From an uncultured archaeon (GTDB lineage: Archaea; Aenigmatarchaeota; Aenigmatarchaeia; CG10238-14; SCSR01): a stretch of 64,000 bases of DNA. Location of the stretch: the NCBI GenBank assembly GCA_964539655.1, contig CAZIJH010000002.1, forward strand, positions 8,741-72,740. The letters run 5' to 3'. How positions within the stretch are numbered: the first letter of the stretch is position 1; every line of letters starts with the position of its first letter. A program made the position numbers and the translations under genes. The notes under the pieces were generated by a model. The model worked only from the letters and a program-made list of their open reading frames with translations. It was not told where the DNA came from and ran no database searches. Below, piece by piece: positions 1-64,000 of the stretch.

Positions 1-57
1 GAGGGAAAGGAAATTCTGAAAGAAGTTGTCAAGGAAATTTCCGGGCTGAAGAAGTAG
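1..57 (+). CDS. Ribosomal protein L7Ae, C-terminal fragment (5' partial)
   Basis: Frame 1 reads ...EGKEILKEVVKEISGLKK* with stop at 55-57. Its position immediately upstream of S28e-L24e matches the conserved archaeal L7Ae-S28e-L24e cluster. Confidence 0.4.
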   Translation, partial: EGKEILKEVVKEISGLKK

Positions 58-69
58 GTGTGATTAGTT

Positions 70-279
70 GTGGCTCAAGAATCGGTCCCGGCTGAAGTTC
101 TGCAAGTTCTTGGAAGGACAGGAGTGCGCGGAGTCACGCAGGTGAGATGCAAGGTTTTGGACGGATCCGACAGGGGAAAAATTTTGACGAGAAACATAAC
201 AGGCCCGGTCAGAGTCGGAGACATTCTGATGCTTAGGGAAACAGAAATGGAAACAGCTGTCAGGATGGAAGCGAGGTAA
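70..279 (+). CDS. rps28e: 30S ribosomal protein S28e
   Basis: 69 aa with the ...[15 protein letters not shown]... S28e signature. It lies adjacent to L24e. Confidence 0.85.
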
Positions 280-284
280 GCCGG

Positions 285-440
285 ATGAAATGCTCATTTT
301 GCGGAACAGACATCAGGCGAGGAACAGGAAAGATGTTTGTGAAGAACACCGGAGAGCTTTCATATTTTTGCTCGAGCAAGTGCGAGAAGAACAACGCGAT
401 GGGAAGAAACTCGAAAAAACTGAAGTGGGCAAAGAAGTAA
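285..440 (+). CDS. rpl24e: 50S ribosomal protein L24e (51 aa, below ORF-track cutoff)
   Basis: Read manually: [51 protein letters not shown]. This is the C4 zinc-ribbon L24e pattern, immediately after S28e. Confidence 0.8.
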
Positions 441-477
441 ATCCCTTTTTCTGTCAATATAGTTAAGAATAGTTTAC

Positions 478-552
478 GGGCCAGTAGATCAGTCCGGTTA
501 GATCGTTCGCATGGCATGCGAAAGGCCTCGGGTTCAAATCCCGACTGGTCCA
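478..552 (+). tRNA. tRNA-Ala (anticodon GGC)
   Basis: 75-nt cloverleaf. Acceptor GGGCCAG/CTGGTCC carries the G3:U70 Ala identity pair. Anticodon stem is TTCGC/GCGAA with loop ATGGCAT. T-arm is TCGGG-TTCAAAT-CCCGA. Discriminator is A and there is no encoded CCA. Confidence 0.8.
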
Positions 553-559
553 CAAATAT

Positions 560-1336
560 TCAAAAGAATCTCCACTGATTATCATTCTTAGTTGCATAAG
601 AGCCGTCTTCTCTGCATTCCAAAAGAGGGAACTGGTATTTGTTGTATTCCAACGGGGACGTCAACCCGTCTGATTCTCTGATCGTTCCCGAACCGCACAA
701 ATAATAAATTTCATTGTATCCTTTCTGCTTCAGGTACCTGCCAGCCGCTCTCAACGTATCGCCCTCCGAGATGCATTCATCGACAACCAGAACAGGCCTG
801 CCCGGATTTTCCTCTAAAATTTTGGTTTCGGATTTTGGGATATACAGTCCCGGTGGAACAATTTTCCCGCTTTCGAATGTGGACTCGTACCCTTCCCTGC
901 AATTGCTGAGCAGCACCATGCCATGCGACTTGTTCAATTTTCGCAGATAGGATTCAACCAAAGAAGAATACGGCAGTCCGGAGACCAGCACGGAAACTGT
1001 CAGATATTTGCCCGGCAAATTGCCAGCAGGATTTTCTTCGACCGCTCTCTTCAAACTAAGGAAGGATGTTGGACAGATGCTGATAATTTTGCGCCCTCCG
1101 GAAGAATACAACAGGGTGTCGCTGCATTCCAGACATATTTTATCCTGAACGGCGTCCCCGAACAAAACAGAGTTTTGTTTAATCTGGCTCACAATTTTTT
1201 CTTTCGACTGCTCGTCCAAATTGGAAGAAGGGTCGAACAAACTGTACCAACGGGCGCGCAATTGGTCCAAATCCATATAAGTTTCGTATAGTCTCATCAG
1301 TTCGTTCAAAAACAGAATGTCCTGTTCCTTCGACAT
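560..1336 (-). CDS. Phosphoribosyltransferase (PRTase type I) domain protein with ~100-aa N-terminal extension
   Basis: The VLVVDECISEGDTLRAAGRYLKQKG motif is a PRPP-binding loop. Start was chosen at ATG MSKEQDILF (1334-1336) rather than the upstream alternative start. Confidence 0.6.
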   Translation of the reverse strand: MSKEQDILFLNELMRLYETYMDLDQLRARWYSLFDPSSNLDEQSKEKIVSQIKQNSVLFGDAVQDKICLECSDTLLYSSGGRKIISICPTSFLSLKRAVEENPAGNLPGKYLTVSVLVSGLPYSSLVESYLRKLNKSHGMVLLSNCREGYESTFESGKIVPPGLYIPKSETKILEENPGRPVLVVDECISEGDTLRAAGRYLKQKGYNEIYYLCGSGTIRESDGLTSPLEYNKYQFPLLECREDGSYATKNDNQWRFF

Positions 1337-1411
1337 TGTTGTAAGATGTCCGAAAAGGTTTAAATTATTGACTAAAAATGTCTTTGGCAAACCTTTAAAA
1401 ATTCTCCATTC

Positions 1412-1433
1412 TTATTATACTTACATTATATAG
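1412..1433 (+). promoter_or_regulatory. Candidate archaeal TATA/BRE promoter for leaderless S13-S4-S11-RpoD operon
   Basis: TTATTATAC and ACATTATATAG lie 10-31 nt upstream of the S13 ATG at 1443. There is no Shine-Dalgarno sequence, which is consistent with a leaderless transcript. Confidence 0.3.
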
Positions 1434-1442
1434 TGTGATAGA

Positions 1443-2063
1443 ATGGCGAAAGGAAAAGCAAAGGACTTGGACAAAGCCGAGGAAAAAAAGGAAGAGAAGA
1501 AAGAGGAGAAGCCTAAGAAGCTCGACAAAAAAGTCGAAGCTGTTTCTCTTGTCCGTCTCGTAGGAACCGATCTCAATGGTGACAAGTCCGTATTGAATGC
1601 AATCAAAAATGTCAAAGGTGTCAGCCACGCGATGGCGAAGGCCGTATGCAACGTTTCCGGAATGGACTGCAGCGTGAAGCTAAACACTCTGGACGAATCC
1701 CAACTGAAAAAATTCGAAGAGATAATCAAGGACCCTATAAAATTCGGAATTCCCAATTTTTTGGTGAACAGGAAAATCGATGTGGAAACCGGTCAGACAA
1801 TGCATCTCACGGGATCCGACCTGACGGTAGCCAACAAGTTCGACATCCAGAGATACGTTGATTTGAAAAATTATCGCGGATGGAGGCACGTTTTGGGACA
1901 GCCAGTTCGCGGACAGAAGACACGCTCGCACTTCAGGCAGAAGGGACGCGTTGTCGGAGTCATGAGAAAGGCGATCAAGCTGCAGATGGGCGGAAAGTCT
2001 GCGGAAGCCGGAGCGGCCGCTCCAGCTGCACCAGCAGCGGCGAAGAAGGAAGAGAAGAAGTGA
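1443..2063 (+). CDS. rps13: 30S ribosomal protein S13 (uS13) with Lys/Glu-rich N- and C-terminal extensions
   Basis: Conserved core ...RGWRHVLGQPVRGQKTRSHFRQKGR... The order S13-S4-S11 is preserved. Confidence 0.9.
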   Translation: MAKGKAKDLDKAEEKKEEKKEEKPKKLDKKVEAVSLVRLVGTDLNGDKSVLNAIKNVKGVSHAMAKAVCNVSGMDCSVKLNTLDESQLKKFEEIIKDPIKFGIPNFLVNRKIDVETGQTMHLTGSDLTVANKFDIQRYVDLKNYRGWRHVLGQPVRGQKTRSHFRQKGRVVGVMRKAIKLQMGGKSAEAGAAAPAAPAAAKKEEKK

Positions 2064-2067
2064 TCGG

Positions 2068-2550
2068 ATGAAGAGATCGAGAAAAAAATACGAGACGCCG
2101 GGACGCCCGTTCGACAAGCAGAGAATCGAGGTAGAGAACAAGCTGATGAAAGCCTACGGACTGAAAACCAAAAAAGATCTTTGGGTGATGGAAGCCCTGC
2201 TCAGAAAATACAGAAGGCTCGCCAGGGAGCTTGCCGCGAAAAAAGACAAGGAAAGGGAGATTCTAATTGTAGAGAAAATGATAAAGCTCGGACTGATAAA
2301 CCAGGGATCTCATCTCGACGACATACTCGGGATGAATATCAACAACGTGCTCGAAAGAAGGTTGCAGACGGTCGTCTTCAGAAAGGGGATCGCGAACAGC
2401 GTAAACCATGCAAGACAACTTATTGTGCACGGAAAAATTTCAGTCGAGGGAAAGAAAGTGAAATATCCAAGTTATATAACTTCGAGGGACGAGGAAGCTA
2501 AACTCCAGAATCTTTCAACTGAATCAAGCAAGGTGACGAAGAATGCCTAA
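2068..2550 (+). CDS. rps4: 30S ribosomal protein S4 (uS4)
   Basis: 160 aa with an S4 RNA-binding domain (...[25 protein letters not shown]...). Confidence 0.9.
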
Positions 2551-2935
2551 GGAAGAGAAATGGGGAGTCGCCCACGTGTTTTCGACAGCGAACAACACTC
2601 TGATACACATAACAGACCAGACAGGATCGGAAACTATTTCCCGTTATTCGTCAGGAATGATGACCGACAAGGACAGAGAGGGAGGAAATCCATTCCCTGC
2701 GATGCTAGCCGCGAAGAAGGCCGGAGAGGAAGCAATAATGAAAGGTATAACCGGCGTGCACATACTTGTCAGGGCAAAGGGAGGAACAAAATCAAAATCC
2801 CCCGGAGCAGGAGCCCAGCCCGCGATCCGTGCGCTCGCAAGAGTGGGACTGAGGATCGGGATGATCGAAGACGTTACTCCGGTTATACACGGAAAGATGC
2901 GCGCCAAAGGCGGAAGGCGTGGAAGAAGAGTATAA
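2543..2935 (+). CDS. rps11: 30S ribosomal protein S11 (uS11)
   Basis: 130 aa, [18 protein letters not shown]... is typical of S11. It overlaps S4 by 8 nt. Confidence 0.9.
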
Positions 2936-2985
2936 ACTTTAAATTGGTTCAAAAACCTAATCTACAGTTATTGACGTGATTCAAG

Positions 2986-3597
2986 ATGAAAATAAACGTG
3001 CTCGAAAAAAACGGAATGGAAATGAAATTCTCGGTCGAGGGAATAAAGGATTCTTTCGCGTCGGCATTGAGAAGAATTATGATGACCGAAGTTTCCACCA
3101 TGGCAGTCGAGTTTGTAGATTTTAAGAAAAACGATTCGGCGCTGAACGACGAGATCATTGCGAACAGGATCGGACTCATCCCTCTCACTTTTGACAAGGA
3201 CGCTTACAACCTTCCGAAAGAATGCAAGTGCGAAGGCAAGGGATGCAGCAACTGCCAGGTTAAAATGGTTTTGAAAAAAGTCGGGCCCGCTGTTGTTTAT
3301 TCGGGAGACTTCAAGTCGACTGCGAAAGATGTGAAGCCAGTGTTCGACAAGATCCCGATAACGGAACTTTTCGAGGGGCAGGAGATACAACTTGAAGCAA
3401 CCGCACAACTCGGATTCGGGCGCGAGCATGCGAAGTGGCAGGGAGCAGTAGTCGGATACAAGCAGGAAAAGGATTCGTTTGTTTTCAATGTCGAGAGCGT
3501 TTCCGGAAGGCCGGTCGACGAACTGGTTATCGAGTCAGGAAAGATTCTCGAGCAGAAATTCGCCGACTTCGGCAAAGCAGTGAAGAAATTAAAATAG
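2986..3597 (+). CDS. rpoD: DNA-directed RNA polymerase subunit D (Rpo3)
   Basis: 203 aa with the conserved Rpo3 fold and a CxC...CxxC cysteine cluster (CKCEGKGCSNC). It follows S11 as in other archaea. Confidence 0.85.
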   Translation: MKINVLEKNGMEMKFSVEGIKDSFASALRRIMMTEVSTMAVEFVDFKKNDSALNDEIIANRIGLIPLTFDKDAYNLPKECKCEGKGCSNCQVKMVLKKVGPAVVYSGDFKSTAKDVKPVFDKIPITELFEGQEIQLEATAQLGFGREHAKWQGAVVGYKQEKDSFVFNVESVSGRPVDELVIESGKILEQKFADFGKAVKKLK

Positions 3598-3621
3598 ATT
3601 CTAATTCCATATTCTAATTAC

Positions 3622-3747
3622 GCAGGGGTCGCCTAGGCTGGCAATGGCGCAGGACTTAAGTTATACGCGACTTAAGTGTTGAACAAAAGATGATATGAGA
3701 AATCCTGTGGGTTAGTCCCTTCGAGGGTTCAAATCCCTCTCCCTGCA
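3622..3747 (+). tRNA. tRNA-Leu (anticodon TAA), class II with long variable arm, with a 41-nt intron at 3661-3701
   Basis: Acceptor is GCAGGGG/TCCCTGC with discriminator A73. The D-arm is long. Anticodon stem is CAGGA(3650-3654)/TCCTG(3703-3707). Exon 1 ends ...CTTAAG, giving loop C-T-TAA-G-A after splicing at the canonical 37/38 position. The variable arm is TGGGTTAGTCCCTTC. The T-arm is GAGGG-TTCAAAT-CCCTC. Mature length is 85 nt. Confidence 0.75.
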
Positions 3748-3749
3748 CT

Positions 3750-4154
3750 TTATTTTTTTGAAAATTTTGATTTAGCATCCGCATCGAATTCAAAATAATT
3801 GCAAGTTATTTCCTCTCCTTTCTGGATATCTTTGCTAGCATATGTGAAATCTTCATCGACAGGATTATCTGTATTTGGATTTTCTGCATGGTTGAAAAAT
3901 CTTGCATCGTCAACACAAATAACATAGCCTCCTTTCTTTGCATCGTAATAGCCGAAATGCAGAACAAATGATTTGTCGATTTTCGAAAGCTTATTCAGTC
4001 TATCTTTTTTGATTACAAAATCCAATCCTTTCACAAATTTCCAGACAATTTTTCCTTTAGGAATAAATTCTCCAGCAAACAATCCGATCCCATCAATCCG
4101 GCTTTTATCAATATAAGTTCTGACTTGAAGCATAATACAAAAATAGCTTTCCAA
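3750..4154 (-). CDS. SET-domain protein (putative protein-lysine methyltransferase)
   Basis: RFFNHAENPN (the NHSCxPN motif) and EEITCNYF (the post-SET-like GEE-TxxY) are SET signatures. Alternative start at M8 (4133). Confidence 0.7.
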   Translation of the reverse strand: MESYFCIMLQVRTYIDKSRIDGIGLFAGEFIPKGKIVWKFVKGLDFVIKKDRLNKLSKIDKSFVLHFGYYDAKKGGYVICVDDARFFNHAENPNTDNPVDEDFTYASKDIQKGEEITCNYFEFDADAKSKFSKK

Positions 4155-4190
4155 TTTAAAATTTATTTATTCATACTGCCAAAGTTACTT

Positions 4191-4340
4191 ATGGCTGTTG
4201 CAGGAATCTGTGCTAGCTGCGGAAGACCTGCGATCGGACTTTTCACCTGCCATTCATGTGGATCGAAAGTGTGCCCGCAATGCGTGATACCCGCGAGCAG
4301 CTTCTGCAAAATTTGTCAGGGAAGGAAAATGGTGAAGTGA
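4191..4340 (+). CDS. Small double zinc-ribbon protein (49 aa)
   Basis: MAVAGICASCGRPAIGLFTCHSCGSKVCPQCVIPASSFCKICQGRKMVK has four CxxC pairs. It is divergent from the SET gene. The ORF-track upstream extension runs through AT-rich promoter sequence and is unlikely to be coding. Confidence 0.5.
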   Translation: MAVAGICASCGRPAIGLFTCHSCGSKVCPQCVIPASSFCKICQGRKMVK

Positions 4341-4588
4341 CTTACGAAATCGTCGTTGGAATAGTCGGCGCAGGTTTTGTAATTCTCTCGTTTTTGCAGA
4401 AATCAATAAAGCTGACATACGGGCTGAACAGCGTCGGATGCATTTTCCTGCTTGCGTACTCGTACATTCTTTCGAACTGGGTGTTCGTCGGACTCAACGG
4501 AATGATATTTTTAATTACCGCGTACGATTTCATGCATTGGAAAAGAAAAGGATTTTCGAAAATTTACCACAAGCACAAACTGCAGTAA
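4337..4588 (+). CDS. Small membrane protein (2 predicted TM helices), GTG start overlapping zinc-ribbon stop
   Basis: The hydrophobic segments IVVGIVGAGFVILSFL and VGCIFLLAYSYILSNWVFVGLNGMIFLI suggest a membrane protein. GTG at 4337 overlaps the TGA of the upstream gene (GTGA). The longer ATG start at 4256 would overlap the zinc-ribbon CDS by 85 nt. Confidence 0.3.
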   Translation: MTYEIVVGIVGAGFVILSFLQKSIKLTYGLNSVGCIFLLAYSYILSNWVFVGLNGMIFLITAYDFMHWKRKGFSKIYHKHKLQ

Positions 4589-4597
4589 ACAATTAAT

Positions 4598-4954
4598 TTA
4601 GAATTTCATCAAACTGTCCACAAGCTTCTTCGTCGCTTCCTGTGAGTCTTCGCTCGTAGGCTTTATCAGATCGCTGACCATCCTCTCGATGACTTTTCTC
4701 TTCTCGGCCTCTCCGACAGAAACAATAGCAGTCCAAGGCTCCTTCAATTTTCCGACCATTTCACGAGTCTCGTCGAGCTGCTTTTTCATTTCGATGAGAG
4801 CTGTCCACAACTGAGAAATTTTTACGTCGTCGGCCTGAATGTAGGCTCCCTTGTGCCTCTTTGTCAAATACAAAAGACCCTCGAGAACTTCTCTCGACTC
4901 GTCTGTAAGAAGGTTTTTCCATTCTTCCTTTTCGTCGTCAGAAAGCCAACTCAT
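4598..4954 (-). CDS. Hypothetical protein (118 aa, charged/helical)
   Basis: The ORF was truncated to ATG MSWLSDDEKEEW... (4952-4954). The longer 280-aa reading overlaps the FKBP gene on the opposite strand. Confidence 0.5.
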   Translation of the reverse strand: MSWLSDDEKEEWKNLLTDESREVLEGLLYLTKRHKGAYIQADDVKISQLWTALIEMKKQLDETREMVGKLKEPWTAIVSVGEAEKRKVIERMVSDLIKPTSEDSQEATKKLVDSLMKF

Positions 4955-5041
4955 ACTTCTTTTTGTATGACTTGTTAAATTTAAATCCTTAATTGCAATA
5001 ATGAATTTAACTAAAAAGCAAAAATTTAAAAGTTGAACAAG

Positions 5042-5707
5042 ATGCAGACAGGAGATTTCGTTTCTATTGATTTTGTCGGAAGAGTGAAGGATACAAGGGA
5101 AATTTTCGATCTTACTTTCGAGGACGTTGCCAAAAAAGAAAATATCTACAATCCAAAAATAAAATACGAGCCGATAACGGTAGTCGTCGGCGCAGGTTTC
5201 GTAATTGTCGGACTTGACGACGCGATGAAAGAAATGAAAGTCGGCGAGAGGAAGACGATCGAGGTCGAGCCCGCGAAAGGATTCGGCGAGAGGAAGCCCG
5301 AGCTTGTCAGACTCATTCCACTTTCCTCGTTCAAGGACCAGAACACAGATCCCACTCCGGGAAGCTACGTAAGCATCAACGGAATCAACGGAAGGATTGT
5401 CAGCTCGGGCGGAGGAAGAATCAGTGTTGATTTCAATCACCCTCTTGCGGGCAAGAAACTGGAATACGACATCGAGATCAAGAAACTCGTGACGGACACT
5501 AATGAAAAAGTAAAATCAATTGTCGCTTATTTTGCAAACCTGGAAAAGGACGGCGTCGAGGTCGCGCTGAAAGAGAAGGAAGCCGAAGTGAAAATCAAGG
5601 GGAAGTCCGAGCTGAAAACCGAAGGAAAGAAACTCATCGCGGACAGGATCATCGAATGGGTGAAGGAAGTCGAGAAAGTAAGGTTCGTCGAAGAGTTCGG
5701 CAAATAA
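5042..5707 (+). CDS. FKBP-type peptidyl-prolyl cis-trans isomerase (archaeal long FKBP with IF insert and C-terminal domain)
   Basis: GDFVSIDFVGR..., VVVGAGFVIVGLDDAMKEMKVGE and ISVDFNHPLAGK are FKBP signatures. Confidence 0.8.
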   Translation: MQTGDFVSIDFVGRVKDTREIFDLTFEDVAKKENIYNPKIKYEPITVVVGAGFVIVGLDDAMKEMKVGERKTIEVEPAKGFGERKPELVRLIPLSSFKDQNTDPTPGSYVSINGINGRIVSSGGGRISVDFNHPLAGKKLEYDIEIKKLVTDTNEKVKSIVAYFANLEKDGVEVALKEKEAEVKIKGKSELKTEGKKLIADRIIEWVKEVEKVRFVEEFGK

Positions 5708-5768
5708 TATAAATGAATTTATCTTTGTTTCGCGGAATTAGTTATATTCTGTTCACTGGAATGATTTG

Positions 5769-6863
5769 ATGGGAATAAGACAGCTATCTGAAAAGCAGAC
5801 TGAATCGCGCAACAGTCAGGCCGACGAGGAATTGCGAGAGATTCTCGAGAGAAAGAAGACCCAGATAAAAGTCGTCGGATGCGGCGGAGCCGGTAACAAC
5901 ACGATTACGCGACTGAACCAAGTCGGAATTTTTGGAGCAGAAACAATCGCAGTCAACACCGACGCGCAGGATCTTCTTTACACGGATGCCGACAAAAAAA
6001 TTCTGATCGGGCGTGAGCTGACTTCCGGGCTGGGAGCCGGCGCGGATCCGCAGATCGGAATGGAGGCTGCGAAAGAAAGCAAGGACGAAATAAAGCACGC
6101 GCTGCAGGGTGCGGACATGGTGTTCCTAACATGCGGAATGGGCGGAGGTACCGGTACCGGATCAATTTCAGTTGTTGCTGATGTCGCGAAAAAACTTGGC
6201 GCGCTCACTGTGGCGATTGTGACATTGCCGTTCTCGATGGAAGGAAAGCACAGGGCAGCGAACGCGAGATTCGGGATCGATAATTTGGAGAATGTCGTCG
6301 ACACGATGATAGTTATACCGAACGACAAGCTCGTCGAAATAGTTCCTGATGTCCGGGTCGAAACTGCGTTCAAAGTCGCAGACGAAATTTTAGTAAATGC
6401 AGTTAAAGGGATCGCCGAACTTGTTACCAAACCTGGTCTGGTAAATCTAGATTTTGCAGACGTGCGCGCAGTTATGGGCCACGCAGGAATAGCGTTGATA
6501 GGCATGGGCGAAAGCGACACCGAAAACAGGGCGTTTGAAGCTGTTGAAAAGGCGCTCAACAATCCTCTTCTCAGCATCGACGTCGAAGGAGGTAATGGTG
6601 CGTTGGTGAACGTCATAGGCGGGCCTGATGTGACAGTAAGAGAATCGCAGCAGATAGTCGAGGCAGTTTCGTCAAGGCTTGCGCCCGACGCGAAAGTCAT
6701 ATGGGGAACGCAGATCGACAAATCTCTCGGCGACACCGTCAGGGCGATGCTCGTAATTACCGGAGTGAAAGCTCCCCACATATTCGGCCAGGACAAATCG
6801 TACGGAAAGACCGTCAAGAAAAAAGCGATCGAGGAAGAGCTCGGCGTGGAATTCGTCGAGTGA
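5769..6863 (+). CDS. ftsZ: Cell division GTPase FtsZ
   Basis: The tubulin signature GGGTGTG and the N-terminal [10 protein letters not shown] are present. ATG is at 5769; the ORF-track start at 5766 is TTG. Confidence 0.9.
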
Positions 6864-6909
6864 AAAAGTTTTATAAATACTTCTCTTCAACTATAGATGA
6901 GAGCTGGTT

Positions 6910-7083
6910 ATGGCTTTGAACATCAAGGAGACATTGGAGAATTACAGAAGGGTTCTTGCAGTCAGCAGGAAGCCAACGATGGATGACTACAAGCTTACCG
7001 CAAAAATCAGCGCGGTCGGCATGATAGCGGTCGGCCTCGTCGGATTCGTAATCTATCTCTTGTCTGTCCTGTTCATAGGCTGA
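6910..7083 (+). CDS. secE: Preprotein translocase subunit SecE (Sec61 gamma), 57 aa
   Basis: Read manually: MALNIKETLENYRRVLAVSRKPTMDDYKLTAKISAVGMIAVGLVGFVIYLLSVLFIG. It has a single C-terminal TM helix and lies directly upstream of Spt5/NusG as in archaea. Confidence 0.75.
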   Translation: MALNIKETLENYRRVLAVSRKPTMDDYKLTAKISAVGMIAVGLVGFVIYLLSVLFIG

Positions 7084-7108
7084 AATCGGAAATTGGAGAA
7101 AAAATAAA

Positions 7109-7552
7109 ATGATATTCACATTGAAGACAGTCGTGGGAAGAGAGAACATAGTCATCGAGTCGGTAGCATCGAAAGCAAAGACCGAGAACATACAGATCCA
7201 GTCTCTGATACATCCGCAGGAAATAAAGGGATACGTGTTTATCGAAGGCGAACTCAGCGATGTCGAGAGGGCCGCTCAGTCCGTCCCTCACGTGAGAGGA
7301 ATAATAAAGAATCCGATCGAGATGAAGCAGATCCAGAGATTCCTGCAGCCGAAGACGATCGTCATAGAGCTCAATGTTGGAGACGTGGTCGAGGTTGTCG
7401 GTGGACCTTTCAAGGGAGAGAAAGGAAAAGTAACGAGATACGACAAAGTGAAGCGCGAGGTCACGATAGAACTTTTGGAAGTGACAGTTCCGATTCCGGT
7501 CACGGTCTCCGTAGAATTCGTGAGAGTCATCGAAAAAATCGGAGCCAAATAG
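7109..7552 (+). CDS. spt5: Transcription elongation factor Spt5 (NusG homolog), NGN + KOW
   Basis: 147 aa with the KOW motif GDVVEVVGGPFKGEKGKV. It sits in the SecE-Spt5-L11 context. Confidence 0.85.
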   Translation: MIFTLKTVVGRENIVIESVASKAKTENIQIQSLIHPQEIKGYVFIEGELSDVERAAQSVPHVRGIIKNPIEMKQIQRFLQPKTIVIELNVGDVVEVVGGPFKGEKGKVTRYDKVKREVTIELLEVTVPIPVTVSVEFVRVIEKIGAK

Positions 7553-7593
7553 GATTTAAATTGTTGCAAACAATTAATTCGAGATGATTTTAG

Positions 7594-8091
7594 ATGCCGA
7601 GAAAAGAAATTTTGGATTTGCTTATTGAAGGCGGGAAGGCCGCTCCTGGTCCAGCCACTGCTCCGAAATTGTCCGCATTGAAAGTAAACATCGGTGACCT
7701 TTTCAAGAAAGTAAACGACGCGACTAAGGACTACGCCGGAATGCAGGTTCCGGTGAAAGTGGAAATTGACAGGGATACGAAATTATTCGAAGTGAAAGTC
7801 GGAACTCCTCCGGTCTCCAGCCTGATAAAAAAGGAAATGGGAGTCGATCTCGCGAAAATAACCGAGGAAGAAAAAACGAAGGGGAAAGTTTCAGTCGGAG
7901 ATTTGAAAATGGATCAAGTTGTTAAGATTGCCAAAATGAAACAGGGTGCTCTGCTCGCGAAAGATTTGAAAGCGGCCGTGAAACAAATTCTCGGAACAGC
8001 CGCGAGCATGCCGATGACTGTCGAGGGTAGAAAGAGCAAGGAACTGATAAAGGAAGTTGACGAAGGCAAGTGGGATTCCGTAATTAGCTAA
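7594..8091 (+). CDS. rpl11: 50S ribosomal protein L11 (uL11)
   Basis: 165 aa. PGPATAPKLSALKVNIGDLFKKVNDATKDY... is typical of L11. Confidence 0.9.
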   Translation: MPRKEILDLLIEGGKAAPGPATAPKLSALKVNIGDLFKKVNDATKDYAGMQVPVKVEIDRDTKLFEVKVGTPPVSSLIKKEMGVDLAKITEEEKTKGKVSVGDLKMDQVVKIAKMKQGALLAKDLKAAVKQILGTAASMPMTVEGRKSKELIKEVDEGKWDSVIS

Positions 8092-8137
8092 TTCTATGTT
8101 TCCCAATTTTTTAAAATATCAAATTTATAATTGTCTG

Positions 8138-8163
8138 CTAACTTTGGACGAACCAAAAGTTAG
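8138..8163. terminator. Perfect 8-bp inverted repeat CTAACTTT-N10-AAAGTTAG between convergent L11 and Cas2-like genes, preceded by T-rich run
   Basis: Seen directly. The T6 tract at 8107-8112 followed by the hairpin is plausibly a bidirectional terminator. Confidence 0.3.
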
Positions 8164-8366
8164 AATACAATGTTCTCTTCCAAAATATTAGCAATCCCTC
8201 CGCAATTCCTGATCCATATCGCGATTTTCATCAGCTCCTTGATGTTGTCGGACTTCCAGACGGAATTCTGCATCTTCTTCGCATCAATCGATTTCAAAAG
8301 ACGGTTGACCTTAATAGCCAGAATCGACTGGCCTTTCGGGATATCGAATAATAACAAATAGCTCAT
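8160..8366 (-). CDS. Small Cas2/VapD-like protein (68 aa), function unknown
   Basis: N-terminal YLLLFDIPKG (the Cas2 beta-1 VxVxYDI pattern), then KVNRLLKSIDAKKMQNSVWKS resembling the Cas2 KVxKLLxxYGxRVQNSVFEC helix-strand. No CRISPR array nearby. The call is by pattern only. Confidence 0.4.
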   Translation of the reverse strand: MSYLLLFDIPKGQSILAIKVNRLLKSIDAKKMQNSVWKSDNIKELMKIAIWIRNCGGIANILEENIVF

Positions 8367-8421
8367 AAAGTGTTAAAAGTATGACAAATACATATAAAGA
8401 TTTGTATTATTTACAGGTCAA

Positions 8422-9072
8422 TTATTTCTTATAAACTATTTCTCGAATCCTTCTATCATGTTCCAACCTTGAGACTCCCCAATACGTGAGCATCAATTCC
8501 CCGAGCAAATTTTGCCCCAAGAACATGTCTAAAATTTTCGAATCTTTATCGTCGTGGAAATAGCCAACCAGACACGTATACGGATCGTGATTTATTTTAT
8601 CGCCATCGGCGTGCGACGTAATCTTGATCGCTCTTACAGCCGGCATCCAGTTTCTTCTTCCAAATTTGTAAAACATTGCCTGGACATCGCTCGGATCAAA
8701 ACGCCTGCCATAACTCAACAAAATACTTGTTTCCGCGGTTTCCCTGTTAATGGATTGTATCGACGTATCCGAATCCTCGTATCCAAATCCATGAAGCCCG
8801 CTTGTCCAAAATTTTCTCAGATGATTCATGTTATGATGAGACAGACCAAAAGGAATTTTGACACAATACTGCTTGGTCAACTTTGACAAGTTGTTGTAGT
8901 TATTCGGACTGTGTGGAAAGGATTTCGGAAACTGAATGAAATGCGCCTTTATCCCGTGTTTTTCGACAACGTGCTCCTCTTTGCCTCCATCAATTTTCGG
9001 GACATTTATCCAAGCCTTCCGACCATTTTTTTCGTAGGCCCTTTTTTGGGATTCTGCGACCAGCAATGACAT
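8422..9072 (-). CDS. Thg1-like protein (tRNA-His guanylyltransferase / 3'-5' nucleotidyltransferase family), 216 aa
   Basis: Recalled Thg1 motifs were matched by eye. WINVPKIDGGKEEHVVEKHG resembles VVVRLDGRNFHRFAEKHNF. SYGRRFDPSD..AMFYKFGRRNWM resembles AYGQSDEYSFVFKRKTNWF. This is a tentative family assignment. Confidence 0.45.
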   Translation of the reverse strand: MSLLVAESQKRAYEKNGRKAWINVPKIDGGKEEHVVEKHGIKAHFIQFPKSFPHSPNNYNNLSKLTKQYCVKIPFGLSHHNMNHLRKFWTSGLHGFGYEDSDTSIQSINRETAETSILLSYGRRFDPSDVQAMFYKFGRRNWMPAVRAIKITSHADGDKINHDPYTCLVGYFHDDKDSKILDMFLGQNLLGELMLTYWGVSRLEHDRRIREIVYKK

Positions 9073-9159
9073 GATTATCGAATAACAGAGAAACTTTTTA
9101 AAGGTTGAGCTACAACTAGATTTACCCGCAAGTCACTGCTTCGGCAGGAGGGTCGTAAC

Positions 9160-9777
9160 ATGAATGAAAAAATATTGAAAGCCGTGAAGGAACTGAAAGA
9201 GAAATCCGAGAAAAGAAACTTTTCTCAAACTTTTGATTTGATCGTTTCCTTGAAAGATATCGACATGAAGAAGCCCGAGAGCAAGATCAACGAGGACTTC
9301 CCGCTTCCGCACAGCAGGGGAGACGACGCGAAGGTAATAATTTTTTCCGACACTCAAAAGTTTCCTGACGCGGAAGTGATGACCGGAGCCGACATAAATT
9401 CTCTTGCCGCGAACAAAAGGAACGCGAAAAAGATTGCGAGAGACACGGACTTCTTTTTGGCGGAAGCAAAGCTGATGCCTCTGGTCGGTAAGGTTCTCGG
9501 CCAGTCGCTCGGTCCAAGAGGAAAAGTCCCGAAGCTTCTTATCGGAAACATTCCGGACCTGGTGAAAAATTACAGACACGCCGTGAAGCTGAGGACAAAA
9601 GATTCTCCGGTGATACAATGCATGACCGGGAACGACAAGATGCCGGACGAGCAGATCGCGGAAAATATAGAAGCGGTTGTAAACTTTCTGGCGCACAAGC
9701 TTCCGCAAGGCAAGAACAACATCGGAAAGGTCCTGCTCAAAATGACAATGAGCAAGCCTATCAGGGTAGAGGTGTAA
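9160..9777 (+). CDS. rpl1: 50S ribosomal protein L1 (uL1)
   Basis: 205 aa with typical L1 N- and C-terminal regions. Confidence 0.9.
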   Translation: MNEKILKAVKELKEKSEKRNFSQTFDLIVSLKDIDMKKPESKINEDFPLPHSRGDDAKVIIFSDTQKFPDAEVMTGADINSLAANKRNAKKIARDTDFFLAEAKLMPLVGKVLGQSLGPRGKVPKLLIGNIPDLVKNYRHAVKLRTKDSPVIQCMTGNDKMPDEQIAENIEAVVNFLAHKLPQGKNNIGKVLLKMTMSKPIRVEV

Positions 9778-9781
9778 TGAG

Positions 9782-10558
9782 ATGGCGAAAGAACAAAAAA
9801 TAAAGGCGGTCGAGGAACTGAGAAAACTAATCGATTCTTATTCGACAGTCGGAATCATCGACATGAACAAGCTCGGAGCAAAGCAGCTGCAGGAAGTCAA
9901 GAAGGCCCTGCGCAGAAAGGCGAACATAATGATAACAAAGAAAACTATTTTGCTGCGCGCAATAAGATCATCGTCGAGAGAGAAAATCGGCGATCTCGAA
10001 AAACTTGCTCCACTCCAGCCAGCAATTGTGCTGACTAACGAGGATCCGTTCAAATTTTACGCCGTCGCGAGCAAACTGAAATCGCCGACATTCGCGAAGG
10101 AAGGCGACGTTGCGGAGGATGAAATTTTTGTTGCGGCAGGCCCGACAGGATTGATGCCGGGACCAGTCATCAGCGAATTCGCAAAAGTGAAGATACCAGC
10201 CGGTGTCGAGGAAGGAAAAATTTCAGTCAAGAAAGATACAGTAGTTGCAAAAAAAGGCGACAAGATTTCGAAGGATCTCGCGGTCATTTTGAGGAAGCTG
10301 AAGATACAGCCGATCAACGTCGGAATAATAATTTCAGCGGTTTACGAGAAGGGAATGATATACGTGAAGGACACGTTGGACCTTGTAGGGGAAAATTATC
10401 TGAACAAAATCAAGCAGGCTTTCAACGAAGCTTTAAATCTGTCTGTTGCCATAGGTTATCCAACAAAGGAGAACGTGGCTCAACTGTTGGCGAAAGCTTA
10501 CAGGCAGGCACAGGCTGTTGAAAAAATAATAAAACAACCAAGTGGAGGTTCGAATTAA
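9782..10558 (+). CDS. rplP0: 50S ribosomal protein L10 / acidic stalk protein P0 (uL10)
   Basis: 258 aa, MAKEQKIKAVEELRKLIDSY... in L1-P0-P1 order. Confidence 0.85.
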   Translation: MAKEQKIKAVEELRKLIDSYSTVGIIDMNKLGAKQLQEVKKALRRKANIMITKKTILLRAIRSSSREKIGDLEKLAPLQPAIVLTNEDPFKFYAVASKLKSPTFAKEGDVAEDEIFVAAGPTGLMPGPVISEFAKVKIPAGVEEGKISVKKDTVVAKKGDKISKDLAVILRKLKIQPINVGIIISAVYEKGMIYVKDTLDLVGENYLNKIKQAFNEALNLSVAIGYPTKENVAQLLAKAYRQAQAVEKIIKQPSGGSN

Positions 10559-10852
10559 ATGCAAGAAGTTTACGCCAGCTTAATACTGCACGATGCGAAG
10601 CAAGCTATCAGCGAGGACAACATCAAGAAAGTTTTGCAGAGCATAGGCAGCACAGTTGACGAAGCCAAAATCAAGGCCTTAGTTGCGTCGCTCGAAGGAC
10701 AGAACATCGACGAGCTCATCAAACAGGCTGCTGTTGCGGTGACCGCCGCGCCGGCTGCTGGAGCTAGCGAGAAGACGGAAGAGAAGAGCGAGGAAGAGGA
10801 GAAGAAGGCGTCTGAGGAAGCTTCGGCTGGATTGAGCGCACTATTCGGCTGA
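10559..10852 (+). CDS. rpl12: 50S ribosomal stalk protein P1 (aL12)
   Basis: 97 aa with an Ala-rich hinge and the acidic tail [18 protein letters not shown]. Confidence 0.85.
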
Positions 10853-10894
10853 AGTGATTTTTTACTTTCAGCTAGCCATGTAGGTGAAGAAATA

Positions 10895-11227
10895 GTGAAT
10901 AATTCAATCAGGGAAAAAATTGAAAGCGGATATTACTCCGATTCAAATCGTGCTCCGGATCTGAGAGTAATGTTAAGACTGCATGACGAGAACGCCCCGA
11001 TGTCCGTGGAGAATTTGTCAAGCGACACAAAAATTTCCATAGTCACGGTAAAAGATGCTATAATAAGATTACAGGGCCGTTTCTATCTTGATAGAGTTAA
11101 GACATCTTCGGGCCTGAAATATTTACTCACAAAATTAGGAAAGGATTACGCGCTAACCAAAGAAGAAGCGACAAATTCTCATTTGATGATCGGAAAGGTT
11201 CTTGAAATGGAGACTACTGAATGTTAG
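10895..11227 (+). CDS. Hypothetical protein (110 aa), possible winged-helix
   Basis: ORF with a 4-nt ATGA-type overlap to the HIT gene. No recognisable family. Confidence 0.4.
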   Translation: MNNSIREKIESGYYSDSNRAPDLRVMLRLHDENAPMSVENLSSDTKISIVTVKDAIIRLQGRFYLDRVKTSSGLKYLLTKLGKDYALTKEEATNSHLMIGKVLEMETTEC

Positions 11228-11631
11228 ACGACAACTGCATTTTCTGCAAAATAGTAGAAGGGAAACTCCCGGCGGTCAAAATTTGGGAGGACGATGAACA
11301 TGTTGCGATTTTGGACCTTTATCCGCGGGTCGAAGGTCAGACTCTCGTCATAACGAAGGAACATTTCGATTCGTACGCATTCGACCTACCGGACGATGTT
11401 TTTGAAAAACTTTTGATGGCGGCGAAAAAAATCGGGAAGACGCTTGACAAGGCGCTCGGTGCCGAAAAGACGGTAATGATAACAGAAGGTTACGGTGTCA
11501 ATCACGTTCACGTCAAACTTTATCCGAACCCTCCCGGAGGATACGAAGGATTCACCACAACTGCATTGGGCCAGAAGGCGACAGTCGAAAGCCTTGAGGA
11601 AGTTGCCAAAAAAATCCGCGAGGCGATCTAA
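11221..11631 (+). CDS. HIT-family (histidine triad) nucleotide hydrolase
   Basis: The histidine triad VNHVHVKL (HxHxHxx) is present, and the N-terminal CIFCKI is a zinc-binding motif. Confidence 0.8.
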   Translation: MLDDNCIFCKIVEGKLPAVKIWEDDEHVAILDLYPRVEGQTLVITKEHFDSYAFDLPDDVFEKLLMAAKKIGKTLDKALGAEKTVMITEGYGVNHVHVKLYPNPPGGYEGFTTTALGQKATVESLEEVAKKIREAI

Positions 11632-12002
11632 TGGTTGAGCTGAAAGATATTTTCAAATTCCAGAAAGAGTTCGACGAGAAGCACGGATGGATCTGGGACC
11701 ATGCCGACCCGGAAAAGAGAAGCAACATGCTGAAGCTGGGCGCGCTTGCGTTGGCGGGAGAGGCTGGGGAGTTTGCGAATCTTGTGAAAAAAGTCTGGAG
11801 GCAGCTGGACCACGACGGAACGGGCCCGAGCGCGGAGATGGTTAAAAAATTGCAAGAGGAAATCGTGGATGTTTTTATCTACGTTGTAACTTTGAGCGAA
11901 AATTTAAATCTGGACCTTGAGAAAGGTTATTTCGACAAGATGAAGTTTAACAACGAAAGGTTCCAAAAATTCGAGAAGGGAAAAGATGAAACAACTGCTT
12001 GA
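11631..12002 (+). CDS. MazG-like all-alpha NTP pyrophosphohydrolase
   Basis: LALAGEAGEFANLVKK (EExGE-type metal-binding helix). There is a 1-nt stop/start overlap with the HIT gene. Confidence 0.6.
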   Translation: MVELKDIFKFQKEFDEKHGWIWDHADPEKRSNMLKLGALALAGEAGEFANLVKKVWRQLDHDGTGPSAEMVKKLQEEIVDVFIYVVTLSENLNLDLEKGYFDKMKFNNERFQKFEKGKDETTA

Positions 12003-12600
12003 ACTCGCTGAAAAAATCCAGAACAAGGAACTGAGGAAAAAGGTAATCGATTTTATCAAGGATCCCACGCCGACACACAAGGATTTCAAGAAATATCCGA
12101 AAGGAAAATGGGATGAAATAAAAACTTGGTTTTCTGTCGGAGGAAGCCCTGTCGAGCGAGATGTTCTCAACCACACTTCCGCAGTCACAGAACTTTGCAT
12201 TTCTATCGCTGACATAGTCGAGAGAAATTACAAGACGACTGTCAACAAGGATTTCCTAATTGCCGGCGCGCTTCTGCACGACGTCATGAAACTTGTGGAA
12301 TGGAAAATGGGAGAGCTCGGTCCGGAGCACACAGGAATCATGCTCGACCACTCAATCATGGGATCCGCGGAACTTTACAGCAGGGAATTTCCGGAGGAAA
12401 TCATCCACATAGTCGCGTCGCATTTCGGCGAACACGGGCCAACCGCTCCAAGAACGATAGAGGCGTACATAGTCTACAATGTCGACAGCTTCCTAGCGAT
12501 GATAGAATACAACATCAACCTTCCGAAGCAGAAAGCGCAGCAGCTTCCAATGATTTTGTTCGACGACGAAACGATTAAGAAACTCGGCGAGAAATCTTAA
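11986..12600 (+). CDS. HD-domain phosphohydrolase
   Basis: The ALLHDVMK (HD) motif plus downstream His and Asp residues mark an HD domain. Confidence 0.75.
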   Translation: MKQLLELAEKIQNKELRKKVIDFIKDPTPTHKDFKKYPKGKWDEIKTWFSVGGSPVERDVLNHTSAVTELCISIADIVERNYKTTVNKDFLIAGALLHDVMKLVEWKMGELGPEHTGIMLDHSIMGSAELYSREFPEEIIHIVASHFGEHGPTAPRTIEAYIVYNVDSFLAMIEYNINLPKQKAQQLPMILFDDETIKKLGEKS

Positions 12601-12603
12601 TAG

Positions 12604-13710
12604 ATGTCAGAAGAACTTATTTCTAAAACGATAAAACCCGCGACTGATTTTATTGGAAAAATAAAGAAAGACAGCAGGGTCACGATAGTTTACGGGCATG
12701 ACAACGATACGATATGCTCAGCAGCAATAATTTACAAACTTATTGAAAAGAAATTCGGAATAAAATCAAAACTCGTCGTGTCCGAATTCAATTTCAAACT
12801 TGGCGAAAGTTCTTTTGATGAAATCAAAAAATCCAATCCAGAATTCGTGATTGTTCTCGACATCGCGGAAATCCCGAAAATCACCGAGGTGTTCTTAGAA
12901 AATTATGAAACCATTGTGATAGATCATCACGGACCGTCAATTTACAAAAAATTGGCATATTCCAATCCAATGCTGCACGACAAAAAATCCTACATACCAG
13001 TGACTTACATTTCTTACAGGATTTACAAAACGTTTTTCGACCCAAAAGAAATTTTGTGGATAGCTGGCATCGGGACGTTGGCAGATCATGGAGTGAGACA
13101 GACTACCGACCTTTTCAAGGAAATCAAGAAATACAATTATGAGTTGGTCGATGACATTGAATTCGTAGATGAAAAAATGTTTGACTCTACAACGTTAGGA
13201 CTTTTATCAAAAATGTTCGATTCTGCAGCAGTAGTGAAAAATATCGAAGGGGTCAGGCTTGCAGAAAAAATCCTTATCGAATCCGGTTCGTACAAAGACA
13301 TACTGCAATTGAAAAATGCAGACATCAAAAAACTTTCGTCATTGTATGAAACCAAAAGAAAAGAATTCGAAAGGCTGGTCGATGATTTTCACAAGAACAA
13401 AAAAGAAATCGGGATGTTTCTGATTTACGAGATAAAATCAAAATTGAAACTCAAATCAAATCTCGCTGGATACATACAGCAATTCTACAAAGACAAAATA
13501 ATCGTTGTCTACCAGCTACAAAAAGATTTTTACGAGATGAGCTTCAGGAGAGGACCGGATGTTAAAACAGATTTAAGAACTGTTGCAAAGTTTTCTGTAA
13601 GATCTATTGAAAATTCCAGCGCCGGGGGGCACGAGCCGGCATCCGCCGCAAGAATTCCAAAAAAAGATTTGGACAAATTCGTTGAGAATTTGAAATTATA
13701 TTCTGAATAA
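12604..13710 (+). CDS. DHH/DHHA1 phosphoesterase (RecJ-like/NrnA-like)
   Basis: DHH motifs GHDNDTICSA and VIDHHG, plus the DHHA1 GGH motif SAGGHEPASAA. Confidence 0.8.
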   Translation: MSEELISKTIKPATDFIGKIKKDSRVTIVYGHDNDTICSAAIIYKLIEKKFGIKSKLVVSEFNFKLGESSFDEIKKSNPEFVIVLDIAEIPKITEVFLENYETIVIDHHGPSIYKKLAYSNPMLHDKKSYIPVTYISYRIYKTFFDPKEILWIAGIGTLADHGVRQTTDLFKEIKKYNYELVDDIEFVDEKMFDSTTLGLLSKMFDSAAVVKNIEGVRLAEKILIESGSYKDILQLKNADIKKLSSLYETKRKEFERLVDDFHKNKKEIGMFLIYEIKSKLKLKSNLAGYIQQFYKDKIIVVYQLQKDFYEMSFRRGPDVKTDLRTVAKFSVRSIENSSAGGHEPASAARIPKKDLDKFVENLKLYSE

Positions 13711-13786
13711 TATGTTATGGACTATGGGAAATCTACTCCCCCGAAAAACGCCTAAGCCGACGCGACAAAATAATTTTTAGATTGAC

Positions 13787-13972
13787 ATGAAATGCAAAAA
13801 ATGCAGCTCGCCGAGACTCATGAGCTTCATAGACGGAGACGGACAGCACAGGCTGTTCTGCAGGATCTGCTCGATAAGCTTCCTGGATTCTTCTTTTAAG
13901 GTCCCGCGCCAGATCGAACTTCGTATGCCAAGAATATACAAGAACAATGCGGCCCTTGTGAGGAGAGGATGA
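13787..13972 (+). CDS. Small zinc-ribbon protein (61 aa)
   Basis: CKKC...CRIC forms one zinc ribbon. Its stop overlaps the next small ORF start (ATGA). Confidence 0.3.
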   Translation: MKCKKCSSPRLMSFIDGDGQHRLFCRICSISFLDSSFKVPRQIELRMPRIYKNNAALVRRG

Positions 13973-14133
13973 AAATGATGATGACTGTCGCGAGCGCCCA
14001 GGTTGAATTCCTGATTGACGAGAACGGCAACAAGAAGATGCGCGTGAACATTTTCAAGAACGGAAAGACGTACGGATTCATGAAGCCGGTTGTTTCTTTT
14101 AAGGGAGAGCAGAGCCTTCGAAAATCCTTATAG
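13969..14133 (+). CDS. Small protein (54 aa), strong SD AGGAGAGG upstream
   Basis: Read manually: MKMMMTVASAQVEFLIDENGNKKMRVNIFKNGKTYGFMKPVVSFKGEQSLRKSL. The GGAGAGG motif lies 1-8 nt before the ATG. Confidence 0.35.
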   Translation: MKMMMTVASAQVEFLIDENGNKKMRVNIFKNGKTYGFMKPVVSFKGEQSLRKSL

Positions 14134-14260
14134 ACCATTCCGCTTCGCCAAGGTCTCTGCTATTTCCCAATTTCCTAATTTTTAACATACAACTATAATT
14201 TGCTTCCATTAAAATGGAAAAAGAATTTAAGCTGGGCCGAGACATTAAGAAGTAGTTGAA

Positions 14261-14815
14261 ATGGTAGACGGAATCCTTCTTTGGGGAATAGTCGGGCTTG
14301 CGGGACTTTTCATAGTCGTCTTTGTCTATTACTACAACCGCGTCCGCGAACTTTCCAACAGGATCGGCAACGCGTGGTCGCAGATAGACGTTCAACTGAA
14401 AAAGAGGGCGGACCTAGTTCCGAATCTTGTCAGCACAGTGAAGGGATACATGAAGCACGAGAAGGACGCGATAAAGATGGTCACCGAAGCCAGGGAAAAG
14501 ATGATGGCCGCCGGAGGCATGAAAGAAAAGGCGAAGGCGAACGACCAACTTTCAAAGGCTCTGAAAACAATTTTTGCGCTTGCTGAAAACTATCCGAACC
14601 TGAAGGCGAGCGAGAACTTCACACTGCTGCAGGAGCAGCTGGAAGGAATAGAAAACAAAGTTGCATACTCGAGACAATTTTACAACGATTCTGTTCTGGA
14701 GTTCAACAACCTGATCACGACCATACCGGGCAAATGGTTCGCTGGCGGAAGAACGACGAAGGAATATTTCGAGGCTTCTGAAAAAGAAAGAGCGCCGGTG
14801 AAAGTTGAATTTTGA
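14261..14815 (+). CDS. lemA: LemA family membrane protein
   Basis: N-terminal TM helix followed by a LemA domain (...FYNDSVLEFNNLITTIPG...). Confidence 0.8.
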   Translation: MVDGILLWGIVGLAGLFIVVFVYYYNRVRELSNRIGNAWSQIDVQLKKRADLVPNLVSTVKGYMKHEKDAIKMVTEAREKMMAAGGMKEKAKANDQLSKALKTIFALAENYPNLKASENFTLLQEQLEGIENKVAYSRQFYNDSVLEFNNLITTIPGKWFAGGRTTKEYFEASEKERAPVKVEF

Positions 14816-15707
14816 AATGAAAGCAGTAAACCTTTTCGACCAGATCAATCTCAACAAAAGAAATTCTGTACTTCTAAGTTTCCTTGTCATCGCAGTTCTG
14901 ATGTCGCTCGTCTACGTGATAATGCAAATCTTCACTTCCGGATTTTCGATAGGCATACTGACAATCTCGGGACTCCTGATAATTCTGTACACGTATTTCA
15001 CGTACCAGTACGGGGACAAAATCGTAATTGCTGCGACCGGAGCAAGACTTGTTCAGGACGAGAGAAAATACGCACATCTTGTAAATTCAGTCGAAGGACT
15101 CAGCATAGCGGCGGGCATACCAAAACCGAAAATCTACGTGATGGAGAGCGACGATATCAATGCGTTCGCGACTGGTAAGGACCCGAAAAACGCAAGCATA
15201 GCGGTCACGAGAGGAGCGATCGAAAAACTAAACAGGCAGGAACTCGAAGGAGTGATAGGACATGAAATATCACACGTGAGAAATTTCGACATAAGATTTG
15301 CGACAGTAGTAGGCGTGATGGTAGGACTGGTCGCGATAATCAGCGACATGTTTCTGAGGTCGATGTGGTACGGTGGTGACAGAAGGGACAGGGGAAAGGA
15401 AGGAGGAATTTTAATTTTGATCGGGCTTGTGCTTGCCGTGCTCGCTCCGATCGTAGTCAGGCTGGTCCAGCTTGCGATATCAAGAAAAAGAGAGTATCTC
15501 GCAGACGCGTCGTCCGCACAGCTGACAAGATATCCGGACGGTCTCGCCGACGCTCTTGAAAAAATTAAAAAGAACCACAACAAGATGAAAATCAGCGATG
15601 CTGTCTCGCATCTTTTCTTTGACGATCCGACAAAGACCCATCTAGACAGCCTTTTCGCAACGCATCCGAGCATCGATTCAAGAATCAAGCTGCTAAGAAG
15701 CATGTGA
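14805..15707 (+). CDS. htpX: HtpX-like zinc metalloprotease (M48)
   Basis: HEISHVRN (HExxH) plus four TM segments. Pairing with LemA is common. Confidence 0.85.
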   Translation: MNFEMKAVNLFDQINLNKRNSVLLSFLVIAVLMSLVYVIMQIFTSGFSIGILTISGLLIILYTYFTYQYGDKIVIAATGARLVQDERKYAHLVNSVEGLSIAAGIPKPKIYVMESDDINAFATGKDPKNASIAVTRGAIEKLNRQELEGVIGHEISHVRNFDIRFATVVGVMVGLVAIISDMFLRSMWYGGDRRDRGKEGGILILIGLVLAVLAPIVVRLVQLAISRKREYLADASSAQLTRYPDGLADALEKIKKNHNKMKISDAVSHLFFDDPTKTHLDSLFATHPSIDSRIKLLRSM

Positions 15708-15737
15708 TTTTTAAAGTTTGGTTACTTACTGTTATTC

Positions 15738-16259
15738 ATGGGCTCGTTCAACAAGGAAGTTGAAATGAAATTTTTTCTTGACAAGTTCCCAGAAAAGTTA
15801 AAGGATGCCCCGTTCAACGAATCAGAAGAAGTCGACGAATATTTCATGAATGACGAAATTGCAAAGGAAGGCAGGTTATATCTCAGAATACGAAGCAGGG
15901 GAATCAGGAAAGTTTTAGAATTAAAGGAAATAATGAAACACGGATACGATACCGGAGTTTGTAATGCAGAAGAAACTGTAATTGAAATATCAAACGACGA
16001 TTACGAGGACATCAAAAAGATTTTGCAGAAAGTTTTGCCGTTAAAATTCACAATCAAGAAAATTAGAAAGAAGATGAAATTCAACGAATGTGAAATTTGC
16101 ATAGATGACGTCGAGCAGTTGGGAAAATTCATCGAGGTCGAAGGAACCGAGGAAAAAATTCTGGAAACGTGTAAAATATTGGAAATAGATATGAATTCTG
16201 TCGACAAGAGCGGTGGCTACGCACAAATGATGCTTAGGAAGATCGGTGCGATAAATTAA
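15738..16259 (+). CDS. CYTH-domain protein (CyaB/ThTPase-like triphosphate tunnel metalloenzyme)
   Basis: N-terminal EVEMKF (ExExK) and internal FIEVEGTEE are CYTH signatures. Confidence 0.65.
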   Translation: MGSFNKEVEMKFFLDKFPEKLKDAPFNESEEVDEYFMNDEIAKEGRLYLRIRSRGIRKVLELKEIMKHGYDTGVCNAEETVIEISNDDYEDIKKILQKVLPLKFTIKKIRKKMKFNECEICIDDVEQLGKFIEVEGTEEKILETCKILEIDMNSVDKSGGYAQMMLRKIGAIN

Positions 16260-16912
16260 TTTTTGGATTTCATCACGACAAACAAATGATGCTTCTCGTA
16301 CGGATCCAATTCAACCTTCTCAAGAATTTCAAAATGCTGCTCCAAAACGGTCAGCGCTTCCTTGTAAATCTCGCGCGGATTTTTCGTGACATCTATCGAC
16401 TGGCTCTTGATAGCAATCATCGCGTGGCCTTTCGGCTTCAAAAATTTCTGGGCGTTCCTGATAAGAATCTCAATCTGGTCGGGACTTGCAACGTCTTCGA
16501 AGACCAAATCAACTTTCTCGAAAATCTGGTTCTCATATTTTTCGGGCATCCTTGCGTCGGCAAGTATAGGTATAATATTTCCGCGACTTTCTGCAACTGC
16601 GATGAGATCGCGCAAAACTCTTTCTGCAATGTCAACGCCGTAAATTATTCCCTCGCTTCCTATCACGTCTGAAAAATGAGACGAGGTAGTTCCGCTAGCT
16701 ATCCCAAGATAAAGAATCTTCATCCCCCTTTCAAGCGGGAAAAATTTCAATCCGTTCTTCAACGCGGCAGCCGGCTTGCTCCTGTAATAATCCCACACCC
16801 TGTATTCAACGCCGTCTTTCATGACAAGCTCTTCGCCGTAAACTTTTTTTCCCGGAACAAGATTCGGCGTCAGGAATTTCCCTTTCTCCCTCAGAATATT
16901 TTCAGGCAACAT
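16256..16912 (-). CDS. flpA: Fibrillarin (rRNA/tRNA 2'-O-methyltransferase)
   Basis: 218 aa with SAM motif KILYLGIASGTTSSHFSD. It lies immediately downstream of Nop5. Confidence 0.9.
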   Translation of the reverse strand: MLPENILREKGKFLTPNLVPGKKVYGEELVMKDGVEYRVWDYYRSKPAAALKNGLKFFPLERGMKILYLGIASGTTSSHFSDVIGSEGIIYGVDIAERVLRDLIAVAESRGNIIPILADARMPEKYENQIFEKVDLVFEDVASPDQIEILIRNAQKFLKPKGHAMIAIKSQSIDVTKNPREIYKEALTVLEQHFEILEKVELDPYEKHHLFVVMKSKN

Positions 16913-16916
16913 AATA

Positions 16917-17990
16917 TCATTTCGATTTTAGAATTCCGTTTATCCTTTCTTCCATTTCCTTTCTCATCTTGTCGCCCTTGTATTCCTTGCTGTAGTAATC
17001 AAGCTTGGCCGCGATGGAAAGCTTGGAAGAAATTATCCTCGCTACTTTTCCCTTCAGCTGTTCTGGCGCGTTCTGCACAAGCTGATGGTTGAAAATAAGT
17101 CCGAACCGCGGAGACTTTCCTTTGCCGTGCAAAAATCTGAACAATGCTTTTTCTGCGCCAAGAAGCTGTATCGTGCTCGACGGCATTCTCGCCAATTTGT
17201 CGAGACCTCCGGCTTTCGATATCAACTTCGCCGACAGCGACGCCCCGGCAAGATCGGTGAAATTCGGTGCAACTTCCTTTAACATTCCTTCCAAATATTT
17301 TGAAAGGTTTTTTCTTAGCGCATAGATTCTGTTTATCTCAGCCGCGAACAATTGTATTGTTTTGATGTCCTCTTCCTTGAGGTCGGCTCCCATGCTTTTT
17401 GATTTCAATTCTTTCACGCTCTCTTCGTCCACATTTTCCCTGCTGCCAAATTTCTCGACAAGAAGAGCAAATTTCTCGTGATTCTGCACAGCCCTGTCCA
17501 TCTCAGGAAAATGAAGACCGTACCATTCTCTAAGCCTCTCGACAAAAATATTCACGCACTTGTCAATCTCCTCTATCCCTCCGTTAGCCTGAACTATGAG
17601 ACTGTCGCGCCCGACAGCTTTCTTGATCTTGACTTTCGCCAATTCGAGGTTGAACTTTGTGAAAAACTGGTTGAACTCTATCTGGTCCTTGACGAATTTT
17701 TTCTCGATTGCGAATTTTCTGAGATTGTCCTTCAAAAACTGCTCGGCATCGCTGTTGAATTCCACATGCCTCGCCCCCTCCTTTCTCGAAGTGAAAACGA
17801 ATTCCCTGTAATTTTTCCTGCCGAGTTCGTTCCTGACCAGCTTCTCCTCGTCGAGCATTTCTATCTCAGATCTCTTCACCTTCTCGGCGACTTTTGCGGA
17901 ATCCTTTTCAAACGGCTTGAATGCAAGGACCTTCTTTTCCTCGCTTACTCCGAACACCCCGATGAAAGTGGGGATTATGTAAACCTTCAT
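16917..17990 (-). CDS. nop5: C/D box sRNP protein Nop5 (Nop56/58 homolog)
   Basis: 357 aa with Nop domain and coiled coil. The Nop5-fibrillarin operon is conserved in archaea. Confidence 0.9.
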   Translation of the reverse strand: MKVYIIPTFIGVFGVSEEKKVLAFKPFEKDSAKVAEKVKRSEIEMLDEEKLVRNELGRKNYREFVFTSRKEGARHVEFNSDAEQFLKDNLRKFAIEKKFVKDQIEFNQFFTKFNLELAKVKIKKAVGRDSLIVQANGGIEEIDKCVNIFVERLREWYGLHFPEMDRAVQNHEKFALLVEKFGSRENVDEESVKELKSKSMGADLKEEDIKTIQLFAAEINRIYALRKNLSKYLEGMLKEVAPNFTDLAGASLSAKLISKAGGLDKLARMPSSTIQLLGAEKALFRFLHGKGKSPRFGLIFNHQLVQNAPEQLKGKVARIISSKLSIAAKLDYYSKEYKGDKMRKEMEERINGILKSK

Positions 17991-18044
17991 AGGATTTTAT
18001 TTATGAGACAAAGACTTAAAAGCCAATAGGTAGCTAGATTCTAT

Positions 18045-18785
18045 ATGAAAGAAAAACTGGTTTTGCTTATTGCGAAGGACTGTTCCTACATCGTTGACAC
18101 TACGAAAGACTTTCACACTAAAGACGGGGTGATAAGATCAAAGGATCTTACGAAAAGCAAATTCGGATCGGAGATCAAGACCAGCATGGGAAAGAAATTT
18201 TATCTCGTAAGGCCGACCGTCAACGACGTCATCACCAAAAAATTGAAAAGAACTGCGCAAGTAATCCTTCCTAAAGATATTTCGCTTATTCTCGCTTACA
18301 CTGGAATCTCTCCAGACAGCTTCGTTGTCGATGCCGGAACGGGCAGCGGATACCTATCAATTTTTCTGGGATATTATCTGCAGCGCGGAAAAATTGTCAC
18401 ATACGAAGAGAACAAGGAATTTCACAATGTGGCGAAGGAGAATGTCAAGATAACCGGTCTGAAAAATATCACATTGAAAAACAAGAGTATAACTTCGATC
18501 AGCGAGAAGAATTTCGACATTGCAACCCTCGACATGCAGAAAGCCAGCAAAGTCATATCAAAAATATATTCTCGGCTGAATGTTGGCGGATGGCTTGTAG
18601 TCTATTCCCCGACCGTCGACCACCTTTCATCTGTCGCAAAGGTCCTGAGGAAATTAAAATATTCGGAGATCAAAACCGTAGAAAACATTGTGAGGGAATG
18701 GCAGACCGAAAGGACTATCAGACCCAAAACATTGGGATTAATGCATACGGGATTCATTACTTTTTGCAGAAAACTGGGGTTGTAG
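18045..18785 (+). CDS. trmI: tRNA (adenine57/58-N1)-methyltransferase TrmI
   Basis: Gcd14-like N-terminal beta domain followed by the SAM motif VVDAGTGSGYLS. Confidence 0.8.
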   Translation: MKEKLVLLIAKDCSYIVDTTKDFHTKDGVIRSKDLTKSKFGSEIKTSMGKKFYLVRPTVNDVITKKLKRTAQVILPKDISLILAYTGISPDSFVVDAGTGSGYLSIFLGYYLQRGKIVTYEENKEFHNVAKENVKITGLKNITLKNKSITSISEKNFDIATLDMQKASKVISKIYSRLNVGGWLVVYSPTVDHLSSVAKVLRKLKYSEIKTVENIVREWQTERTIRPKTLGLMHTGFITFCRKLGL

Positions 18786-18849
18786 TTTAACTTGGTCAGA
18801 ACTTCGGTTTCGGGTGCCGATGATCCGAGTTCAAATCTCGGCAACCCCA
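18776..18849 (+). tRNA. tRNA-Pro (anticodon CGG)
   Basis: 74-nt cloverleaf. Acceptor GGGGTTG/CAACCCC. D-arm GTTT/GAAC. Anticodon stem TCGGT/GCCGA with loop TTCGGGT. T-arm CCGAG-TTCAAAT-CTCGG. Discriminator A. The 5' end overlaps the last 10 nt of trmI. Confidence 0.75.
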
Positions 18850-18884
18850 TTAATTAATAAAATCCAGACTACAAATTTTAATTT

Positions 18885-19460
18885 ATGGTGTACGCGATAT
18901 TTCTGACTACGCTTGTTGCGATCGTACTTTTGTTTTTCGCCGCCAGAAAATTTTTCAAGAAAGACCTGACGGGCGAACTTCTTATCGGCTTCTTTCTCGG
19001 ACTCTTCTGGGAAATCCTCACAAACCAGTCATGGAATTACGACACGACGCGCATGATAACGCTCTTTCTCGGAAGAGCGGAGATACCAATTGAAATTTTG
19101 ATGGGGTGGTCGTTCGTGCTCGCGGCATCGATACTGGCGACGGAAATAATTCAGAAATTCACCAAACATTACGGCAAGCTATCTTTCTTTGCGATAGGAA
19201 TTTTCTGCATATTTGCAATCGGGTTCTCGACAGAGATAATCGGAATCAACACCGGAATGTGGACTTATCCTGAAAACGTCGACAGCGGCATGTATTATAT
19301 TGGTGAGATTGCGATCCCTACAAAAGTGTCCTTCGGTTGGATGTTCTTCGGAATGCTGTTCCTGATAGTCACAAAATACTACCACCACGTTGTGGAGAGG
19401 TACGTCGAGTTCAATCTCAAGAAGCTGGCAAGGAAGATTTCTGGGCGTCGTCGACGATAA
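18885..19460 (+). CDS. Integral membrane protein (5-6 TM), unknown function
   Basis: Hydrophobic segments throughout. No recognisable family. Confidence 0.5.
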   Translation: MVYAIFLTTLVAIVLLFFAARKFFKKDLTGELLIGFFLGLFWEILTNQSWNYDTTRMITLFLGRAEIPIEILMGWSFVLAASILATEIIQKFTKHYGKLSFFAIGIFCIFAIGFSTEIIGINTGMWTYPENVDSGMYYIGEIAIPTKVSFGWMFFGMLFLIVTKYYHHVVERYVEFNLKKLARKISGRRRR

Positions 19461-21609
19461 CATTCCCGAGTTCAACTTGTTTTTTTATTATTCTCGCAAC
19501 ATTAGGGCCGACAATTTTTGAAAGCGATTCCATAGGAATCTTTTTCAGCGAATCAATTGTTTTGAGATTTGCATTGTAAAGTTTTCTCGCCCTTATGCGG
19601 CCGATCTGCTCGAGTTTTACGAGCGGGAGCAATTCTTCCTTTATCCCGTATTTCAGTCTCACTCTCGTCTTCCTGATCTCTTTCAGAAGATCTTTGTGGC
19701 CAAGAAGCAATCCGAGCTCGTTCATCGAGAATATCAACCAGTCAATATTGTCAAGCCTGTTCCTCAACTCGCCCGGAGCAACTTTGAATTTCGTAAGTAT
19801 CTCGTCTTCTGTCAATTCGTCCAACCACGCTTCGAAAAGTACAGCGGTCTTGACAGATTTGAAAAAATCCTCGAATTCCAAATCCCATTCTTCAGGTATG
19901 CTCTGCAAAAATTCCGACTCCCTTTGGGAGACCAGATTTCCGAGATCTCCAAATTCTCCCGCCCTAACTCCGATCAATGGTTGCATCTCAAGCGTGTTGC
20001 AGGCCGTCTGCACAAAACTGAATGCAGTGATTTTCTTTTCCATCGCTTTGTTCAACGCGTCGATAAAATTATGGGCAGTGAGCGGATCGAGATACAGCTC
20101 TGAAACTCTTTTTCCGATTCTCGTCGGATAAATTTTTCCCGACTCGTATTCTACGAGACCCCATTCGACAAAGTTCCCAATTATTTCCAGCAGCTTTTCT
20201 TTTATTGCAGTGATGTCTCCGAACTGGAAAGCGTAGAAAGTTTTCGAAAAGAAATCGAAAAGCGATTCCTCTGTTTTCACGAACCCGCTTGCAACCAGAG
20301 AAAGTGTGTGCATCCTGAGTATTGGTTCGACTGCAAGCTTCGAATAAATATCTTCGACATCGCCATGAATGAAATGATTTACAAGATCGTCAGCGTCGTC
20401 TTCCGATTTCGCGACAAGTATCGCCTCGCCAAAACTATCATACTGCGGCCGGCCGGCCCGTCCGGTCATCTGCTTGTACTCCAACACTGGGATGTAGGAC
20501 ATTCCCATGCCGTCGTAATACCTTTTCGCGTCCCTGATGACAACTCTGAATGCGGGGAGGTTCACGCCCAAAGCAAGTGTCGGAGTCGACGTGATAACTT
20601 TTATCAGACCTTTCCTGAAATTTTCTTCAATCAGCTTTTTCTGTTTTCCAACCAGACCAGCATGATGAAACGCCGCGCCGTTTATAACGCAGCTTGCAAG
20701 ACGCTTGCATTGCTTTGTCGGAGAGTCGAGCGCGCCCAGCACTTCATTGTAAACATTTCCAAGCTCCTTTTTCTCGTCCGGAGAAAGGAGCCGTCCAGTA
20801 ATATTCGATAAATTCTCTGCAAGAGCCTCCGCATTTTTTCTCGTTGACACAAAAAATAGCGCCTGTTTTTTCAACGACAAAGTATTTTTTACAATTCCTA
20901 TTTCCGTTTCCTGCTCAGTGAGCGAATATTTGTTACCTCCGAAAAGCTGTATGCTGGAATCGAACGACACCCCCTCGTACAATTTCACCGGCCTGAAGTC
21001 GCTGACAAGAAGATTAGCGTTCAGCCATTTCGCGAGCTCGTTTGAATTTTTGATAGTCGCTGACAAGCCGAGAATCTGAGCATTCGGAGAAATCTCCCTC
21101 AAAATTGTCAAAAGAATTTCCAGCGTCGGGCCGCGCGACGCGTCATTTAGCAAATGTATCTCGTCCACAACAATCAATCCTATCTGGCTTGTCCATGGAG
21201 TGCCGTGTCTGATCAAAGAATCGAGTTTCTCTGTAGTGCATACAATAACATCGTGATCCGACAGCCACCTGTCTGTAGAATCGAAATCCCCGACAGAAAG
21301 CGCGACTTTGTATTTGCCGTCGAAAAGTTTCTTGAAATATTCGTACTTCTCGTTCGCCAGCGCGACAAGCGGAGCGATATAGACGGCCTTGCATCTCCTC
21401 TCGTTAAATTTGTTCAGCATTGCAAGAGCGGCAATCAAAGTCTTCCCGCCAGCAGTTGGCATAGAAACGACGAGACTTTTTTCCTTCAGCAGATTTTTTC
21501 TGATGATGTCTGCCTGCGGAGGATACAAGTCCGATATTTTTTCTTCGGTCTTAAACTTCTCCACGAATTCCTTCGGTACTCCGAATTTCTCAAGCTCTTC
21601 AACTCTCAT
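19417..21609 (-). CDS. hel308: Ski2-like DNA helicase Hel308/Hjm
   Basis: Motif I PTAGGKT, motif II DEIH, motif VI GRAGRP and a C-terminal HhH domain. Start was taken at ATG MRVEELEKF... (21609); the ORF-track start at 21645 is TTG. Confidence 0.85.
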   Translation of the reverse strand: MRVEELEKFGVPKEFVEKFKTEEKISDLYPPQADIIRKNLLKEKSLVVSMPTAGGKTLIAALAMLNKFNERRCKAVYIAPLVALANEKYEYFKKLFDGKYKVALSVGDFDSTDRWLSDHDVIVCTTEKLDSLIRHGTPWTSQIGLIVVDEIHLLNDASRGPTLEILLTILREISPNAQILGLSATIKNSNELAKWLNANLLVSDFRPVKLYEGVSFDSSIQLFGGNKYSLTEQETEIGIVKNTLSLKKQALFFVSTRKNAEALAENLSNITGRLLSPDEKKELGNVYNEVLGALDSPTKQCKRLASCVINGAAFHHAGLVGKQKKLIEENFRKGLIKVITSTPTLALGVNLPAFRVVIRDAKRYYDGMGMSYIPVLEYKQMTGRAGRPQYDSFGEAILVAKSEDDADDLVNHFIHGDVEDIYSKLAVEPILRMHTLSLVASGFVKTEESLFDFFSKTFYAFQFGDITAIKEKLLEIIGNFVEWGLVEYESGKIYPTRIGKRVSELYLDPLTAHNFIDALNKAMEKKITAFSFVQTACNTLEMQPLIGVRAGEFGDLGNLVSQRESEFLQSIPEEWDLEFEDFFKSVKTAVLFEAWLDELTEDEILTKFKVAPGELRNRLDNIDWLIFSMNELGLLLGHKDLLKEIRKTRVRLKYGIKEELLPLVKLEQIGRIRARKLYNANLKTIDSLKKIPMESLSKIVGPNVARIIKKQVELGNVIVDDAQKSSLPAS

Positions 21610-21663
21610 GCGATTCACATCAATATTTATTGCTAATTCATCCAAACAACTTTATTGATAAAA

Positions 21664-22644
21664 ATGTTTTCCCTCGGCATCGAAAGCAGCGCGCACACTT
21701 TTGGTATTGGAATAATGGATGACAAAGGAAATATATTAGCTGATGTGCGGGATATGTTCGTTCCGAAACCCGGCAAGGGATTCGTTCCGAGGGAACTGGC
21801 CGACCACCATCTTGAAGTTGCCAACAAAATTTTGAACGACGCACTGAAAAAATCGAAAATGAAAATTTCAGACATCGACGTTATTTCTTTTTCGCAAGGA
21901 CCGGGAATACCGAACGCGTTAAGAGTCGGGTCTACGATGGCGAGATTCATTTCCGAAAAATTCAAAAAACCTTTGGCTGGAGTGAACCATTGCATCGCCC
22001 ACATAGAAATCGGAAAAATGGAAACTGGCGTAAAGGATCCTGTTGTAGTTTATCTTTCGGGCGGGAACACTCAGATTATAGCATATGTCGACGGCTCGTA
22101 CAGAATATTCGGCGAATCGGAAGACATTCCTGTCGGAAATTGTTTCGATTCGATTGCAAGAGAAATGAATCTGAAAATGCCCGGCGGAATCGAAATAGAA
22201 AAACTTGCAAAGAGCGGGAAATACATCGAGCTACCGTACGTCGTAAAGGGAATGGATCTCAGCTTTACCGGAATTGCTACCGACTCTATTGAAAAATTCA
22301 AATCCGGAGCGAAAAAGGAAGACATAGCATACAGCCTGCAGGAAACATGCTTTGCAATGCTAACAGAAGTTGCGGAACGTGCGCTGGCACATACAGGTAA
22401 AAAAGATATTCTTCTTGTCGGCGGAGTGGCTGCTAACAAAAGATTGCAGGAAATGATGAAAAAGATGTGCGATTCGCGCGGAGCAAAATTCAACGCGGTT
22501 TCTCAGAAATTTTCTGGCGACAACGGATCGATGATAGCGTGGACTGGAATATTGCAGAAGAAAAGCGATCAGATTTTGAAAATAAATCAGAGTGGTATAA
22601 AACAGAATTGGAGAACTGACCAAGCGGAAATTGCCTGGTTATGA
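21664..22644 (+). CDS. kae1: tRNA N6-adenosine threonylcarbamoyltransferase Kae1
   Basis: MFSLGIESSAHTFGIGIM..., HCIAHIE (metal-binding HxxH) and ASKY-family motifs. There is no fused Bud32. Confidence 0.85.
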   Translation: MFSLGIESSAHTFGIGIMDDKGNILADVRDMFVPKPGKGFVPRELADHHLEVANKILNDALKKSKMKISDIDVISFSQGPGIPNALRVGSTMARFISEKFKKPLAGVNHCIAHIEIGKMETGVKDPVVVYLSGGNTQIIAYVDGSYRIFGESEDIPVGNCFDSIAREMNLKMPGGIEIEKLAKSGKYIELPYVVKGMDLSFTGIATDSIEKFKSGAKKEDIAYSLQETCFAMLTEVAERALAHTGKKDILLVGGVAANKRLQEMMKKMCDSRGAKFNAVSQKFSGDNGSMIAWTGILQKKSDQILKINQSGIKQNWRTDQAEIAWL

Positions 22645-22650
22645 TTCGAT

Positions 22651-22914
22651 TTAGATCAATTCGTTCTCGCTAACGATCACGAAGTCGCCAATGCTCTTAA
22701 CAGCGGAAAACGGAACCAGCAACCTTCCCTTCTCGTCGGACTTTATGTTCAGGTCGTTGAGATGCTTCGTGGGTTGGTCTACTATGATGTTCAAGAGCTC
22801 GCCGCTCTCTGTGATGAAATCGATGTTGTTGACTACACCGAATTTCCTTCCCGTCTCCTCGCTGATAATGGTCTTTCCTATTATGTCGCCAGCGCGGACT
22901 TTTTGTTCAGCCAT
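22651..22914 (-). CDS. PRC-barrel domain protein
   Basis: ~87 aa with GDIIGKTIIS...GRKFGVVNNIDF... matching the PRC-barrel pattern. Confidence 0.55.
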   Translation of the reverse strand: MAEQKVRAGDIIGKTIISEETGRKFGVVNNIDFITESGELLNIIVDQPTKHLNDLNIKSDEKGRLLVPFSAVKSIGDFVIVSENELI

Positions 22915-22998
22915 TGTAAAATTCACCTTTTGTTTGAACTTGAGTAGTTTGATATATCAGTATATTGTTCTTTAACCTTTTTAAGCTATAATTGGATT

Positions 22999-23532
22999 AT
23001 GCAGCGCTTGTTCATCGGGATTTTCATTCCGAAAGATTTAAAAGAAAGAATACTTTCGCTGCAGGGAAAGATAAAATCCGTGCATCAGGGCTGCAAATTC
23101 GTGGAACCTGAAAACATGCACGTCAGCCTGTCATTCATTGGAGCAACCGAGGACGATAAAGTTCCGGATATCGAGCAAAAATTGTCAGATGTCTGTAAAA
23201 ATTTCAAAAAATTCAGCGTCCGAGTCGGCGGACTGAAGATCATACCGAGCGAAAAATATATTCGAGTTCTCGCTCTGGACCTTTCGTCGGAAGACAACTT
23301 GGAAAGGCTGTCGAAAGAAATCAAAATTAATGTTGGAGGGGATGTCAAGCCTCCACATCTCACATTGTGCAGGATAAGCAGGCCAATTGACGACAAGGAA
23401 AGGTTTGTGGAGAAGTTGAAAGGAATTGACTGGACCGTAGGAAGTTTCGTGGCAGACAAGGTCTCTCTGATAAGCAGCGTGGTGTCCAGAAGCGGGCCAA
23501 CATATACATCATTGCACGACTATGGTCTCTGA
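22999..23532 (+). CDS. ligT: RNA 2',3'-cyclic phosphodiesterase / 2'-5' RNA ligase (LigT/ThpR, 2H family)
   Basis: Two HxT/SxT motifs: HVSLSF and HLTLCR. Confidence 0.8.
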   Translation: MQRLFIGIFIPKDLKERILSLQGKIKSVHQGCKFVEPENMHVSLSFIGATEDDKVPDIEQKLSDVCKNFKKFSVRVGGLKIIPSEKYIRVLALDLSSEDNLERLSKEIKINVGGDVKPPHLTLCRISRPIDDKERFVEKLKGIDWTVGSFVADKVSLISSVVSRSGPTYTSLHDYGL

Positions 23533-24411
23533 ATTCGAATTGTTTATAACATCCTTAGGCGCCGTAATGAATTCCTTTAGCTCGCGCGCTTTCGGCTCCG
23601 ACTTGTACTGCTCGATTGAAATTTTCTCGCGGAGCGTCTTGTAGATTTCTTTTTTTGTAAGATCCTCGACTTCTTTTCCCTGCGGCGCCCTCGATATATA
23701 ATCTACTTCGCCGAGCTGCATGAATTCCTTGATTATCAAGTCCCCTCCCCTGTCGCCGTCGACAAAGAGCGTCACGACCTTTTCCCTGGAAAGGTTCACG
23801 ATGTCTTCAGGAATGTTTATGCCGTCGATGCATATGGCGTTCTTGATTCCGTTCTTCAAAAGATTGATCACGTCAGACCTGCCCTCCACGATCACAATTT
23901 CATCGGACGTCAAAACTTCTGGGCCACACGAGAATCCTCGGTATTCCTGCAATTGCGAAATCCTCGCGCTCTCCTTTATTTTTTCCGTCATCGTAAGAGA
24001 CGACACATCCTCCTCTTCCATGCTCTCGAGAATTTCCTTCGCGCGGCCCATAACAAAATCGCGCTTTAATGAACGGACGTCCTTCATCTCTTTGATTTTC
24101 ACTTTCGAGTTACAGGGACCGATTCTTTCTATCGTCTCGAGTGATGCCGCAATCAACGCTGTCTCCGAACTGTCCATGCTTGTAGGAATAATTATTTTTC
24201 CGATTGTCTTCGCCGACTCTGAAATTGCCTCGACATCTATTCTTCCTATTCGTCCGGTTCTCTGCAGCTCTCTCAGATCCAAATCAGGACCGAGCAATCC
24301 TTCCGTCTGCCCGAATATTGCGCCGATGATGTCAGGCTTTTCCACTATTCCGTCTGACGAGAACTCTGCCTCGATTAGATATTTTGTTGTAGACTGAGCT
24401 AATTTTACCAT
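23509..24411 (-). CDS. dnaG: Archaeal DnaG-type primase / exosome-associated protein (TOPRIM), short form
   Basis: N-terminal KYLIEAEFSSDGIVEKPDIIGAIFGQTEGLLG is characteristic of archaeal DnaG. TOPRIM motifs IVEGRSDV and DGDRGGD are present. At 300 aa it is shorter than the usual ~400+ aa. Confidence 0.8.
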   Translation of the reverse strand: MVKLAQSTTKYLIEAEFSSDGIVEKPDIIGAIFGQTEGLLGPDLDLRELQRTGRIGRIDVEAISESAKTIGKIIIPTSMDSSETALIAASLETIERIGPCNSKVKIKEMKDVRSLKRDFVMGRAKEILESMEEEDVSSLTMTEKIKESARISQLQEYRGFSCGPEVLTSDEIVIVEGRSDVINLLKNGIKNAICIDGINIPEDIVNLSREKVVTLFVDGDRGGDLIIKEFMQLGEVDYISRAPQGKEVEDLTKKEIYKTLREKISIEQYKSEPKARELKEFITAPKDVINNSNSETIVVQ

Positions 24412-24793
24412 TAAATGATTCCTCCATGAAAGATGAAGTGATTAATTTTGTGACAGGCGTGATATCCTCTATGTGAGATACGTGAAACAGATTTCTGAAT
24501 CTGTTGCGATGTTCCGAAAGCGTTTTTATTTCGTCGTGATTCAGCATTTTTTCGAGCAAGGACGCTTTCTCCTCGCCCTCTCTGTCGAAGTCTGTTAGTA
24601 TCGTTACGGGATTTGTGTTTCGTGATTTTACCTTCTCGACAATCGCGTCGAGCGAATTTCCGGAAATGTCCATTACATTTTCCAAACCTAAAAGAGACAG
24701 CTGTTTTTTGTCGTTGACACCTTCGACTATGATAAGACCGTCTTCATCAAGCAAGTCCGTTTTGAATTTGATTATTTTTTCGATGTTGAACAT
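24332..24793 (-). CDS. Small stand-alone Toprim-domain protein (COG1658-like)
   Basis: IIVEGVNDKKQL...ILTDFDREGEE is the Toprim E...DxD pattern. Its 3' end overlaps the DnaG start by 80 nt in another frame. Confidence 0.6.
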   Translation of the reverse strand: MFNIEKIIKFKTDLLDEDGLIIVEGVNDKKQLSLLGLENVMDISGNSLDAIVEKVKSRNTNPVTILTDFDREGEEKASLLEKMLNHDEIKTLSEHRNRFRNLFHVSHIEDITPVTKLITSSFMEESFNGKISSVYNKISNRGRVLVRRNSGKA

Positions 24794-24798
24794 AAATT

Positions 24799-25593
24799 TT
24801 ATTCTATATTTTCGATGATGTCTCGCTCTGTGATAATTCCTTTGAGATTGCCGTCGGAATCCAACACCGGAAGCCCGCCGACATCCTTTTCGGTCATTAA
24901 TTTAACAGCTTCCGAAATATCTAAGCCTTTCGTTATTGAAAAGAAATTTTGCGAAGCTATGCTGTCAATCGGATCTGCGCTGTTCCTAAATGTGAAATTC
25001 GTGTTCGCGAAATGCTTCAACATGTCCATCGACGAAACTATCCCAACCATCTTTTCTCCCTTGACGATCGGCATCCTCCTGTAATGAGTGTTCACCATAA
25101 TTTTCAGCGCGTCGATTATTTTCGTCCCGCTCTTGAGAACAAAAGGCTTTTTTGTCATGACGGACTCTACTGTCATGTTGAAGACATTCCCGTATACCAC
25201 CCTGACGAAATTTCTTTCATTTACCATTCCAACGAGCTTTTTATCCTTCACAATAGGAGCTCCTCCGCGCTTGGAAAACATCAGTTTTTTCAAAACAAAA
25301 TCGGCGGACTCGTCCGGGCTGCAGATAACAACCTGCCTCACCATTATCTCGGAAACCTTCTTGTCGAAATTTATATTTCTCAGAAGAGCGTCCAGAATAT
25401 CCATAGTCGAAATTATTCCGACCATTTTTTTGGAATTGTCAAGGACCGGAAGCCGCCTGCTTCCGGACATTATCATTTTTTCGACTACGCTTTTTATTTT
25501 GTCGGAATCCGAGACGTAGTCCGGCATCGTGTTGGCTATCTTGATTACGCTGTCATACATGTCCAATTTCGGACGCTCGATTTGCTCGTTCAT
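24799..25593 (-). CDS. CBS-domain protein (two CBS pairs)
   Basis: Four CBS repeats. Start was taken at MNEQIERPKL (ATG 25591-25593) to avoid overlap with the upstream gene. Confidence 0.65.
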   Translation of the reverse strand: MNEQIERPKLDMYDSVIKIANTMPDYVSDSDKIKSVVEKMIMSGSRRLPVLDNSKKMVGIISTMDILDALLRNINFDKKVSEIMVRQVVICSPDESADFVLKKLMFSKRGGAPIVKDKKLVGMVNERNFVRVVYGNVFNMTVESVMTKKPFVLKSGTKIIDALKIMVNTHYRRMPIVKGEKMVGIVSSMDMLKHFANTNFTFRNSADPIDSIASQNFFSITKGLDISEAVKLMTEKDVGGLPVLDSDGNLKGIITERDIIENIE

Positions 25594-25594
25594 T

Positions 25595-26131
25595 CTACGA
25601 TTCTTCCATGCAATCTTCGCAAGTCCAGACTCCGTCAATATTCTTGAGGTCGCTTGAAAAGTTCCCGCACACTTCACAGACTCCGGACGTGATTTTTTCC
25701 TTCAGTTCGAACGGCTCCTCTTTCATTTTCAACCTGTATTCGAGAAGGTCAACCATGTCGGGAGAAGACCTTGCAATGTCAGTCAGAGAAATCACGCCGA
25801 CAATCTTTCCCTTGTCCGTGACCGGCAACCTGTGTATGTTGTTGTTCTTCATTTTCTTGACTGCGAGAGTAACATCGTCATTCGGCTGCGTGGTTACTAC
25901 CGGAGAACTCATAATCTCTTTGATTTTAATTTTTTGGGGAAGAATATTCTTGGAAACAACTTTGCTTATGATATCGCTGTCGGACAAAACTCCTACAGGC
26001 TTCCCACTTTTTGTTACGACGAGAAAACCTCTCCTGTTCTCGCTCATGTCCAAAGCCGCGTCTTTGGCCGTCTTGCTTTCGTCGATCGTGTACGCGGGTT
26101 TCGACATTATTTCCTTGACAAACATCGGCAT
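25595..26131 (-). CDS. CBS-pair protein with C-terminal zinc ribbon
   Basis: Two CBS domains plus CEVCGN...CEDC at the C-terminus. Confidence 0.7.
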   Translation of the reverse strand: MPMFVKEIMSKPAYTIDESKTAKDAALDMSENRRGFLVVTKSGKPVGVLSDSDIISKVVSKNILPQKIKIKEIMSSPVVTTQPNDDVTLAVKKMKNNNIHRLPVTDKGKIVGVISLTDIARSSPDMVDLLEYRLKMKEEPFELKEKITSGVCEVCGNFSSDLKNIDGVWTCEDCMEES

Positions 26132-26157
26132 AAGATAATCACCTGTATATTATTTGT

Positions 26158-26484
26158 TTACCCTCTTAAAAATTCGCTTATGTCCCTGCCGTCGCCAACC
26201 GCGATTTTTTTTTGAGGATGCATTATCCTGATTTTACCGTAACCGAAATCGACGACGAGAAAGAATGGTATTCCCTCCAAAGTTTCCTGCATGTAGTCGT
26301 AATAGTAGAACGGATTCCTCTTCGAAGATTTTATCTGAAGGAAAACACATTTTCCGCTTTTGATGCAAATGAGGTCGGCTTCTCCCAAGCTTGCCCCGGA
26401 CCTTACAACCTTCCAATTGTTCTTTTCGAAAAGAAGGCGGATTTTCCTCTCGACCCTGTACCCCTTTCTCTTGGAATTGAACAT
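26158..26484 (-). CDS. hjc: Holliday junction resolvase Hjc-like nuclease
   Basis: KRKGYRVERKIRLLFEKNNWKVVRSGASLGEADLICIKSGKCVFLQIKSSK aligns by eye with Pyrococcus Hjc ([35 protein letters not shown]...IEVK). Confidence 0.65.
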   Translation of the reverse strand: MFNSKRKGYRVERKIRLLFEKNNWKVVRSGASLGEADLICIKSGKCVFLQIKSSKRNPFYYYDYMQETLEGIPFFLVVDFGYGKIRIMHPQKKIAVGDGRDISEFLRG

Positions 26485-26532
26485 AATTTATATTTGCGCG
26501 CCGAGTAAAAGAATAAAGAGTTTGATTTGAAA

Positions 26533-27210
26533 ATGGAAATTCTCGTCATCAGCTGCATTCACAACGACGTTGAGAACATGATGGTTCTTGTCGACAGGCT
26601 CGAAGGCAGAAAATTTGACGTCGTCGTGTGCCCGGGAGATTTTACAGATTACAAGCTTCCTCCGGGTTTCACGCAGCGCGATCTCGCAAAAATAGTGATC
26701 GAAGAGCTGAGGACGATTTCCAAAAATGTCATTGCTGTTCCAGGAAGCTGGGACAAAGAGATAATAGACCTACTCGACAAGGAAAAGGTCAGCGTGCACG
26801 GAAAAGGCAGGATAATTGACGGAGTCGGATTCTACGGATACGGTGGGGGAAGGACTCCGTTCAACACTCCGTTCGAGCCCAGCGACGAGGAAATAGCAAA
26901 AGGCCTGAAGAATGCGTACAAGGATGTCGAAAAATCGCAGACGAAGATACAGATAACACACATGCCGCCCGCGGGGACGAGAACAGATGTGATCTTCAGC
27001 GGAGCGCACGTCGGATCGGAGGCCATAAGGAAATTTATCGAGGAAAACTCCCCGGCCGCAGCGATCTGCTCGCACATACACGAGGCGAGAGGGATTGACA
27101 CGCTCAACAAAACTAAAATTATCAACAGCGGAAGGTTCCCCGAGGGTTATGTTGGCATAATTTCACTGAAGGAAGGAAACGTTTCAGCCGAAGTTGTAAA
27201 TTTGATATAG
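26533..27210 (+). CDS. Calcineurin-like metallophosphoesterase
   Basis: Motifs CIHND, DVVVCPGDFTD, GSWD and a C-terminal CSHIHEARG. Confidence 0.75.
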   Translation: MEILVISCIHNDVENMMVLVDRLEGRKFDVVVCPGDFTDYKLPPGFTQRDLAKIVIEELRTISKNVIAVPGSWDKEIIDLLDKEKVSVHGKGRIIDGVGFYGYGGGRTPFNTPFEPSDEEIAKGLKNAYKDVEKSQTKIQITHMPPAGTRTDVIFSGAHVGSEAIRKFIEENSPAAAICSHIHEARGIDTLNKTKIINSGRFPEGYVGIISLKEGNVSAEVVNLI

Positions 27211-27351
27211 ATTATGCAGTATACAAAATCCTTTTTATATCTAGAATCCCAATTTCTTGTTTACCCACAGCGGATTAACAAAAACCTTTGGAAAAAATTC
27301 AGCAATTTCACACAATCACAACATCAGCAGTCACAAAGGAAAAGACCCATA

Positions 27352-27771
27352 ATGAGTTTAGAGGAATCGCTGGTTGTAAAGGAATCTGTCATTGATTTTT
27401 CTGTCGATTCTATAGTACAGGAAAGGACCGAAGAGAGGGTCGACAACATAATTATTCTTGCCGAAAGGTTGGATTTTTTTGACATCCAGCTGCTGAGAAA
27501 GTTTTACATTACCGGGAAGGACTTTCCATATGACACGCAGCCGTACTGCTTCCCGATACTATTCCTTGAAATGAAAGTGAACAACAAAATTTCAATCGGC
27601 CAGGAAGCCTTGAGAAAAAGATTGGACAACCTGACGAAACTCGGACTGATCGAGAAAATCGGAAGATCGAATCCGGCAAACTATTCTCCGGTCAAGGGAT
27701 CCGAGCAGGTAGTGCGCGCACTGATCACAAGGTTCTTCGTAATTAATGGCCTGAACAAGTTTCTTGCCTAA
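27352..27771 (+). CDS. Hypothetical protein, probable winged-helix DNA-binding
   Basis: C-terminal LRKRLDNLTKLGLIEKIGRSNPANYSPVKG resembles a wHTH. The ORF-track N-terminal extension was discounted. Confidence 0.4.
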   Translation: MSLEESLVVKESVIDFSVDSIVQERTEERVDNIIILAERLDFFDIQLLRKFYITGKDFPYDTQPYCFPILFLEMKVNNKISIGQEALRKRLDNLTKLGLIEKIGRSNPANYSPVKGSEQVVRALITRFFVINGLNKFLA

Positions 27772-27941
27772 GAAAAATATTTTCTGAAATGTTTCCTAAA
27801 ATAGTTATGATGTTTCCAATTGTATTTTGAAACGTTTACAACCAATATTTGTGAATATTCCAACCATATTGTCTGAGGATTCAAACTGATTGCTGCGGAG
27901 ATTCCAACAAAATTTTCTGACAAATCACAAAACTGTGCGAA

Positions 27942-28099
27942 TAGGCAGGTGGCGACGAAATTTTTCAAATCAAATCAAAAATCGATCAAAAATATTTATT
28001 ATTATATTATTATAAAATAACATAGTTATTATATTATTATATTATTTTTCTGAAAACAATATATTTTATTATAAGTCAGGCGGCGTCGCCGGCTGCCTA
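27942..28099. repeat. 158-bp element: 16-bp imperfect inverted repeats (TAGGCAGGTGGCGACG ... CGTCGCCGGCTGCCTA) around an AT-rich core, flanked by 5-bp direct repeat GCGAA
   Basis: Seen directly. Left arm is 27942-27957. The right arm reverse complement matches 14 of 16 positions. GCGAA lies at 27937-27941 and at 28101-28105. The core 27958-28083 is mostly TTATTATATTATTATA-type repeats. Confidence 0.5.
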
Positions 28100-28129
28100 A
28101 GCGAAAATTTTTTTGAAATCACATAATTA

Positions 28130-28444
28130 ATGACAGATTTGGAATCCGGTAAGTTATTTATATTATTGAAACTAATCATAGAAAATATGAAACGAGGCAG
28201 GCCGAACATAAGGCAGGTCATACAGTCGAGTTTGGTTGACATTCTGACGACATCACAGACGCCGCTCACAGTTTCGACGCTCACAAGGTTCGTTTCCCAG
28301 CAGTCGAACAGGACGATAAGCTGGAACACGGTGCAAAAATACCTGAACGAGCTCATCGTAGCAGACAGAATCCAGGTAATAACTTTGCCTCACTCAAAAT
28401 TCGAGAACAAAGACGGACTAACGGTTTATACTTTAAAGAAGTAA
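28130..28444 (+). CDS. Hypothetical small protein, possible wHTH regulator
   Basis: 104 aa immediately upstream of the DP1-like/PolB pair. Confidence 0.4.
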   Translation: MTDLESGKLFILLKLIIENMKRGRPNIRQVIQSSLVDILTTSQTPLTVSTLTRFVSQQSNRTISWNTVQKYLNELIVADRIQVITLPHSKFENKDGLTVYTLKK

Positions 28445-28460
28445 TTCTGAATGAAAATCC

Positions 28461-29612
28461 ATGGAAAAAGAAGAGATTGTCAGGAAGTTCCTCGAAGCCG
28501 GACTCCAGATAGACCTGAAGACATTGGAATATTTTCTTAATCATCAGAACAAGATAAGCTCATTTTTCTCCCTGATTGCAGAAAAAAGTCCAGGATCGCC
28601 GATAATAACTATCAATGTTGTCGAAAAGATGTTCTCGTCCAGCGACGAGCAGATCAGGGTCCTTAAGGAATTTTCTCCTTTCAAAAAAGAAATAACAATC
28701 GAGCAGCAGGTCGAGCTGCTAAACCAAAAATACAATGGCGTATCCGAAATTCTGCTGAAAAAAATTGATCTGATGGGCGTGATTTCCATAAACAAGATAG
28801 ACAAAAATCTCAGAAAATTCTCAATAATCGGAATGGTGAGGGAGAAGGATGACGAGGAAAAAACGGCTCTGGTCGAAGACAAGACTGGAAAATTGTCGGT
28901 CTCGTTCCAAAAGCAGGAAGAATTTGCGCTTTTGGAGGATGATGACGTAATCGGACTTGTTATAGACAATTTTAACGATAAGCTGTCGTGCACAAAAATA
29001 GTGTGGCCAGACATACCGCTCAGGAGAGAATCCACACGCACGTCTAAAAAATTAAACCTTTCGTTCGTAGCGACTGCAGACATCCTTGAAAAAATGGGCG
29101 GGTGGCTTAAGTCGAACAGCAAGGAAGAAAACATAATTTTTATCGCTTCAAAGACGGACGGAATCGAAAAATTCTCGGGTGAGAATCCGAACACCACAAT
29201 AATCACGTACAACGAAAACATTCCACTAACCCCGATGGGCAACAGTAGAATAATCGGAATAAATCACAATTCGGTAGTCGGAATCGGCCCGGTAAATGTC
29301 ATGGTCTTGGAAAGAAAACTTTTCGAGGAGTATCTTGCTCCAGGAAAAGATGTTGATGCCAAGGACGTGATAATAAAATTTTTGAAGAAAAGATTTCTTG
29401 CCGGAAAAATAAATTACATAGAAAGAAAATTCGTCTCGGATTTTTTCCTCAACCAAATACCGGACATGATTTTTGTAATGGGCTCTGAAAATTTTAGCGA
29501 GTCGAATTATAAAAACGCCACGATAGTCAGCATGCCAGACTCGAACAACAGCAAATTTTTCTATTTTGTAAAGCTTGACAGCCGGGAAAGTATTAAAGTT
29601 GATCTAACGTAG
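28461..29612 (+). CDS. DP1-like protein (PolD small subunit / eukaryotic B-subunit-like) with degenerate phosphoesterase motifs
   Basis: N-terminal helical region. An OB-fold-like segment FSIIGMVREKDDEEKTALVEDKTGKLSVSFQK...DDDVIGLVID. Then a calcineurin-like domain with degenerate motifs: SFVATADIL (DxH becomes DxL), IIFIASKTDG (GDxxDG-like), IIGINHNSVVG (GNHD becomes INHN) and FVMGSENF (GHxH becomes GSxN). Confidence 0.5.
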   Translation: MEKEEIVRKFLEAGLQIDLKTLEYFLNHQNKISSFFSLIAEKSPGSPIITINVVEKMFSSSDEQIRVLKEFSPFKKEITIEQQVELLNQKYNGVSEILLKKIDLMGVISINKIDKNLRKFSIIGMVREKDDEEKTALVEDKTGKLSVSFQKQEEFALLEDDDVIGLVIDNFNDKLSCTKIVWPDIPLRRESTRTSKKLNLSFVATADILEKMGGWLKSNSKEENIIFIASKTDGIEKFSGENPNTTIITYNENIPLTPMGNSRIIGINHNSVVGIGPVNVMVLERKLFEEYLAPGKDVDAKDVIIKFLKKRFLAGKINYIERKFVSDFFLNQIPDMIFVMGSENFSESNYKNATIVSMPDSNNSKFFYFVKLDSRESIKVDLT

Positions 29613-29621
29613 GGATTGAAT

Positions 29622-32366
29622 ATGGAGACAATTTTCCAACTGATTGACGTCGATTATGTTCAGGTTGACAGCAAAACAATCATAAGAATTTTCGGAAACA
29701 CACCCGACGGGAAGACAGTCTGCATCTTTGTCGACAATTTTAAGCCTTATTTTTACATATGTCCGAAAGAAAACATGCGCGACACTACTCTGGATTTCCT
29801 GCAGAATAAATTCGGCTCGAGCATAGTGAAAATTGAAACAGTTGAAAAATTCCTACCGTTCGGATACCACAAAGACAAAGCAAAAATTCTGAAGATCACT
29901 GCAAAGGACCCGTCTCAAGTTCCGATAATGAGAGACGAGTTGCTCAAGCAGAATTTCGTGAAAGGAATCTACGAGGCCGACATACTTTTCAAGTACAGGT
30001 TCATGGCGGACTACGGTCTTTCTGGAATGAAGTGGTATAAAGTTGAAGGAGTCCCTGCACCAACAAACACAGTCAAAGCGGACATCAGAATCAAGGCGGA
30101 GAAATTCGAGAATGTTGAAGAAAGGAAATTCGAACTGAGGCAGATGAGCTTCGACATTGAGATTGCCGGCAAGGGAGGCATGCCTAATCCCGAAGAGGAG
30201 CCCGTGATAATGATCAGCATCGCATTCCATCCAGGCTTTGGGGATTATAATACACTTGTCCTGGTTTCGAAACCGGTGAAGAACCATCCAAACGGAGACG
30301 TGCTCGCATTTCCGGACGAGAAGAGAATGCTTGAAAAATTCCTGTCAATTATAGACACGTACGATCCAGACGTCATTACCGGATACAACATAAACAATTT
30401 CGACATACCGTACATCTTCGAAAGGCTGAAGCAGAACAAGCTCGACAAGACTCTCGGAAGATGCAAGCAGAAGCAGATGATCTGCAAAAAACTTGGGACT
30501 GATTATAGAAATGTTGTCGTTGGAAGATTCATCGTGGACGTCTACAAGCTGATAAAAGAAATGCAGGTGAAGACGCAGCTTGCGGAGAAAGGATTCCCAA
30601 AATTAAAAAGATACGGACTCGACGACGTGGCGAAAGAAATTTTGAACGAACGAAAGCATGACGTCTCACACAGCGAAATTCCTAAAATGTGGAACGGGAC
30701 CGACGAAGAAATCAGGAAACTTATTGATTATGCGAGGCAGGACGCGGTGCTTGCGATGAAACTCCTTGTCATGAAGAACATGATAGAAAAATTCATAGAG
30801 CTAACAAAAGTTTCCGGGCTTCTCCTGCAAGACGTGCTGGACGGCGGGGAATCCAACAGGGTCGAGAACATGCTGCTGAGAGAATTCAACAAGGAAGATT
30901 TCGTCATGCCGCTGAAACCTTCTTCACAAGAAATTTTGAGGAGAATGGAGGAACGAGAATCGATGGGATTCAAAGGAGCGCTTGTCCTCGATCCGATTAC
31001 AGGACTCCATACGACACCAACTGTTTATCTTGATTTCAAATCGATGTACCCTTCGATATTCATAGGATACAACATCTGCCCGTCGACAATCGACATTGAA
31101 AAAAAAGAAACGGACGTAATCAAAGTTCCGACTGGTGTCCAATTCGTTTCGAAGAATGTTAAAGCCGGAATAATGCCGAGAGTGCTGCAATTTCTGATCA
31201 ACGAAAGAGACAGGATAAGAGCGCAGGCAAAGCAAACAACCGACGAGAATCTCAAGAAAATTCTTGAATCGAAACAGGTAGCAGTGAAGTACATGACGAA
31301 CGCGTTTTTCGGATACACCGGATACAACAGGGCGAGGTTATACATGCTCGACATCGCGAACGCGATAACCGGAACAGGAAGGCATCTCATCCAAGAAACA
31401 AGGGAAATAATTGAGTCGGACAAGAATCTCACGGTAGTTTACGGTGACACAGATTCGATAATGGTGAAGACGAATGAAAAGACCGTGGAGGATTCTTTCA
31501 AGGTCGGGGAAGTTTTGGAAAACAAAATTAACGAGCGGTTCAGAGGAATAATCCAAATGAAAATCGAAAGCGTTTTCACCTCCCTTCTGATACTCAGCAA
31601 GAAAAGATACGCCGGCATGAGCGTCGAAAAGGTCGCTGACGGGTTCAAGGAAAAAAACGTGATGAAGGGAATAGAAACGGTTAGAAGAGACTGGTGCGAT
31701 CTTACAGGAGAAACGTTGTCAAACGTGCTTGGAATAATTTTGAAAGACAAGGAACCTAAGAAAGCGCTAATATACATGAGGGAAATTATTGGAAAACTTG
31801 AGAAAAATGAAATTCCGGTCGAGAAACTCGTCGTCACGAAATCGGTTTCAAAATCACTGAAGGAGTACAAGGGATTGCAGCCGCACATAGAACTCGTAAA
31901 GAAAATGAGGAAGAGAGATATCTCGACGGCACCGGGAATAGGGGACAGAGTAGGATTCGTAATTGTGCAAGGCCTGCAGCTTATGTCGAACAGGGCCGAG
32001 GACCCGGACTACATCAAGAAAAATAATCTCAAGGTGGATTCGAAATATTATGTAGAGAGCCAGATACTTCCGCCACTGGAAAGAGTTTTCGAGTCCATTG
32101 GAATTTCGAAAAACGAGATCATGGGATTCGGAAAGCAGACGTCGCTCACCGACATGATGAAGAACAATTGGAACAACGGGGCAAAAAAAATTCAAGAGAA
32201 CGGTAACAATAACAGCATTACGATTCTGAATTCCGCAGAAGGTGTGATATGCAACAAGTGCAACCTTTCTTTCAGGAGGCCGCCATTGGTCGGCAAATGC
32301 GAAGCATGTAAGGGAGATTTATATTTCTATTCGGGAGAAATAAAATCTAAGAATATTGTGATTTAA
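29622..32366 (+). CDS. polB: Family B DNA polymerase (PolB) with C-terminal CxxC-x13-CxxC zinc ribbon
   Basis: Exonuclease motifs I FDIE, II YNINNFDIPY and III YARQD. Polymerase motif A DFKSMYPSI, motif B KYMTNAFFGYTGY and motif C YGDTDS. The C-terminus is ICNKCNLSFRRPPLVGKCEACKGDLYF. ATG is at 29622, 4 nt after the DP1-like stop. Confidence 0.9.
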   Translation: METIFQLIDVDYVQVDSKTIIRIFGNTPDGKTVCIFVDNFKPYFYICPKENMRDTTLDFLQNKFGSSIVKIETVEKFLPFGYHKDKAKILKITAKDPSQVPIMRDELLKQNFVKGIYEADILFKYRFMADYGLSGMKWYKVEGVPAPTNTVKADIRIKAEKFENVEERKFELRQMSFDIEIAGKGGMPNPEEEPVIMISIAFHPGFGDYNTLVLVSKPVKNHPNGDVLAFPDEKRMLEKFLSIIDTYDPDVITGYNINNFDIPYIFERLKQNKLDKTLGRCKQKQMICKKLGTDYRNVVVGRFIVDVYKLIKEMQVKTQLAEKGFPKLKRYGLDDVAKEILNERKHDVSHSEIPKMWNGTDEEIRKLIDYARQDAVLAMKLLVMKNMIEKFIELTKVSGLLLQDVLDGGESNRVENMLLREFNKEDFVMPLKPSSQEILRRMEERESMGFKGALVLDPITGLHTTPTVYLDFKSMYPSIFIGYNICPSTIDIEKKETDVIKVPTGVQFVSKNVKAGIMPRVLQFLINERDRIRAQAKQTTDENLKKILESKQVAVKYMTNAFFGYTGYNRARLYMLDIANAITGTGRHLIQETREIIESDKNLTVVYGDTDSIMVKTNEKTVEDSFKVGEVLENKINERFRGIIQMKIESVFTSLLILSKKRYAGMSVEKVADGFKEKNVMKGIETVRRDWCDLTGETLSNVLGIILKDKEPKKALIYMREIIGKLEKNEIPVEKLVVTKSVSKSLKEYKGLQPHIELVKKMRKRDISTAPGIGDRVGFVIVQGLQLMSNRAEDPDYIKKNNLKVDSKYYVESQILPPLERVFESIGISKNEIMGFGKQTSLTDMMKNNWNNGAKKIQENGNNNSITILNSAEGVICNKCNLSFRRPPLVGKCEACKGDLYFYSGEIKSKNIVI

Positions 32367-32917
32367 TGTTTGAAGAGTTGGACCTGCAGATTTTGAAGTT
32401 CATCAACCACCCAATCGATCCAATAGTAAATTATTTTTTCATATTTCTCGCTTATTCCATCTATCCGTTCCTTTTCTACCTCGCATACTATTTTTACAAG
32501 CACAAGCAGAGCGGAATACTTTCGCATCTGGTCGTCACCGCGATAATCGGATTCCTGATAGTTTCCGCGATAAAATACATTGTCGACCGCCCGAGGCCGT
32601 ATCTTGACAACTCGGAAATACAGAATATAATTTTCCTGTCAGACCCGTCTTTCCCATCGAGGCACACTTTCACAGCGCTGCTTCTCAGCATGTTTGTTCC
32701 AAGGGGATTATCAAGAAAATGGAAATCATCAATGTTCATTTATCTTGCGATGATTCCGATAACGATGATGTACATAGGCGTGCATTATCCGAGCGACATA
32801 CTAGGCGGCGTCATAATCGGACTGCTTGTCCCGAGAATAATCACTGAAAAACTTTCAACCAACCTATCAGAAAGAATTTTGTCGTTTGATATCAAGAAAC
32901 TTGTTCCAGCTTCCTAA
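32366..32917 (+). CDS. PAP2-family membrane phosphatase (possible polyprenyl-/dolichyl-diphosphate phosphatase)
   Basis: KYIVDRPRP, PSRHT and HYPSDI form the PAP2 catalytic triad of motifs. TAATG gives a stop/start overlap with polB. Confidence 0.8.
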   Translation: MFEELDLQILKFINHPIDPIVNYFFIFLAYSIYPFLFYLAYYFYKHKQSGILSHLVVTAIIGFLIVSAIKYIVDRPRPYLDNSEIQNIIFLSDPSFPSRHTFTALLLSMFVPRGLSRKWKSSMFIYLAMIPITMMYIGVHYPSDILGGVIIGLLVPRIITEKLSTNLSERILSFDIKKLVPAS

Positions 32918-34655
32918 CCTTTTCTAGAATCACAACATAAGCTGGACGGGTAATCAGAATTCCGATGAATACTCCGACTATGGTTGTGATTGCAAATCCT
33001 TTCAGTGTTCCAATTCCCAGGACCATCAGAGGTATCATTGCAAACGCCACCATCGCAGCCGAGCTCCATATCAGATTCATCGCAATCTTGTGACGCTCGC
33101 GCAAACTTTTGTCCTTTTCAAGCAGAAGCTGGTCGGTCATTATTATCATCTGGTTAACCCCTGTTCCGAGAATCGCGATCAATCCCGCTATCGCAGCGAT
33201 GTCGAGAGTCCATCTCGAAATTACCACGGGTATGGTCGCTATTATCATCACCAAGACAGTTACCCATCCCAGCATCCCGAAAACTTCTTTTTTCATCATA
33301 GCAATTACAAGCGCGACAACTATAATTAACGCGGCGAAAAACTGCGAGGCAGCAACTCCCAAAATTAAAATTATTTCACAGAAGCTGATCGCTATCATCG
33401 GCAAAGAAATTTTGAAGTCCCTGTACCTTATGAAAATTATCGCGCTGACAGCTATCGCGGCTGCAATCGCAACGTAAATTGTGGAATTTATCAAGTCCTT
33501 TCCAGCATTCTGCGTTATCGTGTCGACTTTGACTATCTCCAGTTCGACTGGCAAGCTTCCGGACCTCAATGTGGATTCCAGCCTTGTTTTTTCCTTCACA
33601 GCTCCGCTTCTGGTTTCCTCGAATCCCTGTATTGACGCGCTTGTAAGAGCCTGGCCCGCAAGATTAGAAACGATGTTCAATTCGCTCACAGGCTTTGCGT
33701 CGAGAAGCAGCAGAAGTTTCGGCTCTATGTATCTTTGAGTCCCCTCCAATTTTATCGGCTGGTTCTTCGTGGCCTTCGCAAACCTGTCCGCGCCGGCTTT
33801 GCTGGTCTGTATGGTGAAATAAAATTCGTAACCGCCTTCGACTTCACTTATCCTGCTATTCTGCGCATCGGTAAACACAGCAGTAATGTCCTCCCCTGTA
33901 AAAATGTTGATCAGCAGATTCGCGTAATTGCTGCCTATGTCGCCCACATCTACTTTCATCGATGCTATTACGAAACTCTCATTTTCAGAATACCTGCTCC
34001 CGTTTATTTCAATCTCGTTGTCGACGACGGAGATCGGATGACTATTGCCCGCTACGATGAATTTTCCCGAACCGTTCACAAATTGTACAGACTCGTTAAG
34101 CTTCCCTTCAAACTTTCCCTGCTTTGCCAAAAAATTCCTGACTTCGTCGCCAGTAGCCCCGGCCATCTCGATCTGAATAAGATTCTCGCCGACGGTAGAC
34201 ACATGAATCTCGCTGAGCCCGTAGAAGTTTATCCTGTTGTTTAAAGTGTTGATAGTTTCGTCAACTACTGTCGAGGTTACGGATGTTTTTGGTTTCAACA
34301 GTACGCGCGTCCCACCTTCGATATCTATTCCGAATTTCAGCGCGCTGCTTTCCAGTTTCCTTACAGTAATTCCGATGTCACCATCATTAACTGCCACGCA
34401 ACTTATCGGCACCCCGCCGACCACCATAGGAACCGAAGTGTTTTTTACAAATCCGTGCAACGCATTTTTGAATTCGTCTTCGGTGTTGATAACCTGTCCC
34501 TGTATTTGTGTCACCACGTCTCCTTCTTTCAAATTTGTACATTGGCTCGTCTCGCCGACGAAACTCACTGTTACTCCGTTGCTCTTGAAAATGTAAGGAG
34601 AGACGATCAGAAATATCGAGACAACTGTAAGTATTGTCAAAATTGCAAACCTCAT
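32892..34655 (-). CDS. secD: Protein-export membrane protein SecD
   Basis: LKFGIDIEGGTRVLL and a large periplasmic-type domain plus six TM helices. Start was taken at MRFAILTIL (ATG 34653-34655) to abut the SecF stop. Confidence 0.8.
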   Translation of the reverse strand: MRFAILTILTVVSIFLIVSPYIFKSNGVTVSFVGETSQCTNLKEGDVVTQIQGQVINTEDEFKNALHGFVKNTSVPMVVGGVPISCVAVNDGDIGITVRKLESSALKFGIDIEGGTRVLLKPKTSVTSTVVDETINTLNNRINFYGLSEIHVSTVGENLIQIEMAGATGDEVRNFLAKQGKFEGKLNESVQFVNGSGKFIVAGNSHPISVVDNEIEINGSRYSENESFVIASMKVDVGDIGSNYANLLINIFTGEDITAVFTDAQNSRISEVEGGYEFYFTIQTSKAGADRFAKATKNQPIKLEGTQRYIEPKLLLLLDAKPVSELNIVSNLAGQALTSASIQGFEETRSGAVKEKTRLESTLRSGSLPVELEIVKVDTITQNAGKDLINSTIYVAIAAAIAVSAIIFIRYRDFKISLPMIAISFCEIILILGVAASQFFAALIIVVALVIAMMKKEVFGMLGWVTVLVMIIATIPVVISRWTLDIAAIAGLIAILGTGVNQMIIMTDQLLLEKDKSLRERHKIAMNLIWSSAAMVAFAMIPLMVLGIGTLKGFAITTIVGVFIGILITRPAYVVILEKVRKLEQVS

Positions 34656-34660
34656 GTCCT

Positions 34661-35518
34661 TTACGATGCTGATTTCAATCTCCTCCCAAGCCAGATTTCC
34701 AAAATGCCCGCGTTGAAAATCCACGTGTACAAAAGATCGGACAAAAATCCTATTACAAGAATGTCCGCTATGTTGACGAGAAGTTTCGACGAAGACATCA
34801 TTATCACTATGAACATCGTGATCGTTATTGTCGCGATCAGCGTGATTCCCGTCGTGAACGCTTTCTTGTACCTGCTCTTGAATTCTTCCATCGTAGTGCC
34901 GTGTGCAGTTACCTTGCTCGTCAGGACTATGTTTGTGTCAACAGTGTAAGCTATGAGCATGAGAAGACCAGCGAACCCCGCGAGACTTATCCTTATGCCG
35001 ATAAGGCTTGTTATCGCGAGCGTAGTAACGATGTTGGCAAGTATTGCAAAAACTATTCCGAAGCTCGAGACCAGGTTCCTGTAGATAATGAAAATTATTA
35101 TGCTCATCAGGACAAACGCTATGACCAGGATGTAAGTCATCTGCTGAAGAAACATGTTCCCGAGAGACGGCCCGATTGTCTCGATCGAGAATCCGGTCAC
35201 ATTTATCCCGGAAGCCTTGACATAATTGATCAGCTCATTCGAATCGGTTTCCGCGGAAACTTCTATGCCGGCTCCGTATCCAGTCGAAGTCCTGAGCCCA
35301 GAAATGTACACCGATCCGTATTTTTCAGCCAACAATTTTTCCAAATTTACAACATCAATCTGCTTGTCGGACTCTATCGTTACGAGAGTTCCTCCCTTCA
35401 GGTCGACATCCCGTGCTACAAAATCTCCGGTGCTAATGTAGTTCCAGACGAGAACCGACGACGAAAAAAGAAACAGCGCAATCGGAATGAAAATTAAATT
35501 CTTGGTTTTTATTTCCAT
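34661..35518 (-). CDS. secF: Protein-export membrane protein SecF
   Basis: DVDLKGGTLV and a six-TM C-terminal region. It lies upstream of secD. Confidence 0.8.
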   Translation of the reverse strand: MEIKTKNLIFIPIALFLFSSSVLVWNYISTGDFVARDVDLKGGTLVTIESDKQIDVVNLEKLLAEKYGSVYISGLRTSTGYGAGIEVSAETDSNELINYVKASGINVTGFSIETIGPSLGNMFLQQMTYILVIAFVLMSIIIFIIYRNLVSSFGIVFAILANIVTTLAITSLIGIRISLAGFAGLLMLIAYTVDTNIVLTSKVTAHGTTMEEFKSRYKKAFTTGITLIATITITMFIVIMMSSSKLLVNIADILVIGFLSDLLYTWIFNAGILEIWLGRRLKSAS

Positions 35519-35549
35519 AAATTATCTATGGGAGATAAACTCATATACA

Positions 35550-36389
35550 TTATTTCTGTTTTTTAATCAGCTCGGAAACTTTCCTCACGTCTTCGCCGTT
35601 GTGCACGTTCACCCAGTTCCCCCCGATATGGAATCCGACAAGCTTGTCTTCCGCCGAAAGTTTCGGGAATATATTTTCCTGCAGGCTCCAGCAAATTTCC
35701 CCTGGAGGTATGTAGTTGAAAATTTCGGGCTTCATGAAACCGGCCAGCACTCCAGCAAGCCTGGTTTTAGGCTTTGCCGAATTTTCCTCGAAGCTGATTA
35801 TCCTGTGTCCTTCCATATCAATTATGCTTTTCTTCCAGTCGTAGCTCGTCCTCGCGTGCACACCGATCGTTGCGACTCCTCCGTACGTGTTGTGGAATTC
35901 CGCAAGCTTCCTCAAGTCGAAACCTATGTAGAAAGTGCTCGATAAAAATAGGAAATCGTTTTTGATGTAGTTCATCGCCAGCTCGAGAGTCTTCGCGCTA
36001 CCAAGAGACTTCTTTTCCTCTATGTATACGATCTTCACTTTGTATTTTTCCCCGCCGCCAAGGATCTCGTAAATTTTCGAAATAACTGAAGTAAATCCGA
36101 CAATGATGATGTTGGAGTATCCGGCCTCTCTGCATTTGGAAATCGTGTCCTCGATCAGCGTAGTCTTCCCGTTAATAATTGTGCACGGCCTAAGGACATC
36201 AGAATTTTCGAGAAGAAGTTTTTCAGGATCCCCTCCTGCAAGGATAACCGCAGTTTTCTGTCCCGTCAGATGATCTCTCAATATTTTTTCAATCGCATCG
36301 GAGCGCGACTTCACAATTATTCCGTCGATTTTTTTGTCAAGGTCCGACATGATTTCCTTGTCAATGGTCAACGAAATCCGTTTTTTCAT
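35550..36389 (-). CDS. Ribbon-helix-helix (CopG/NikR-like) DNA-binding domain fused to sugar-phosphate nucleotidyltransferase domain
   Basis: N-terminal KRISLTIDKEIMSDLDKKIDGIIVKSRSDAIEKILRDHL is an RHH. From residue ~45, AVILAGGDPEKL... is an NTP_transferase fold. Confidence 0.7.
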   Translation of the reverse strand: MKKRISLTIDKEIMSDLDKKIDGIIVKSRSDAIEKILRDHLTGQKTAVILAGGDPEKLLLENSDVLRPCTIINGKTTLIEDTISKCREAGYSNIIIVGFTSVISKIYEILGGGEKYKVKIVYIEEKKSLGSAKTLELAMNYIKNDFLFLSSTFYIGFDLRKLAEFHNTYGGVATIGVHARTSYDWKKSIIDMEGHRIISFEENSAKPKTRLAGVLAGFMKPEIFNYIPPGEICWSLQENIFPKLSAEDKLVGFHIGGNWVNVHNGEDVRKVSELIKKQK

Positions 36390-36406
36390 GTTTTATCATA
36401 CTGTAG

Positions 36407-36425
36407 TATTACTTTATATTACTTT
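36407..36425. promoter_or_regulatory. Tandem direct repeat TATTACTTT-A-TATTACTTT in divergent promoter region between RHH-NTase gene and UDP-glucose dehydrogenase operon
   Basis: Seen directly. It is a candidate operator for the RHH domain. Confidence 0.3.
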
Positions 36426-36468
36426 CGTTAGCTATTTATTCGATTTTTTTGAAGTATGGTAAGATAGT

Positions 36469-37779
36469 ATGAAAGTTTCTGTAATAGGCACAGGGTACGT
36501 CGGACTTACAGTCGCATGCTTGGCCGACTTCGGGCACAAGGTAATCTTGATTGGGAGAGCCCATGACAAGATAGATCTTATTAACAGCGGGGTATCCCCG
36601 ATATACGAGCCCGGGCTCGACGAAATTATAAAGAGAAACATCGACAACGGAAACCTGAAGGCAACCGATGATTACAATGAAATTCTTGACAGTGACGTAG
36701 TCTTCGTTTGTGTGGGCACTCCTTCGAGGTATGACGGCTCGATAGATCTTTCTCAAATTCAGGATGCGACAAAATCGATCGGAGAGAAACTGAAACTTAC
36801 AAACAAATACATAGTTGTCACAGTAAAAAGCACAGTTGTCCCCAACACGACTAAAGATTTCGTAACTCCAATTTTGGAAAAATATTCCGGAAAGAATTCG
36901 GGAAAAGATTTCGGCGTCGGAATGAATCCGGAATTCTTGAAAGAGGGAACGGGTGTCAGCGATTTTCTTTATCCGGACAAGATTGTGATCGGCGGAATGG
37001 ACGAGAGATCCAAGAGTGTCCTCGTCGATTTGTACAGCTGTCTCGATGCAAAATATCCGAGAGTATTGACAAATTTAACAACAGCCGAAATGATAAAGTA
37101 TGCGCAGAATTCCGCGCTGGCTGTCAGGATTTCTTTTATCAACGAGATTGCCAACATTTGCGAAAGAACCGGGGTCGATGTGGTTGATGTTGCAAAATCA
37201 ATTGGAATTGACACAAGAATAGGTCCGAAATTTTTAAACGCGGGTATAGGTTATGGGGGAAGTTGCTTTCCGAAAGATGTGAAGGCGCTCATCGCGATTG
37301 CAAAATCGGCCGGAGTTGATCCGAAAATTCTGCAATCGACAATTGATGTAAATGACGGCCGCGCTTCGCATGCGATTGATATGGCCAATCAAATACTTGG
37401 AAATCTTAACGGAAAGAAAATCGGAGCTCTGGGGCTTGCATTCAAGCAGGACACAGACGACATAAGAGAGTCGAAAGCAATCGCTGTTATACAATCGCTC
37501 TTGAGCCAGGGAGCGCAAGTCCAAGCATACGATCCGCAGGCAACTGCGAACGCGAAAGAAATTCTCAAGGACTCAATAAAATATTGCTCGACGAAAGAAG
37601 AGTGCCTGGATGGGATTGATCTGTGCATGGTTCTCACGGAATGGGACGAATTCAGAAATCTCGATCTTTCAAAAATAAAATGCCCGATATTCGACGGAAG
37701 AAGAGTCGTAAATCCGCAGAAAGCGAAAGAATTCGGCGTCGAATACAGTGGAATCGGATGGGGTGGTTATTCTGGTTAA
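36469..37779 (+). CDS. UDP-glucose/UDP-sugar 6-dehydrogenase family (Ugd/WecC-like)
   Basis: N-terminal VIGTGYVGL Rossmann motif, catalytic GGSCFPKD and a C-terminal UDP-binding domain. Confidence 0.85.
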   Translation: MKVSVIGTGYVGLTVACLADFGHKVILIGRAHDKIDLINSGVSPIYEPGLDEIIKRNIDNGNLKATDDYNEILDSDVVFVCVGTPSRYDGSIDLSQIQDATKSIGEKLKLTNKYIVVTVKSTVVPNTTKDFVTPILEKYSGKNSGKDFGVGMNPEFLKEGTGVSDFLYPDKIVIGGMDERSKSVLVDLYSCLDAKYPRVLTNLTTAEMIKYAQNSALAVRISFINEIANICERTGVDVVDVAKSIGIDTRIGPKFLNAGIGYGGSCFPKDVKALIAIAKSAGVDPKILQSTIDVNDGRASHAIDMANQILGNLNGKKIGALGLAFKQDTDDIRESKAIAVIQSLLSQGAQVQAYDPQATANAKEILKDSIKYCSTKEECLDGIDLCMVLTEWDEFRNLDLSKIKCPIFDGRRVVNPQKAKEFGVEYSGIGWGGYSG

Positions 37780-38608
37780 GGCAATTATTCTAGCTGCTGG
37801 AAAAGGAACGAGACTGAGACCCCTCACTTACGGAATTCCAAAACCGCTTCTTCCAGTAAAAGGAAAGCCCATGGTTGACTGGGTAATCAGGAGCGTCATG
37901 GGAAAGAACGTAGACGGAATAATTCTCGCAGTATCGGGGACTGTCGGAGAGGATTCGCAGGAAAGAATGCTTTCGCATATTCACGGAATCTGCATAGACG
38001 CTTACATCAAGAATCTCAATTACAATTGCCCGATAAGAACAATACCTACTCCGCAGAGAGAGACGGCTGGTGATCTAAGATTCGTACTTGAGGAAGCCCA
38101 CATCAAAAAGGGAACAATTATTGTCGCATACGGTGACAACCTGACATCAGTCGACGTTGACAAGCTTCTTGATTATCATGAAAGATGCAAAAAGGAATTG
38201 GGGACAGTTGGAACAGTCGTTCTTTTCGAAGCTCCTGAAAACGAAGTGCACAGGTTCGGTATAGCAAAGCTGAAAAGCGTAAACGGATTTGATCTTATAG
38301 AAAATTTCATAGAGAAGCCGACCTTGCAGCAGGCTCCGTCCAGACTTGCAAACGCAGGATACTACATACTCGACGTGGAGGAAGTCTTCGACATGCTATC
38401 GAGAGAAAAAGTTAAAGTCGAGCATTCGCTGTTCCCTACGCTCGCGAGCCAAAACAAACTTGCCGCGTTCGTAACTAAGCTGCCATTCTGGATTGACATA
38501 AGTACGGTAGAAGCTTACGAATTGGCAAATAAGCTCGCTCACGATAATCTCATTTTGCCGCCGCCGGTGGCAGAGGTGAAAAACAATGGAAATGGATCAA
38601 ATAATTAA
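37748..38608 (+). CDS. Sugar-1-phosphate nucleotidyltransferase
   Basis: AIILAAGKGTRLRPLTYGIPKPLLPV is the G-x-G-T-R-L signature. GTG starts are at 37748 or 37763. Confidence 0.75.
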   Translation: MESDGVVILVKAIILAAGKGTRLRPLTYGIPKPLLPVKGKPMVDWVIRSVMGKNVDGIILAVSGTVGEDSQERMLSHIHGICIDAYIKNLNYNCPIRTIPTPQRETAGDLRFVLEEAHIKKGTIIVAYGDNLTSVDVDKLLDYHERCKKELGTVGTVVLFEAPENEVHRFGIAKLKSVNGFDLIENFIEKPTLQQAPSRLANAGYYILDVEEVFDMLSREKVKVEHSLFPTLASQNKLAAFVTKLPFWIDISTVEAYELANKLAHDNLILPPPVAEVKNNGNGSNN

Positions 38609-41018
38609 GCAAGACGTGGAAACAATCGCGAAGAACCTGGAAAGTTTCAGGGAAAAAATTAGTGGAAAGACTTTTCTTGTAACGGGCGGCGCCGGATTTC
38701 TCGGAAGCTGGGTGTGCGACACTGCGATAAGCCTCGGCGCAAAAGTTATCTGCGTTGACAATCTAGTTTCGGGAGTCGCAACCAATGTAGAACATTTAAT
38801 GAAAAATCCCAACTTCGAATTCATCAGTTCAGACATTCTGAACTTCGACACGGACAAAAAAATCGATTACATTTTTCACATGGCAAGCATAGCTTCGCCT
38901 CCATTGTATATGGAATATCCAATAGAGACTCTTGACTCGAACATATTCGGAACAAAAAGGATGCTCGAGCTCGCGAAAAAAAATAATTCTAGTGGATTCG
39001 TTTTCATGAGCACTTCAGAAGTTTACGGAAATCCTCCCGACGAGTTCGTTCCTACTCCAGAAACTTTCCATGGAGTCGTGAATTCATTTGGCCCGCGCAG
39101 CGTCTATGACGAAGGCAAGCGCGCCGCAGAGGCATACTGCTATTCTTTTTTCCAGAAATTCAAAATGCCAATCAGGATTTCAAGAACGTTCAACACCTAC
39201 GGCCCGAGGCTCGATGTGAAGTCTAGAACGAGTTACGGAAGGGCTCTCGTGAAATTCATTTCTCAAGCCATCGACGGCCAGCCGATTAGCATTTACAGCG
39301 ACGGGAAGCAGACCAGAAGTTTCTGTTACATCACAGACCAAATAGAAGGACTTTTCAGGCTCATACTTACTGAAGGTGTTGACGGGGAAGTTTTCAACAT
39401 CGGGCAGGAAGAAGAAATCACAATAGAAACGTTGGCCAGAATGATTGTCAATTTTACAGGATCAAGTTCTATCGTCGAGACAAACACGAAGCCGAACTAC
39501 GACTTGAAAGATGATCCGAGAAGGAGATGTCCGAATATTTCCAAGGCAAGATTGAAGCTTGCGTACAATCCAAAAGTAAAATTGGAAGTGGGTCTGAAAA
39601 GGACGATCGATTGGATAAAAATACACGCCGAAAAGGAAAAAGAAATTCTAAAAAAAAACTTTAGATCAGGCGACATAAGAGGAGTTTACGGCAAGGATCT
39701 TAATGAAGATACCGCGAAAAATATCGGCAAGGCGTATGGTACTTTCATCGGCGGCAGAGACGTTTTCGTCGGCAGGGATTTCAGAACAAGTAGCAAATCA
39801 TTATCAAAATCTTTGATTGACGGACTAATTTCTGTCGGATGCAATGTAATTGATTTGGGGGAGGTCACATCGCCTGTTCTTTATTTCGCCGTCGCCAAAA
39901 ACGGAAACAATGGCGGAATAATGGTCACCGCTAGCCACAACCCTCCAGAATGGAATGGCTTCAAACTGTGCAACCAAGACGGTTCTCTGATAGTCGAAGG
40001 GTTCGGAATGGAAAACGTGTTCGAAATTTTCGCGAGCGGAAAGTTTTTGAATAACGGAAAAATCGGGAATGTTTCCAGCAACGTCAAAATAATTGACGAA
40101 TACATTGATTTTGTCTCAGGAAAGATCAAAGCTAACAAAAAATTGAAAATTGTGATAGACACTGGTAACGGAACCGGAGTCCTTGTTGCCCCCAAAATTT
40201 TTACCAAGCTTGGGCATGAAATAATTTTGATAAACGAACAACCAGACGGTACATTTCCGTCTAGACCGTCCGATCCTAAGAATGGACATCTTACCAAATT
40301 GAAGGAAGAAGTTTTGAAAAACAACGCTGATTTTGGAGTGGCATATGACGGAGATGCTGACAGGATTGGGGTAATTGACGAGTCTGGAGATTTTATAGGC
40401 AATGGAAATGTAATGATAATGATTTTTTCGAAGATGTATCTCGAATCTAACCCCGGATCGAAAATAGTTTTTGACATCTGCTGCTCGTCCGCCGTTGAAG
40501 AATACATAAGAACAAACGGAGGAATACCGCTTGTTAACAGAGTCGGGCATGGCCACATAGTCAACAGGATGATAAAGGAGAATGCAATATTTGGCGGAGA
40601 ATTCAGTAACCATCTTTACTTTTCAGACATGTTCAATTTTGACGACGCGGTATATGCGAGCATGAAAATTTCAGAATTGCTTTCCGGAACTCAGATGAAA
40701 CTTTCTGACATAGTTTCGTTGTTACCGAAATATCCGAACACGGACATTTTTGAAATAAAATGTTCCGACCATTTGAAATTTAATGTCGTTGACGCAGTAA
40801 AAAACAAGATCAAAAAAAATGGAATGAAAACTTTGGACATAGATGGCGTGAAAGTTTTTTCAGACAACGGGTGGGCATTAATCAGAGCTTCAAACACACA
40901 ACCTGTAATAAAAATTAATGCCGAATCAAATACCTACGAGGATGCAAACAGGATTTTGGAAAACCATGCAAAGATTGTGCAGGAGGAGGTAATCAATCAT
41001 GAAAATTCTAATAACTGA
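38586..41018 (+). CDS. Bifunctional fusion: NAD-dependent epimerase/dehydratase (UDP-glucuronate decarboxylase-like, N-term ~340 aa) + phosphomannomutase/phosphoglucomutase (C-term ~460 aa)
   Basis: N-terminal VTGGAGFLGSWVCD plus the YxxxK region. From ~residue 350, FRSGDIRGVYG..., the TASHNPPEWNGFK active-site serine loop and GDADR Mg site mark the mutase. It is a single uninterrupted ORF. Confidence 0.75.
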   Translation: MEMDQIIKQDVETIAKNLESFREKISGKTFLVTGGAGFLGSWVCDTAISLGAKVICVDNLVSGVATNVEHLMKNPNFEFISSDILNFDTDKKIDYIFHMASIASPPLYMEYPIETLDSNIFGTKRMLELAKKNNSSGFVFMSTSEVYGNPPDEFVPTPETFHGVVNSFGPRSVYDEGKRAAEAYCYSFFQKFKMPIRISRTFNTYGPRLDVKSRTSYGRALVKFISQAIDGQPISIYSDGKQTRSFCYITDQIEGLFRLILTEGVDGEVFNIGQEEEITIETLARMIVNFTGSSSIVETNTKPNYDLKDDPRRRCPNISKARLKLAYNPKVKLEVGLKRTIDWIKIHAEKEKEILKKNFRSGDIRGVYGKDLNEDTAKNIGKAYGTFIGGRDVFVGRDFRTSSKSLSKSLIDGLISVGCNVIDLGEVTSPVLYFAVAKNGNNGGIMVTASHNPPEWNGFKLCNQDGSLIVEGFGMENVFEIFASGKFLNNGKIGNVSSNVKIIDEYIDFVSGKIKANKKLKIVIDTGNGTGVLVAPKIFTKLGHEIILINEQPDGTFPSRPSDPKNGHLTKLKEEVLKNNADFGVAYDGDADRIGVIDESGDFIGNGNVMIMIFSKMYLESNPGSKIVFDICCSSAVEEYIRTNGGIPLVNRVGHGHIVNRMIKENAIFGGEFSNHLYFSDMFNFDDAVYASMKISELLSGTQMKLSDIVSLLPKYPNTDIFEIKCSDHLKFNVVDAVKNKIKKNGMKTLDIDGVKVFSDNGWALIRASNTQPVIKINAESNTYEDANRILENHAKIVQEEVINHENSNN

Positions 41019-41937
41019 GCCGACATACTTCCCGAAAGACATAGAAGAAGAGTTGGAGAAACATTTCTCAATAGTTTCTAAAAAGACAAGCAGGGACGAA
41101 TTGATAAAAGAAATTTCAGATGCAGATATCGTTATTGTAAGAGCCTTAACCAAAATTGACAAGGAAGTTCTGGATTCGGCAAAAAATCTGAAATTAATCT
41201 GTTCGATGACAGCTGGGCTCGATCATATCGACATGGTATACGCAGCTTCGAAAGGAATAGAAGTTTTCAACTCAATCGGATACGCGACCACAGCGACAGC
41301 CGAATACACATGCTCAATTATAATGAACTTGCTCAGAAAGATTCCGTGGGGGTTCGAGAGCTTGAAAAATGGTAGATGGGAAGACAGATCCAAATTCCTT
41401 GGGACAGAACTCGAAGGGAAAACCGTCGGCGTTATAGGATTCGGAAGAATAGGAAGCAGGGTCGGAAAATATGCAAAGGCGTTCGGAGCGAACGTCATTT
41501 ACTACGATCCATATGTCAACAAATATGCAGTGAAAGAGATTGGAGCGCAGGAAGTTTCATTCAATGATCTGCTCAAGACTTCTGACATAGTAACAATACA
41601 TTCGTTCCTGTCAAAGGAAACCGAGAGCATGATTTCGAAAAAGGAAATTGAAATGATGAAAGAAAATTCCTTCATTGTAAACATCGCAAGAGGAAAAATA
41701 ATAAATGAATCTGACTTATTGGAAGCGCTGAAAAGCAAGAGGATTATGGGAGCAGCGTTGGACGTTTTCGAATGCGAACCGCTTGATGTCGGCAGCCCGC
41801 TGGTCAAGTACGCAACAGAAAACACCAATCTAGTTCTCACACCACACCTTGCTGGATCGACATCAGAATCGATAAGAAGCGCTGCGCAGATAGTGAAAGA
41901 TCACATCTCCGCAAAATTCATAAATCCCGGCGGTTAG
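40999..41937 (+). CDS. D-isomer-specific 2-hydroxyacid dehydrogenase family
   Basis: GVIGFGRIGSRVGKYAKAFG is the NAD site. The catalytic R/E/H triad region is present. Confidence 0.8.
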   Translation: MKILITEPTYFPKDIEEELEKHFSIVSKKTSRDELIKEISDADIVIVRALTKIDKEVLDSAKNLKLICSMTAGLDHIDMVYAASKGIEVFNSIGYATTATAEYTCSIIMNLLRKIPWGFESLKNGRWEDRSKFLGTELEGKTVGVIGFGRIGSRVGKYAKAFGANVIYYDPYVNKYAVKEIGAQEVSFNDLLKTSDIVTIHSFLSKETESMISKKEIEMMKENSFIVNIARGKIINESDLLEALKSKRIMGAALDVFECEPLDVGSPLVKYATENTNLVLTPHLAGSTSESIRSAAQIVKDHISAKFINPGG

Positions 41938-41945
41938 TTGATTTT

Positions 41946-43061
41946 ATGAAAGTCTTGGTGACAGGCGGAGCGGGCTTCATCGGAAGCCATACGGTCGATC
42001 TTCTCGTTTCTAAAGGATTCGACGTAAGAATATTCGACAATTTTGAAAAGCAGGTTCACGGAGAAAAAAAGCCGGACTATCTGAATCGGAATGTCGAGAT
42101 GGTTTCCGGCGATGTCACGAATGTCGACCAATGGGAAAACGTTCTCACAGGCGTCGATGCGGTAATCCATCTTGCCGCGATGGTGGGAATGGGACAGAGC
42201 ATGTACCAGCCGGTGAAATACCTTTCCGTAAATACGATTGGAACTGCGAACATGTACGAAGCAATCCTCAGAAATCCAGATATCAGAAAAAACATACAGA
42301 AGATCATTGTTGCGAGCTCAAAGAGCATTTACGGCGAAGGGGCGTACATGTGCGAGGAACATGGCATCGTCTATCCAAATTCAAGAAAGGTCGACCAGCT
42401 GGAAAAAAATGACTGGGAAGTTTATTGCACAAAATGTAGCAGGCACGCCAATCCAGTCGGAATCTCAGAAGACAAGCCGGTGCAGAATCTTGCGATCTAT
42501 TCGCTGTCAAAGTACGACACTGAAAGAATATCGATGGATTTCGCGGCAGCACTCGGAATAACAACTGTCGCATTCAGGTACTTCAATGTCTATGGTCCGA
42601 GGCAGAGCCTCAACAATCCTTACACGGGAGTGGCTGCAATATTTTTGAGCAGGCTGAAAAATAACAACCAGCCAGTAATTTACGAAGACGGAAATCAGAT
42701 AAGAGATTTCATCCACGTGCAAGACATTGCGGCAGCCAACGTGCTCGCGTTGGAGAAAGCCAAAGAATCTGACGTTTACAATGTCGGAACAGGGCAACAG
42801 ATCACCATCGCGCAGATAGCAAGATTGCTTTCAAAAATTTTGGGAGCCGGAATAGAGCCGGACATAACTAACAAGTTCAGAGCCGGAGACAACAGGCACG
42901 ACTTTTCTGATATAGACAAAATAAAGAAAGTCCTTGGATTCAGTCCAAAATGGAAGCTGGAAGAGGGATTGAAAGACTTAGTACAGTGGTCCGAGTCACA
43001 GACCGCTATCGACAAATTTGACGAGGCAGAAAAGGAAAGGCTGAAATATTTTTCGAGGTGA
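41946..43061 (+). CDS. NAD-dependent sugar epimerase/dehydratase (SDR extended family)
   Basis: VLVTGGAGFIGSH and YSLSKYDTE (YxxxK). Confidence 0.8.
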   Translation: MKVLVTGGAGFIGSHTVDLLVSKGFDVRIFDNFEKQVHGEKKPDYLNRNVEMVSGDVTNVDQWENVLTGVDAVIHLAAMVGMGQSMYQPVKYLSVNTIGTANMYEAILRNPDIRKNIQKIIVASSKSIYGEGAYMCEEHGIVYPNSRKVDQLEKNDWEVYCTKCSRHANPVGISEDKPVQNLAIYSLSKYDTERISMDFAAALGITTVAFRYFNVYGPRQSLNNPYTGVAAIFLSRLKNNNQPVIYEDGNQIRDFIHVQDIAAANVLALEKAKESDVYNVGTGQQITIAQIARLLSKILGAGIEPDITNKFRAGDNRHDFSDIDKIKKVLGFSPKWKLEEGLKDLVQWSESQTAIDKFDEAEKERLKYFSR

Positions 43062-43070
43062 ATAGGTTAT

Positions 43071-44114
43071 ATGAAAGTCTTAGTCACTGGAGGAGCGGGC
43101 CTAGTAGGATCTTACTGCTGCCAGTTCTATGCGGGTAGGGGAGACCAGGTAGTAGCAGTAGACAATTTCATGCGCGCAAAACTTTTCGGTGAGGCCGGAA
43201 ACACGCAATCGAACGCAAACTTCATAAAAGACAATTTCAAAAACGTCCAGTTCCACAACATGGATTTCAGAGAAGTGGACAAGTTGAGACCTTTGATCGA
43301 AGATGTCGATCTCGTCGTGCACACAGCGGCGCAGCCGTCTCATCCAAAGTCTATTGATATACCCATGGAAGATTTTGAGATAAATGCTGTTGGCACATTG
43401 AAGCTTCTCGAGTTGCTGAGAAAGCACAATGACGATGTGACAATGATAAACTGCTCTTCGAACAAAGTTTACGGTGAAAATCCAAACACAATACCGAAGA
43501 TAATTGAGAAGGAGACTCGCTACGACTACGAGGACAGAGACGGAATCGACGAGACTCTTCCTACTGACGGGACGATGCACACTCCTTTCGGTGTGAGCAA
43601 GCTTGCGGCAGACACGTACGGTCAGGAATATGGAAAATTATACGGACTGAAGGTCGGAACGTTCAGGATGGGCTGCATAACCGGGCCAATGGCCAAGGCA
43701 GTAGAGCTTCACAACTGGGAGCCGTTCTTCCTCTGGACAAACATGCAGGAAAAAACTTTGAGCGTTTTCGGATTCAAAGGCAAGCAGGTGAGGGACGTGA
43801 TCGATGCGAGAGACCTCGTCAGAGCTTTCAACTTTTTCGTCGAAAATCCGAGACCCGGAGAAGCATACAACATGGGCGGAGGAAGACAGAATTCGATTTC
43901 GCTCCTCGAAGCGTTCAAGCTCATCGAAAGCATAACGGGCAAGCCGATGAAATTCGAGATGAAACCGAAGAGAGAGGGTGATCATCAGTGCTACATAACA
44001 GATTTCAGCAAGTTCAGATCCCACTATCCCGAATGGAACATAACGATCGGTCTGGAGCAGGTGTTCAAAGACATCTACAACTGGCTTGTAACTCATCCTC
44101 CGGCACAGCAGTAG
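43071..44114 (+). CDS. NAD-dependent sugar epimerase (CDP-paratose 2-epimerase-like)
   Basis: VLVTGGAGLVGSY and a YGVSKLAAD catalytic motif. Confidence 0.75.
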   Translation: MKVLVTGGAGLVGSYCCQFYAGRGDQVVAVDNFMRAKLFGEAGNTQSNANFIKDNFKNVQFHNMDFREVDKLRPLIEDVDLVVHTAAQPSHPKSIDIPMEDFEINAVGTLKLLELLRKHNDDVTMINCSSNKVYGENPNTIPKIIEKETRYDYEDRDGIDETLPTDGTMHTPFGVSKLAADTYGQEYGKLYGLKVGTFRMGCITGPMAKAVELHNWEPFFLWTNMQEKTLSVFGFKGKQVRDVIDARDLVRAFNFFVENPRPGEAYNMGGGRQNSISLLEAFKLIESITGKPMKFEMKPKREGDHQCYITDFSKFRSHYPEWNITIGLEQVFKDIYNWLVTHPPAQQ

Positions 44115-44171
44115 AACTAAGTTCCAATCTTTAATTAACTCCAGCAGCGAATTAAAATTGGAGAGTTTTTC

Positions 44172-45251
44172 GTGATACACATAGTCTACGGGACGAGGGC
44201 AGAAATCATAAAATTTTCCCCGCTCATCAAGGAACTGGCAAGAAGGAAACTAAATTTCAAAGTAATTGACACAGGCGACCATGACACAAGCGAGATACGC
44301 AGAGAACTGAAGCTGCGCACACCGGACTACTATTTTGGTAAATCTTTGAGGGAAGTCTGGTCGAAAATGTTTTTTCCCGCAGCAGCCGCATTAACGTTGG
44401 CTTGGGGATTTTCTACCTTCCTCAGGCTGCTAAAAATATTTTCTAAAGAGGGCGAAGTCATAGTCTACCACGGCAATACAAAGATAATTCCACTGGTGGC
44501 GCTTGCAAAAAAGATCCTGTTTTTCAAAAAACTTACGCTGGTCCATTACGAATCTGGGATGAGGGGGAAAACAAACGAATCGTCCTCGTTCGATTTTTAT
44601 GCAAAGTTCGGTGACAAGTTTTCGGACGTCCTGTTTGTGCAATCGGAAAGCTGCAGACGAAATATTTTGAAAGAAAAAATCAAAGGGAAAATTGTTTTTA
44701 TCGGAGACACGGTTCCGGATGTGATCAAAGAAGTGACGAAAATAAAACCTGGCGCAAGTTTGCGAAAAGGAAAATACGTGTTGGTAAATTCCACGAGATC
44801 AATAACAAGCGGTGGCAAGGCGTCCGAATTTGTAAACATAATAAACAATTCGCCGATCGATGTTGTGCTATCGCTCAACCCGAGGATGGTGTACAATCTG
44901 AAAAAATTCGGTGCATATGAAAAAATTGATTTCGGCAAAGTAGAATTGTTCAAAAGTTCCAGCTACGTCGATTTCATTCGTGAAATGAAAAATTCAAAAT
45001 TCGTAATTACAGACAGCCAGGGAGTGCAGCAGGAAAGCGTAGCTCTCGGAAAACCGTGCATAGTTTTGAACGATTTTATCCAAATGCCCGAGCTGAAGAA
45101 AACAGGTTTGATTAATGTGGCAGGATTTGACAGCGGAAAGATATTGAAAATTTTAAACGGGAAAAATAATTTTAAAAATGTTAAAAGCAAAACAAATTCG
45201 AGCAGCAAATCCACCAAAACCGCCGCAGACTATTTGGAGGAACTCGTATGA
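44172..45251 (+). CDS. UDP-N-acetylglucosamine 2-epimerase-like protein
   Basis: IVYGTRAEIIKFSPLIKEL matches the FGTRPEAIKMAP signature of non-hydrolysing 2-epimerases. Confidence 0.6.
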   Translation: MIHIVYGTRAEIIKFSPLIKELARRKLNFKVIDTGDHDTSEIRRELKLRTPDYYFGKSLREVWSKMFFPAAAALTLAWGFSTFLRLLKIFSKEGEVIVYHGNTKIIPLVALAKKILFFKKLTLVHYESGMRGKTNESSSFDFYAKFGDKFSDVLFVQSESCRRNILKEKIKGKIVFIGDTVPDVIKEVTKIKPGASLRKGKYVLVNSTRSITSGGKASEFVNIINNSPIDVVLSLNPRMVYNLKKFGAYEKIDFGKVELFKSSSYVDFIREMKNSKFVITDSQGVQQESVALGKPCIVLNDFIQMPELKKTGLINVAGFDSGKILKILNGKNNFKNVKSKTNSSSKSTKTAADYLEELV

Positions 45252-46360
45252 AAATTCTGATGCTTTGCCCGATGTTGAGTAGCAGCTCGTTCATTACGAC
45301 CTATCCTCCGGCAAAAATATTGTCAAAGAAACACGAAGTGACCATAGTCGGGCCACTTTTCGGAAAAGAAAGTCCGTACGTGAAAGACAGCTCGTTAAAA
45401 TTTGAATATATCGAACCTGTAGTTAGACATCCTGTGCAAGTAGGAATGCTGAGCCTTTTCCCTAAAAATTTTTCACGTCTCATGAAAAATGATTACGATG
45501 TTGTGCATGTCTTCAAACTTCTACCGCACACCGCTCCAGCGGCGGCTTTCGCAAAGAAGTTCACAAAGAAACCGCTGGTTCTTTCGATAGACGACTATGA
45601 CGCAGTTGGTGGTGGTAACAACCCAGTCAAGAAAATGTTTCTGAAATGGGCTGAAAAATCTTACAAGTCCGCAGACTCCATATCAGTCTCGACAACATTT
45701 TTGCAGTCGATCTACGGGGGCGAAGTGATATATCAAGTGGCGAACGAGGAAATTTTTTTGGACCAGAAAATCGACGGCGACGAAATCCGCAAAAAATACG
45801 GGCTCGAAGACAAGATTGTTATTTTGCATGCTGGAACTTTGTACGAGCACAAGGGAGTGGACCTTCTTATAAAAGCCGTGCAGAAAATCGGAAGGCCCGA
45901 CGTGAAGTTGCTGATTGTCGGCGGCACGATAAACAACAACGAGATAGAATATTACAAAAACATTGCGGGAGAAGAAACAATTTTCACAGGGCATGTGCCG
46001 ATACAGGAAATTCCGAAATTTGTGGCAGCATGCGACATATACGCGATTCCCACGAAGCTTACGGACTACACGAGAGTCGAATTGCCTGCAAAAATTTTCG
46101 AGCCAATGATGATGGGCAAAGCGATAATATCCACTTCCATATCCGACGTGCCTGAAATTCTTGACAACGGAAATGCGGGAATAGTAGTGGAACCTAACAG
46201 CGTTGATTCTCTGGCAGATGGTCTCGACAAGCTGATCAACGAAAAAATTTTAAGGAAAAAGATTGGAATCAAAGCAAAGGAAAGGTACATTGAAAACTAC
46301 AGCTACGAGAATATCGAGAAGAAGTTGAATGTTGTTTATTCGAAGGTGGGCGTCTCATGA
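45248..46360 (+). CDS. Glycosyltransferase family 4 (GT-B)
   Basis: The EPMMMGKAIISTSISDVPEIL nucleotide-sugar binding region is present. Confidence 0.8.
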   Translation: MKILMLCPMLSSSSFITTYPPAKILSKKHEVTIVGPLFGKESPYVKDSSLKFEYIEPVVRHPVQVGMLSLFPKNFSRLMKNDYDVVHVFKLLPHTAPAAAFAKKFTKKPLVLSIDDYDAVGGGNNPVKKMFLKWAEKSYKSADSISVSTTFLQSIYGGEVIYQVANEEIFLDQKIDGDEIRKKYGLEDKIVILHAGTLYEHKGVDLLIKAVQKIGRPDVKLLIVGGTINNNEIEYYKNIAGEETIFTGHVPIQEIPKFVAACDIYAIPTKLTDYTRVELPAKIFEPMMMGKAIISTSISDVPEILDNGNAGIVVEPNSVDSLADGLDKLINEKILRKKIGIKAKERYIENYSYENIEKKLNVVYSKVGVS

Positions 46361-47436
46361 AAATAACCTTACTTGGCCACACAGTCCCTTACAGCGGAGT
46401 CACTGGAGTGAGCAGAGGAATCAGCAAATACATTTACAATCTCGGGCAGGGACTGGTGAATGACGGCAATGACGTCAGACTTTACGTAAGGGACGACGGC
46501 TTTCATGCAAGAGAAAACTGGGTGAAAAAAATACCAGCACCAACATTCTCCTGGATTCCGTATCCGATTTTCGCGTTGCCAAAAATTCTGATGACGAAAT
46601 CCGACATATTCCATTCGGATTGGATCACAACAGGATACCCGTTGGTCGTGGCGAGAAAAAAACATGTCGTCGTGTCTGCGCATGATGTGATACCATTTAC
46701 ATACGACTGGAAAAATCTCTCTCCTGGAGATAAGATACGGACTATGTGGTACATGAAATGTTTCAACGCAATCAAGAATGCAAATGCAATAATTTTCATG
46801 TCAGAGTACGCGAGAAGCGAAGCAAAAAAATACACTGACTTGAAAGACGACCAGATGTTCGTTGTTCACAACGGAATAGACCATTCGGCATTTTTCCCAG
46901 TAAAAAAACAGAAGCACAAAAAATTAAGGATCGGATATTTCGGCGGACTGGACGGAAGGAAAAATGTAACCTTGCTCGTAGAGAGCTTCAAAATTCTGAA
47001 CAAGATTTACGACAATTTGGAATTGCATGTCGGAGGCACCGGGAAAAATCTTGAAACATTCAGAAAAATGAAGATTCCAAACGCGCATTTTTACGGATAC
47101 ATACCCGACTCGAAGCTAAACGAATTCTGCAACTCGCTGGACATATTCGTGTTCCCCTCCCTCCAGGAAGGGTTTGGATTCATGCTGCTAGAAGCTATGT
47201 CGTGCGGTGTGCCGACGGTTGCGGTAAATTCCGGAAGTTCGCAGGAGATTGCTGGCAAAAATTCGCTCATGGTTCAGCCCATCATCGAAAGCATGGTAAA
47301 GGGGATTTCAAAACTGATCGAAAGCGAGAAATTGAGAGACAAACTCGCCGTCGGCGGACTAGACAGGTCCAATGAATTCACATGGGAGAAGTGTACCAAC
47401 GACACTTTAAATATTTATGAACGAATTATTGAGTAG
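46357..47436 (+). CDS. Glycosyltransferase family 4 (GT-B)
   Basis: EGFGFMLLEAMSCGVPTVAVNSGSSQEI is the EX7E motif region. Confidence 0.8.
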   Translation: MKITLLGHTVPYSGVTGVSRGISKYIYNLGQGLVNDGNDVRLYVRDDGFHARENWVKKIPAPTFSWIPYPIFALPKILMTKSDIFHSDWITTGYPLVVARKKHVVVSAHDVIPFTYDWKNLSPGDKIRTMWYMKCFNAIKNANAIIFMSEYARSEAKKYTDLKDDQMFVVHNGIDHSAFFPVKKQKHKKLRIGYFGGLDGRKNVTLLVESFKILNKIYDNLELHVGGTGKNLETFRKMKIPNAHFYGYIPDSKLNEFCNSLDIFVFPSLQEGFGFMLLEAMSCGVPTVAVNSGSSQEIAGKNSLMVQPIIESMVKGISKLIESEKLRDKLAVGGLDRSNEFTWEKCTNDTLNIYERIIE

Positions 47437-47442
47437 GATTTT

Positions 47443-48318
47443 ATGAAGCTGCTTGTCACAGGAGGTTCTGGTTTCATAGGTTCCCATCTGATCGAAAGGC
47501 TGGGGGCAGAAAACGAAATTGTGAATGTTGATATCGTGCAGCAGAGCAGCACTCACAAATCCCAATTTGTGAATTGCGATATAACAGATTATAAGATGCT
47601 CGCCGAGAAGCTAGGCGACAAGGTCAAAAATTTTGACGCGATCGTACATCTTGCAGCTCTTTCGCGCGAGGTGGAAAGCAACAAGAATCCGGAGGTGTAT
47701 TTCAAGACGAATGTCGACGGGACAATCAACATGCTCAGAATTGCGCGAGACTTCGGAATCAAAAAATTCATTTTCGCTTCTACTTATTTGGTCTACGGCG
47801 ATCGGACAGAGATGCCGGTCAACGAGGAAACCGTCCTGAATCCAAGAAGCATATATGCGTCCACAAAAGCCGCCGCCGAGTTCTTTTGCAACTCGTTCCG
47901 ATACATTTACGGAATAGATTCAATAATTTTCAGGCAGGCTCTTGTTTACGGAAAAAACGATCTCGAGAAGCGTGTTGTAAAACTGTTTATCGAGAAAGCA
48001 AGAAACGGCGAAAAGATTTCCGTATTTGGAAATAAGATTCTCGACTTCATTCATGTCAGCGACGTAGTCGACGCGTATACAAAAGCACTTTCGTACAGCA
48101 AGTCGGACACTTTCAATCTTGCCTCTGGAAAAGGAATTTCATTGGTCGAGTTGGCGGATAGCGTCAAGAAAATCATCAATCCGAATGTCGAAATACAGAA
48201 AGAGCAACAGCATGCCGGAGACGTGAGCACGTTCATTGCAGACATCTCAAAGTCGAGGAACATTTTAGGGTTCGAGCCGAAAAACAATCTAATCGAATTT
48301 ATCGAATCGGAAAAATAA
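47443..48318 (+). CDS. NAD-dependent sugar epimerase/dehydratase (GalE-like)
   Basis: LLVTGGSGFIGSH and YASTKAAAE. Confidence 0.8.
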   Translation: MKLLVTGGSGFIGSHLIERLGAENEIVNVDIVQQSSTHKSQFVNCDITDYKMLAEKLGDKVKNFDAIVHLAALSREVESNKNPEVYFKTNVDGTINMLRIARDFGIKKFIFASTYLVYGDRTEMPVNEETVLNPRSIYASTKAAAEFFCNSFRYIYGIDSIIFRQALVYGKNDLEKRVVKLFIEKARNGEKISVFGNKILDFIHVSDVVDAYTKALSYSKSDTFNLASGKGISLVELADSVKKIINPNVEIQKEQQHAGDVSTFIADISKSRNILGFEPKNNLIEFIESEK

Positions 48319-48349
48319 TTTTTATTCGTCAACAATCATAAGTGATAGC

Positions 48350-49327
48350 ATGAAGGAACCTCTCGTAAGCATCGTTTTGTTGACTTGGAACCTCGCTGGA
48401 GAAGCGATTAACTGCATGAATTCGTTGAAAAAGCAGTCCTACAAGAATTTCGAAGTGATTCTGGTCGACAACGGATCGAGGAAGGAAGAAGTAGACAAGC
48501 TAAAAAAGTACATAAAGGGAAACAGGTCTCTTAGGATCAGGCCGGTATTCAACAAAGAGAATTTGGGATTTTGCGAAGGGAACAACGTCGGGGTGCGAGC
48601 TTCCAAAGGAAAGTACGTCGTATTCCTCAGCGACGACACGATACTTGACAGGAATTGGATAAAATTTTTGGTAGAACCCTTCTTCAAAGGAGAGAATGTG
48701 GGCGGAACCGCCTCGAAAATAGTCTTCTACGGGAGAGGGAAAGAAAACATCCTCCAGTACGCCGGAGGAAAAATAAAATTCTACGGCAAGCCTGTCAGCG
48801 AAGGACTGACGATGAAAGACGGCAGGCAGTTCAGCCAGCAGAAACAAACTCTGTGGGGGCAGGGATGCTCGATAATGTTCCCGAGAAAAGTCCTCGACGA
48901 GCTCGACGAATATTTCTGCAAGCAGTTTTTCATCTACTACGACGATGTTGATCTGTGCTGGCGCGTCAACAATCTCGGCTACAAAATAATTTACGTACCA
49001 CGGTCAGTTGTGTATCACAAAGGGTCTGTCTCGGTAATGTCGGACAAGCAGATGAGCCAGAAACAGCTTTTCCTGAACATCAGGAACAAGTACCTCGCAT
49101 TCTGGAGAAATTTGAAAATTCTGGATTTCCTGCTCGTGTTCCCATTTGTAATCGCCTACGATCTGGTCAAGGGATTTTATTTCATGCTGTACAAAGGACG
49201 GACTGCTTTCTACGGAAGCAGGTTCAATTATATGACGAGCACGATAAAATCGATTTTCGGATTCTTCAGTCTCATGTTTTCAGTGAAGAGGCCAAGGAAA
49301 GGAAGTCTTTCCGACCTGGACTGGTGA
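48350..49327 (+). CDS. Glycosyltransferase family 2 (GT-A)
   Basis: VSIVLLTWN... plus DD and DxD motifs (LVDNGS, LSDD). Confidence 0.8.
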   Translation: MKEPLVSIVLLTWNLAGEAINCMNSLKKQSYKNFEVILVDNGSRKEEVDKLKKYIKGNRSLRIRPVFNKENLGFCEGNNVGVRASKGKYVVFLSDDTILDRNWIKFLVEPFFKGENVGGTASKIVFYGRGKENILQYAGGKIKFYGKPVSEGLTMKDGRQFSQQKQTLWGQGCSIMFPRKVLDELDEYFCKQFFIYYDDVDLCWRVNNLGYKIIYVPRSVVYHKGSVSVMSDKQMSQKQLFLNIRNKYLAFWRNLKILDFLLVFPFVIAYDLVKGFYFMLYKGRTAFYGSRFNYMTSTIKSIFGFFSLMFSVKRPRKGSLSDLDW

Positions 49328-49331
49328 TCGA

Positions 49332-49925
49332 ATGGAAGAATCTCATCCAATACGGCAGGACATCGTTCTGAAAATGGTCGGCAATCCACAGAAAGTCTTG
49401 AACCTCGGCGACGTGAATGACAGCTGGCTGACAAAGAAGCTGAAAGAAAAGTCCGAAGTTACAACGATAGACGTCAGACCGAATGCCGACATAAAAGCTA
49501 ATCTGGAAAACAGAATACCCCTGGACAACGAATCGTTCGACCTGGTCGTTGCAGGAGAAATAATAGAGCACATCTACCATGCAAAGAATCTTTTGAAAGA
49601 AATATCCAGAATTCTCAAGCCGAACGGGCATCTTATTCTAACAACTCCGAACATCTGCTCGCTTGCAAACAGAATAAAAATGATTTTCGGAAAGCTCCCG
49701 TCCAACTGCGCGTCCGCCGACGAGTTTGATCCAGAGTTCGGCGGCCACATAAGAGATTTCAATCTCGATCTTGTAAGAAAATTGCTAAACGAAACTGGAT
49801 TCAAAATAGTTTCTGAAAAAACAGACGGCGTCATCATACGCAACAGAAAAATATTGCCGTTTTCGCCAAAGACGTGGGGGTTCAGCATAATAATTAAAAG
49901 CGTGAAGAGCAGTGTTCAAGTATGA
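49332..49925 (+). CDS. Class I SAM-dependent methyltransferase
   Basis: VLNLGDVNDS (motif I-like) and LKPNGHLILTTPN. Confidence 0.7.
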   Translation: MEESHPIRQDIVLKMVGNPQKVLNLGDVNDSWLTKKLKEKSEVTTIDVRPNADIKANLENRIPLDNESFDLVVAGEIIEHIYHAKNLLKEISRILKPNGHLILTTPNICSLANRIKMIFGKLPSNCASADEFDPEFGGHIRDFNLDLVRKLLNETGFKIVSEKTDGVIIRNRKILPFSPKTWGFSIIIKSVKSSVQV

Positions 49926-50896
49926 AGATAGTAGTCCCGTTCTATCCAATTGATGTTAAGGGGAAGGAGGATTATTTCAAACTCGCTGCCGACGTAACGG
50001 GCGGTGAAATGGTTTCGGTCACGGGAAAAAGCAATCTCGAAATCATAAAAAAAATTACCGGAGAAGATGTCCACGCACATGGAAGAGGGTTTCCTTTCCC
50101 CGAATCCTGCGGGATATTTGCAAAAAAATCGATATACACGCCGCACTTCAACACTATAGGCCAGACATGGTGGACGAGGAAAGCTAGGAGGATCGTTTTC
50201 AACAGGTACAACAAAATAATCGCGCTCACAAAGTATGCGAAAAATAATTTTATCAAAGAAGGAATAGATTCTAAAAAAATAGAAGTGCTTCCTTTGCCTG
50301 TTGATTTTGATTTCTTTTCAAAGAACAGAGACGGAAAAAAATTCAGAAAAAAATTCGATTTGGGAAATGAAAAATTTGTGTTGGCTGTCGGAGCGCGCGG
50401 CGTGAAGAATCCTAAAGTAATTATCGATGCGTGCCAGAAAGTTGGGATAAAACTTGTTTTTGCAGGGCACAAAAATCCGAAGGACATCAAAAAGGGATTC
50501 GAATGGCTGCTTCCTCCAAAATTGGCTAATTTGGATAACGTAATATTTACCGGACTACTTTCACGCGAAGAAATGAGAGGCGCATTTAGTTCAGCTACTA
50601 TATTTGCAAACTCTTCAGACTACGAATCATTCGGACTTGCAGTGTACGAATCGGCAGCCGCTGGTTTGCCAATGTGTCTTCCAAAAATAGGAACGTTTGA
50701 CTTGTTCAACAATTGTGCATTGTTCCACAATAGTAAAAATTCAAATGAGCTTGCAAATAATATTGAAAAATATATTGATGACAAAAATTTGTTTAACAAA
50801 AATAAGAAAGGGGCAAAAAGAATATCAAAGAATTTCAATTATCCTATTGTGAGAAAGATGCATGAGAAATTCTATCAGGAGGCCGGAGTGATATGA
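49922..50896 (+). CDS. Glycosyltransferase (GT4-like, short)
   Basis: C-terminal YESFGLAVYESAAAGLPMCLPKIG is the EX7E region. Confidence 0.65.
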   Translation: MKIVVPFYPIDVKGKEDYFKLAADVTGGEMVSVTGKSNLEIIKKITGEDVHAHGRGFPFPESCGIFAKKSIYTPHFNTIGQTWWTRKARRIVFNRYNKIIALTKYAKNNFIKEGIDSKKIEVLPLPVDFDFFSKNRDGKKFRKKFDLGNEKFVLAVGARGVKNPKVIIDACQKVGIKLVFAGHKNPKDIKKGFEWLLPPKLANLDNVIFTGLLSREEMRGAFSSATIFANSSDYESFGLAVYESAAAGLPMCLPKIGTFDLFNNCALFHNSKNSNELANNIEKYIDDKNLFNKNKKGAKRISKNFNYPIVRKMHEKFYQEAGVI

Positions 50897-51999
50897 AAGT
50901 CTGTCTGAGGCGGGGATACCATCACATGTTCGACGAGCTTGTAAATCATCCCCCGAAGGGAGTAACTTACGAAATTCCGAAACTCGTTTCCCCATCAAAG
51001 CAGTCTGGTTTTAAGAACGAGCTAAAGAGAAAAATTTGGAGAATCTATGCGAACACTTTCAACCAGCCGAACAGTTTCTACATCCCTTCTGTCGGGAACG
51101 CCGATCTCATACATTCCGGAAGCGGATTCCTAATTAAAAATAAAATGCCATGGGTCATTGATTTGGAGCATGTCGCTTCGTTTGTAGGATTCCAGACAGG
51201 ACGGCTCGATAAAGTCAAGACAAAAGTCGAGAATGCATTGGCTTCCCCATTCTGCAAAAAAATCCTTCCGTGGACGCACGCAGGAGAGATGTCCATAAGA
51301 AACTCTCTCGACACCAGCAAGTTTGACGATAAGATAAAAATTGTATATCCTGCAATGACTCCATTGAAAGTAAAAAAGAAAAAACATGACAAGACGAATC
51401 TTCTTTTCGTCAGCATAAGATTTTTCACGAAAGGCGGTATGGAATTGCTACAGGCGTACGATGTTTTGAAAAACAAGATGGATGTAAATCTCACAGTGAT
51501 CAGCGATGTTCCTGAAAAATTAAGAGAAAAGTATCAGGATGTCGAATTTCATGAGCCCAACATCCCAAGAGAGAAAATTCTCGACGAATATTTTTCGAAG
51601 GCCGATGTTTTTGTTCTGCCATCATACATGGATACTTTTGGAATGGTGTTTCTCGAATCGATGAGCGCCGGAGTTCCGATAGTGAGCACGAACGTGTTCG
51701 CAATCCCGGAAATGATCGAAGGTGCAGGTCTGATCACAAATGTCGACAAATATTCCTGGTACGGAAAAGATTACTTGTTCGCGTGGAAAACTTGGGAGAA
51801 GTTCTCGCATTATGTCGAAGTCAAAAAGAAGCCCGAAGTTGTAGATTCCCTGGTTGAGAATATTTCAACCATAGTCAACGATCAAGGCTTGAAAAATAAA
51901 ATGATCAGGAACGGCAGGGAGAAAATAGAGAAAGGCAAGTTTTCAATCCAAAATAGAAACAAGGCGCTGAAAGAAATCTACGAAGAGGCTGTCTTATAA
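50893..51999 (+). CDS. Glycosyltransferase family 4
   Basis: MDTFGMVFLESMSAGVPIVSTNVFAIPEMIEGAGL. Confidence 0.75.
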   Translation: MKVCLRRGYHHMFDELVNHPPKGVTYEIPKLVSPSKQSGFKNELKRKIWRIYANTFNQPNSFYIPSVGNADLIHSGSGFLIKNKMPWVIDLEHVASFVGFQTGRLDKVKTKVENALASPFCKKILPWTHAGEMSIRNSLDTSKFDDKIKIVYPAMTPLKVKKKKHDKTNLLFVSIRFFTKGGMELLQAYDVLKNKMDVNLTVISDVPEKLREKYQDVEFHEPNIPREKILDEYFSKADVFVLPSYMDTFGMVFLESMSAGVPIVSTNVFAIPEMIEGAGLITNVDKYSWYGKDYLFAWKTWEKFSHYVEVKKKPEVVDSLVENISTIVNDQGLKNKMIRNGREKIEKGKFSIQNRNKALKEIYEEAVL

Positions 52000-53574
52000 T
52001 TTCTTGAGAGCGTAAACTGTACCAGAATTCTCTCCAAAGGGCAGCAAACCAAAGTAATCAACCGAATGGATTTCTTCATAACCGTCAAGTACGCTGAAGG
52101 AAATAACATACTCGTCGCTTATGCTGTATCCCCATCCGTGCCAGTTAACAGCTCCCGGAGGATCGTTGCACTTCACGAAAAACTTTTCCGCATTGTATTC
52201 GAACCCGCCGTCAATCAGATTCTCGTCAACTCCGCTAGACAAAAGATAGTTTATGTTGTCCCATCTCGCCTGGTTCCAGTTCCAATAATCGTACAATCCG
52301 TAGAAGGACCACGCAGCGAAAATTATTATTCCAACTGCCAAAAATTTCCTACCATATCGCAAATCTCTTATCGAGTGAAGCATGAACGGCAGCATGAGCA
52401 CGATAAAAATCATCAAATACCTTTCATAGAAAGCCTTGATGAAAAGTATCGCTAAAATTTCTGCAATCAAAATGTAAAAAATGAATTTGTATTTCTTGTC
52501 GTTGGCAAGCGAGAGGGCATGAATCAGGATCGACGTTGCACTCACCATACTTAGCAGCGTTATGGGAACCCAGAAAATTTCTGGAAAGATATTATTTTTC
52601 TCACCTGAAATTGCATTCACAGTTGCACCCAGTCCAAGATTGCTTGAGAGAGACGTCGAATAAAATATAGGATCTTTCTGAACGATGTTGATGAAGAGTA
52701 ACCATCCAATCATCGCGACAACTAGCGAAGTTACAATTATTTTGTAAATATTTTTCAGCTTCCTGAATTCCGAGACGACACTCTTGTAATTAGCAATGTA
52801 AATCAAACTTACTGGAAGGAAAAAGTATCCTATGAATAGTCCTCCTTTCCCGAGCGTTCTCAATATGTTTCCGCCGAGAGTGAAGTAGCTAGTGATGCAG
52901 TCCGACGGTCCGTGAACGTAATAGTACCAGTAGAACCACAGGGAAACGAGCGATATCGGAAGTATTATGAGCAGCAAAATATTTTTCAGCTTCAGAAGTT
53001 CGCTTCTCTTGTTGAGCATATAATATAGTGCCAAACCGAGTATCGGTGCAAGTCCATACTGCCTGATGCCGAATGCGAGTGCCGAGAATATTATTCCGAA
53101 TAGAATATATTTGTACTTCCTTTCCTGCACACCGTTGTACATGAAGATGAAAGACAGTGTGACCAAACTCAGCGCCGGAACGTCCGTCATGAAAGTGTGG
53201 CTGAGATAGAAGTAGACCGGGTTGAAAAGAAATAAAAGTGATCCGAGAAATGCAAATTTCCTTCCGACAAGCTTTCTCAAGAATATGTAGACGGATACGA
53301 CGGTTATTCCACTCAGAATTATTGTAGCTATGATCAAACTCGAATGGCTGAAACCTATGATGCTTGATACGAGCGCGCCGTAGAGTCCTTGCAGCACGAA
53401 TGTCATCGAGATGTTGGCATGCAATCTGAAATTTCCGTTAAGAAAATTTTCAACTGTGCTATAGTATGCGTAGTCGTCTCCCGACGAGAAATTTTTAATC
53501 GGAATTATCAAAAGGCTGGCGAAAACCAGCGGAATCAAAATGAGTAGCAGCTTGTCTTTGAACATCCTAACCAA
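51994..53574 (-). CDS. GT-C fold glycosyltransferase (ArnT/PMT-like, GT39/GT83 family), 12-13 TM
   Basis: A polytopic membrane protein with a DDYAYY acidic motif in its first extracytoplasmic loop, like the DExxY motif of PMT/ArnT. There is no WWDYG, so it is not AglB/STT3. Confidence 0.6.
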   Translation of the reverse strand: MVRMFKDKLLLILIPLVFASLLIIPIKNFSSGDDYAYYSTVENFLNGNFRLHANISMTFVLQGLYGALVSSIIGFSHSSLIIATIILSGITVVSVYIFLRKLVGRKFAFLGSLLFLFNPVYFYLSHTFMTDVPALSLVTLSFIFMYNGVQERKYKYILFGIIFSALAFGIRQYGLAPILGLALYYMLNKRSELLKLKNILLLIILPISLVSLWFYWYYYVHGPSDCITSYFTLGGNILRTLGKGGLFIGYFFLPVSLIYIANYKSVVSEFRKLKNIYKIIVTSLVVAMIGWLLFINIVQKDPIFYSTSLSSNLGLGATVNAISGEKNNIFPEIFWVPITLLSMVSATSILIHALSLANDKKYKFIFYILIAEILAILFIKAFYERYLMIFIVLMLPFMLHSIRDLRYGRKFLAVGIIIFAAWSFYGLYDYWNWNQARWDNINYLLSSGVDENLIDGGFEYNAEKFFVKCNDPPGAVNWHGWGYSISDEYVISFSVLDGYEEIHSVDYFGLLPFGENSGTVYALKKL

Positions 53575-54223
53575 CTTTCTGCCCTATCATCAGCAGAGTC
53601 ATACCCATATGTAATTTTTCTGCGGCCTTTTCGATGATTTTGTTTCCCGATTTTCCTTCGCTGAACGGGTTCCTGAAAAGGATTTCCTTTATCGCGATTA
53701 TCTTGAACCCGTATTTCTTCATGAATTTTCTCGCTTCGAATCTTGAGATTGCATCCTCTTTCTGCAGCATCTGGAAAACTGACGTCATCGGGTTCAGCTT
53801 GTTCGGCTCGCAGAAGACAAGATAGCCGTTCGGCTTCAGTACGCGCCTTATTTCCTTGAACATCCTGTCCCTGTTTTTCACGTGATGTATTATGCTCACT
53901 CCGAACACCATGTCCATTGTGTTATCTTTCAGTGGAATATCCGTTGCGTCTGCGACGACGTAATCGCATTTCACTTCTTTCCTCGCAATCTCGATCATCT
54001 GAGGATCTATGTCGCTCGCTATAACGTGGTCGAAATCTTTTGCAAGAAACTTCGTATAAATTCCGCTTCCGCAGCCCAGCTCGAAAACTTTCCACTTTCT
54101 GTTCTTTTTCAGAATCTCGAAAATCTTTTTGTACTTGTCGTAATGGAATCCGCTCTTAGGGTTCCTCGCTATGTGATAATATTGCGCTCCCTTCGATCCA
54201 GAAATCTTGCCGATTATCGACAC
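53567..54223 (-). CDS. Class I SAM-dependent methyltransferase
   Basis: VFELGCGSGIYTKFLA and DHVIASDIDPQMI. Confidence 0.75.
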   Translation of the reverse strand: MSIIGKISGSKGAQYYHIARNPKSGFHYDKYKKIFEILKKNRKWKVFELGCGSGIYTKFLAKDFDHVIASDIDPQMIEIARKEVKCDYVVADATDIPLKDNTMDMVFGVSIIHHVKNRDRMFKEIRRVLKPNGYLVFCEPNKLNPMTSVFQMLQKEDAISRFEARKFMKKYGFKIIAIKEILFRNPFSEGKSGNKIIEKAAEKLHMGMTLLMIGQKVG

Positions 54224-54227
54224 GGTT

Positions 54228-54905
54228 TCACCTGAACATCGCCCTCAGGAGCATCGATATCATGTTGTATCCGTGCCTGAAACTTTTCATCTTTGAATAT
54301 CCTTTCTTCCTTTTCTGGTAATGAATAGGAACTTCCTTTATTCTCAGTCCCATCTTCTTCGCCTCGAGTATGTATTCGAAATCTGGCCAGCTGTTCTCCT
54401 TCAGATTTTTTTCTATCGTGTTCCTTCTGAACGCCTTGAACCCGCACAGCGTGTCCGTGAGCCTCTGTCTTATCATCATCGATACGACGAGAGCGAATCC
54501 GAAGTTTCCTATAACGTGCAACTTTTTCATTGCGCCTTTCTCCATCGGAAGGATCATTCTCGTGCCGTTCACGAAATCCGCTTCGTTGTTCCTTATCGGC
54601 TTTATGATGTTGAGAATTTCTTTCGTAGCCATGTCGGCATCCTGCACAACAATTATTTCTCCGCTTGATGCTTTCATTCCAGCCCTTAGAGCGTATCCTT
54701 TGCCGCGATTCGGCGTATAGCTCACAAGTTTTATTCCCTTTATCCTCGAAGCGACTTCATCCGTCCTGTCTCTCGAACCGTCATTGACAACTACGATCTC
54801 GTGGCTGACATCTTTCATTACCTGTTTCACTTTGTCGACGCATTCAACAAGGCCCTGCTCCTCGTTGTATGCCGGGATTATGACGCTGACTTCAGGATGT
54901 TTCAT
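54228..54905 (-). CDS. GT2 polyprenyl-/dolichyl-phosphate glycosyltransferase (Dpm1/ArnC/GtrB-like)
   Basis: VSVIIPAYNEE, VVNDGSRDRT and VQDADMAT are the DxD-type motifs. Confidence 0.8.
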   Translation of the reverse strand: MKHPEVSVIIPAYNEEQGLVECVDKVKQVMKDVSHEIVVVNDGSRDRTDEVASRIKGIKLVSYTPNRGKGYALRAGMKASSGEIIVVQDADMATKEILNIIKPIRNNEADFVNGTRMILPMEKGAMKKLHVIGNFGFALVVSMMIRQRLTDTLCGFKAFRRNTIEKNLKENSWPDFEYILEAKKMGLRIKEVPIHYQKRKKGYSKMKSFRHGYNMISMLLRAMFR

Positions 54906-54937
54906 TAAATCAAATCCGATTCTTTTGTATTAAAATA

Positions 54938-56305
54938 TTATTTTTTATAAATTATTGTTTTGTCTGTCCTGAATCCGACCTTGAAATCGTCCTGGTTCGC
55001 AAACGGATCTACATATGGAGCTTCGAACAATGTCACCATCACGCAATTAACGCTGTGTTTGACAGCTATCTCCAACGAAGAATTCAGATCAGGCCTGAGC
55101 GGGACGCTCTCAAATCCGCTGTAATACCAAACTTGGGTCTTGGAATTGCTCATAACAGGAGAATTACAGTTGTCCTTCGTCCACATGATCGAACTTTTCG
55201 CTTCTGCATATCTCGGATAATTAGCAAACACGCTAGCGAAATAAAATCCGATGAAAATGTTTGCGAGCATCAATGAAATGAAAATATATGTGCCGATTTT
55301 CTTGTACTTCTTCAATATAGTCACAGTTCCCGCAGCGCCGACCAAGAATGCAAGCGGCAGAATGTGGACAAGATATCTTTCCTCTGCCACTTTTCCGAAC
55401 ACGAATATCTGCGCGAGAAATAGAATTGCTATACCTGCAAGGATGAGAATCCAATTCTTGTTGTTCCTTACTTTGTAGATTCCGTACAGCACGAGAGGGA
55501 AGGAAGTTCCGAGCACGACGAAAAGATATGGAATATACAGTAATGTTACTGAAGGGTTGAATCCCAAATCGGACGAAGCCTGGTGGGCCGACCCGCCTAT
55601 CGGATTTCCGAATACGTTCAGGTTGAAAATTATCCACGGTGCAATCACAAGCAACGCGACAATTATCCCGACAGCGAAATTCCTATCTACAAGTATCTTA
55701 ATTTTTCTTGAAAGAAGAACATACGATAAAAGCAGAATTATCAGCAAGGCTCCGTACTGGTATCTTGTCAGGAATGTCAGCGCCGCCAACAGGGGAACAG
55801 TAACCAGATATTTTTTATTTTTTAGCGCGTAGAAAAACGCGATTAGAGAAAGGACGAAGAAAAATATTGCCGTGCTCTCTGTCAGCGGCCTTGTTCCGAG
55901 CAAAAACAATGCTGGATTGAAAAATGCGAGCAATGCAGAAATCTTAGCGATTTTCTTGTCGAACAGGATCTTTCCGAGATAGTAGAAAAGAATTATCGAT
56001 AGAGAGCCGAACAGCGGTCCTACGATTAATGCCCCGATTTCTCCGAACGCAAAAAAGAACGGCGTAAGTATGAGCGGATGCAGCGGAGAGATGAACCTTT
56101 CCTCGTCGTCAGGATAAGTGACTGTCTCGTTGTTCACACTGTATTCAAACGGCGCATGGCCGAACTCTCCTGTCATCGCCATCTTCTTCGCGGTGTAAAG
56201 GTAGAGCGACTCGTCGACCCCGAATCCGTCCGACATCAACGCGAATGGGAGCTTGAGCAACAGGCTAGCAACGAAAATGATTACCAAAAAATTTCTTTCT
56301 TTCAT
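54938..56305 (-). CDS. GT-C fold glycosyltransferase (ArnT/PMT-like), multi-TM
   Basis: GFGVDESLYLY is a DExxY-type loop motif, and about 11 TM helices are predicted. Confidence 0.6.
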   Translation of the reverse strand: MKERNFLVIIFVASLLLKLPFALMSDGFGVDESLYLYTAKKMAMTGEFGHAPFEYSVNNETVTYPDDEERFISPLHPLILTPFFFAFGEIGALIVGPLFGSLSIILFYYLGKILFDKKIAKISALLAFFNPALFLLGTRPLTESTAIFFFVLSLIAFFYALKNKKYLVTVPLLAALTFLTRYQYGALLIILLLSYVLLSRKIKILVDRNFAVGIIVALLVIAPWIIFNLNVFGNPIGGSAHQASSDLGFNPSVTLLYIPYLFVVLGTSFPLVLYGIYKVRNNKNWILILAGIAILFLAQIFVFGKVAEERYLVHILPLAFLVGAAGTVTILKKYKKIGTYIFISLMLANIFIGFYFASVFANYPRYAEAKSSIMWTKDNCNSPVMSNSKTQVWYYSGFESVPLRPDLNSSLEIAVKHSVNCVMVTLFEAPYVDPFANQDDFKVGFRTDKTIIYKK

Positions 56306-56991
56306 TTGTGATCCCTCGATAGTCTGACGAGCATCCTGAAAAATGCAGGTATCTCTTTCCTCCCGAGTTTGGATTTTCCTATTTTCCTGTTAACGAATTT
56401 TATTGGAATCTCCGAAATTTTAAAACCGTTCTTGAAAATTTTGTAGAGGATTTCTATCTGGAAATTGTAATCTTTGCTCGAGATCTTTTTAAGATTTATT
56501 TTCTTGAAAATATTTTTTCTGTATCCGCGGTATCCGCTAGTCGGGTCCTTGATCGGCATGCCGAGAACCATTCTTGTGAGCACGCTGGCCCCAGAACTTA
56601 TAAATTTTCTGTCGACGCCCCAGCCTTCCACCTTTCCTCCTGGGATCTTCCTCGATCCTATGACCATGTCGTTAGTTTTCAAACCCTTCAAAATATTCTT
56701 GATGTAAATGGGATCGTGGCTCAGGTCGGCGTCCATTGTAATTATGAAGTCTCCGCGTGCGGAAATCATTCCAGTTTTCAAAGCTGACCCGAGACCGCTA
56801 TCTTTCTGTCTGATGACTCTTGCCCCAGCTTTTTTCGCACGCGAAGGAGTGTCGTCATTTGATTTGTCGACAATTACGATCTCGTGCCTAGATTGTTTGA
56901 GAACGCTATGGATGCGATTGATGAGTTCTCCGATTCCTGGCTCGTTCATTGTCGGGATTATTACTGATATCATTTGAATCAATATTAACAA
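56302..56991 (-). CDS. GT2 polyprenyl-/dolichyl-phosphate glycosyltransferase (Dpm1-like)
   Basis: ISVIIPTMNE, IVIVDKSNDDT and TMDADLSHDP. Confidence 0.8.
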   Translation of the reverse strand: MLILIQMISVIIPTMNEPGIGELINRIHSVLKQSRHEIVIVDKSNDDTPSRAKKAGARVIRQKDSGLGSALKTGMISARGDFIITMDADLSHDPIYIKNILKGLKTNDMVIGSRKIPGGKVEGWGVDRKFISSGASVLTRMVLGMPIKDPTSGYRGYRKNIFKKINLKKISSKDYNFQIEILYKIFKNGFKISEIPIKFVNRKIGKSKLGRKEIPAFFRMLVRLSRDHK

Positions 56992-57059
56992 TCGAATTTC
57001 TCGGCTGAGTAATAATACTATAAGAATCTTATTAAACTATTTGAATAGAGGAATGTTAG

Positions 57060-58379
57060 ATGGACGAAAACGAGATTAGAAACCAGATAAACAGTCTCGT
57101 GAAGGAATTCTTTGTTCTCAAAAATCAAAAGAAGAAATTCGTTCCTGGAGAAACTTTTGTCCAGTACTCGGGGGATCTGACAAGCGAAAGCGAGATCAAC
57201 GCAGCTGTGTCGACGCTGCTCGACGGAAGACTTGCGTTCGGCAAGAGAGTCGAGGAATTCGAAAACAATTTTGCAAACTATCTTGGGGTCAAGCACGCGT
57301 CCGCCGTGAGCACGGGGTCGGACGCTTGCATGCTTTCGATGCATGCGATGATGAACAAACATCTTGAAAATCCGATCAAGGCCGGCGACGAAGTTATCGT
57401 ATGCGCGCTGAATTTCGCTACGCCGATAAGTTCGCTCGTTTTCAGCGGGCTGAAGCCTGTTTTCGTCGACACAAATATCAGCAATTATACGATCAACACC
57501 GATAGGATCGAGGAAGCGATAACAGACAAGACGAGGATGATAATCGCGACGCACATTTTCGGAAGCGTGTGCAACATGGACAAGATAATGGAGCTCGCTA
57601 AGAAATATAACCTCCGTGTTATCGAGGATTGCTGCGATGCACACGGCTCACTATACGACGGAAGAAAAGTCGGTTCGATCGGAGACACTGGAGCATTCTC
57701 ATTTTATCCGGCGCACGGAATGACGATGGGCGGAGAAGGCGGAATAATTTCCACGAACGACGAGAACATCCACGACGTGGTAAGATCGATAAGGATGTGG
57801 GGAAGGGCGCTCCCGTGCAAGATATGCGGGAAGGATCTTTCGAAAGAATGCATGTATCATCACAACATTGATCTTGCCGGAATGGAAGACTACGACATCA
57901 ATTATCTTTTCATAAATCTCGGATTCAATTCGAAGATTACAGAGGTGCAGGGAGCGTTCGGACTCGAGCAGCTCAAGAAGCTCGACGACTTCAACAAGAT
58001 CAGGGATTCGAACTTCAATTACATTGTCAACGGACTGAAACCTTACGAGGACGTTTTGGTTTTGCCGAAAGCAGTCGACAAGGCGAAGCCGGCATGGTAT
58101 ACAATCCCGCTCACGATAAAGCCTGGAGCGAATTTCACGAGAAAAGAAATCACCGACGAGCTTGCGAGAGCGAAAATAGAATACAGGTTCCTTTTCACAG
58201 GAAATATTTTGAAACAGCCGGCATACAGAAATATCGATCACAGAGTTTCAGGTTCGTTGGAAAATGCTGATCTCACCACGACGAATTCGTTCTTCGTCGG
58301 ATGCTATCAGGGAATGACTCCGGAAATGAGAGAATACATCGTGCAGACAATGTCAAACTTCTTGGACAAGCACAAATAA
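57060..58379 (+). CDS. DegT/DnrJ/EryC1/StrS-family PLP-dependent sugar aminotransferase
   Basis: 439 aa with this fold. A PLP lysine region (NxxK-like) lies around DCCDAHG...FSFYPAHGMT. Confidence 0.85.
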   Translation: MDENEIRNQINSLVKEFFVLKNQKKKFVPGETFVQYSGDLTSESEINAAVSTLLDGRLAFGKRVEEFENNFANYLGVKHASAVSTGSDACMLSMHAMMNKHLENPIKAGDEVIVCALNFATPISSLVFSGLKPVFVDTNISNYTINTDRIEEAITDKTRMIIATHIFGSVCNMDKIMELAKKYNLRVIEDCCDAHGSLYDGRKVGSIGDTGAFSFYPAHGMTMGGEGGIISTNDENIHDVVRSIRMWGRALPCKICGKDLSKECMYHHNIDLAGMEDYDINYLFINLGFNSKITEVQGAFGLEQLKKLDDFNKIRDSNFNYIVNGLKPYEDVLVLPKAVDKAKPAWYTIPLTIKPGANFTRKEITDELARAKIEYRFLFTGNILKQPAYRNIDHRVSGSLENADLTTTNSFFVGCYQGMTPEMREYIVQTMSNFLDKHK

Positions 58380-58442
58380 TTTCTTCGGATCAACGACGTT
58401 AATTTAAATTGTCGGAATTCCCTTTATCTTTAAAGTGACCTT

Positions 58443-59945
58443 ATGAATTCCGGAGAGAAGCTTGTCGGCAACAGTTTCTTTTTGTTCACGGACTGGTTTT
58501 CGCTCACGGTTTTGTCGTTGCTATACTGGTTCGTGATTGGCAAGACGCTTCCTCCTGAAAATTACGGGATAATCGCGACATCCACAAACCTGATACTGAT
58601 GATCTCGGGGCTGAGCCTAATAGGAATGCAGCTGACTGTGCCGAAGCTCGTTTCAGAGTATGCGCAAAAAAAACAATACGACAAGCTGAAAAGTCTCGTC
58701 TCATTCTCGATGAAGATCGTGATACTCATCGTGTCTGCAATCTCGCTTTCGATGATTCTTTTCTCGGGATTCTTCACGAATCTTTTCAATCTTCCGCTTG
58801 ACGCGCTGATAATAGTTTCAGTCAGCCTGTTCGTCTGGTCCCTGTGGAGCCTGTCGACTTCCATTCTTCTCGGGCTGCAGAACATGAAATACATATTCCA
58901 AACCAACCTCGTGGGAAACATTTTGAGAATTTTACTGGCGGTCGCGATGATTTCCGCAGGCTTTGCATACGTCGGTCCGTTGGCAGCTACGCTGATAGGA
59001 CTTTTCCTGATTATCTTATTGCGATGGAAATTTTTCAGCCTGTACAGTCCGGCGAAAATAAACAAGAAGCAGGTTATAATGAAGTACGCGATTCCCGCAT
59101 TCGTCGCAGGGATAGCAGTCATACTTTTTTCAAACGCTCCCAACATCATACTTAACACGATACAAGGTCCCGCAGTAACAGGATTGTTCGCGATTGCGAT
59201 CACGGTCTCGTCGCCGCTCGCCACAATTCCTTCAACATTCTCTTCCGCGTCTTTCCCGATAGTGTCCGCTCTTTCAACGGAGCGAAATCCAAACAAGAAG
59301 CAGATGAGGCTGATAAATTTCGCAACACGCTACTCTTTCTTCATGACAATCCCGGCTTTCACAATCCTGATCGTTTTTGCTGAAAAAATATTGCTGATGT
59401 TTTCGAGAGTGGAATATCTTCCTGCGGTGCAGCTGATACCGATAATCGCTCTGTCGACAATAGTCTGGGGCGTGGGGCAGATATTCAATTCCAGCATATA
59501 CGCGATAAGGAAGCCTAACGTCAGCAGGAACATAGTGGTGCTTTCGACAATAACATTTTTCGTGATGGCATTCCCACTCACGTACATTCTCTCGTCTTTC
59601 GGCACGGCTGTGTCGTATCTTGCTTCGACTCTTGTGTTCGCGATCCTGAGTTACGCGTATCTGCGCAAATCAATAAAATTGAAATTCGACTCGATGGTGT
59701 TCATGAAAATAATCTCGTCGAGCATACTGTTCGGAGCAATCATTTACTCGGTCAAATTTTTCGACAACATCATAATCAAATTTTTGCTGCTCTCATTGGG
59801 GATTGCCAGCTATTTCGGAATTCTTTTGGTGATGAAATATTATTCGAAAGACGACGCGAGAGTGTTCGAAATAATTTCCATGAAGTCCCCGGTTTTCAAG
59901 AAGCAGATTATGCAGATATCCAAATTCATTTCAGACAATTCCTAG
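58443..59945 (+). CDS. Polysaccharide biosynthesis / oligosaccharide flippase (Wzx/MOP superfamily), ~14 TM
   Basis: 500-aa polytopic protein with Polysacc_synt-like topology. Confidence 0.7.
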   Translation: MNSGEKLVGNSFFLFTDWFSLTVLSLLYWFVIGKTLPPENYGIIATSTNLILMISGLSLIGMQLTVPKLVSEYAQKKQYDKLKSLVSFSMKIVILIVSAISLSMILFSGFFTNLFNLPLDALIIVSVSLFVWSLWSLSTSILLGLQNMKYIFQTNLVGNILRILLAVAMISAGFAYVGPLAATLIGLFLIILLRWKFFSLYSPAKINKKQVIMKYAIPAFVAGIAVILFSNAPNIILNTIQGPAVTGLFAIAITVSSPLATIPSTFSSASFPIVSALSTERNPNKKQMRLINFATRYSFFMTIPAFTILIVFAEKILLMFSRVEYLPAVQLIPIIALSTIVWGVGQIFNSSIYAIRKPNVSRNIVVLSTITFFVMAFPLTYILSSFGTAVSYLASTLVFAILSYAYLRKSIKLKFDSMVFMKIISSSILFGAIIYSVKFFDNIIIKFLLLSLGIASYFGILLVMKYYSKDDARVFEIISMKSPVFKKQIMQISKFISDNS

Positions 59946-60950
59946 GAAAGGAATCGCCGCGAACGCCGCCTGTATCAGCATCATTCCGACGACGATCTGC
60001 CTTTCGGTCAATCCGAACCTCATCATCAGATGGGTCCACGAATAAATTTTGTTTCCGTACTTCGATTTTATTTTTCCGTTAGCCTGAACGACACCGAGAT
60101 CGGACGCGAATCTACCGAGCTTGTATATCGAATAGAATTTCAGAATTCCCTGAATGATGAAAGGAGTCATAACGATTATCGCTATCTTCTCCATGTTTCC
60201 GATTATCGCTCCTACAGCAACGACCGCTCCGAGCACGTAGGGCAGAGTGTCCCCAGGAAGAATTTTCGCCGGAGAGAAATTGTACCTCAGGAGAGCAAGC
60301 AACGCTGCGAACGTCGACAAGAAAAGAAGAGCGGCTTCCATATTTCCATTCATGAAAGAGAAAATTCCCAATGACAATGTGTATACTGCTCCCATTCCTG
60401 CTTCGAGCCCGTTGAATCCCCCGAGCATGTTCACCATGTTCGAAGCTCCGACTACCCCGATAGGAATTATCAGAAGCGGGAAAAGCAGTCCAAAATCTAC
60501 AGTGCCGATGATCGGAAACGTCATCTGAGTCATTCCGGCCATTATCGCCATCAGCGGGAGCGCCGCGGGAAAAGTGAGCGCGACCTTCTGCCATCTTTTC
60601 AATCCGAGTTTTCCTTCTATGTGCCCGAGAATCCTCACCTGAACGACGTTGAGATCGTCAATGAAGCCCGCGGCAGTTATTATCATTATCGAGGTGAGCG
60701 CCGCGAAAATTTTCAGCATCGACGTGTTGTCCCCGTATATGAAAACGTTGAGGAAGATGTACGCGAGGAGCGCGAACATTATTCCCATCGTGACGGGAAC
60801 GCCCGCGGAATGGGGAAGGATGGGGTCGCCGACTTTGTGCACGTCGGTGCTCGTGAGCTTGACGAACCTGAAATACCTTATGAAAAACGGAATCGAGAAC
60901 AAAGTCGCGAGGAACGCGATGGAGATTGAAATTGTCAGTATCGTTACCAT
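59931..60950 (-). CDS. Polyprenyl/dolichyl-phosphate N-acetylhexosamine-1-phosphate transferase (MraY/WecA/AglH family)
   Basis: AGFIDDLN and NMVNMLGGFNGLEAG match the MraY/WecA DDxxD and NxxNxxDGxDGL motifs. Confidence 0.75.
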   Translation of the reverse strand: MVTILTISISIAFLATLFSIPFFIRYFRFVKLTSTDVHKVGDPILPHSAGVPVTMGIMFALLAYIFLNVFIYGDNTSMLKIFAALTSIMIITAAGFIDDLNVVQVRILGHIEGKLGLKRWQKVALTFPAALPLMAIMAGMTQMTFPIIGTVDFGLLFPLLIIPIGVVGASNMVNMLGGFNGLEAGMGAVYTLSLGIFSFMNGNMEAALLFLSTFAALLALLRYNFSPAKILPGDTLPYVLGAVVAVGAIIGNMEKIAIIVMTPFIIQGILKFYSIYKLGRFASDLGVVQANGKIKSKYGNKIYSWTHLMMRFGLTERQIVVGMMLIQAAFAAIPFLGIV

Positions 60951-61011
60951 GTTTCCACTTTGCTTGTTAATTTAGTTGGGACGTTTAAAATTAATAAAGA
61001 TAGCCAGACTC

Positions 61012-63201
61012 TTACGTTATTGCCGCACCAGACAGCGTGTCATTGTAGGATGTTGAGTTGATAGTTATGTTTATCGGATACACTCCGTTTGCATCATAGC
61101 TGTTCTCAATCAGAATCAAAACATTTTCCGAACCGTTAAGCGTGGTTGCTTGGTCCGAATTAATTTCCTCCTCTCCGTTGTTGAATATCCATGAAAGCAG
61201 CCTCTGCCCCGCATTATTGCCTGCAATCACCTCGACAATCGCGCTGCTTGGATTCTCGGAAAGGACAATCTGACTAATTATCTCTGCAATTTTAATAACA
61301 AAGCTGCCGGAAAGAGAGTCGCTTGAATTCGCACCTGACGCCAATATCGTCAAGTTTCTTCTGCCAGAATCGTAATTATTTTCAATATACGCCACCAAAG
61401 ATTCTCCCTGAGTGAGATTCACTGTTGTGTTTGAAACGCTCGGCTCGGAAATGTTCCATGAGATGGTCTCGTTTGTCGGCCAGTTGTTGGCGACTGCGAA
61501 TTCGACAATCTTGTCGGTCTTATTCGATTCGTGTATATCATAGTAACCGATGTTCAATCCGTTCAAAACAAAAGACTCGTTGAAGATGTCGTTCATGCTA
61601 CCCGACGATATTCCGACGGATACAGTTTTCTTGCCGTCAGTCGTGTAATTTATGTCCCTTGAAATTACTGCGGTTCCGTTAGTGTCGAGTGTCACCTGAT
61701 CCTGAAATGTCTGGCCCTCGCTTGTTATGTTCCAGTTTATTGTCGACTGGCTGTAGTAATTCTTTATTGCGAATTGGACTAAACGGTTGTTCGCTCTTGT
61801 GGTAGTGCCGTTGTAATCTTCAATCTCGATTCCTTTTATTTCGAAGCCGACAGACTCAGTGTCATTTCCGTCAGTCGAATTTACGGAACACACCAATGTC
61901 TTCAGGCCAGAAGCGGCGTAGTCGTACACTCTGTCGAAAGTGGATTGGCCGTTGGCTGAAACTTGGAACTGGGAATCCGAGGTCTGGCCGTTGTTGCAGC
62001 TCCACCAGACATTTTGAGAAGTCTGGTCCATATCGTTCCTTACTATCAGCCTGTAAGAAGTGTTCGCAGCATCCCTTGCCGTGATAGAAAGGGATTGTAC
62101 AGATATTCCGAACTTTGCGCTAGCATTTTCGAAATCGATGGAATTGCCAGATGATTGAGCAGTCAAGTTTATTTTGTAATTCCCGCCAGCGTTGAATTCC
62201 TGCTCGACCACAAAAAATATTGATTCGTTTGTGGTTACGTTGAACGGAACAGACGAGTTGACTATTGTGCTATTTCCGAAATCAATTGTCCAATTTGCAT
62301 TTGTAACTGTTGCATTCTTTTCATTCGCGAGATAGAATTCGAAGTACCTTGTCCTATTAGTCGAATTCAAACTGGAAGCTTTGTGCAAATCTATTCCGGA
62401 CTCGACGGTCGTTATTCTAGACGGAGCATGCACAGGACTATTGCCATAGATGAATTTCGTCGTATTCAATCCGTCCCTCGCTATCTTCAGTATGTTTCCG
62501 ATCGCATTGTACGAATAGATGTAAGTCTTATCATCGATTGACGCATTAACGAGCCTGTCAAGAAAGTCGTAAACCATTCTATAAGTTTTGGAATTCGCAG
62601 AATCATTGATCAATATCACGTTGCCAACCGAATCGTAAGAATAATTCAGTTGCTGAATGTCTCCGGTCTTTATCTGTTTCAGTCTGGAATTCTGGCTGTC
62701 GTATGAAAATTCCGAAAGTTTCGAATTATAATACGTCTTGTTCGATATTTTGTCGAATGCATCATAGAAAGAATTGTTTATGAAACCGAGAATTTTTCCG
62801 GCTTTACTCTGATTGTTGTAATAGTACTCGGTGCCGTTTCCTGGAGTTAACGTCTGCTTTACTAACCTATCCATCGAGTCGTAGTAGTATCTTTTTTCAA
62901 ATTCAATCCCATCGACAGTTTTGATTTCACGTATCAGTCTCATTTTCTGGTCATATTCGTATCTGTAGCTTCCGTTCGTAAAAGTAATATTTGACAGGGT
63001 TCCTTCGTATTGGCCGTCGTACGCGTAAGTTATGTTCACCGTAGTGGAATTTTTAGTCAGAATCCTGTTTAGATGGTCATAGGTAATATTCACTTGATTT
63101 GTCGGACTGTCATATGTAAAATCTTGAATAGTCGCAAAAGTTGCCGGAGAAAATAAAATAAAAAATCCAAGAACAAACAAAATAAAATTAATTTTCTTCA
63201 T
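61012..63201 (-). CDS. Secreted YD/RHS-repeat protein with C-terminal tandem beta-sandwich-like repeats; ~40 N-x-S/T sequons
   Basis: Signal peptide MKKINFILFVLGFFILFSPATFA. YD repeats YAYDGQ, YYYDSMDRLV, YSYDSVGNVIL, YDFLDRLV and YSYNAIGNIL. The C-terminal ~350 aa consist of three to four ~70-aa repeats (NWNITSEG..., ISWNISEP..., LSWIFNNG...). Confidence 0.7.
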   Translation of the reverse strand: MKKINFILFVLGFFILFSPATFATIQDFTYDSPTNQVNITYDHLNRILTKNSTTVNITYAYDGQYEGTLSNITFTNGSYRYEYDQKMRLIREIKTVDGIEFEKRYYYDSMDRLVKQTLTPGNGTEYYYNNQSKAGKILGFINNSFYDAFDKISNKTYYNSKLSEFSYDSQNSRLKQIKTGDIQQLNYSYDSVGNVILINDSANSKTYRMVYDFLDRLVNASIDDKTYIYSYNAIGNILKIARDGLNTTKFIYGNSPVHAPSRITTVESGIDLHKASSLNSTNRTRYFEFYLANEKNATVTNANWTIDFGNSTIVNSSVPFNVTTNESIFFVVEQEFNAGGNYKINLTAQSSGNSIDFENASAKFGISVQSLSITARDAANTSYRLIVRNDMDQTSQNVWWSCNNGQTSDSQFQVSANGQSTFDRVYDYAASGLKTLVCSVNSTDGNDTESVGFEIKGIEIEDYNGTTTRANNRLVQFAIKNYYSQSTINWNITSEGQTFQDQVTLDTNGTAVISRDINYTTDGKKTVSVGISSGSMNDIFNESFVLNGLNIGYYDIHESNKTDKIVEFAVANNWPTNETISWNISEPSVSNTTVNLTQGESLVAYIENNYDSGRRNLTILASGANSSDSLSGSFVIKIAEIISQIVLSENPSSAIVEVIAGNNAGQRLLSWIFNNGEEEINSDQATTLNGSENVLILIENSYDANGVYPINITINSTSYNDTLSGAAIT

Positions 63202-63545
63202 AATACATTTCCTCCGATATACATCAGCTCCTTGAATGGCGTGTAGATAGTGGTGTTCGCGGAATCGTTCCTCAAAATTTTAATGCGCTGTCCGAACGGA
63301 TCGTAGGTGTAGTTCTCGATTTCAACGGAATGATTTTCCAGGAAGACCTCGAATCCTATCAGATAATTGGAGAAGTTGCCGGAGTCGTTTGTTGCCGTAT
63401 CTACATAGGTGCCAACGGTTTCGAAGATGGTGAGATTAATCGGGAGTACTGGAGAAGAAGATTGTATGTAATCAAGGGCATAGGTTGGTTGTAAATGAAT
63501 TAAAGAGACTAAAAAAATAAATAAGGCTAAGAAAATTAATTTCAT
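63198..63545 (-). CDS. Small secreted YD-repeat protein (115 aa)
   Basis: Signal peptide plus YTYDPFGQRIKIL YD motif. It has an ATGA overlap with the downstream YD-repeat gene. Confidence 0.55.
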   Translation of the reverse strand: MKLIFLALFIFLVSLIHLQPTYALDYIQSSSPVLPINLTIFETVGTYVDTATNDSGNFSNYLIGFEVFLENHSVEIENYTYDPFGQRIKILRNDSANTTIYTPFKELMYIGGNVL

Positions 63546-63952
63546 TATTTCTTAGCCTCCTTTGAATTAAGTTTTATGTAACGTTTGTTTTTCGGAAGAA
63601 AATAGAAAATTATATAAATAGCCAAAATTATTTGGGACACTCTCACAATGTACCATAAAATATCATTACTGTAAAAAAATAGAATAATTATTGAAAAAAT
63701 TTCTATTATTGAAGGAGTATTAAGGAGTCGAGGATAGTTTTTCTTTATTGAAATGATTAAGAAAATTATGTTTAGGATTTGAAAAGACAATGAGACTACA
63801 GATGCTATAATTATCATTGGAGAAAAATCTATTTCAGCTTCAAATGTAGCAACATATAGGACTATCAAAGAATAAATTATAAGTGAAGTCAAGTAAAAAT
63901 TAGTCAGTAGAGAATTCTTAAAATTTAGTCTTGAATAATTTTTATGTCTCAT
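63545..63952 (-). CDS. Small integral membrane protein (4 TM), unknown function
   Basis: A hydrophobic 135-aa ORF in a markedly more AT-rich stretch. Its stop overlaps the start of the 115-aa YD gene. Confidence 0.45.
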   Translation of the reverse strand: MRHKNYSRLNFKNSLLTNFYLTSLIIYSLIVLYVATFEAEIDFSPMIIIASVVSLSFQILNIIFLIISIKKNYPRLLNTPSIIEIFSIIILFFYSNDILWYIVRVSQIILAIYIIFYFLPKNKRYIKLNSKEAKK

Positions 63953-64000
63953 TTTGATTCACCAAAGAAATTACTAATGGTCTGAATTAAATAGTCAAAT

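Follow-up and report, generated by a model that had tools for sequence, protein, structure and literature searches.

The two opposite-strand genes that lie between the ribosomal protein genes L11 and L1 probably do not form a functional module. In the reading we favour, to which we assign a probability of roughly 0.7, the smaller gene encodes a CRISPR-independent protein with a minimal Cas2 fold (mini-Cas2) that has become fixed at the L11-L1 junction, and the larger is an unrelated young open reading frame (ORF216) in a variable slot beside it. The pairing of the two would then be incidental.

The window, i.e. the whole stretch of 64,000 nucleotides that was analysed, carries on its plus strand, according to the ORF list and Pfam, FtsZ (5766-6863), SecE (6910-7083), Spt5 (7109-7552) and L11 (7594-8091; Ribosomal_L11_N 1.9e-17, Ribosomal_L11 2.4e-17), and beyond them L1 (9160-9777; Ribosomal_L1 9.2e-42), P0 (9782-10558) and P1 (10559-10852). 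The tRNA genes within it are those for tRNA-Ala and tRNA-Pro only. The sole long ORFs between L11 and L1 are both on the minus strand: the mini-Cas2 gene of 68 aa (8160-8366), convergent with L11, and ORF216 of 216 aa (8422-9072), with 55 bp between them. This confirms the statement of an earlier sequence-only reading that L11 and L1 are parted by two opposite-strand genes, and the peptide strings quoted there are found in both ORFs. The description of the pair as a two-gene insertion holds only for ORF216, which is strain-specific, but not for the 68-aa gene, a long-standing resident of the junction across a clade.

An inverted repeat at 8130-8171, detected by a repeat search (16-nt arms, 88% complementary), extends over the 3' end of the mini-Cas2 gene, stop codon included, within the 68-bp spacer to L11, and is possibly a terminator common to these two convergent genes. 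Before the mini-Cas2 gene, on the minus strand, lies the element ATACAAATCTTTATATGT (8390-8407), in which a TATA-like TTTATAT is placed about 29 nt ahead of the ATG. All 18 nt of it are identical at the same position in the insert-free locus L006, and we take it to be a promoter on the basis of the archaeal TATA consensus. Alignment of nine L1 upstream regions revealed a further TATA-like element, TTTTTAAAGG (9095-9104), which precedes the ATG of L1 by about 60 nt and, on the other strand, that of ORF216 by about 25 nt. From its position, this is likely the L1 promoter, possibly used divergently, towards ORF216, as well. L1 has also kept beside it, despite the insertion, a 5'-leader hairpin, CUGC-UUCG-GCAG followed by GGAGGG (9136-9152, plus strand), which occurs once in the window where 0.04 occurrences are expected, and which has an invariant stem and a variable loop in nine related loci. 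An Rfam scan of positions 7500-9900 gave no match, this hairpin included. ORF216 fills the slot between the L1 promoter and leader on one side and the mini-Cas2 promoter on the other.

When orthologues of the 68-aa ORF are compared, 48-74% of third codon positions differ, but only 6-15% of second ones. This excess of third-position changes marks the ORF as a real gene. Its codon usage is typical for the genome (LLR 0.34, with an average of 0.36 ± 0.14 for the genes of the window). The AF2 model of the protein (pLDDT 95.6) contains strands at residues 3-8, 30-33, 36-39 and 58-63 and helices at 14-26 and 42-54. The chain stops at residue 68, directly after strand 4 of the model, and the C-terminal strand of Cas2 (beta5) is absent. 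When this model was compared with the PDB using Foldseek, ranks 1-29 were all Cas2 proteins, with 3exc first (E 6.6e-4, TM 0.75), and the first VapD match appeared at rank 37 (E 0.04). F7, D8, Q33, S35 and W37 are invariant or at least 90% conserved among 119 sequences of the family, and the invariance of K31 and V36 is limited to the close L11-L1 clade. F7/D8, K31/Q33 and S35-V36-W37 align with the Tyr/Asp, RVQ and SVF motifs as defined for Cas2, and the same residues align with those that SSO1404 requires for its RNase activity (PMC9510766). The score against TIGR01573 is 16.6 bits, below the curated cut-off of 24.5, and the 68-aa protein of the window has no Pfam match. The earlier description of this protein as Cas2/VapD-like is thus supported by the Cas2 fold and motifs, but not at the level of curated Cas2 cut-offs; its VapD half retains a fold match that is weaker than the one to Cas2.

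Mini-Cas2 would accordingly be classed as a minimal stand-alone protein of the Cas2 superfamily, consisting of the ferredoxin core only and belonging to a large multi-copy family. To judge from its fold and motifs, it is most likely a small, probably homodimeric, nucleic-acid-binding protein that acts alone. A Cas2-type site composed of Phe7-Asp8 (where strand 1 ends), Lys31/Gln33 and Ser35-Val36-Trp37 could serve in metal-dependent RNA cleavage or binding, and from the model and the alignment we infer a nuclease or RNA-binding role. Since beta5, which mediates dimerisation in Cas2, is missing, dimer formation is uncertain.

Nine loci, all of them retrieved via the mini-Cas2 gene itself, carry this gene at the L11-L1 junction, and all nine form one clade. 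Identities in these loci are 57-78% for mini-Cas2, 52-66% for L1 and 63-76% for L11. Between strains, the mini-Cas2 gene shows 17 synonymous versus 3 non-synonymous changes, and it stays intact in sister strains where ORF216 is truncated or mosaic. Judged by these sequences, one orthologous mini-Cas2 lineage has become fixed at the L11-L1 junction throughout a clade, and mini-Cas2 is the conserved element there. After fixation, the gene, which faces L11 tail to tail and L1 head to head, would have been passed on vertically, with purifying selection acting on it about as strongly as on the ribosomal proteins beside it.

ORF216 presents a different picture. It had been read as a Thg1-like protein, and this assignment was not borne out: at E<=1, no Thg1 model was matched in Pfam, NCBIfam or PADLOC, the sole Pfam line being UTP6_C (E 0.053). 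A word-indexed search of 5.8 billion proteins gave no match. When 1.84 billion representatives were searched exhaustively with phmmer, the only matches were a 58-aa variant of the same lineage and two proteins, P0122 and P0123, whose matches are driven by repeats; these two are repetitive (CBM_10, low complexity), eukaryote-like by their sequence, and match ORF216 in 6-7 stretches, and were rejected as spurious. Nothing significant was found in a PDB sequence search, and the single-sequence AF2 model (mean pLDDT 34.8) was unusable for fold comparison. A PDB sequence match to TM1631 (E 0.39), together with a DUF72 gene beside the mini-Cas2 family member L073, had suggested a degraded DUF72 protein, but BLASTP against that DUF72 protein was empty and the Pfam DUF72 model gave no match. 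A mobile-element origin was also rejected: ORF216 has no relatives in IMG/VR or among GenBank phages, and the mini-Cas2 family has none in IMG/VR viral contigs.

It is possible, though on the unlikely side, that ORF216 has no function as a gene and represents an accidental or decaying frame in junk DNA between two divergent promoters. Its codon score of 0.09 is the third-lowest of 55, about 2 SD under the average of the window genes, and the missing homologues and the low pLDDT point in the same direction. So do the sister strains: in L098, codons 1-49 run into a fragment of a type I restriction enzyme (T1RH-like_C, E 2e-39), and in L100 the middle of the ORF is replaced by other sequence. Against this, a run of 216 open codons is considerable where GC is about 42%, and none of the other five frames scores nearly as well as the ORF's own. 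The segments shared with sister strains also show a synonymous excess, if in small counts, with 7 synonymous changes and 1 non-synonymous change in codons 1-46 compared to L098, and ratios of 0.19-0.38 compared to L100. ORF216 may therefore be expressed and weakly constrained. We consider it most probably a young strain-specific orphan that has come to occupy a hypervariable slot.

The content of this slot differs between relatives. It is empty in loci L005, L006, L007, L014 and L018. Elsewhere it contains a 323-aa orphan flanked by a 13-nt direct repeat (L003), an ArsR HTH protein and other ORFs (L008), or two orphans of 131 and 89 aa (L019). The 323-aa ORF is unrelated to ORF216 (BLASTP E=11). 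In several L11-L1 loci, the neighbours of mini-Cas2 are ribosomal genes only.

The mini-Cas2 family comprises at least 160 proteins by profile search. It was located at 125 metagenome loci, in a search with patterns drawn from 24 closer sequences, the alignment of 119 being too diverse for patterns. The members listed are 51-99 aa long, mostly 63-88 aa, which leaves room for the Cas2-like core only. The organism names attached to them are Aenigmarchaeota (DPANN archaea) only, an assignment that rests on the names of more distant members. Six copies are found on the 418.8-kb contig Ga0315298_1000011 and three on a 150-kb contig; the family HMM detected no second copy in the window. The copies are solitary among housekeeping genes: between L11 and L1, between L15 and SecY, after adenylate kinase, after SUI1, and against eIF6-L31e. 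When 165 genes flanking the family loci were grouped, they fell into 96 unrelated families, with no recurrent small partner gene and no Pfam family seen more than twice, which speaks against a family-wide pairing of the kind proposed. No CRISPR-like array was found in 497 kb of flanks around 97 loci, and none in the window, as had been stated earlier. No Cas family was present among 25 of the 117 Pfam families matched by neighbours, nor among 25 of the 42 PADLOC families matched in the window, and cas1 was not found near mini-Cas2.

The Cas2-like fold need not imply catalysis, for there are genuine Cas2 proteins that work without it (PMC9510766). Mini-Cas2 could be a regulatory, ligand-binding or dimerisation module, namely a free-standing PaaX/ChrB-type domain with a DNA-binding partner in trans. 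Among 119 family members, 53 match PaaX_M and 17 match ChrB_N, compared to 50 that match CRISPR_Cas2, all of these matches being weak (best E 3.6e-5 for CRISPR_Cas2, PF09827, and 1.5e-4 for PaaX_M). Proteins of about 187 aa from CPR bacteria, in which an N-terminal HTH-like region is fused to a Cas2-like domain, have the same FDIP and LQNSVW motifs, and in L008 the mini-Cas2 gene is directly adjoined, on the same strand, by the ArsR-family HTH gene (HTH_5, 26 bits; cut-off 22). However, this is the one lineage in which an HTH neighbour was seen, and among 95 representative neighbours no HTH family occurs repeatedly. The structural neighbours are Cas2 proteins, and the catalytic-type Asp and the SVF-like motif of Cas2 are nearly invariant, which makes this alternative unlikely.

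A broader proposal, which we regard as speculative and decidedly improbable, is that mini-Cas2 belongs to an undescribed set of CRISPR-independent minimal Cas2-fold nucleases expanded in DPANN archaea. There would be on the order of at least 10 paralogues per genome of about 1 Mb, each at an essential-gene junction, ribosomal operons included, where they would act as site-specific RNA-processing factors for neighbouring transcripts or persist as domesticated homing-type elements. On this view, they could also stand near the free-standing form from which Cas2 and the PaaX-type sensor domain both descend. Very improbable, in our view, is the idea that the mini-Cas2 genes are selfish, homing-like nuclease genes colonising conserved essential-gene junctions, with the variable slot as a by-product. 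The genes are multi-copy, solitary and of a nuclease fold, they stand at the conserved junctions named above, the DNA beside the L11-L1 copy differs between strains, and the ORF inserted in L003 lies between the copies of a direct repeat. Yet they are under strong purifying selection, hold their position clade-wide with identities that track those of ribosomal proteins, and share the codon usage of the host genome; they have no relatives in viral contigs, and no terminal repeats were noticed around them on an unsystematic look.

Hardly credible is the proposal that ORF216 and the 68-aa protein work together as a module for RNA repair or surveillance, or as a toxin-antitoxin-like one, with the product of the upstream gene as partner of a Cas2/VapD-like toxin: the two genes are close together on one strand, Cas2 shares its fold with the toxin VapD, a structural match of mini-Cas2, and four lineages have a same-strand ORF directly upstream of mini-Cas2, but these ORFs are mutually unrelated and five lineages have none, ORF216 shows no Thg1 or other family signal and is disrupted in sister strains where the small gene is intact, the small gene retains its own promoter-like element, and no neighbour is conserved anywhere in the family. 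Relatives thus show unrelated hypothetical genes and no conserved pairing, the very outcome that the sequence-only reading had named as speaking against its pair. A loose functional link between mini-Cas2 and the fast-changing upstream gene keeps some residual probability.

Under the favoured reading of a fixed mini-Cas2 beside an unrelated ORF, the pairing of Thg1 and Cas2 is removed as a tempting false lead for annotation, and the JGI "Cas2" labels on proteins of this family are no evidence of CRISPR-Cas. Even the L11-L1 junction, it appears, can accommodate an additional gene that is stable, next to a slot that changes fast, while the L1 promoter and leader are left undisturbed. Many solitary copies of the Cas2 core in very small archaeal genomes, conserved like ribosomal proteins, bear on non-CRISPR roles of the Cas2 fold. 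The family also bears on the origin of Cas2 and PaaX-type domains.

Compared with known systems, ORF216 resembles Thg1 and Thg1-like proteins (PF04446, PF14413) in short peptides picked out by eye, nothing demonstrable, and differs from them in that it has neither a profile match nor homologues, and its fold model is not confident. Cas2 proteins (PF09827, TIGR01573; SSO8090 3exc, SSO1404 2ivy) are the best structural matches of mini-Cas2, with TM 0.6-0.75. Mini-Cas2 has in common with them the conserved Asp that ends strand 1, with an aromatic residue before it, and its K-x-Q and S-V-W stand where Cas2 has R-V-Q and S-V-F. Cas2 proteins carry a further C-terminal region (PMC9510766); mini-Cas2, with 68 aa, lacks the beta5 region for dimerisation and Cas1 contact. 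It also differs from Cas2 in its sub-cut-off scores, in having no cas1 or CRISPR array nearby, and in that a genome has many paralogues of it, dispersed between housekeeping genes. The profile similarity to the PaaX_M (PF20803) and ChrB_N (PF20229) domains of winged-helix regulators is equally weak, and FDIP...R..L...(L)QNSVW is common to mini-Cas2 and the HTH-containing CPR proteins. Unlike the PaaX-type and CPR proteins, mini-Cas2 is free-standing, with neither a DNA-binding domain nor the PaaX C-terminal domain. Cas2 and VapD have a common fold, and VapD is the toxin of a toxin-antitoxin system (PMC9510766). Mini-Cas2 is like VapD of VapXD in its Cas2/VapD ribonuclease-type fold, its small size and its independence of CRISPR, but VapD is the weaker structural match (rank 37) and has split helices, and VapXD-like conservation of an adjacent antitoxin gene is not seen among the 165 flanking genes and their 96 families.

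On the plus strand of the window, each protein of the string FtsZ-SecE-Spt5-L11 // L1-P0-P1 was confirmed with Pfam, and L11 (7594-8091) is separated from L1 (9160-9777) by two minus-strand ORFs, one of 68 aa (8160-8366, here mini-Cas2) and one of 216 aa (8422-9072, here ORF216). The sequence-only reading had described such a split by two opposite-strand genes, and the peptide strings it cited are indeed found in these ORFs. Mini-Cas2 is a real gene under strong constraint: divergence among its orthologues is 48-74% at third codon positions against 6-15% at second positions, strains are separated by 17 synonymous and 3 non-synonymous changes, and its codons are used as is typical for the genome. 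In nine loci it lies between L11 and L1, always oriented so that it converges with L11 and diverges from L1. In a neighbour-joining tree the copies at this junction group in a single clade, which also includes three relatives now located elsewhere, for example beside eIF6-L31e. Identity to the window protein in the same loci is 57-78% for mini-Cas2, 52-66% for L1 and 63-76% for L11, a pattern consistent with a gene that has long been inherited vertically and is constrained about as strongly as the ribosomal proteins. The related locus L008 (DAIDAX010000011.1), titled "bacterium isolate clean1851", has an archaeal FtsZ-SecE-Spt5-L11-mini-L1 arrangement with 52-75% identity to the window proteins, and is therefore probably a mislabelled archaeal MAG.

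The slot between the L1 start and the mini-Cas2 start is variable. It is ORF-free and 66-155 bp long in L005, L006, L007, L014 and L018, and is occupied by ORF216 in the window, by an unrelated 323-aa orphan in L003 (BLASTP E=11 to ORF216), by roughly 1.5 kb in L008, where an ArsR-type HTH gene (HTH_5, 26 bits) abuts mini-Cas2, and by a 131-aa and an 89-aa orphan in L019. The 87 bp nearest L1 in the window retain a conserved TATA-like element and the L1 leader hairpin, and the 55 bp before mini-Cas2 contain an 18-nt TATA-containing element identical in the insert-free L006. Since both flanking elements are kept, an intact promoter region lies on each side of the insertion, and mini-Cas2 probably keeps its own transcription. 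The L1 5' leader (9122-9159, plus strand), just before the start codon, has the form (A)CCCG-N7-CUGC-loop-GCAG-GAGGG and is also present upstream of L1 in L003, L005, L006, L007, L014, L018, L019 and L098. Across 9 loci its 4-bp stem does not vary, with loop variants UUCG, CUCG, CUAG and CUUGU, and the leader has no match in Rfam. L1 autoregulatory mRNA sites are known in Methanococcus, and by analogy the leader may be a site of this kind. In L003, the 13-nt hairpin sequence CTGCCGAAGCAGT occurs twice (7540-7570 and 8655-8675), once beside L1 and once between the 323-aa orphan and mini-Cas2. A direct repeat thus encloses the orphan, a pattern suggestive of an insertion of the duplication type at the L1 leader. 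Intein/LAGLIDADG insertions were seen in relatives in FtsZ (L005 1368-3560) and ribonucleotide reductase (L012 1-1147), and one window ORF has a strong PADLOC homing-endonuclease match (1.6e-82).

The proposal that ORF216 is Thg1-like was refuted: searches of Pfam, NCBIfam and PADLOC at E<=1 returned neither Thg1 nor another credible match, and no Thg1 homologue was found. There were zero matches in a word-indexed search of 5.8 billion proteins, nothing among PDB sequences and no relatives in viral and phage collections; identical copies are confined to two short contigs from this organism. Exhaustive phmmer against 1.84 billion representatives gave a sole true relative, a sister-strain variant truncated to 58 aa. 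Two repetitive eukaryote-like proteins were spurious phmmer matches, made of summed repeats, and a weak lead to TM1631/DUF72 failed on direct comparison. The single-sequence AlphaFold model (pLDDT 34.8) was unusable.

Comparison with the window genes did not set ORF216 apart in GC (0.42) or GC3 (0.49), both within about 1 SD, and gave a low codon-usage score (0.09 per codon, third-lowest of 55, against 0.36 ± 0.14), which is far above that of its other five frames. The two ORFs scoring lower, 4598-5440 (minus, 0.00) and 34901-35497 (plus, -0.37), may be spurious or foreign. The sister strain L098 shares with the window the L1 gene, the intergenic region and ORF216 codons 1-46 (7 synonymous changes, 1 non-synonymous), and switches after codon 49 to a truncated type I restriction enzyme R-subunit C-terminal fragment in the same slot (828-1136; T1RH-like_C, domain positions 118-219, E 2e-39). 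A second, L100, has codons 26-73 and the final 45 codons in common with ORF216 and differs in the middle; its scaffold contains a stretch of Ns at that place, and may be a chimeric assembly. As its sequence differs between these strains, ORF216 is unstable; the best interpretation is that it is a young orphan specific to this strain, and it may be expressed and weakly constrained.

A profile search with mini-Cas2 yielded 160 proteins, nearly all of 63-88 aa, with only Candidatus Aenigmarchaeota or Aenigmatarchaeota as organism names; some carry the JGI label "Cas2". A metagenome scan gave 125 loci, with six copies on a 418.8-kb contig and three on a 150-kb contig. The window has a single copy. 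The 165 neighbours fall into 96 families, each Pfam family occurring at most twice, and include L15, SecY, adenylate kinase, SUI1, eIF6/L31e, deoxyhypusine synthase, TsaD, SMC, transporters and metabolic enzymes. With flanks this diverse, mini-Cas2 has no conserved partner, antitoxin or cas gene. Slot content is also unrelated between lineages; the suggested functional pair with ORF216 was thus not borne out, and their adjacency is incidental. Paralogues were also observed in or beside translation gene clusters (L040 2494-4703; L023/L027-L029; L047; L101 6001-6866), arranged as L15-mini-SecY on one strand, adenylate kinase-mini, SUI1-mini, or convergent with eIF6-L31e of the exosome superoperon. 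The finding to retain is that DPANN archaea have a minimal Cas2-fold family, solitary and multi-copy, with one member fixed within the L11-L1 junction.

The fold and motifs of the 68-aa protein bear out the Cas2-like character assigned to it; its membership of CRISPR Cas2 does not hold. In Foldseek against the PDB, ranks 1-29 are Cas2 (3exc, E 6.6e-4, TM 0.75; 2ivy; Cas1-Cas2 complexes), and VapD first appears at rank 37. Single-sequence profile searches give weak matches, all within the N-terminal half (PADLOC Cas2, E 5e-4), and scores fall under the curated Cas2 cut-offs (TIGR01573, 16.6 bits against 24.5). The protein stops after strand 4 and so, unlike Cas2, is without the C-terminal beta5 region. 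The window has no CRISPR array, as already stated in the sequence-only reading, nor have the 497 kb of sequence flanking 97 family loci, and no Cas families were among the matches listed near mini-Cas2 loci or in the window. Pfam matches across 119 family sequences, always below threshold, were to PaaX_M (53), CRISPR_Cas2 (50) and ChrB_N (17), and the main rival explanation is that mini-Cas2 is a non-catalytic PaaX_M-like module. We prefer to regard it as a small, stand-alone nucleic-acid-binding or nuclease protein, probably dimeric, which would act through a Cas2-type Asp site. F7, D8, Q33, S35 and W37 show conservation of at least 90% across the 119 sequences, and K31 and V36 are conserved within the close L11|L1 clade only; as a set, these residues match the Tyr/Asp, RVQ and SVF motifs of Cas2. 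The Cas2 protein SSO1404 needs Tyr9, Asp10, Arg31 and Phe37 for its RNase activity (PMC9510766), residues that have counterparts among the conserved mini-Cas2 motif positions. Mini-Cas2 shares its FDIP and LQNSVW motifs with HTH-Cas2-like fusions of ~187 aa from CPR bacteria.

Follow-up and report, generated by a model that had tools for sequence, protein, structure and literature searches.

Does an archaeal family-B DNA polymerase (PolB) form, together with the product of the gene directly upstream, a two-subunit enzyme of the eukaryotic kind? The question is raised by a gene pair in a 64,000-nucleotide stretch of DNA from an uncultured archaeon (GCA_964539655.1, CAZIJH010000002.1:8741-72740), referred to here as the window. 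A sequence-only reading of the window had described the upstream gene as a relative of DP1, the small subunit of PolD, with inactivated phosphoesterase motifs, and the PolB as carrying a C-terminal zinc ribbon; it had compared the pair to the eukaryotic replicative polymerases, as an analogue or a forerunner. In our assessment (probability about 0.85), the pair is an aenigmatarchaeal two-subunit, eukaryote-like replicative polymerase, employed in place of PolD and equipped with a structural B-subunit. The two-subunit arrangement itself is real and supported, but not new: it was published in 2020, and contact between the subunits was tested in 2025.

The DP1-like protein and its phosphodiesterase domain

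The upstream gene and its parts, with the evidence for each, are as follows.

28461..29612, + strand: DP1-like (B-subunit-like) gene, predicted catalytically dead, 383 aa (ORF, NCBIfam NF003118, AF2 and Foldseek, ligand scoring)
28461..28640, + strand: N-terminal four-helix domain (DP1N-like), residues 1-60 (AF2 model; alignment to the DP1 N-terminus)
28812..29018, + strand: OB fold and WPDIP linker, residues ~118-186 (invariant residues; pLDDT 88-94)
28872..28892, + strand: VEDKTGK, invariant, in the OB fold
29001..29018, + strand: VWPDIP, invariant, after the OB fold
29046..29609, + strand: phosphodiesterase domain, degenerate and shortened, residues ~196-383 (alignments to canonical DP1s; ligand scoring)
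29061..29087, + strand: motif I remnant SFVATADIL (alignment to canonical DP1s)
29139..29162, + strand: motif II remnant FIASKTDG (alignment to canonical DP1s)
29301..29318, + strand: motif IV remnant MVLERK (alignment to canonical DP1s)
29478..29492, + strand: motif V remnant MGSEN (alignment to canonical DP1s)

The DP1/B-subunit fold and domain order that had been proposed for the 383-aa protein were borne out by three approaches. The NCBIfam model of the PolD small subunit (NF003118) matches residues 1-203 (E=1.9e-19), and a profile of the short family combined with canonical DP1s matches solved DP1 chains at E~1e-97, a score driven chiefly by the canonical DP1 rows in the profile. The AF2 model (pLDDT 79) retrieved P. 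abyssi DP1 as the top Foldseek match (E~1e-18), followed by the B-subunits POLE2, POLD2 and POLA2. Full-length alignment with DP1s gives the order of helical N-domain, OB fold and calcineurin-like phosphoesterase fold; the N-domain helices of the model span residues 3-12, 19-27, 30-41 and 51-59, and E139, D140, T142, D161, P183, D184 and P186 are invariant in the short family and in canonical DP1s. In Thermococcus, DP1N is the Gins51-binding domain, which binds Gins51C (PMC9023282).

The Pfam families DNA_pol_E_B (PF04042) and Metallophos, against which a profile search had been proposed, gave no match: neither these nor any other Pfam family was found at E<=1 for the 383-aa protein or for P0002-P0004. 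The missing PF04042 match is explained by the phosphoesterase half of the 383-aa protein, which is too degenerate and shortened. An initial impression of a tiny family, with three relatives by word-indexed search, proved to be an artefact of sensitivity, since exhaustive profile searching yielded 966 representatives with E<=1e-3, of which 175 reached E<=1e-30.

Indeed, the substitution of the metal ligands is complete, as had been claimed: upon alignment to canonical DP1s, none of the nine ligand positions is kept. In addition, about 70 residues around motif III are deleted, and the C-terminal insertion of DP1 is lost as well. Among the motif remnants originally named, SFVATADIL, FIASKTDG and MGSEN hold their places, but INHN (residues 267-270) does not represent GNHD; it aligns to the downstream NP strand of DP1, and the GNHD region falls inside the deletion, where at most YNENI (250-254) stands. 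The non-catalytic blocks EDxTG, D161, WPDIP, KKR (KKRFLA), IPD, NYK and L-x2-RE are invariant from the canonical DP1s to the short family. The 383-aa protein is thus judged, from its alignment, to be a catalytically dead copy of DP1. Across the family, ligand loss is graded and inactivation is not universal, as 6-7 of the nine ligands are still present in 11 of 152 family representatives (~7%) and in the copy at locus L007.

The PolB and its C-terminal tail

29622..32366, + strand: family-B DNA polymerase of 914 aa, exonuclease and polymerase motifs all intact (Pfam, motifs, PDB matches)
32130..32216, + strand: low-complexity flexible linker from thumb to tail, PolB residues 837-865 (AF2 pLDDT <50; ortholog variability)
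32247..32339, + strand: DP2 Zn-III-like zinc ribbon, ICNKCNLSFRRPPLVGKCEACKGDLYFYSGE (phmmer vs PDB, NCBIfam DP2, invariant Cys)
32250..32261, + strand: CNKC of the ribbon
32271..32285, + strand: FRRPP loop of the ribbon
32298..32309, + strand: CEAC of the ribbon

The PolB reading frame extends from a TTG codon (29616..32366, + strand, 916 aa), and the start on record is the ATG at 29622, which gives a 914-aa protein identical to an entry of the protein collection. The spacer to the DP1-like gene therefore measures 3 nt if PolB starts at the TTG and 9 nt if it starts at the ATG, rather than the 4 nt previously stated. Pfam identifies DNA_pol_B (E=8e-113) and DNA_pol_B_exo1 (E=6e-40). The assertion that the exonuclease and polymerase motifs are intact was confirmed: FDIE, YNINNFD, YARQD, DFKSMYPS, KYMTNAFFG, YGDTDS and KKRYA are all present, with no variation in their key catalytic residues across an alignment of 66 sequences. 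The best PDB matches, by both sequence and fold, are catalytic subunits of Pol delta, ahead of the PolB of Thermococcales. The 120 closest relatives share 53-77% identity with the window PolB, and most of the named ones belong to Ca. Aenigmatarchaeota; by its nearest relatives and PDB matches, the enzyme groups with Delta-like aenigmatarchaeal PolBs. The assignment of the window to Aenigmatarchaeota follows from these named relatives and from block synteny with GCA_038998945.1. Together with loci L001 and L002, the window forms a divergent twig, in which the PolB reaches at most 60% identity with any other member and the DP1-like protein about 30%.

The thumb is followed by a linker which varies in length and sequence among orthologs and is predicted by AF2 to be disordered, and then by the ribbon, modelled at pLDDT 83-88. 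The described Cys4 tail is present, and its four Cys residues are invariant in the 66 sequences, but the spacer is x12 and not x13, yielding a single Cys4 motif, CNKC-x12-CEAC. A phmmer search of the tail against the PDB returned only the Zn-III element of DP2 as significant matches (6knb_B 1130-1155, E=8e-4; 6hms_B 1122-1147, E=1.3e-3), and positions 1266-1292 of the NCBIfam DP2 model match the tail as well (E=8.5e-4). Identity amounts to 15 of 26 residues with P. abyssi DP2 (1122-1147), and to 15-18 of 26-31 residues among the DP2s compared, with the RRxP loop included. By these comparisons the PolB tail is no generic zinc ribbon but a homolog of DP2 Zn-III, the element by which the large subunit of PolD docks onto DP1.

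In PolD, R1131 and R1132 of the DP2 Zn-III loop bind an acidic groove between the OB and PDE domains of DP1, a Zn-III peptide of 20 residues has nanomolar affinity for DP1 (earlier work cited therein), and Zn-III also touches the nascent duplex (Raia 2019). The corresponding RR pair is replaced in some members of the PolB family, e.g., by YVNAPM or YTLMPM. Alignment with three DP2 tails shows that the PolB tail consists of Zn-III plus one strand, extending about 14 residues past the ribbon with no helices; it lacks helices alpha1' and alpha3' of DP2, through which further contacts with DP1 are made, as well as the helical bundle and second Cys motif of eukaryotic CTDs. Because alpha1' and alpha3' are missing, the predicted interface would be smaller than that of PolD or of the eukaryotic enzymes.

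Gene order and the role of the pair

28130..28444, + strand: small winged-helix ORF (ORF-B), conserved, associated with the pair by position only (ortholog position; Pfam)
32366..32917, + strand: PAP2 phosphatase gene (Pfam PAP2, E=2e-20; junction sequence)

A survey of related genomes, as had been suggested, showed that the pair recurs. At eight of the ten loci examined (the window, L001, L002, L005, L007, L011, L012 and L013), PolB immediately follows the DP1-like gene. At L006 the two are within 2 kb but not adjacent, and in the L003/L006 subgroup the DP1-like gene follows Orc1/Cdc6, with PolB in a non-adjacent position; the gene downstream of P0004 (L003), considered as a possible DP2 or PolB, turned out to encode an HTH-domain protein. 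It had been conceded that close PolB relatives might often carry the ribbon and yet have no DP1-like partner. The opposite was seen: none of the 120 closest PolB relatives lacks the ribbon, and every locus examined has a DP1-like partner. The canonical relatives show the order Orc1/Cdc6, DP1, DP2, and L007 shows Orc1/Cdc6, DP1, PolB, which is direct gene-order evidence that PolB sits in the DP2 slot. No DP2-sized or DP2-like ORF occurs within the 64-kb window.

ORF-B ends 16 nt before the DP1-like gene. Its orthologs, which match Pfam winged-helix families, immediately precede the DP1-like gene at each of the seven loci with that configuration, and Orc1/Cdc6 takes this place in the other configuration; the upstream winged-helix ORFs show no similarity to the winged-helix domain of Orc1/Cdc6, of which they had been considered possible remnants. 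On the other side, the PAP2 gene overlaps the PolB stop codon (TAATG), occupies the same position at L001, L002, L011 and L013, and is probably co-transcribed with PolB and functionally unrelated to it. A block comprising CBS, Hjc, metallophosphoesterase, the DP1-like/PolB pair, PAP2 and SecDF is conserved on long aenigmatarchaeal contigs. The position of the 227-aa metallophosphoesterase near the pair is likewise conserved; as a candidate for a split-off DP1 nuclease domain it showed generic superfamily similarity only (hhalign probability 43%; best PDB match aq_1956), and a derivation from DP1 was rejected. The AT-rich intergenic region 27771..28130 contains short, weak repeats that were unconvincing as origin-like elements.

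Our own evidence for a two-subunit replicase consists of the homologies described above, the disappearance of the metal ligands, and a gene pair conserved in its association and order, to which the literature on homologs adds binding in yeast two-hybrid assays and a phylum without DP2. In the mechanism we propose, the Pol-delta-like subunit would polymerize and would proofread with its own exonuclease domain, while a flexible C-terminal linker of about 30 residues would hold out the small zinc ribbon derived from DP2 Zn-III. We infer that the basic FRRPP loop docks onto the DP1-like protein, in a conserved acidic groove formed where its OB fold meets its phosphodiesterase-like domain. The DP1-like protein would descend from DP1, the proofreading subunit of PolD, and would now act solely as a structural B-subunit; through its four-helix N-domain it most likely connects the polymerase with the GINS/CMG helicase, like DP1N in PolD and Dpb2N in Pol epsilon. 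The pair would thereby replace PolD in this lineage and presumably serve this organism as its main replicase.

Other explanations must be weighed against this one. The DP1-like protein may be a conserved relic that has ceased to partner PolB and acts alone, for instance as a scaffold linked to GINS/CMG, primase or Orc1, with the ribbon put to another use, such as contact with the DNA minor groove or PCNA. The duplex contact of Zn-III in PolD (Raia 2019), the DP1-like genes of L003 and L006 that follow Orc1/Cdc6 apart from PolB, the tails without the RR pair and the missing helices of the DP2 CTD are all compatible with such a role. Nevertheless, the tight adjacency at eight of ten loci, the conservation of the docking-loop motif together with non-catalytic DP1 surface residues, and the two-hybrid interaction published for aenigmatarchaeal homologs (PMC12680538) make it improbable. 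Membership of the pair in a mobile element such as an integrated virus, rather than a role as the chromosomal replicase, would agree with the suggestion of Kazlauskas et al. for the narrowly distributed B6 PolBs (PMC7544198). We consider it very unlikely here, given the conserved block on long contigs, the surrounding housekeeping genes (FtsZ, Nop5, a Hel308-type helicase and tRNAs among them), the unremarkable base composition around the pair and the lack of integrase or capsid genes among the ORFs examined. Least credible is a 383-aa protein that is still an active DP1-type nuclease by means of non-canonical residues, giving a complex with two proofreading sites; the family representatives and the L007 copy that retain 6-7 ligands lend this idea some substance, but the window protein combines 0/9 ligands with the loss of the ~70 residues spanning motif III and of the C-terminal insertion, and matches neither Metallophos nor PF04042.

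The two-subunit replicase may also be extended in a way that we find unlikely, namely that the ORF-B protein is a third holoenzyme subunit which binds the dead DP1, and that a PolB body was swapped in where the DP2 body had been, so that only the 3' end of the DP2 gene (Zn-III) was left behind. An analogy for ORF-B is provided by eukaryotic Pol delta, whose B-subunit is bound by Pol32/p66 through a winged-helix N-domain, and the order Orc1/Cdc6, DP1, PolB suggests the in-place swap.

Comparison with known systems

The arrangement offers a living example of a step from which all replicative polymerases of eukaryotes are believed to have arisen, wherein a family-B polymerase acquires the DP1-docking module of PolD and DP1 becomes a non-catalytic B-subunit. 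This significance was drawn out in print in 2020 (PMC7544198) and partly tested in 2025 (PMC12680538), and the window supplies a further, rather divergent example. The main texts consulted on B6-aenigma1 do not discuss gene adjacency, the Orc1-DP1-PolB order or the gradient of ligand loss. The modest additions made here are the gene order, with PolB in the DP2 slot, and the graded ligand loss, along with the delimitation of a minimal tail, made up of Zn-III and a single strand at the end of a flexible linker, and conserved neighbour genes not discussed before, including the small winged-helix gene.

The nearest known system is the PolB group B6-aenigma1, described with an inactive Aenigma-type DP1 ('Aenigma_GB_GCA_002789635-like') and with DP2 absent (Kazlauskas et al. 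2020, NAR; PMC7544198). Aenigmatarchaeota keep DP1 and lack DP2 (PMC7544198, PMC12680538), and DP1 binds PolB-DP2CTD in yeast two-hybrid assays that included aenigmatarchaeal homologs (Nat Ecol Evol 2025; PMC12680538). Like the window pair, B6-aenigma1 combines a Pol-delta-like archaeal PolB, one C-terminal Cys4 motif nearest to DP2 Zn-III, an inactivated DP1 homolog and an Aenigmatarchaeota lineage. There is no difference in kind; the window trio is a divergent twig.

With PolD (DP1-DP2; P. abyssi 6HMS/6T8H) the pair shares a small subunit homologous over its full length (DP1N, OB, PDE), a homologous Zn-III ribbon with the RRxP loop and, in some members of the DP1-like family, an operon position beside Orc1/Cdc6. 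Unlike PolD, whose catalytic body is the double-psi beta-barrel DP2, the catalytic body here is a family-B polymerase, encoded by the downstream partner gene in place of DP2; the DP1 nuclease is predicted to be dead, and the DP2 CTD helices are absent.

As in Pol delta (POLD1-POLD2), Pol alpha and Pol epsilon, a family-B catalytic subunit, nearest to that of Pol delta, is joined by a partner with an inactivated DP1-type fold, and attachment is predicted to occur via a C-terminal metal-binding module. The eukaryotic CTDs differ in having two Cys4 modules (CysA, CysB) and a helical bundle, as opposed to the single ribbon without helices found here (PMC7544198 and our alignment). The eukaryote-like pairing originally envisaged stands with regard to fold, ligand loss, intact PolB and recurring gene pair, but not with regard to the tail, which has none of the helices present in the CTDs of DP2 and the eukaryotic enzymes. 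Likewise, its interpretation as an analogue of the eukaryotic arrangement is supported, whereas that of a forerunner is weakened, both by the tail of Zn-III plus one strand and by the published preference for Baldrarchaeia. In the latter, PolB3-DP2CTD with DP1 resembles the window pair in the fusion of PolB to a DP2-derived CTD, the loss of DP2, the retention of DP1 and an interaction in yeast two-hybrid assays (PMC12680538). The Baldrarchaeia CTD is of full length, like those of DP2 and the eukaryotic enzymes, and PolB3-DP2CTD is favoured as the closer relative of the latter; the aenigmatarchaeal CTD is shorter and has been called degenerate (PMC12680538), in line with our alignment of the tail.

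The DP1-like protein and its metal ligands

The gene pair consists of the following reading frames:

28461..29612, + strand, DP1-like protein of 383 aa, co-directional with PolB
29616 (TTG) or 29622 (ATG) to 32366, + strand, PolB, a family-B DNA polymerase (ATG product 914 aa)

The ATG at 29622 is the more likely start of PolB, since its 914-aa product is present verbatim in a public protein collection; the junction with the DP1-like stop codon then reads TAG-GGATTGAAT-ATG. Both genes belong to a tight co-directional cluster of four (28130..32917), in which a small ORF precedes the DP1-like gene with a gap of 16 nt and a gene for a PAP2 phosphatase begins within the PolB stop (TAATG).

The 383-aa protein gave no match in a Pfam search. 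Its residues 1-203 are matched by the NCBIfam model of the PolD small subunit (E=1.9e-19), and its similarity to canonical DP1 proteins extends from end to end, taking in the helical N-terminus, the OB fold with VEDKTGK, the linker WPDIP and, towards the C-terminus, the blocks KKR(H/F)L, IPD, NYK and NLxTRE. With a profile built from the joint alignment, solved DP1 chains are matched (E~1e-97, a score derived mainly from the canonical DP1 rows), and POLD2 is also reached, weakly. In a structure search with the AlphaFold2 model (pLDDT 79, pTM 0.70), entries for P. abyssi DP1 rank first (E~1e-18, TM~0.6) and B-subunits come next, those of Pol epsilon, delta, zeta and alpha. The NCBIfam match, the end-to-end alignment and the structural matches bear out the DP1-like domain order proposed in the sequence-only reading. 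The four N-terminal helices of the 383-aa protein align with DP1N, the four-helix domain through which DP1 binds Gins51; this binding links PolD to the CMG helicase and has a eukaryotic parallel in Dpb2N-Psf1 (PMC9023282).

Nine canonical metal-ligand positions in motifs I-V were scored against canonical DP1s, and the 383-aa protein retains none of them (0/9), which confirms the ligand loss already noticed. Motif I survives as FVATAD and motif II as FIASKTDG, the His of motif IV is replaced by Glu, and motif V (GHxH) reads GSEN. About 70 residues are deleted around motif III (GNHD); the INHN segment formerly taken as its remnant aligns instead with a later strand. The residues that are invariant from canonical DP1 through the short family are non-catalytic, several of them acidic (E139, D140, D161, D184 and D335). 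By alignment and model, the 383-aa protein is thus a DP1 homolog whose nuclease domain is shortened and predicted to be dead.

A word-indexed search with this protein found three close relatives, and an exhaustive profile search 966 cluster representatives at E<=1e-3 (175 at E<=1e-30), the best 150 of the 966 being all short (240-412 aa). Among 152 short-family sequences scored for ligands, 73 keep 0/9, 41 keep one and 18 keep two; 11 keep six or seven, and in these motif III is altered but motifs I, II, IV and V are not. Decay of the nuclease site is therefore widespread but graded across the family. In this ligand-retaining minority (representatives P0134, P0138, P0141, P0148, P0151, P0153, P0159, P0170, P0191, P0224 and P0276) the kept motifs are DxH, GD, H and GHxH, and the genes are still paired with a ribbon-tailed PolB; one such copy lies at 10001..11110 of locus L007 (Ca. 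Aenigmatarchaeota JAWCLW010000002). Since these sequences hold 6-7/9 ligands while so paired, the loss looks gradual, and possibly repeated, rather than a single ancestral event.

The polymerase and its zinc-ribbon tail

All exonuclease and polymerase motifs of PolB are complete, and the key catalytic residues do not vary among 66 aligned sequences, in agreement with the earlier description of the enzyme as intact. Among solved structures, catalytic subunits of Pol delta match it best; the top five places of a fold search all go to Pol delta, and its sequence match to human POLD1 (409 bits) compares with about 325 bits for Thermococcales PolB. By alignment and fold match, PolB is thus an intact, Pol-delta-like polymerase. 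In the AF2 model of the whole protein (pLDDT 84), a low-confidence linker (residues 837-865) leads to a confident beta-rich module (870-914). The search with PolB returned 1541 matches at E<=1e-50, the closest 120 of which measure 876-1332 aa (mostly about 890-912) at 52-77% identity; the named sequences among these 120 are mostly Candidatus Aenigmatarchaeota. Three aenigmatarchaeal homologs of 1251-1332 aa (P0055, P0073 and P0102) carry intein and LAGLIDADG domains (PF14890, PF14528) and are intein-containing versions of the same polymerase.

The C-terminal Cys4 zinc ribbon of PolB is present as claimed, with a spacer of x12 in place of the x13 originally counted, and it occurs in 120/120 of the closest PolB relatives. 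When the last 91 residues were compared with PDB sequences, the Zn-III of DP2, the large catalytic subunit of PolD, was the sole kind of significant match (T. kodakarensis DP2 1130-1155, E=8e-4; P. abyssi DP2 1122-1147, E=1.3e-3). The tail segment ICNKCNLSFRRPPLVGKCEACKGDLY is identical to its P. abyssi counterpart at 15/26 positions, and the NCBIfam DP2 model matches the same residues. Alignment with the DP2 tails of three canonical loci shows similarity over Zn-III and the following strand (15-18/31 identical). The helices that flank Zn-III in DP2 have no counterpart in the PolB tail. In PolD's structure as solved by cryo-EM, the Zn-III loop with its KxRRxP motif (R1131, R1132) reaches into an electronegative groove where the OB and PDE domains of DP1 meet; on its own, a Zn-III peptide of 20 residues has nanomolar affinity for DP1, and the equivalent Zn-2/CysB module of eukaryotic catalytic-subunit CTDs is used likewise (PMC6355029). 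The window PolB tail retains FRRPP.

Gene order and neighbouring genes

The gene pair recurs in related genomes: the DP1-like gene lies directly 5' of PolB in the window and in loci L001, L002, L005, L007, L011 (GCA_038998945.1), L012 and L013. In L006, PolB is found 1.9 kb away on the opposite strand, and in L003 the DP1-like gene is followed on its contig by an HTH-domain gene. Two configurations were distinguished. The first (CBS, Hjc, metallophosphoesterase, small ORF-A, small ORF-B, DP1-like, PolB, PAP2, SecDF) is complete in the window, L002, L011 and L013, and is present in L001, L005 and L012 as far as contigs and downstream genes allow, L012 being without PAP2 or SecDF downstream. In the second, Orc1/Cdc6 precedes the DP1-like gene, with PolB adjacent in L007:

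L007, 8716..13902, Orc1/Cdc6-associated locus
L006, 8773..10972, Orc1/Cdc6-associated locus
L008, L009 and L010, at about 5770..12500, canonical DP1 loci for comparison

The three closest canonical DP1 loci have the order Orc1/Cdc6, DP1, DP2. The Orc1/Cdc6, DP1, PolB order of the aenigmatarchaeon in L007 mirrors it, so that PolB occupies the DP2 slot, which suggests that PolB was substituted in situ for the DP2 body. Recombination that exchanged the DP2 body for PolB and kept the DP2 3' end would fit this gene order. The 64-kb window contains no DP2-like or DP2-sized ORF.

Three neighbours of the pair are conserved:

26527..27210, + strand, metallophosphoesterase of ~225 aa (Pfam Metallophos/Metallophos_3)
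27214..27771, + strand, ORF-A, about 130 aa, conserved core from about residue 47
28130..28444, + strand, ORF-B, small winged-helix protein, directly 5' of the DP1-like gene

ORF-B has orthologs in L001 (1..219), L002 (5209..5523), L005 (6364..6642), L011 (3537..3785), L012 (3475..3822) and L013 (3589..3855); it is thus found in 7/7 loci of the first configuration and is absent from the Orc1/Cdc6-adjacent one. Its conserved core measures about 75 aa (MKRGRPNIR...ISWNTVQKYL...LTVYT). ORF-B had no match among PDB sequences, and the orthologs gave TBPIP/Hop2 and Penicillinase_R winged-helix matches in Pfam. Its role could be regulatory, or it could be an accessory subunit of the polymerase that has gone unrecognised. 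ORF-A, flanked by the metallophosphoesterase and ORF-B, has orthologs in L002, L005, L011, L012 and L013; it showed a weak HTH_12 match only (E~0.09) and none in the PDB.

The metallophosphoesterase neighbours the DP1-like gene in 8/10 loci (window, L002, L003, L005, L006, L011, L012 and L013). In L007, where DP1 retains most of the ligands, no copy was found, and L001 has too little upstream sequence to tell. In the window and L002 its motif I reads C-I-H for D-x-H and its motif III GSWD for GNHD; the L006 motifs are canonical. It shows no specific kinship to the DP1 nuclease domain. These three genes, together with the ligand-retaining minority of the family, are the residual leads, which lie in the neighbourhood rather than in the pair.

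Upstream of the cluster, the 360-bp intergenic region 27771..28130 contains ~100 bp of almost pure A+T (especially 27975..28075) and short repeats (TTTTCTGAAA at 27780 and 28046; TGCCTAAG..TTTTCTGAAAT at 27765 and 28094). The region probably serves as a promoter; an origin-like function is unsupported, clear repeat families being absent.

The window is otherwise ordinary archaeal chromosome of even base composition, with two tRNAs, FtsZ, a Hel308-type helicase, Nop5/56, Hjc, SecD/SecF and a large glycosylation gene set. Other features observed are:

12604..13710, + strand, 368-aa DHH-family protein (PF01368, E=5e-7), which could be a GAN/RecJ/Cdc45-type replisome nuclease
38586..41018, + strand, 810-aa NAD-dependent sugar epimerase/dehydratase domain fused to a complete phosphoglucomutase/phosphomannomutase (four PGM_PMM domains), heading a long glycosylation cluster (about 36.4-60.9 kb)
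61012..63201, - strand, 729-aa ORF with RHS-repeat similarity

G+C falls to 35.6% in 62001..64000, compared with 40-48% elsewhere, and for this reason the window end, with its RHS-like ORF, may be foreign DNA or a variable surface-protein region.

Comparison with published systems

The original observation was confirmed with three small corrections, and the interpretation of the two genes as a pair is supported. Kazlauskas, Krupovic, Guglielmini, Forterre and Venclovas (2020) described PolB group B6 within the Delta-like clade, its B6-aenigma1 type with an inactive Aenigma-type DP1 and no DP2, and explicitly proposed that these changes anticipated the eukaryotic PolB/B-subunit architecture (PMC7544198). 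Archaea with DP1 and without DP2 are reported to be restricted to Aenigmatarchaeota and Baldrarchaeia, in both of which AlphaFold3 and yeast two-hybrid data show that DP1 binds PolB-DP2CTD; the aenigmatarchaeal CTD was termed degenerate and shorter, and the two-motif 'B6-aenigma2' sequences were reassigned to Baldrarchaeia contamination (PMC12680538, 2025). The main texts of both papers (PMC7544198, PMC12680538) do not mention the Orc1/Cdc6, DP1, PolB order.

The window pair is neither an active PolD nor the bearer of a full eukaryotic-type CTD. With its intact PolB, its one Zn-III-like motif, nearest relatives from Aenigmatarchaeota and a partner of DP1 fold with dead ligands, it is, to judge from sequence, the B6-type system of Kazlauskas et al. 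(PMC7544198). The interpretation of the pair is already in print and has been partly tested.

Follow-up and report, generated by a model that had tools for sequence, protein, structure and literature searches.

What would an archaeon do with two sets of a Dpm1-like glycosyltransferase and a GT-C membrane glycosyltransferase, placed in a sugar-gene island in which no AglB is found? The question arises from a 64-kb stretch of DNA, hereafter the window, whose host is a member of Candidatus Aenigmatarchaeota (DPANN), as indicated by archaeal informational genes and the named relatives of its PolB. Searches of Pfam, NCBIfam and the PDB confirmed the gene content, and almost all the gene calls of an earlier sequence-only reading hold. 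The island extends from 35550 to at least 63952 and runs to the end of the window, so that the 28 kb given in that reading is a lower bound. We regard the locus as a cell-surface glycan cluster, most likely for N-glycans, and we favor, with reasonable though not strong confidence, an N-glycan-type locus with two Dol-P-sugar/GT-C modules and an AglB encoded elsewhere.

The genes assigned to sugar precursors are the following:

35550..36389, minus strand: sugar-1-phosphate nucleotidyltransferase at the left edge of the island (Pfam NTP_transferase, 51.5 bits; NCBIfam matches weak)
36469..37779, plus strand: UDP-sugar 6-dehydrogenase, first gene of a long plus-strand operon (all three Pfam UDPG_MGDP_dh domains)
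37748..38608, plus strand: sugar-1-phosphate nucleotidyltransferase (Pfam NTP_transferase, 103.8 bits)
38586..41018, plus strand: fusion of an SDR epimerase/dehydratase and a phosphohexomutase (PGM/PMM), 810 aa (Pfam domains)
40999..41937, plus strand: D-2-hydroxyacid dehydrogenase family protein (Pfam 2-Hacid_dh_C, 200 bits)
41946-43061, plus strand: SDR NDP-sugar epimerase/dehydratase (Pfam Epimerase, 172 bits)
43071-44114, plus strand: SDR NDP-sugar epimerase/dehydratase (Pfam Epimerase, 129.5 bits)
44172..45251, plus strand: UDP-GlcNAc 2-epimerase-like protein (Pfam Epimerase_2, 92.6 bits)
47443..48318, plus strand: SDR epimerase/reductase (Pfam Epimerase, 173 bits)
57060..58379, plus strand: E1/RfbH-type PMP-dependent NDP-4-keto-6-deoxyhexose 3-dehydrase (NCBIfam RfbH, 432.7 bits; cut-off 423)

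Pfam thus bears out the set first read from the letters, namely a UDP-sugar 6-dehydrogenase, two nucleotidyltransferases, a PMM fusion, four SDR proteins and a 2-epimerase-like protein, together with a 2-hydroxyacid dehydrogenase and two methyltransferases. The UDP-sugar 6-dehydrogenase scores above the cut-off of NCBIfam NDP-sugDHase (462.7 bits) and under that of the AglM-like family (475 bits; cut-off 670). In the 810-aa fusion, Pfam Epimerase covers residues 31-273 and PGM_PMM I-IV residues 357-793, and its score against Arch_GlmM is 409 bits, under the cut-off of 439; the 2-epimerase-like protein is likewise under the cut-off for wecB (117.8 bits). The SDR at 41946-43061 has a homologue of 69% identity in the syntenic locus L086. 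The gene at 57060..58379, initially called a DegT aminotransferase, was reassigned as a 3-dehydrase on account of its RfbH score, a full-length 316-bit match to PDB 3bcx/3bb8 with 'SFYPAH' aligned, and the replacement of the Schiff-base Lys by His. Together, these cytoplasmic enzymes would supply a set of activated sugars, among them a uronic acid and, probably, a 3-deoxy or 3,6-dideoxy hexose.

[quoted passage not shown]

32366..32917, plus strand: PAP2 phosphatase, outside the island proper (Pfam PAP2, 73.3 bits)
45248-46360, plus strand: GT4 glycosyltransferase (Pfam Glycos_transf_1, 103 bits)
46357-47436, plus strand: GT4 glycosyltransferase (Pfam Glycos_transf_1, 99 bits)
48350..49327, plus strand: GT2 glycosyltransferase of the ordinary oligosaccharide-building type, 325 aa (Pfam Glycos_transf_2, 84 bits)
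49332..49925, plus strand: SAM-dependent methyltransferase (Pfam Methyltransf_11 and Methyltransf_23)
49922-50896, plus strand: GT4 glycosyltransferase (Pfam Glycos_transf_1)
50893-51999, plus strand: GT4 glycosyltransferase (Pfam Glycos_transf_1)
58443..59945, plus strand: Wzx/AglR-type MOP-family flippase, 500 aa (Pfam Polysacc_synt, 53.8 bits; MatE; MurJ)
59931..60950, minus strand: polyprenyl-phosphate HexNAc-1-phosphate transferase of the AglH/WecA/MraY family (Pfam Glycos_transf_4, 103.8 bits)

The AglH/WecA-like transferase, the Wzx-like flippase and the nearby PAP2 phosphatase had all been proposed and were recovered with Pfam, whereas the count of six soluble GT4/GT2 transferases is corrected to five, four GT4 and one GT2. 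The best NCBIfam matches of this GT2 are the polysaccharide synthases PgaC, HpsN and EpsD, not polyprenyl-phosphate transferases. The HexNAc-1-phosphate transferase likely initiates the lipid-linked glycan and would do so on dolichol phosphate, after which the four GT4 enzymes and the GT2 would extend it, the methyltransferase may modify it and the flippase would carry it across the membrane to the outer side. The PAP2 protein, which scores 44.8 bits against undecaprenyl-diphosphate phosphatase (cut-off 229), possibly recycles polyprenyl diphosphate.

Several of these genes recur in related loci. The initiating transferase has homologues of 56-58% identity in L085, L086 and L087; the GT4 pair at 45248-46360 and 46357-47436 has homologues in L086 with the gene order kept; and the pair at 49922-50896 and 50893-51999 has homologues of 51-59% identity in L085 and L086, the former with an additional one (53%) in L087. 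Flippase homologues are two and adjoining in L085, while in L086 one copy is intact and a further region was called as a pair of shorter ORFs. No GtrA-type flippase was found in the window. The sole MOP-family flippase would need to serve both oligosaccharide and monosaccharide carriers, a point that counts against the explanation we favor.

The two modules form a five-gene operon on the minus strand, in the order GT2-B, GT-C2, GT2-A, methyltransferase and GT-C1, with overlaps or gaps of at most 32 nt:

51994..53565, minus strand: GT-C1, membrane glycosyltransferase, 523 aa (Pfam PMT_2, 53 bits; cut-off 26.1)
53567..54223, minus strand: SAM-dependent methyltransferase between GT2-A and GT-C1, 4 nt and 1 nt from its two neighbors (Pfam Methyltransf_11, 94.8 bits)
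54228..54905, minus strand: GT2-A, short polyprenyl-phosphate sugar synthase of the Dpm1/AglD/GtrB/ArnC type, 225 aa (DxD motif, PDB and NCBIfam matches)
54938..56305, minus strand: GT-C2, short membrane glycosyltransferase with a small alpha/beta C-terminal domain, 455 aa (Pfam PMT_2 above threshold)
56302..56973, minus strand: GT2-B, short Dol-P-sugar synthase, 223 aa from ATG, a gene call taken from a Logan contig (motif and PDB match)

GT2-B and GT-C2 make up one module, and GT2-A, the methyltransferase and GT-C1 the other. The sequence-only reading called them duplicated, which stands for the architecture and not for the sequences: the GT2 proteins are 32% identical and the GT-C proteins 25% identical over 141 aa, and by this comparison the modules are divergent paralogues rather than the result of a recent duplication. 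In the synteny comparison, a GT2 gene next to a GT-C gene was seen again in four archaeal relatives, L005, L006, L085 and L086; L085 holds four GT-C, three short GT2 and two flippase genes within 21 kb.

The Dpm1-like assignment of both module GT2 proteins is upheld. Each keeps the DxD ('VQDADMA' in GT2-A and 'TMDADLSHDP' in GT2-B), has no TM segments, and finds in the PDB the P. furiosus Dol-P-Man synthase PfDPMS (5mlz) first and ArnC next. The 5mlz match reaches 70.7 bits for GT2-A and 120 bits (E 8.5e-34) for GT2-B, in the latter case spanning the catalytic domain and the interface helices. The best NCBIfam matches of both are all polyprenyl-phosphate glycosyltransferases (for GT2-A, AglJ, Dol-P-hexose transferase, PpgS, PgfS and ArnC); since the scores are far under the curated cut-offs of every named equivalog, they are orthologues of none of these.

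The GT-C assignment is similarly sustained, and both proteins match Pfam PMT_2 above threshold. They have 11-12 hydrophobic segments, and their families invariably carry an acidic motif (DD or DE) in the first outer loop, directly behind TM1. GT-C1 has some 11 TM segments, and its C-terminal outer domain is rich in beta structure; the invariants of its family are D30, D31, TFMTD124-128, R168/Q169 and R382/Y383. At the sequence level neither protein matched a solved structure, and at E<=0.01 neither passed a curated NCBIfam family (GT-C1 had no match and GT-C2 only sub-threshold Leptospira families). Their AlphaFold models match GT-C enzymes only (ArnT, ALG12, STT3, AglB and PMT). The AF2 model of GT-C1 (pLDDT 84, pTM 0.89) has ArnT as its first Foldseek match, followed by ALG12, PglB, Pmt4 and AglB; that of GT-C2, of moderate confidence, has ALG12 first with a similar score for ArnT.

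Could GT-C1 instead be an EpsG/Wzy-like polymerase that uses no Dol-P-sugar, in a Wzx/Wzy-type route to a free surface polysaccharide or lipoglycan? The flippase and the initiating transferase fit such a route, GT-C1 matches EpsG at 24.5 bits, and an adjacent Dpm1-like GT2 is missing from the loci of most bacterial GT-C1 homologues. That absence, found also at one GT-C2 locus (L087), weighs as well against the explanation we favor. We find the polymerase reading quite improbable: the EpsG score is under its cut-off of 30.1 while that of PMT_2 is above its own, an invariant DD together with TFMTD is what one typically sees in a GT-C glycosyltransferase, all significant Foldseek matches of GT-C1 (E up to 0.08) are lipid-phospho-sugar-dependent GT-C enzymes, a chain-length regulator is absent, and in the closest archaeal relatives (L005 and L006) the GT-C1 homologue adjoins a Dpm1-like GT2. 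The assignments instead support the logic of a lipid-phospho-monosaccharide made inside and used outside.

Next to the island genes are two secreted proteins whose sequons bear on the final acceptor:

61012..63201, minus strand: secreted YD/RHS-repeat protein, 729 aa (Pfam RHS_repeat, 30.9 bits; N-terminal hydrophobic signal-like segment)
63198..63545, minus strand: small secreted protein with a YD-like motif, 115 aa (assigned by sequence)

That the island ends in sequon-saturated surface proteins was substantiated by shuffling. In the 729-aa protein, a likely glycan acceptor, N-x-S/T occurs 42 times, where shuffles give 16.8 +/- 3.5, and in the 115-aa protein 7 times, where the shuffle mean is 1.3; in either case none of 5000 shuffles reached the count. 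The enrichment is 2.5-5 fold, and 54 of the 60 other genes have less than 1 sequon per 100 aa (maximum 1.62). Such enrichment in adjacent secreted proteins points to active N-glycosylation and argues for an oligosaccharyltransferase encoded elsewhere. In agreement with the sequence-only reading, no STT3/AglB Pfam match was found among the scanned ORFs, including all three of at least 600 aa outside the island, and no WWDYG-like motif in the six frames of the window; this absence applies to 64 kb of a 150-kb contig and says nothing about the genome. AglB is also lacking from the islands of five archaeal relatives, and it has been reported in DPANN archaea (PMC8993221).

The same absence, together with the sequons, would fit GT-C2 being a minimal non-canonical oligosaccharyltransferase, derived from STT3/AglB or sister to it, that transfers sugar to Asn and partly or wholly replaces AglB. 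Of the readings considered we give this one the least credence. GT-C2 has no Pfam STT3 match and only 1 of 42 members of its family does; no PDB chain resembles its C-terminal profile in sequence; ALG12 and ArnT lead its structural matches, in a model with a pLDDT of just 72; and its start is overlapped by 4 nt by the stop of GT2-B, a translational coupling to the gene of a monosaccharide-carrier synthase. The window's want of a WWDYG-like motif and the DPANN reports of AglB weigh against it as well.

A more serious alternative, still unlikely in our judgment, is that one or both GT-C proteins work as protein O-glycosyltransferases, as PMT, mycobacterial Pmt and streptococcal PgfM do, so that the Dol-P-sugar of the partner GT2 would give a single sugar straight to Ser/Thr of secreted proteins. 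The Asp-Glu in the first loop of GT-C2 is invariant and resembles the DE motif that eukaryotic PMTs carry there; both GT-C proteins match PMT_2, the donor logic is that of PMT (GT39) and Dpm1/Ppm1, and 14 of 42 members of the GT-C2 family match PMT PF02366. The 729-aa neighbor is 20% Ser+Thr. GT2-A has a sub-threshold match to PgfS, whose streptococcal system O-glycosylates Ser/Thr-rich regions (PMC12041528); we also count in its favor that, according to a 2018 review (PMC6098224), the enzymes behind archaeal O-glycosylation were then still to be identified. However, GT-C1 and GT-C2 match neither PF02366 nor the MIR domain, are much shorter than PMTs and resemble them structurally less than they do ALG12, STT3 and ArnT. 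The modules, moreover, sit within a locus for lipid-linked oligosaccharide assembly, and the enrichment is specific to N-x-S/T (42 versus 22 for the reversed motif).

Under the N-glycan explanation, GT2-A and GT2-B, separately from the oligosaccharide, would each charge dolichol phosphate with one sugar on the inner side of the membrane; after flipping, GT-C2 (with GT2-B) and GT-C1 (with GT2-A) would add that sugar outside, capping or branching a glycan. This acceptor may be the flipped lipid-linked oligosaccharide, in the logic of ALG3/9/12, or the protein-bound glycan, in that of AglS. The module methyltransferase may modify the module sugar or its lipid-linked form, and the glycan would be transferred to Asn by the AglB encoded elsewhere in the genome.

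Such steps had been thought uncommon in archaeal models, which does not hold: in Haloferax volcanii, AglD, AglR and AglS add the final mannose of the S-layer N-glycan, a Dpm1-like GT2 loading dolichol phosphate inside, a MOP/Wzx-family protein helping to flip it and a multi-spanning membrane transferase adding the mannose outside (PMC3871713). All three kinds of protein are present in the window, inside an agl-like cluster that also contains AglM-like and AglH-like genes, the AglS likeness of GT-C1 and GT-C2 being one of protein kind and not of compared sequence; unlike the haloarchaeal system, the window has two modules, and its GT2 proteins are short, lack a membrane anchor and score far under the haloarchaeal equivalog cut-offs. 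Bacterial three-component systems (GtrA/GtrB/Gtr*, ArnC/ArnT, CsbB/GtcA/YfhO and PpgS/Rv3779) follow the same logic: a polyprenyl-phosphate sugar synthase works alongside a GT-C enzyme, which decorates a completed glycan outside the membrane (PMC11127046). Among solved structures, ArnC ranks second for both GT2 proteins, and ArnT is the top structural match of GT-C1; neither window protein reaches the ArnC or ArnT equivalog thresholds; PpgS is a short GT2 (226-position profile), as are GT2-A and GT2-B. The window differs in lacking a GtrA-family flippase and in its carrier, which is probably dolichol because the host is an archaeon. The eukaryotic pairing of Dpm1 with the lumenal GT22/GT58 enzymes ALG12, ALG9 and ALG3 is more distant, with a sequence identity of just 12-15% and an extra C-terminal alpha/beta domain in GT-C2.

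The island is a real but fairly ordinary surface-sugar cluster of a tiny uncultured archaeon. Two of its enzyme pairs probably attach single sugars on the outside of the cell, by a mechanism for which archaea, bacteria and eukaryotes all offer precedents.

From its left edge at 35550, which follows closely on secF/secD and a PAP2 gene, the surface-glycan island reaches to the end of the window in four transcription units, the last of which has an arm on each strand:

35550-36389, minus strand: unit 1, a lone nucleotidyltransferase gene.
36469-51999, plus strand: unit 2, a 15-gene operon encoding in its first part a UDP-sugar dehydrogenase, a nucleotidyltransferase, an SDR-phosphohexomutase fusion, a 2-hydroxyacid dehydrogenase and two SDRs, and in its second part a 2-epimerase-like protein, two GT4s, an SDR, a GT2, a methyltransferase and two more GT4s.
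56973-51994, minus strand: unit 3, a five-gene operon with GT2-B, GT-C2, GT2-A, a methyltransferase and GT-C1, where GT2-A and GT2-B are short Dpm1-like proteins and GT-C1 and GT-C2 are membrane glycosyltransferases.
57060-59945, plus strand: unit 4, plus arm, a gene pair for an E1-type dehydrase and a Wzx-like flippase.
63952-59931, minus strand: unit 4, minus arm, with genes for a small membrane protein, two secreted sequon-rich proteins and an AglH/WecA-type initiating transferase.

In the five-gene operon, the first two genes overlap by 4 nt and the later junctions are gaps of 32, 4 and 1 nt, in this order; the plus-strand pair at 57060-59945 is convergent with the minus-strand unit at 63952-59931. 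The ORF listing and the profile searches bore out the gene map of the sequence-only reading almost item by item; instead of its six further GT4/GT2 transferases, we counted five. A 208-aa minus-strand ORF at 57018-57644 was rejected as a gene, having no Pfam match and sitting within the E1 dehydrase gene.

The scanned ORFs outside the island encode archaeal housekeeping proteins (FtsZ, Nop5, Hel308, Kae1, PolB, SecDF), the named relatives of the window PolB all belong to Candidatus Aenigmatarchaeota (55-57% identity), and the closest relative of GT-C1, the best match of a genome-contig scan with 42% identity, also comes from an Aenigmatarchaeota MAG; these genes clearly point to a DPANN archaeon as the host. 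PolB, PAP2, SecD and SecF lie immediately upstream of the glycan island (29616-36389), and directly upstream of PolB there is a 383-aa ORF (28461-29612, plus strand) that matches no Pfam family and whose sequon count, at 5, is slightly elevated. Since a PolB homologue (P0251) is found on the same 103,918-bp contig as L085, a related island, the chromosomal neighbourhood may be conserved between that contig and the window.

GT2-A (225 aa) and GT2-B (223 aa) have no hydrophobic segments. Their description as Dpm1-like could have failed through loss of the catalytic DxD; it stands, as both retain the motif, GT2-A in VQDADMA ('DAD') and GT2-B in TMDADLSHDP, aligned in both cases to 'DADLQH' of the Pyrococcus furiosus dolichol monophosphate mannose synthase (PfDPMS). 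Against all PDB sequences, PfDPMS (5mlz) is the best match of both proteins, followed by ArnC; the GT2-B match (residues 7-225 against 24-247; 120 bits, E 8.5e-34) spans the catalytic domain and the subsequent interface helices, and GT2-A scores 70.7 bits. The top NCBIfam matches of both are AglJ, the haloarchaeal Dol-P-hexose transferase, PpgS, PgfS and ArnC, all of which load a sugar on polyprenyl phosphate. All of these scores fall far short of the curated cut-offs; for orthology to AglJ, the AglD-type Dol-P-hexose transferase, PpgS or ArnC, they are 52-108 bits against 325-529. Because of the PfDPMS and ArnC matches on the one hand and these low scores on the other, both GT2s are predicted to work like Dpm1, AglD, GtrB or ArnC, yet are orthologues of none.

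GT-C1 (523 aa) and GT-C2 (455 aa) contain 11 and 12 hydrophobic segments, respectively, within the range of 8-13 TM helices of the polytopic GT-C enzymes; the AF2 models of both are helical bundles and resemble solved GT-C enzymes. Just past TM1 each carries an acidic motif, D30/D31 in GT-C1 (invariant in 14 sequences) and D31/E32 in GT-C2 (invariant in 42), and from the positively charged N-terminus we infer that the loop bearing it faces outward. GT-C1 matches Pfam PMT_2 above threshold and has no Pfam match to Glyco_transf_22; the residues kept over its 14 homologues are D30-D31, TFMTD124-128, R168-Q169 and R382-Y383. Its AlphaFold model (pLDDT 84, pTM 0.89) retrieved ArnT, ALG12, PglB, Pmt4, AglB and Emb with Foldseek, and other folds did not appear at comparable significance. 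GT-C2 matches both PMT_2 and the Alg9-like Glyco_transf_22 above threshold, the latter with 44.3 bits against a cut-off of 23.8 over residues 10-372. A word search retrieved six GT-C2 homologues only, whereas a profile search of 1.84 billion representatives gave about 34 clusters at a threshold of E<=1e-30, a number that grew to 519 when this was relaxed to E<=1e-10. Among 42 members of this family, D31, E32, Y35 and R310 are invariant, and the Pfam matches are to PMT_2 (41/42), Glyco_transf_22 (35/42), PMT (14/42) and STT3 (1/42, E 2e-4).

Neither protein passes any curated NCBIfam family, and sequence searches of PDB gave nothing meaningful for the profiles of GT-C1, of GT-C2 or of the C-terminal part of GT-C2. 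ArnT (GT83) is a structural neighbour only, as its NCBIfam family was matched by neither protein at E<=0.01. The possibility that they are O-antigen ligases or transporters was rejected, as there was no such Pfam match and transporters came up at noise level in the fold search; the GT-C assignment thus withstood this check. A Wzy/EpsG-like polymerase would be another identity for GT-C1, which does match EpsG, but at 24.5 bits, below the cut-off of 30.1. On sequence and model, GT-C1 and GT-C2 are GT-C glycosyltransferases of uncharacterised subfamilies.

The two modules, GT2-B/GT-C2 and GT2-A/methyltransferase/GT-C1, had been described as duplicated. This is right for the doubled architecture; a recent tandem duplication was rejected, as the identity is just 25-32% (32% between GT2-A and GT2-B; 25% over 141 residues between GT-C1 and GT-C2). 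Comparison with relatives showed that the adjacency of GT2 and GT-C recurs in four loci (L005, L006, L085 and L086). A Dpm1-like GT2 adjoins the GT-C gene in the closest archaeal relatives of GT-C1; in L006, a GT2-A homologue (52% identical) lies beside the GT-C1 homologue. L085 and L086, two contigs of more than 100 kb with GT-C2 homologues, keep much of the island, namely the four GT4 genes, the epimerase, the SDRs, the mutase, the AglH-like gene and the flippase, in L086 in the same order, and in both a 237-aa GT2 directly follows the GT-C2 homologue. The PolB proteins of the window and of the L085 contig share 57% identity, so L085 is the island of a related organism. The exceptions to the pairing are most of the bacterial GT-C1 homologues and L087, the single new locus from a further metagenome scan for GT-C2 loci, which have no adjacent Dpm1-like GT2.

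In L005 (Aenigmatarchaeota MAG JACQIF010000090.1, 2415-6191), a single Dpm1-like GT2 gene lies between two GT-C1 paralogues on opposite strands, which share 42% and 28% identity with GT-C1; the arrangement suggests that one lipid-sugar donor could serve two GT-C enzymes. L085 (ENA ERZ26692701 contig_1, 50882-72234) carries four GT-C genes (554, 563, 450 and 602 aa) within 21 kb, together with three short GT2 genes (of 234, 237 and 282 aa), a carbamoyltransferase and two Polysacc_synt flippases that lie side by side. Having several GT-C modules thus seems to be characteristic of the lineage. In L087 (JGI Ga0247727_10003556, 3979-7597), the GT-C2 homologue directly follows an AglH-like initiating transferase and converges on a 421-aa ORF, methyltransferase-like by the appearance of its sequence alone.

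The best-supported mechanism is one of split steps, in which the sugars, their acceptor and the part played by the embedded methyltransferase are all inferred. A lipid-linked glycan would be built in the cytoplasm and then flipped, and outside the cell two further steps would follow, in each of which a Dol-P-monosaccharide made by a GT2 would be used by its partner GT-C. In eukaryotes, ALG3, ALG9 and ALG12 are supplied by Dpm1. In Hfx. volcanii, Dol-P-mannose is made by AglD, its flipping is aided by AglR, and AglS puts the mannose on the protein-bound tetrasaccharide (PMC3871713), and bacteria use GtrB/GtrA/Gtr* and similar three-component systems to decorate glycans after their completion (PMC11127046). 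The logic of a donor made inside and used outside, already proposed in the sequence-only reading, is therefore retained; its claim that such steps are uncommon in archaeal models is not, as the split-step logic is established in archaea, bacteria and eukaryotes alike. Three-component systems have a dedicated flippase, of the GtrA family or AglR-like, for the lipid-phospho-monosaccharide; the window has one Wzx/Polysacc_synt protein and the relatives have two, and no GtrA-type flippase was found among the scanned ORFs, including the small membrane ORFs and a 135-aa four-TM ORF scanned at E<=1. The affinity of GT-C2 to Glyco_transf_22 and ALG12 slightly favours a glycan over a protein as its probable acceptor.

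It is also possible that the GT-C enzymes perform direct protein O-glycosylation, an idea with which the PMT_2 matches of both proteins, the DE motif and the streptococcal PgfS/GT-C precedent (PMC12041528) are consistent; the enzymes of archaeal O-glycosylation were unidentified as of a 2018 review (PMC6098224). It finds no specific support here; the only PMT profile matched by either protein is PMT_2 (PF13231) and not PMT (PF02366), and, unlike eukaryotic PMTs (GT39), which have MIR domains in a large lumenal loop, these proteins of only 523 and 455 aa have none. The GT-C2 family has the invariant DE and an apparently AglB-like core domain at the C-terminus that lacks WWDYG; together with GT-C1, it might glycosylate proteins directly in DPANN archaea instead of decorating glycans, as either an archaeal O-glycosyltransferase or a minimal STT3-related user of Dol-P-monosaccharide, but we consider this unlikely.

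The lack of AglB within the island was confirmed, as no ORF scanned in the window matched Pfam STT3 and the motif W[WYF][DE][YWF][GS] was absent from every frame of the window and of the five relatives' loci. The secreted proteins at the island end have 42 N-x-S/T sequons against 16.8 expected from their own composition (729 aa; 61012-63201, minus strand) and 7 against 1.3 (115 aa; 63198-63545, minus strand), counts reached by none of 5000 shuffles for either, and 54 of 60 other genes stay below 1 sequon per 100 aa (maximum 1.62). Such enrichment is the mark left when an Asn-directed oligosaccharyltransferase exerts selection. The search covered the window, less than half of one contig, these neighbouring proteins are sequon-enriched, and AglB has been reported from DPANN archaea (PMC8993221); that aglB is missing from the island therefore carries no information, and the weight once placed on it is withdrawn. 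In the stretch 61012-63952 (minus strand), the sequon-rich secreted proteins show YD/RHS-type repeats (e.g., YTYDPFGQRI, YAYDGQ), and G+C is markedly reduced: the value for 62-64 kb is 35.6%, compared with some 44% in other parts. The 135-aa protein upstream of them has four hydrophobic segments and no family match.

Among the sugar-supply genes, the one at 57060-58379 (plus strand), previously taken for a DegT aminotransferase, encodes instead an E1/RfbH-type PMP-dependent 3-dehydrase: it passes NCBIfam RfbH (432.7 against a cut-off of 423), aligns over its full length with 316 bits to the solved CDP-6-deoxy-L-threo-D-glycero-4-hexulose-3-dehydrase (PDB 3bcx), and carries SFYPAH, in which His replaces the Schiff-base Lys of aminotransferases, and the Cys-rich segment CKICGKDLSKEC. 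A 3-dehydrase suggests that a 3-deoxy or 3,6-dideoxy hexose is made, a kind of sugar of which we know no description in archaeal glycans. The island showed no recognisable E3-type reductase as its partner. The 810-aa ORF at 38586-41018 (plus strand) joins an SDR epimerase/dehydratase (residues 31-339) to a four-domain phosphohexomutase (357-793), the latter complete and slightly below the Arch_GlmM cut-off at 409 bits. Its L086 homologue was called as a 466-aa product with PGM_PMM domains only, so the fusion looks absent there, with the caveat that the L086 gene overruns the locus end.

The most useful product of this locus is the definition of two uncharacterised GT-C families with clear catalytic motifs. 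It shows no new mechanism, and takes a known one into a new, under-studied lineage; the literature searched held no account of how surface glycans, the probable mediators of host-cell contact, are assembled in DPANN archaea. Were either GT-C enzyme to have protein as its direct acceptor, it would supply the missing machinery of archaeal O-glycosylation. With two to four GT-C genes per island in this locus and its relatives, Aenigmatarchaeota invest heavily in extracytoplasmic, GT-C-dependent glycosylation.
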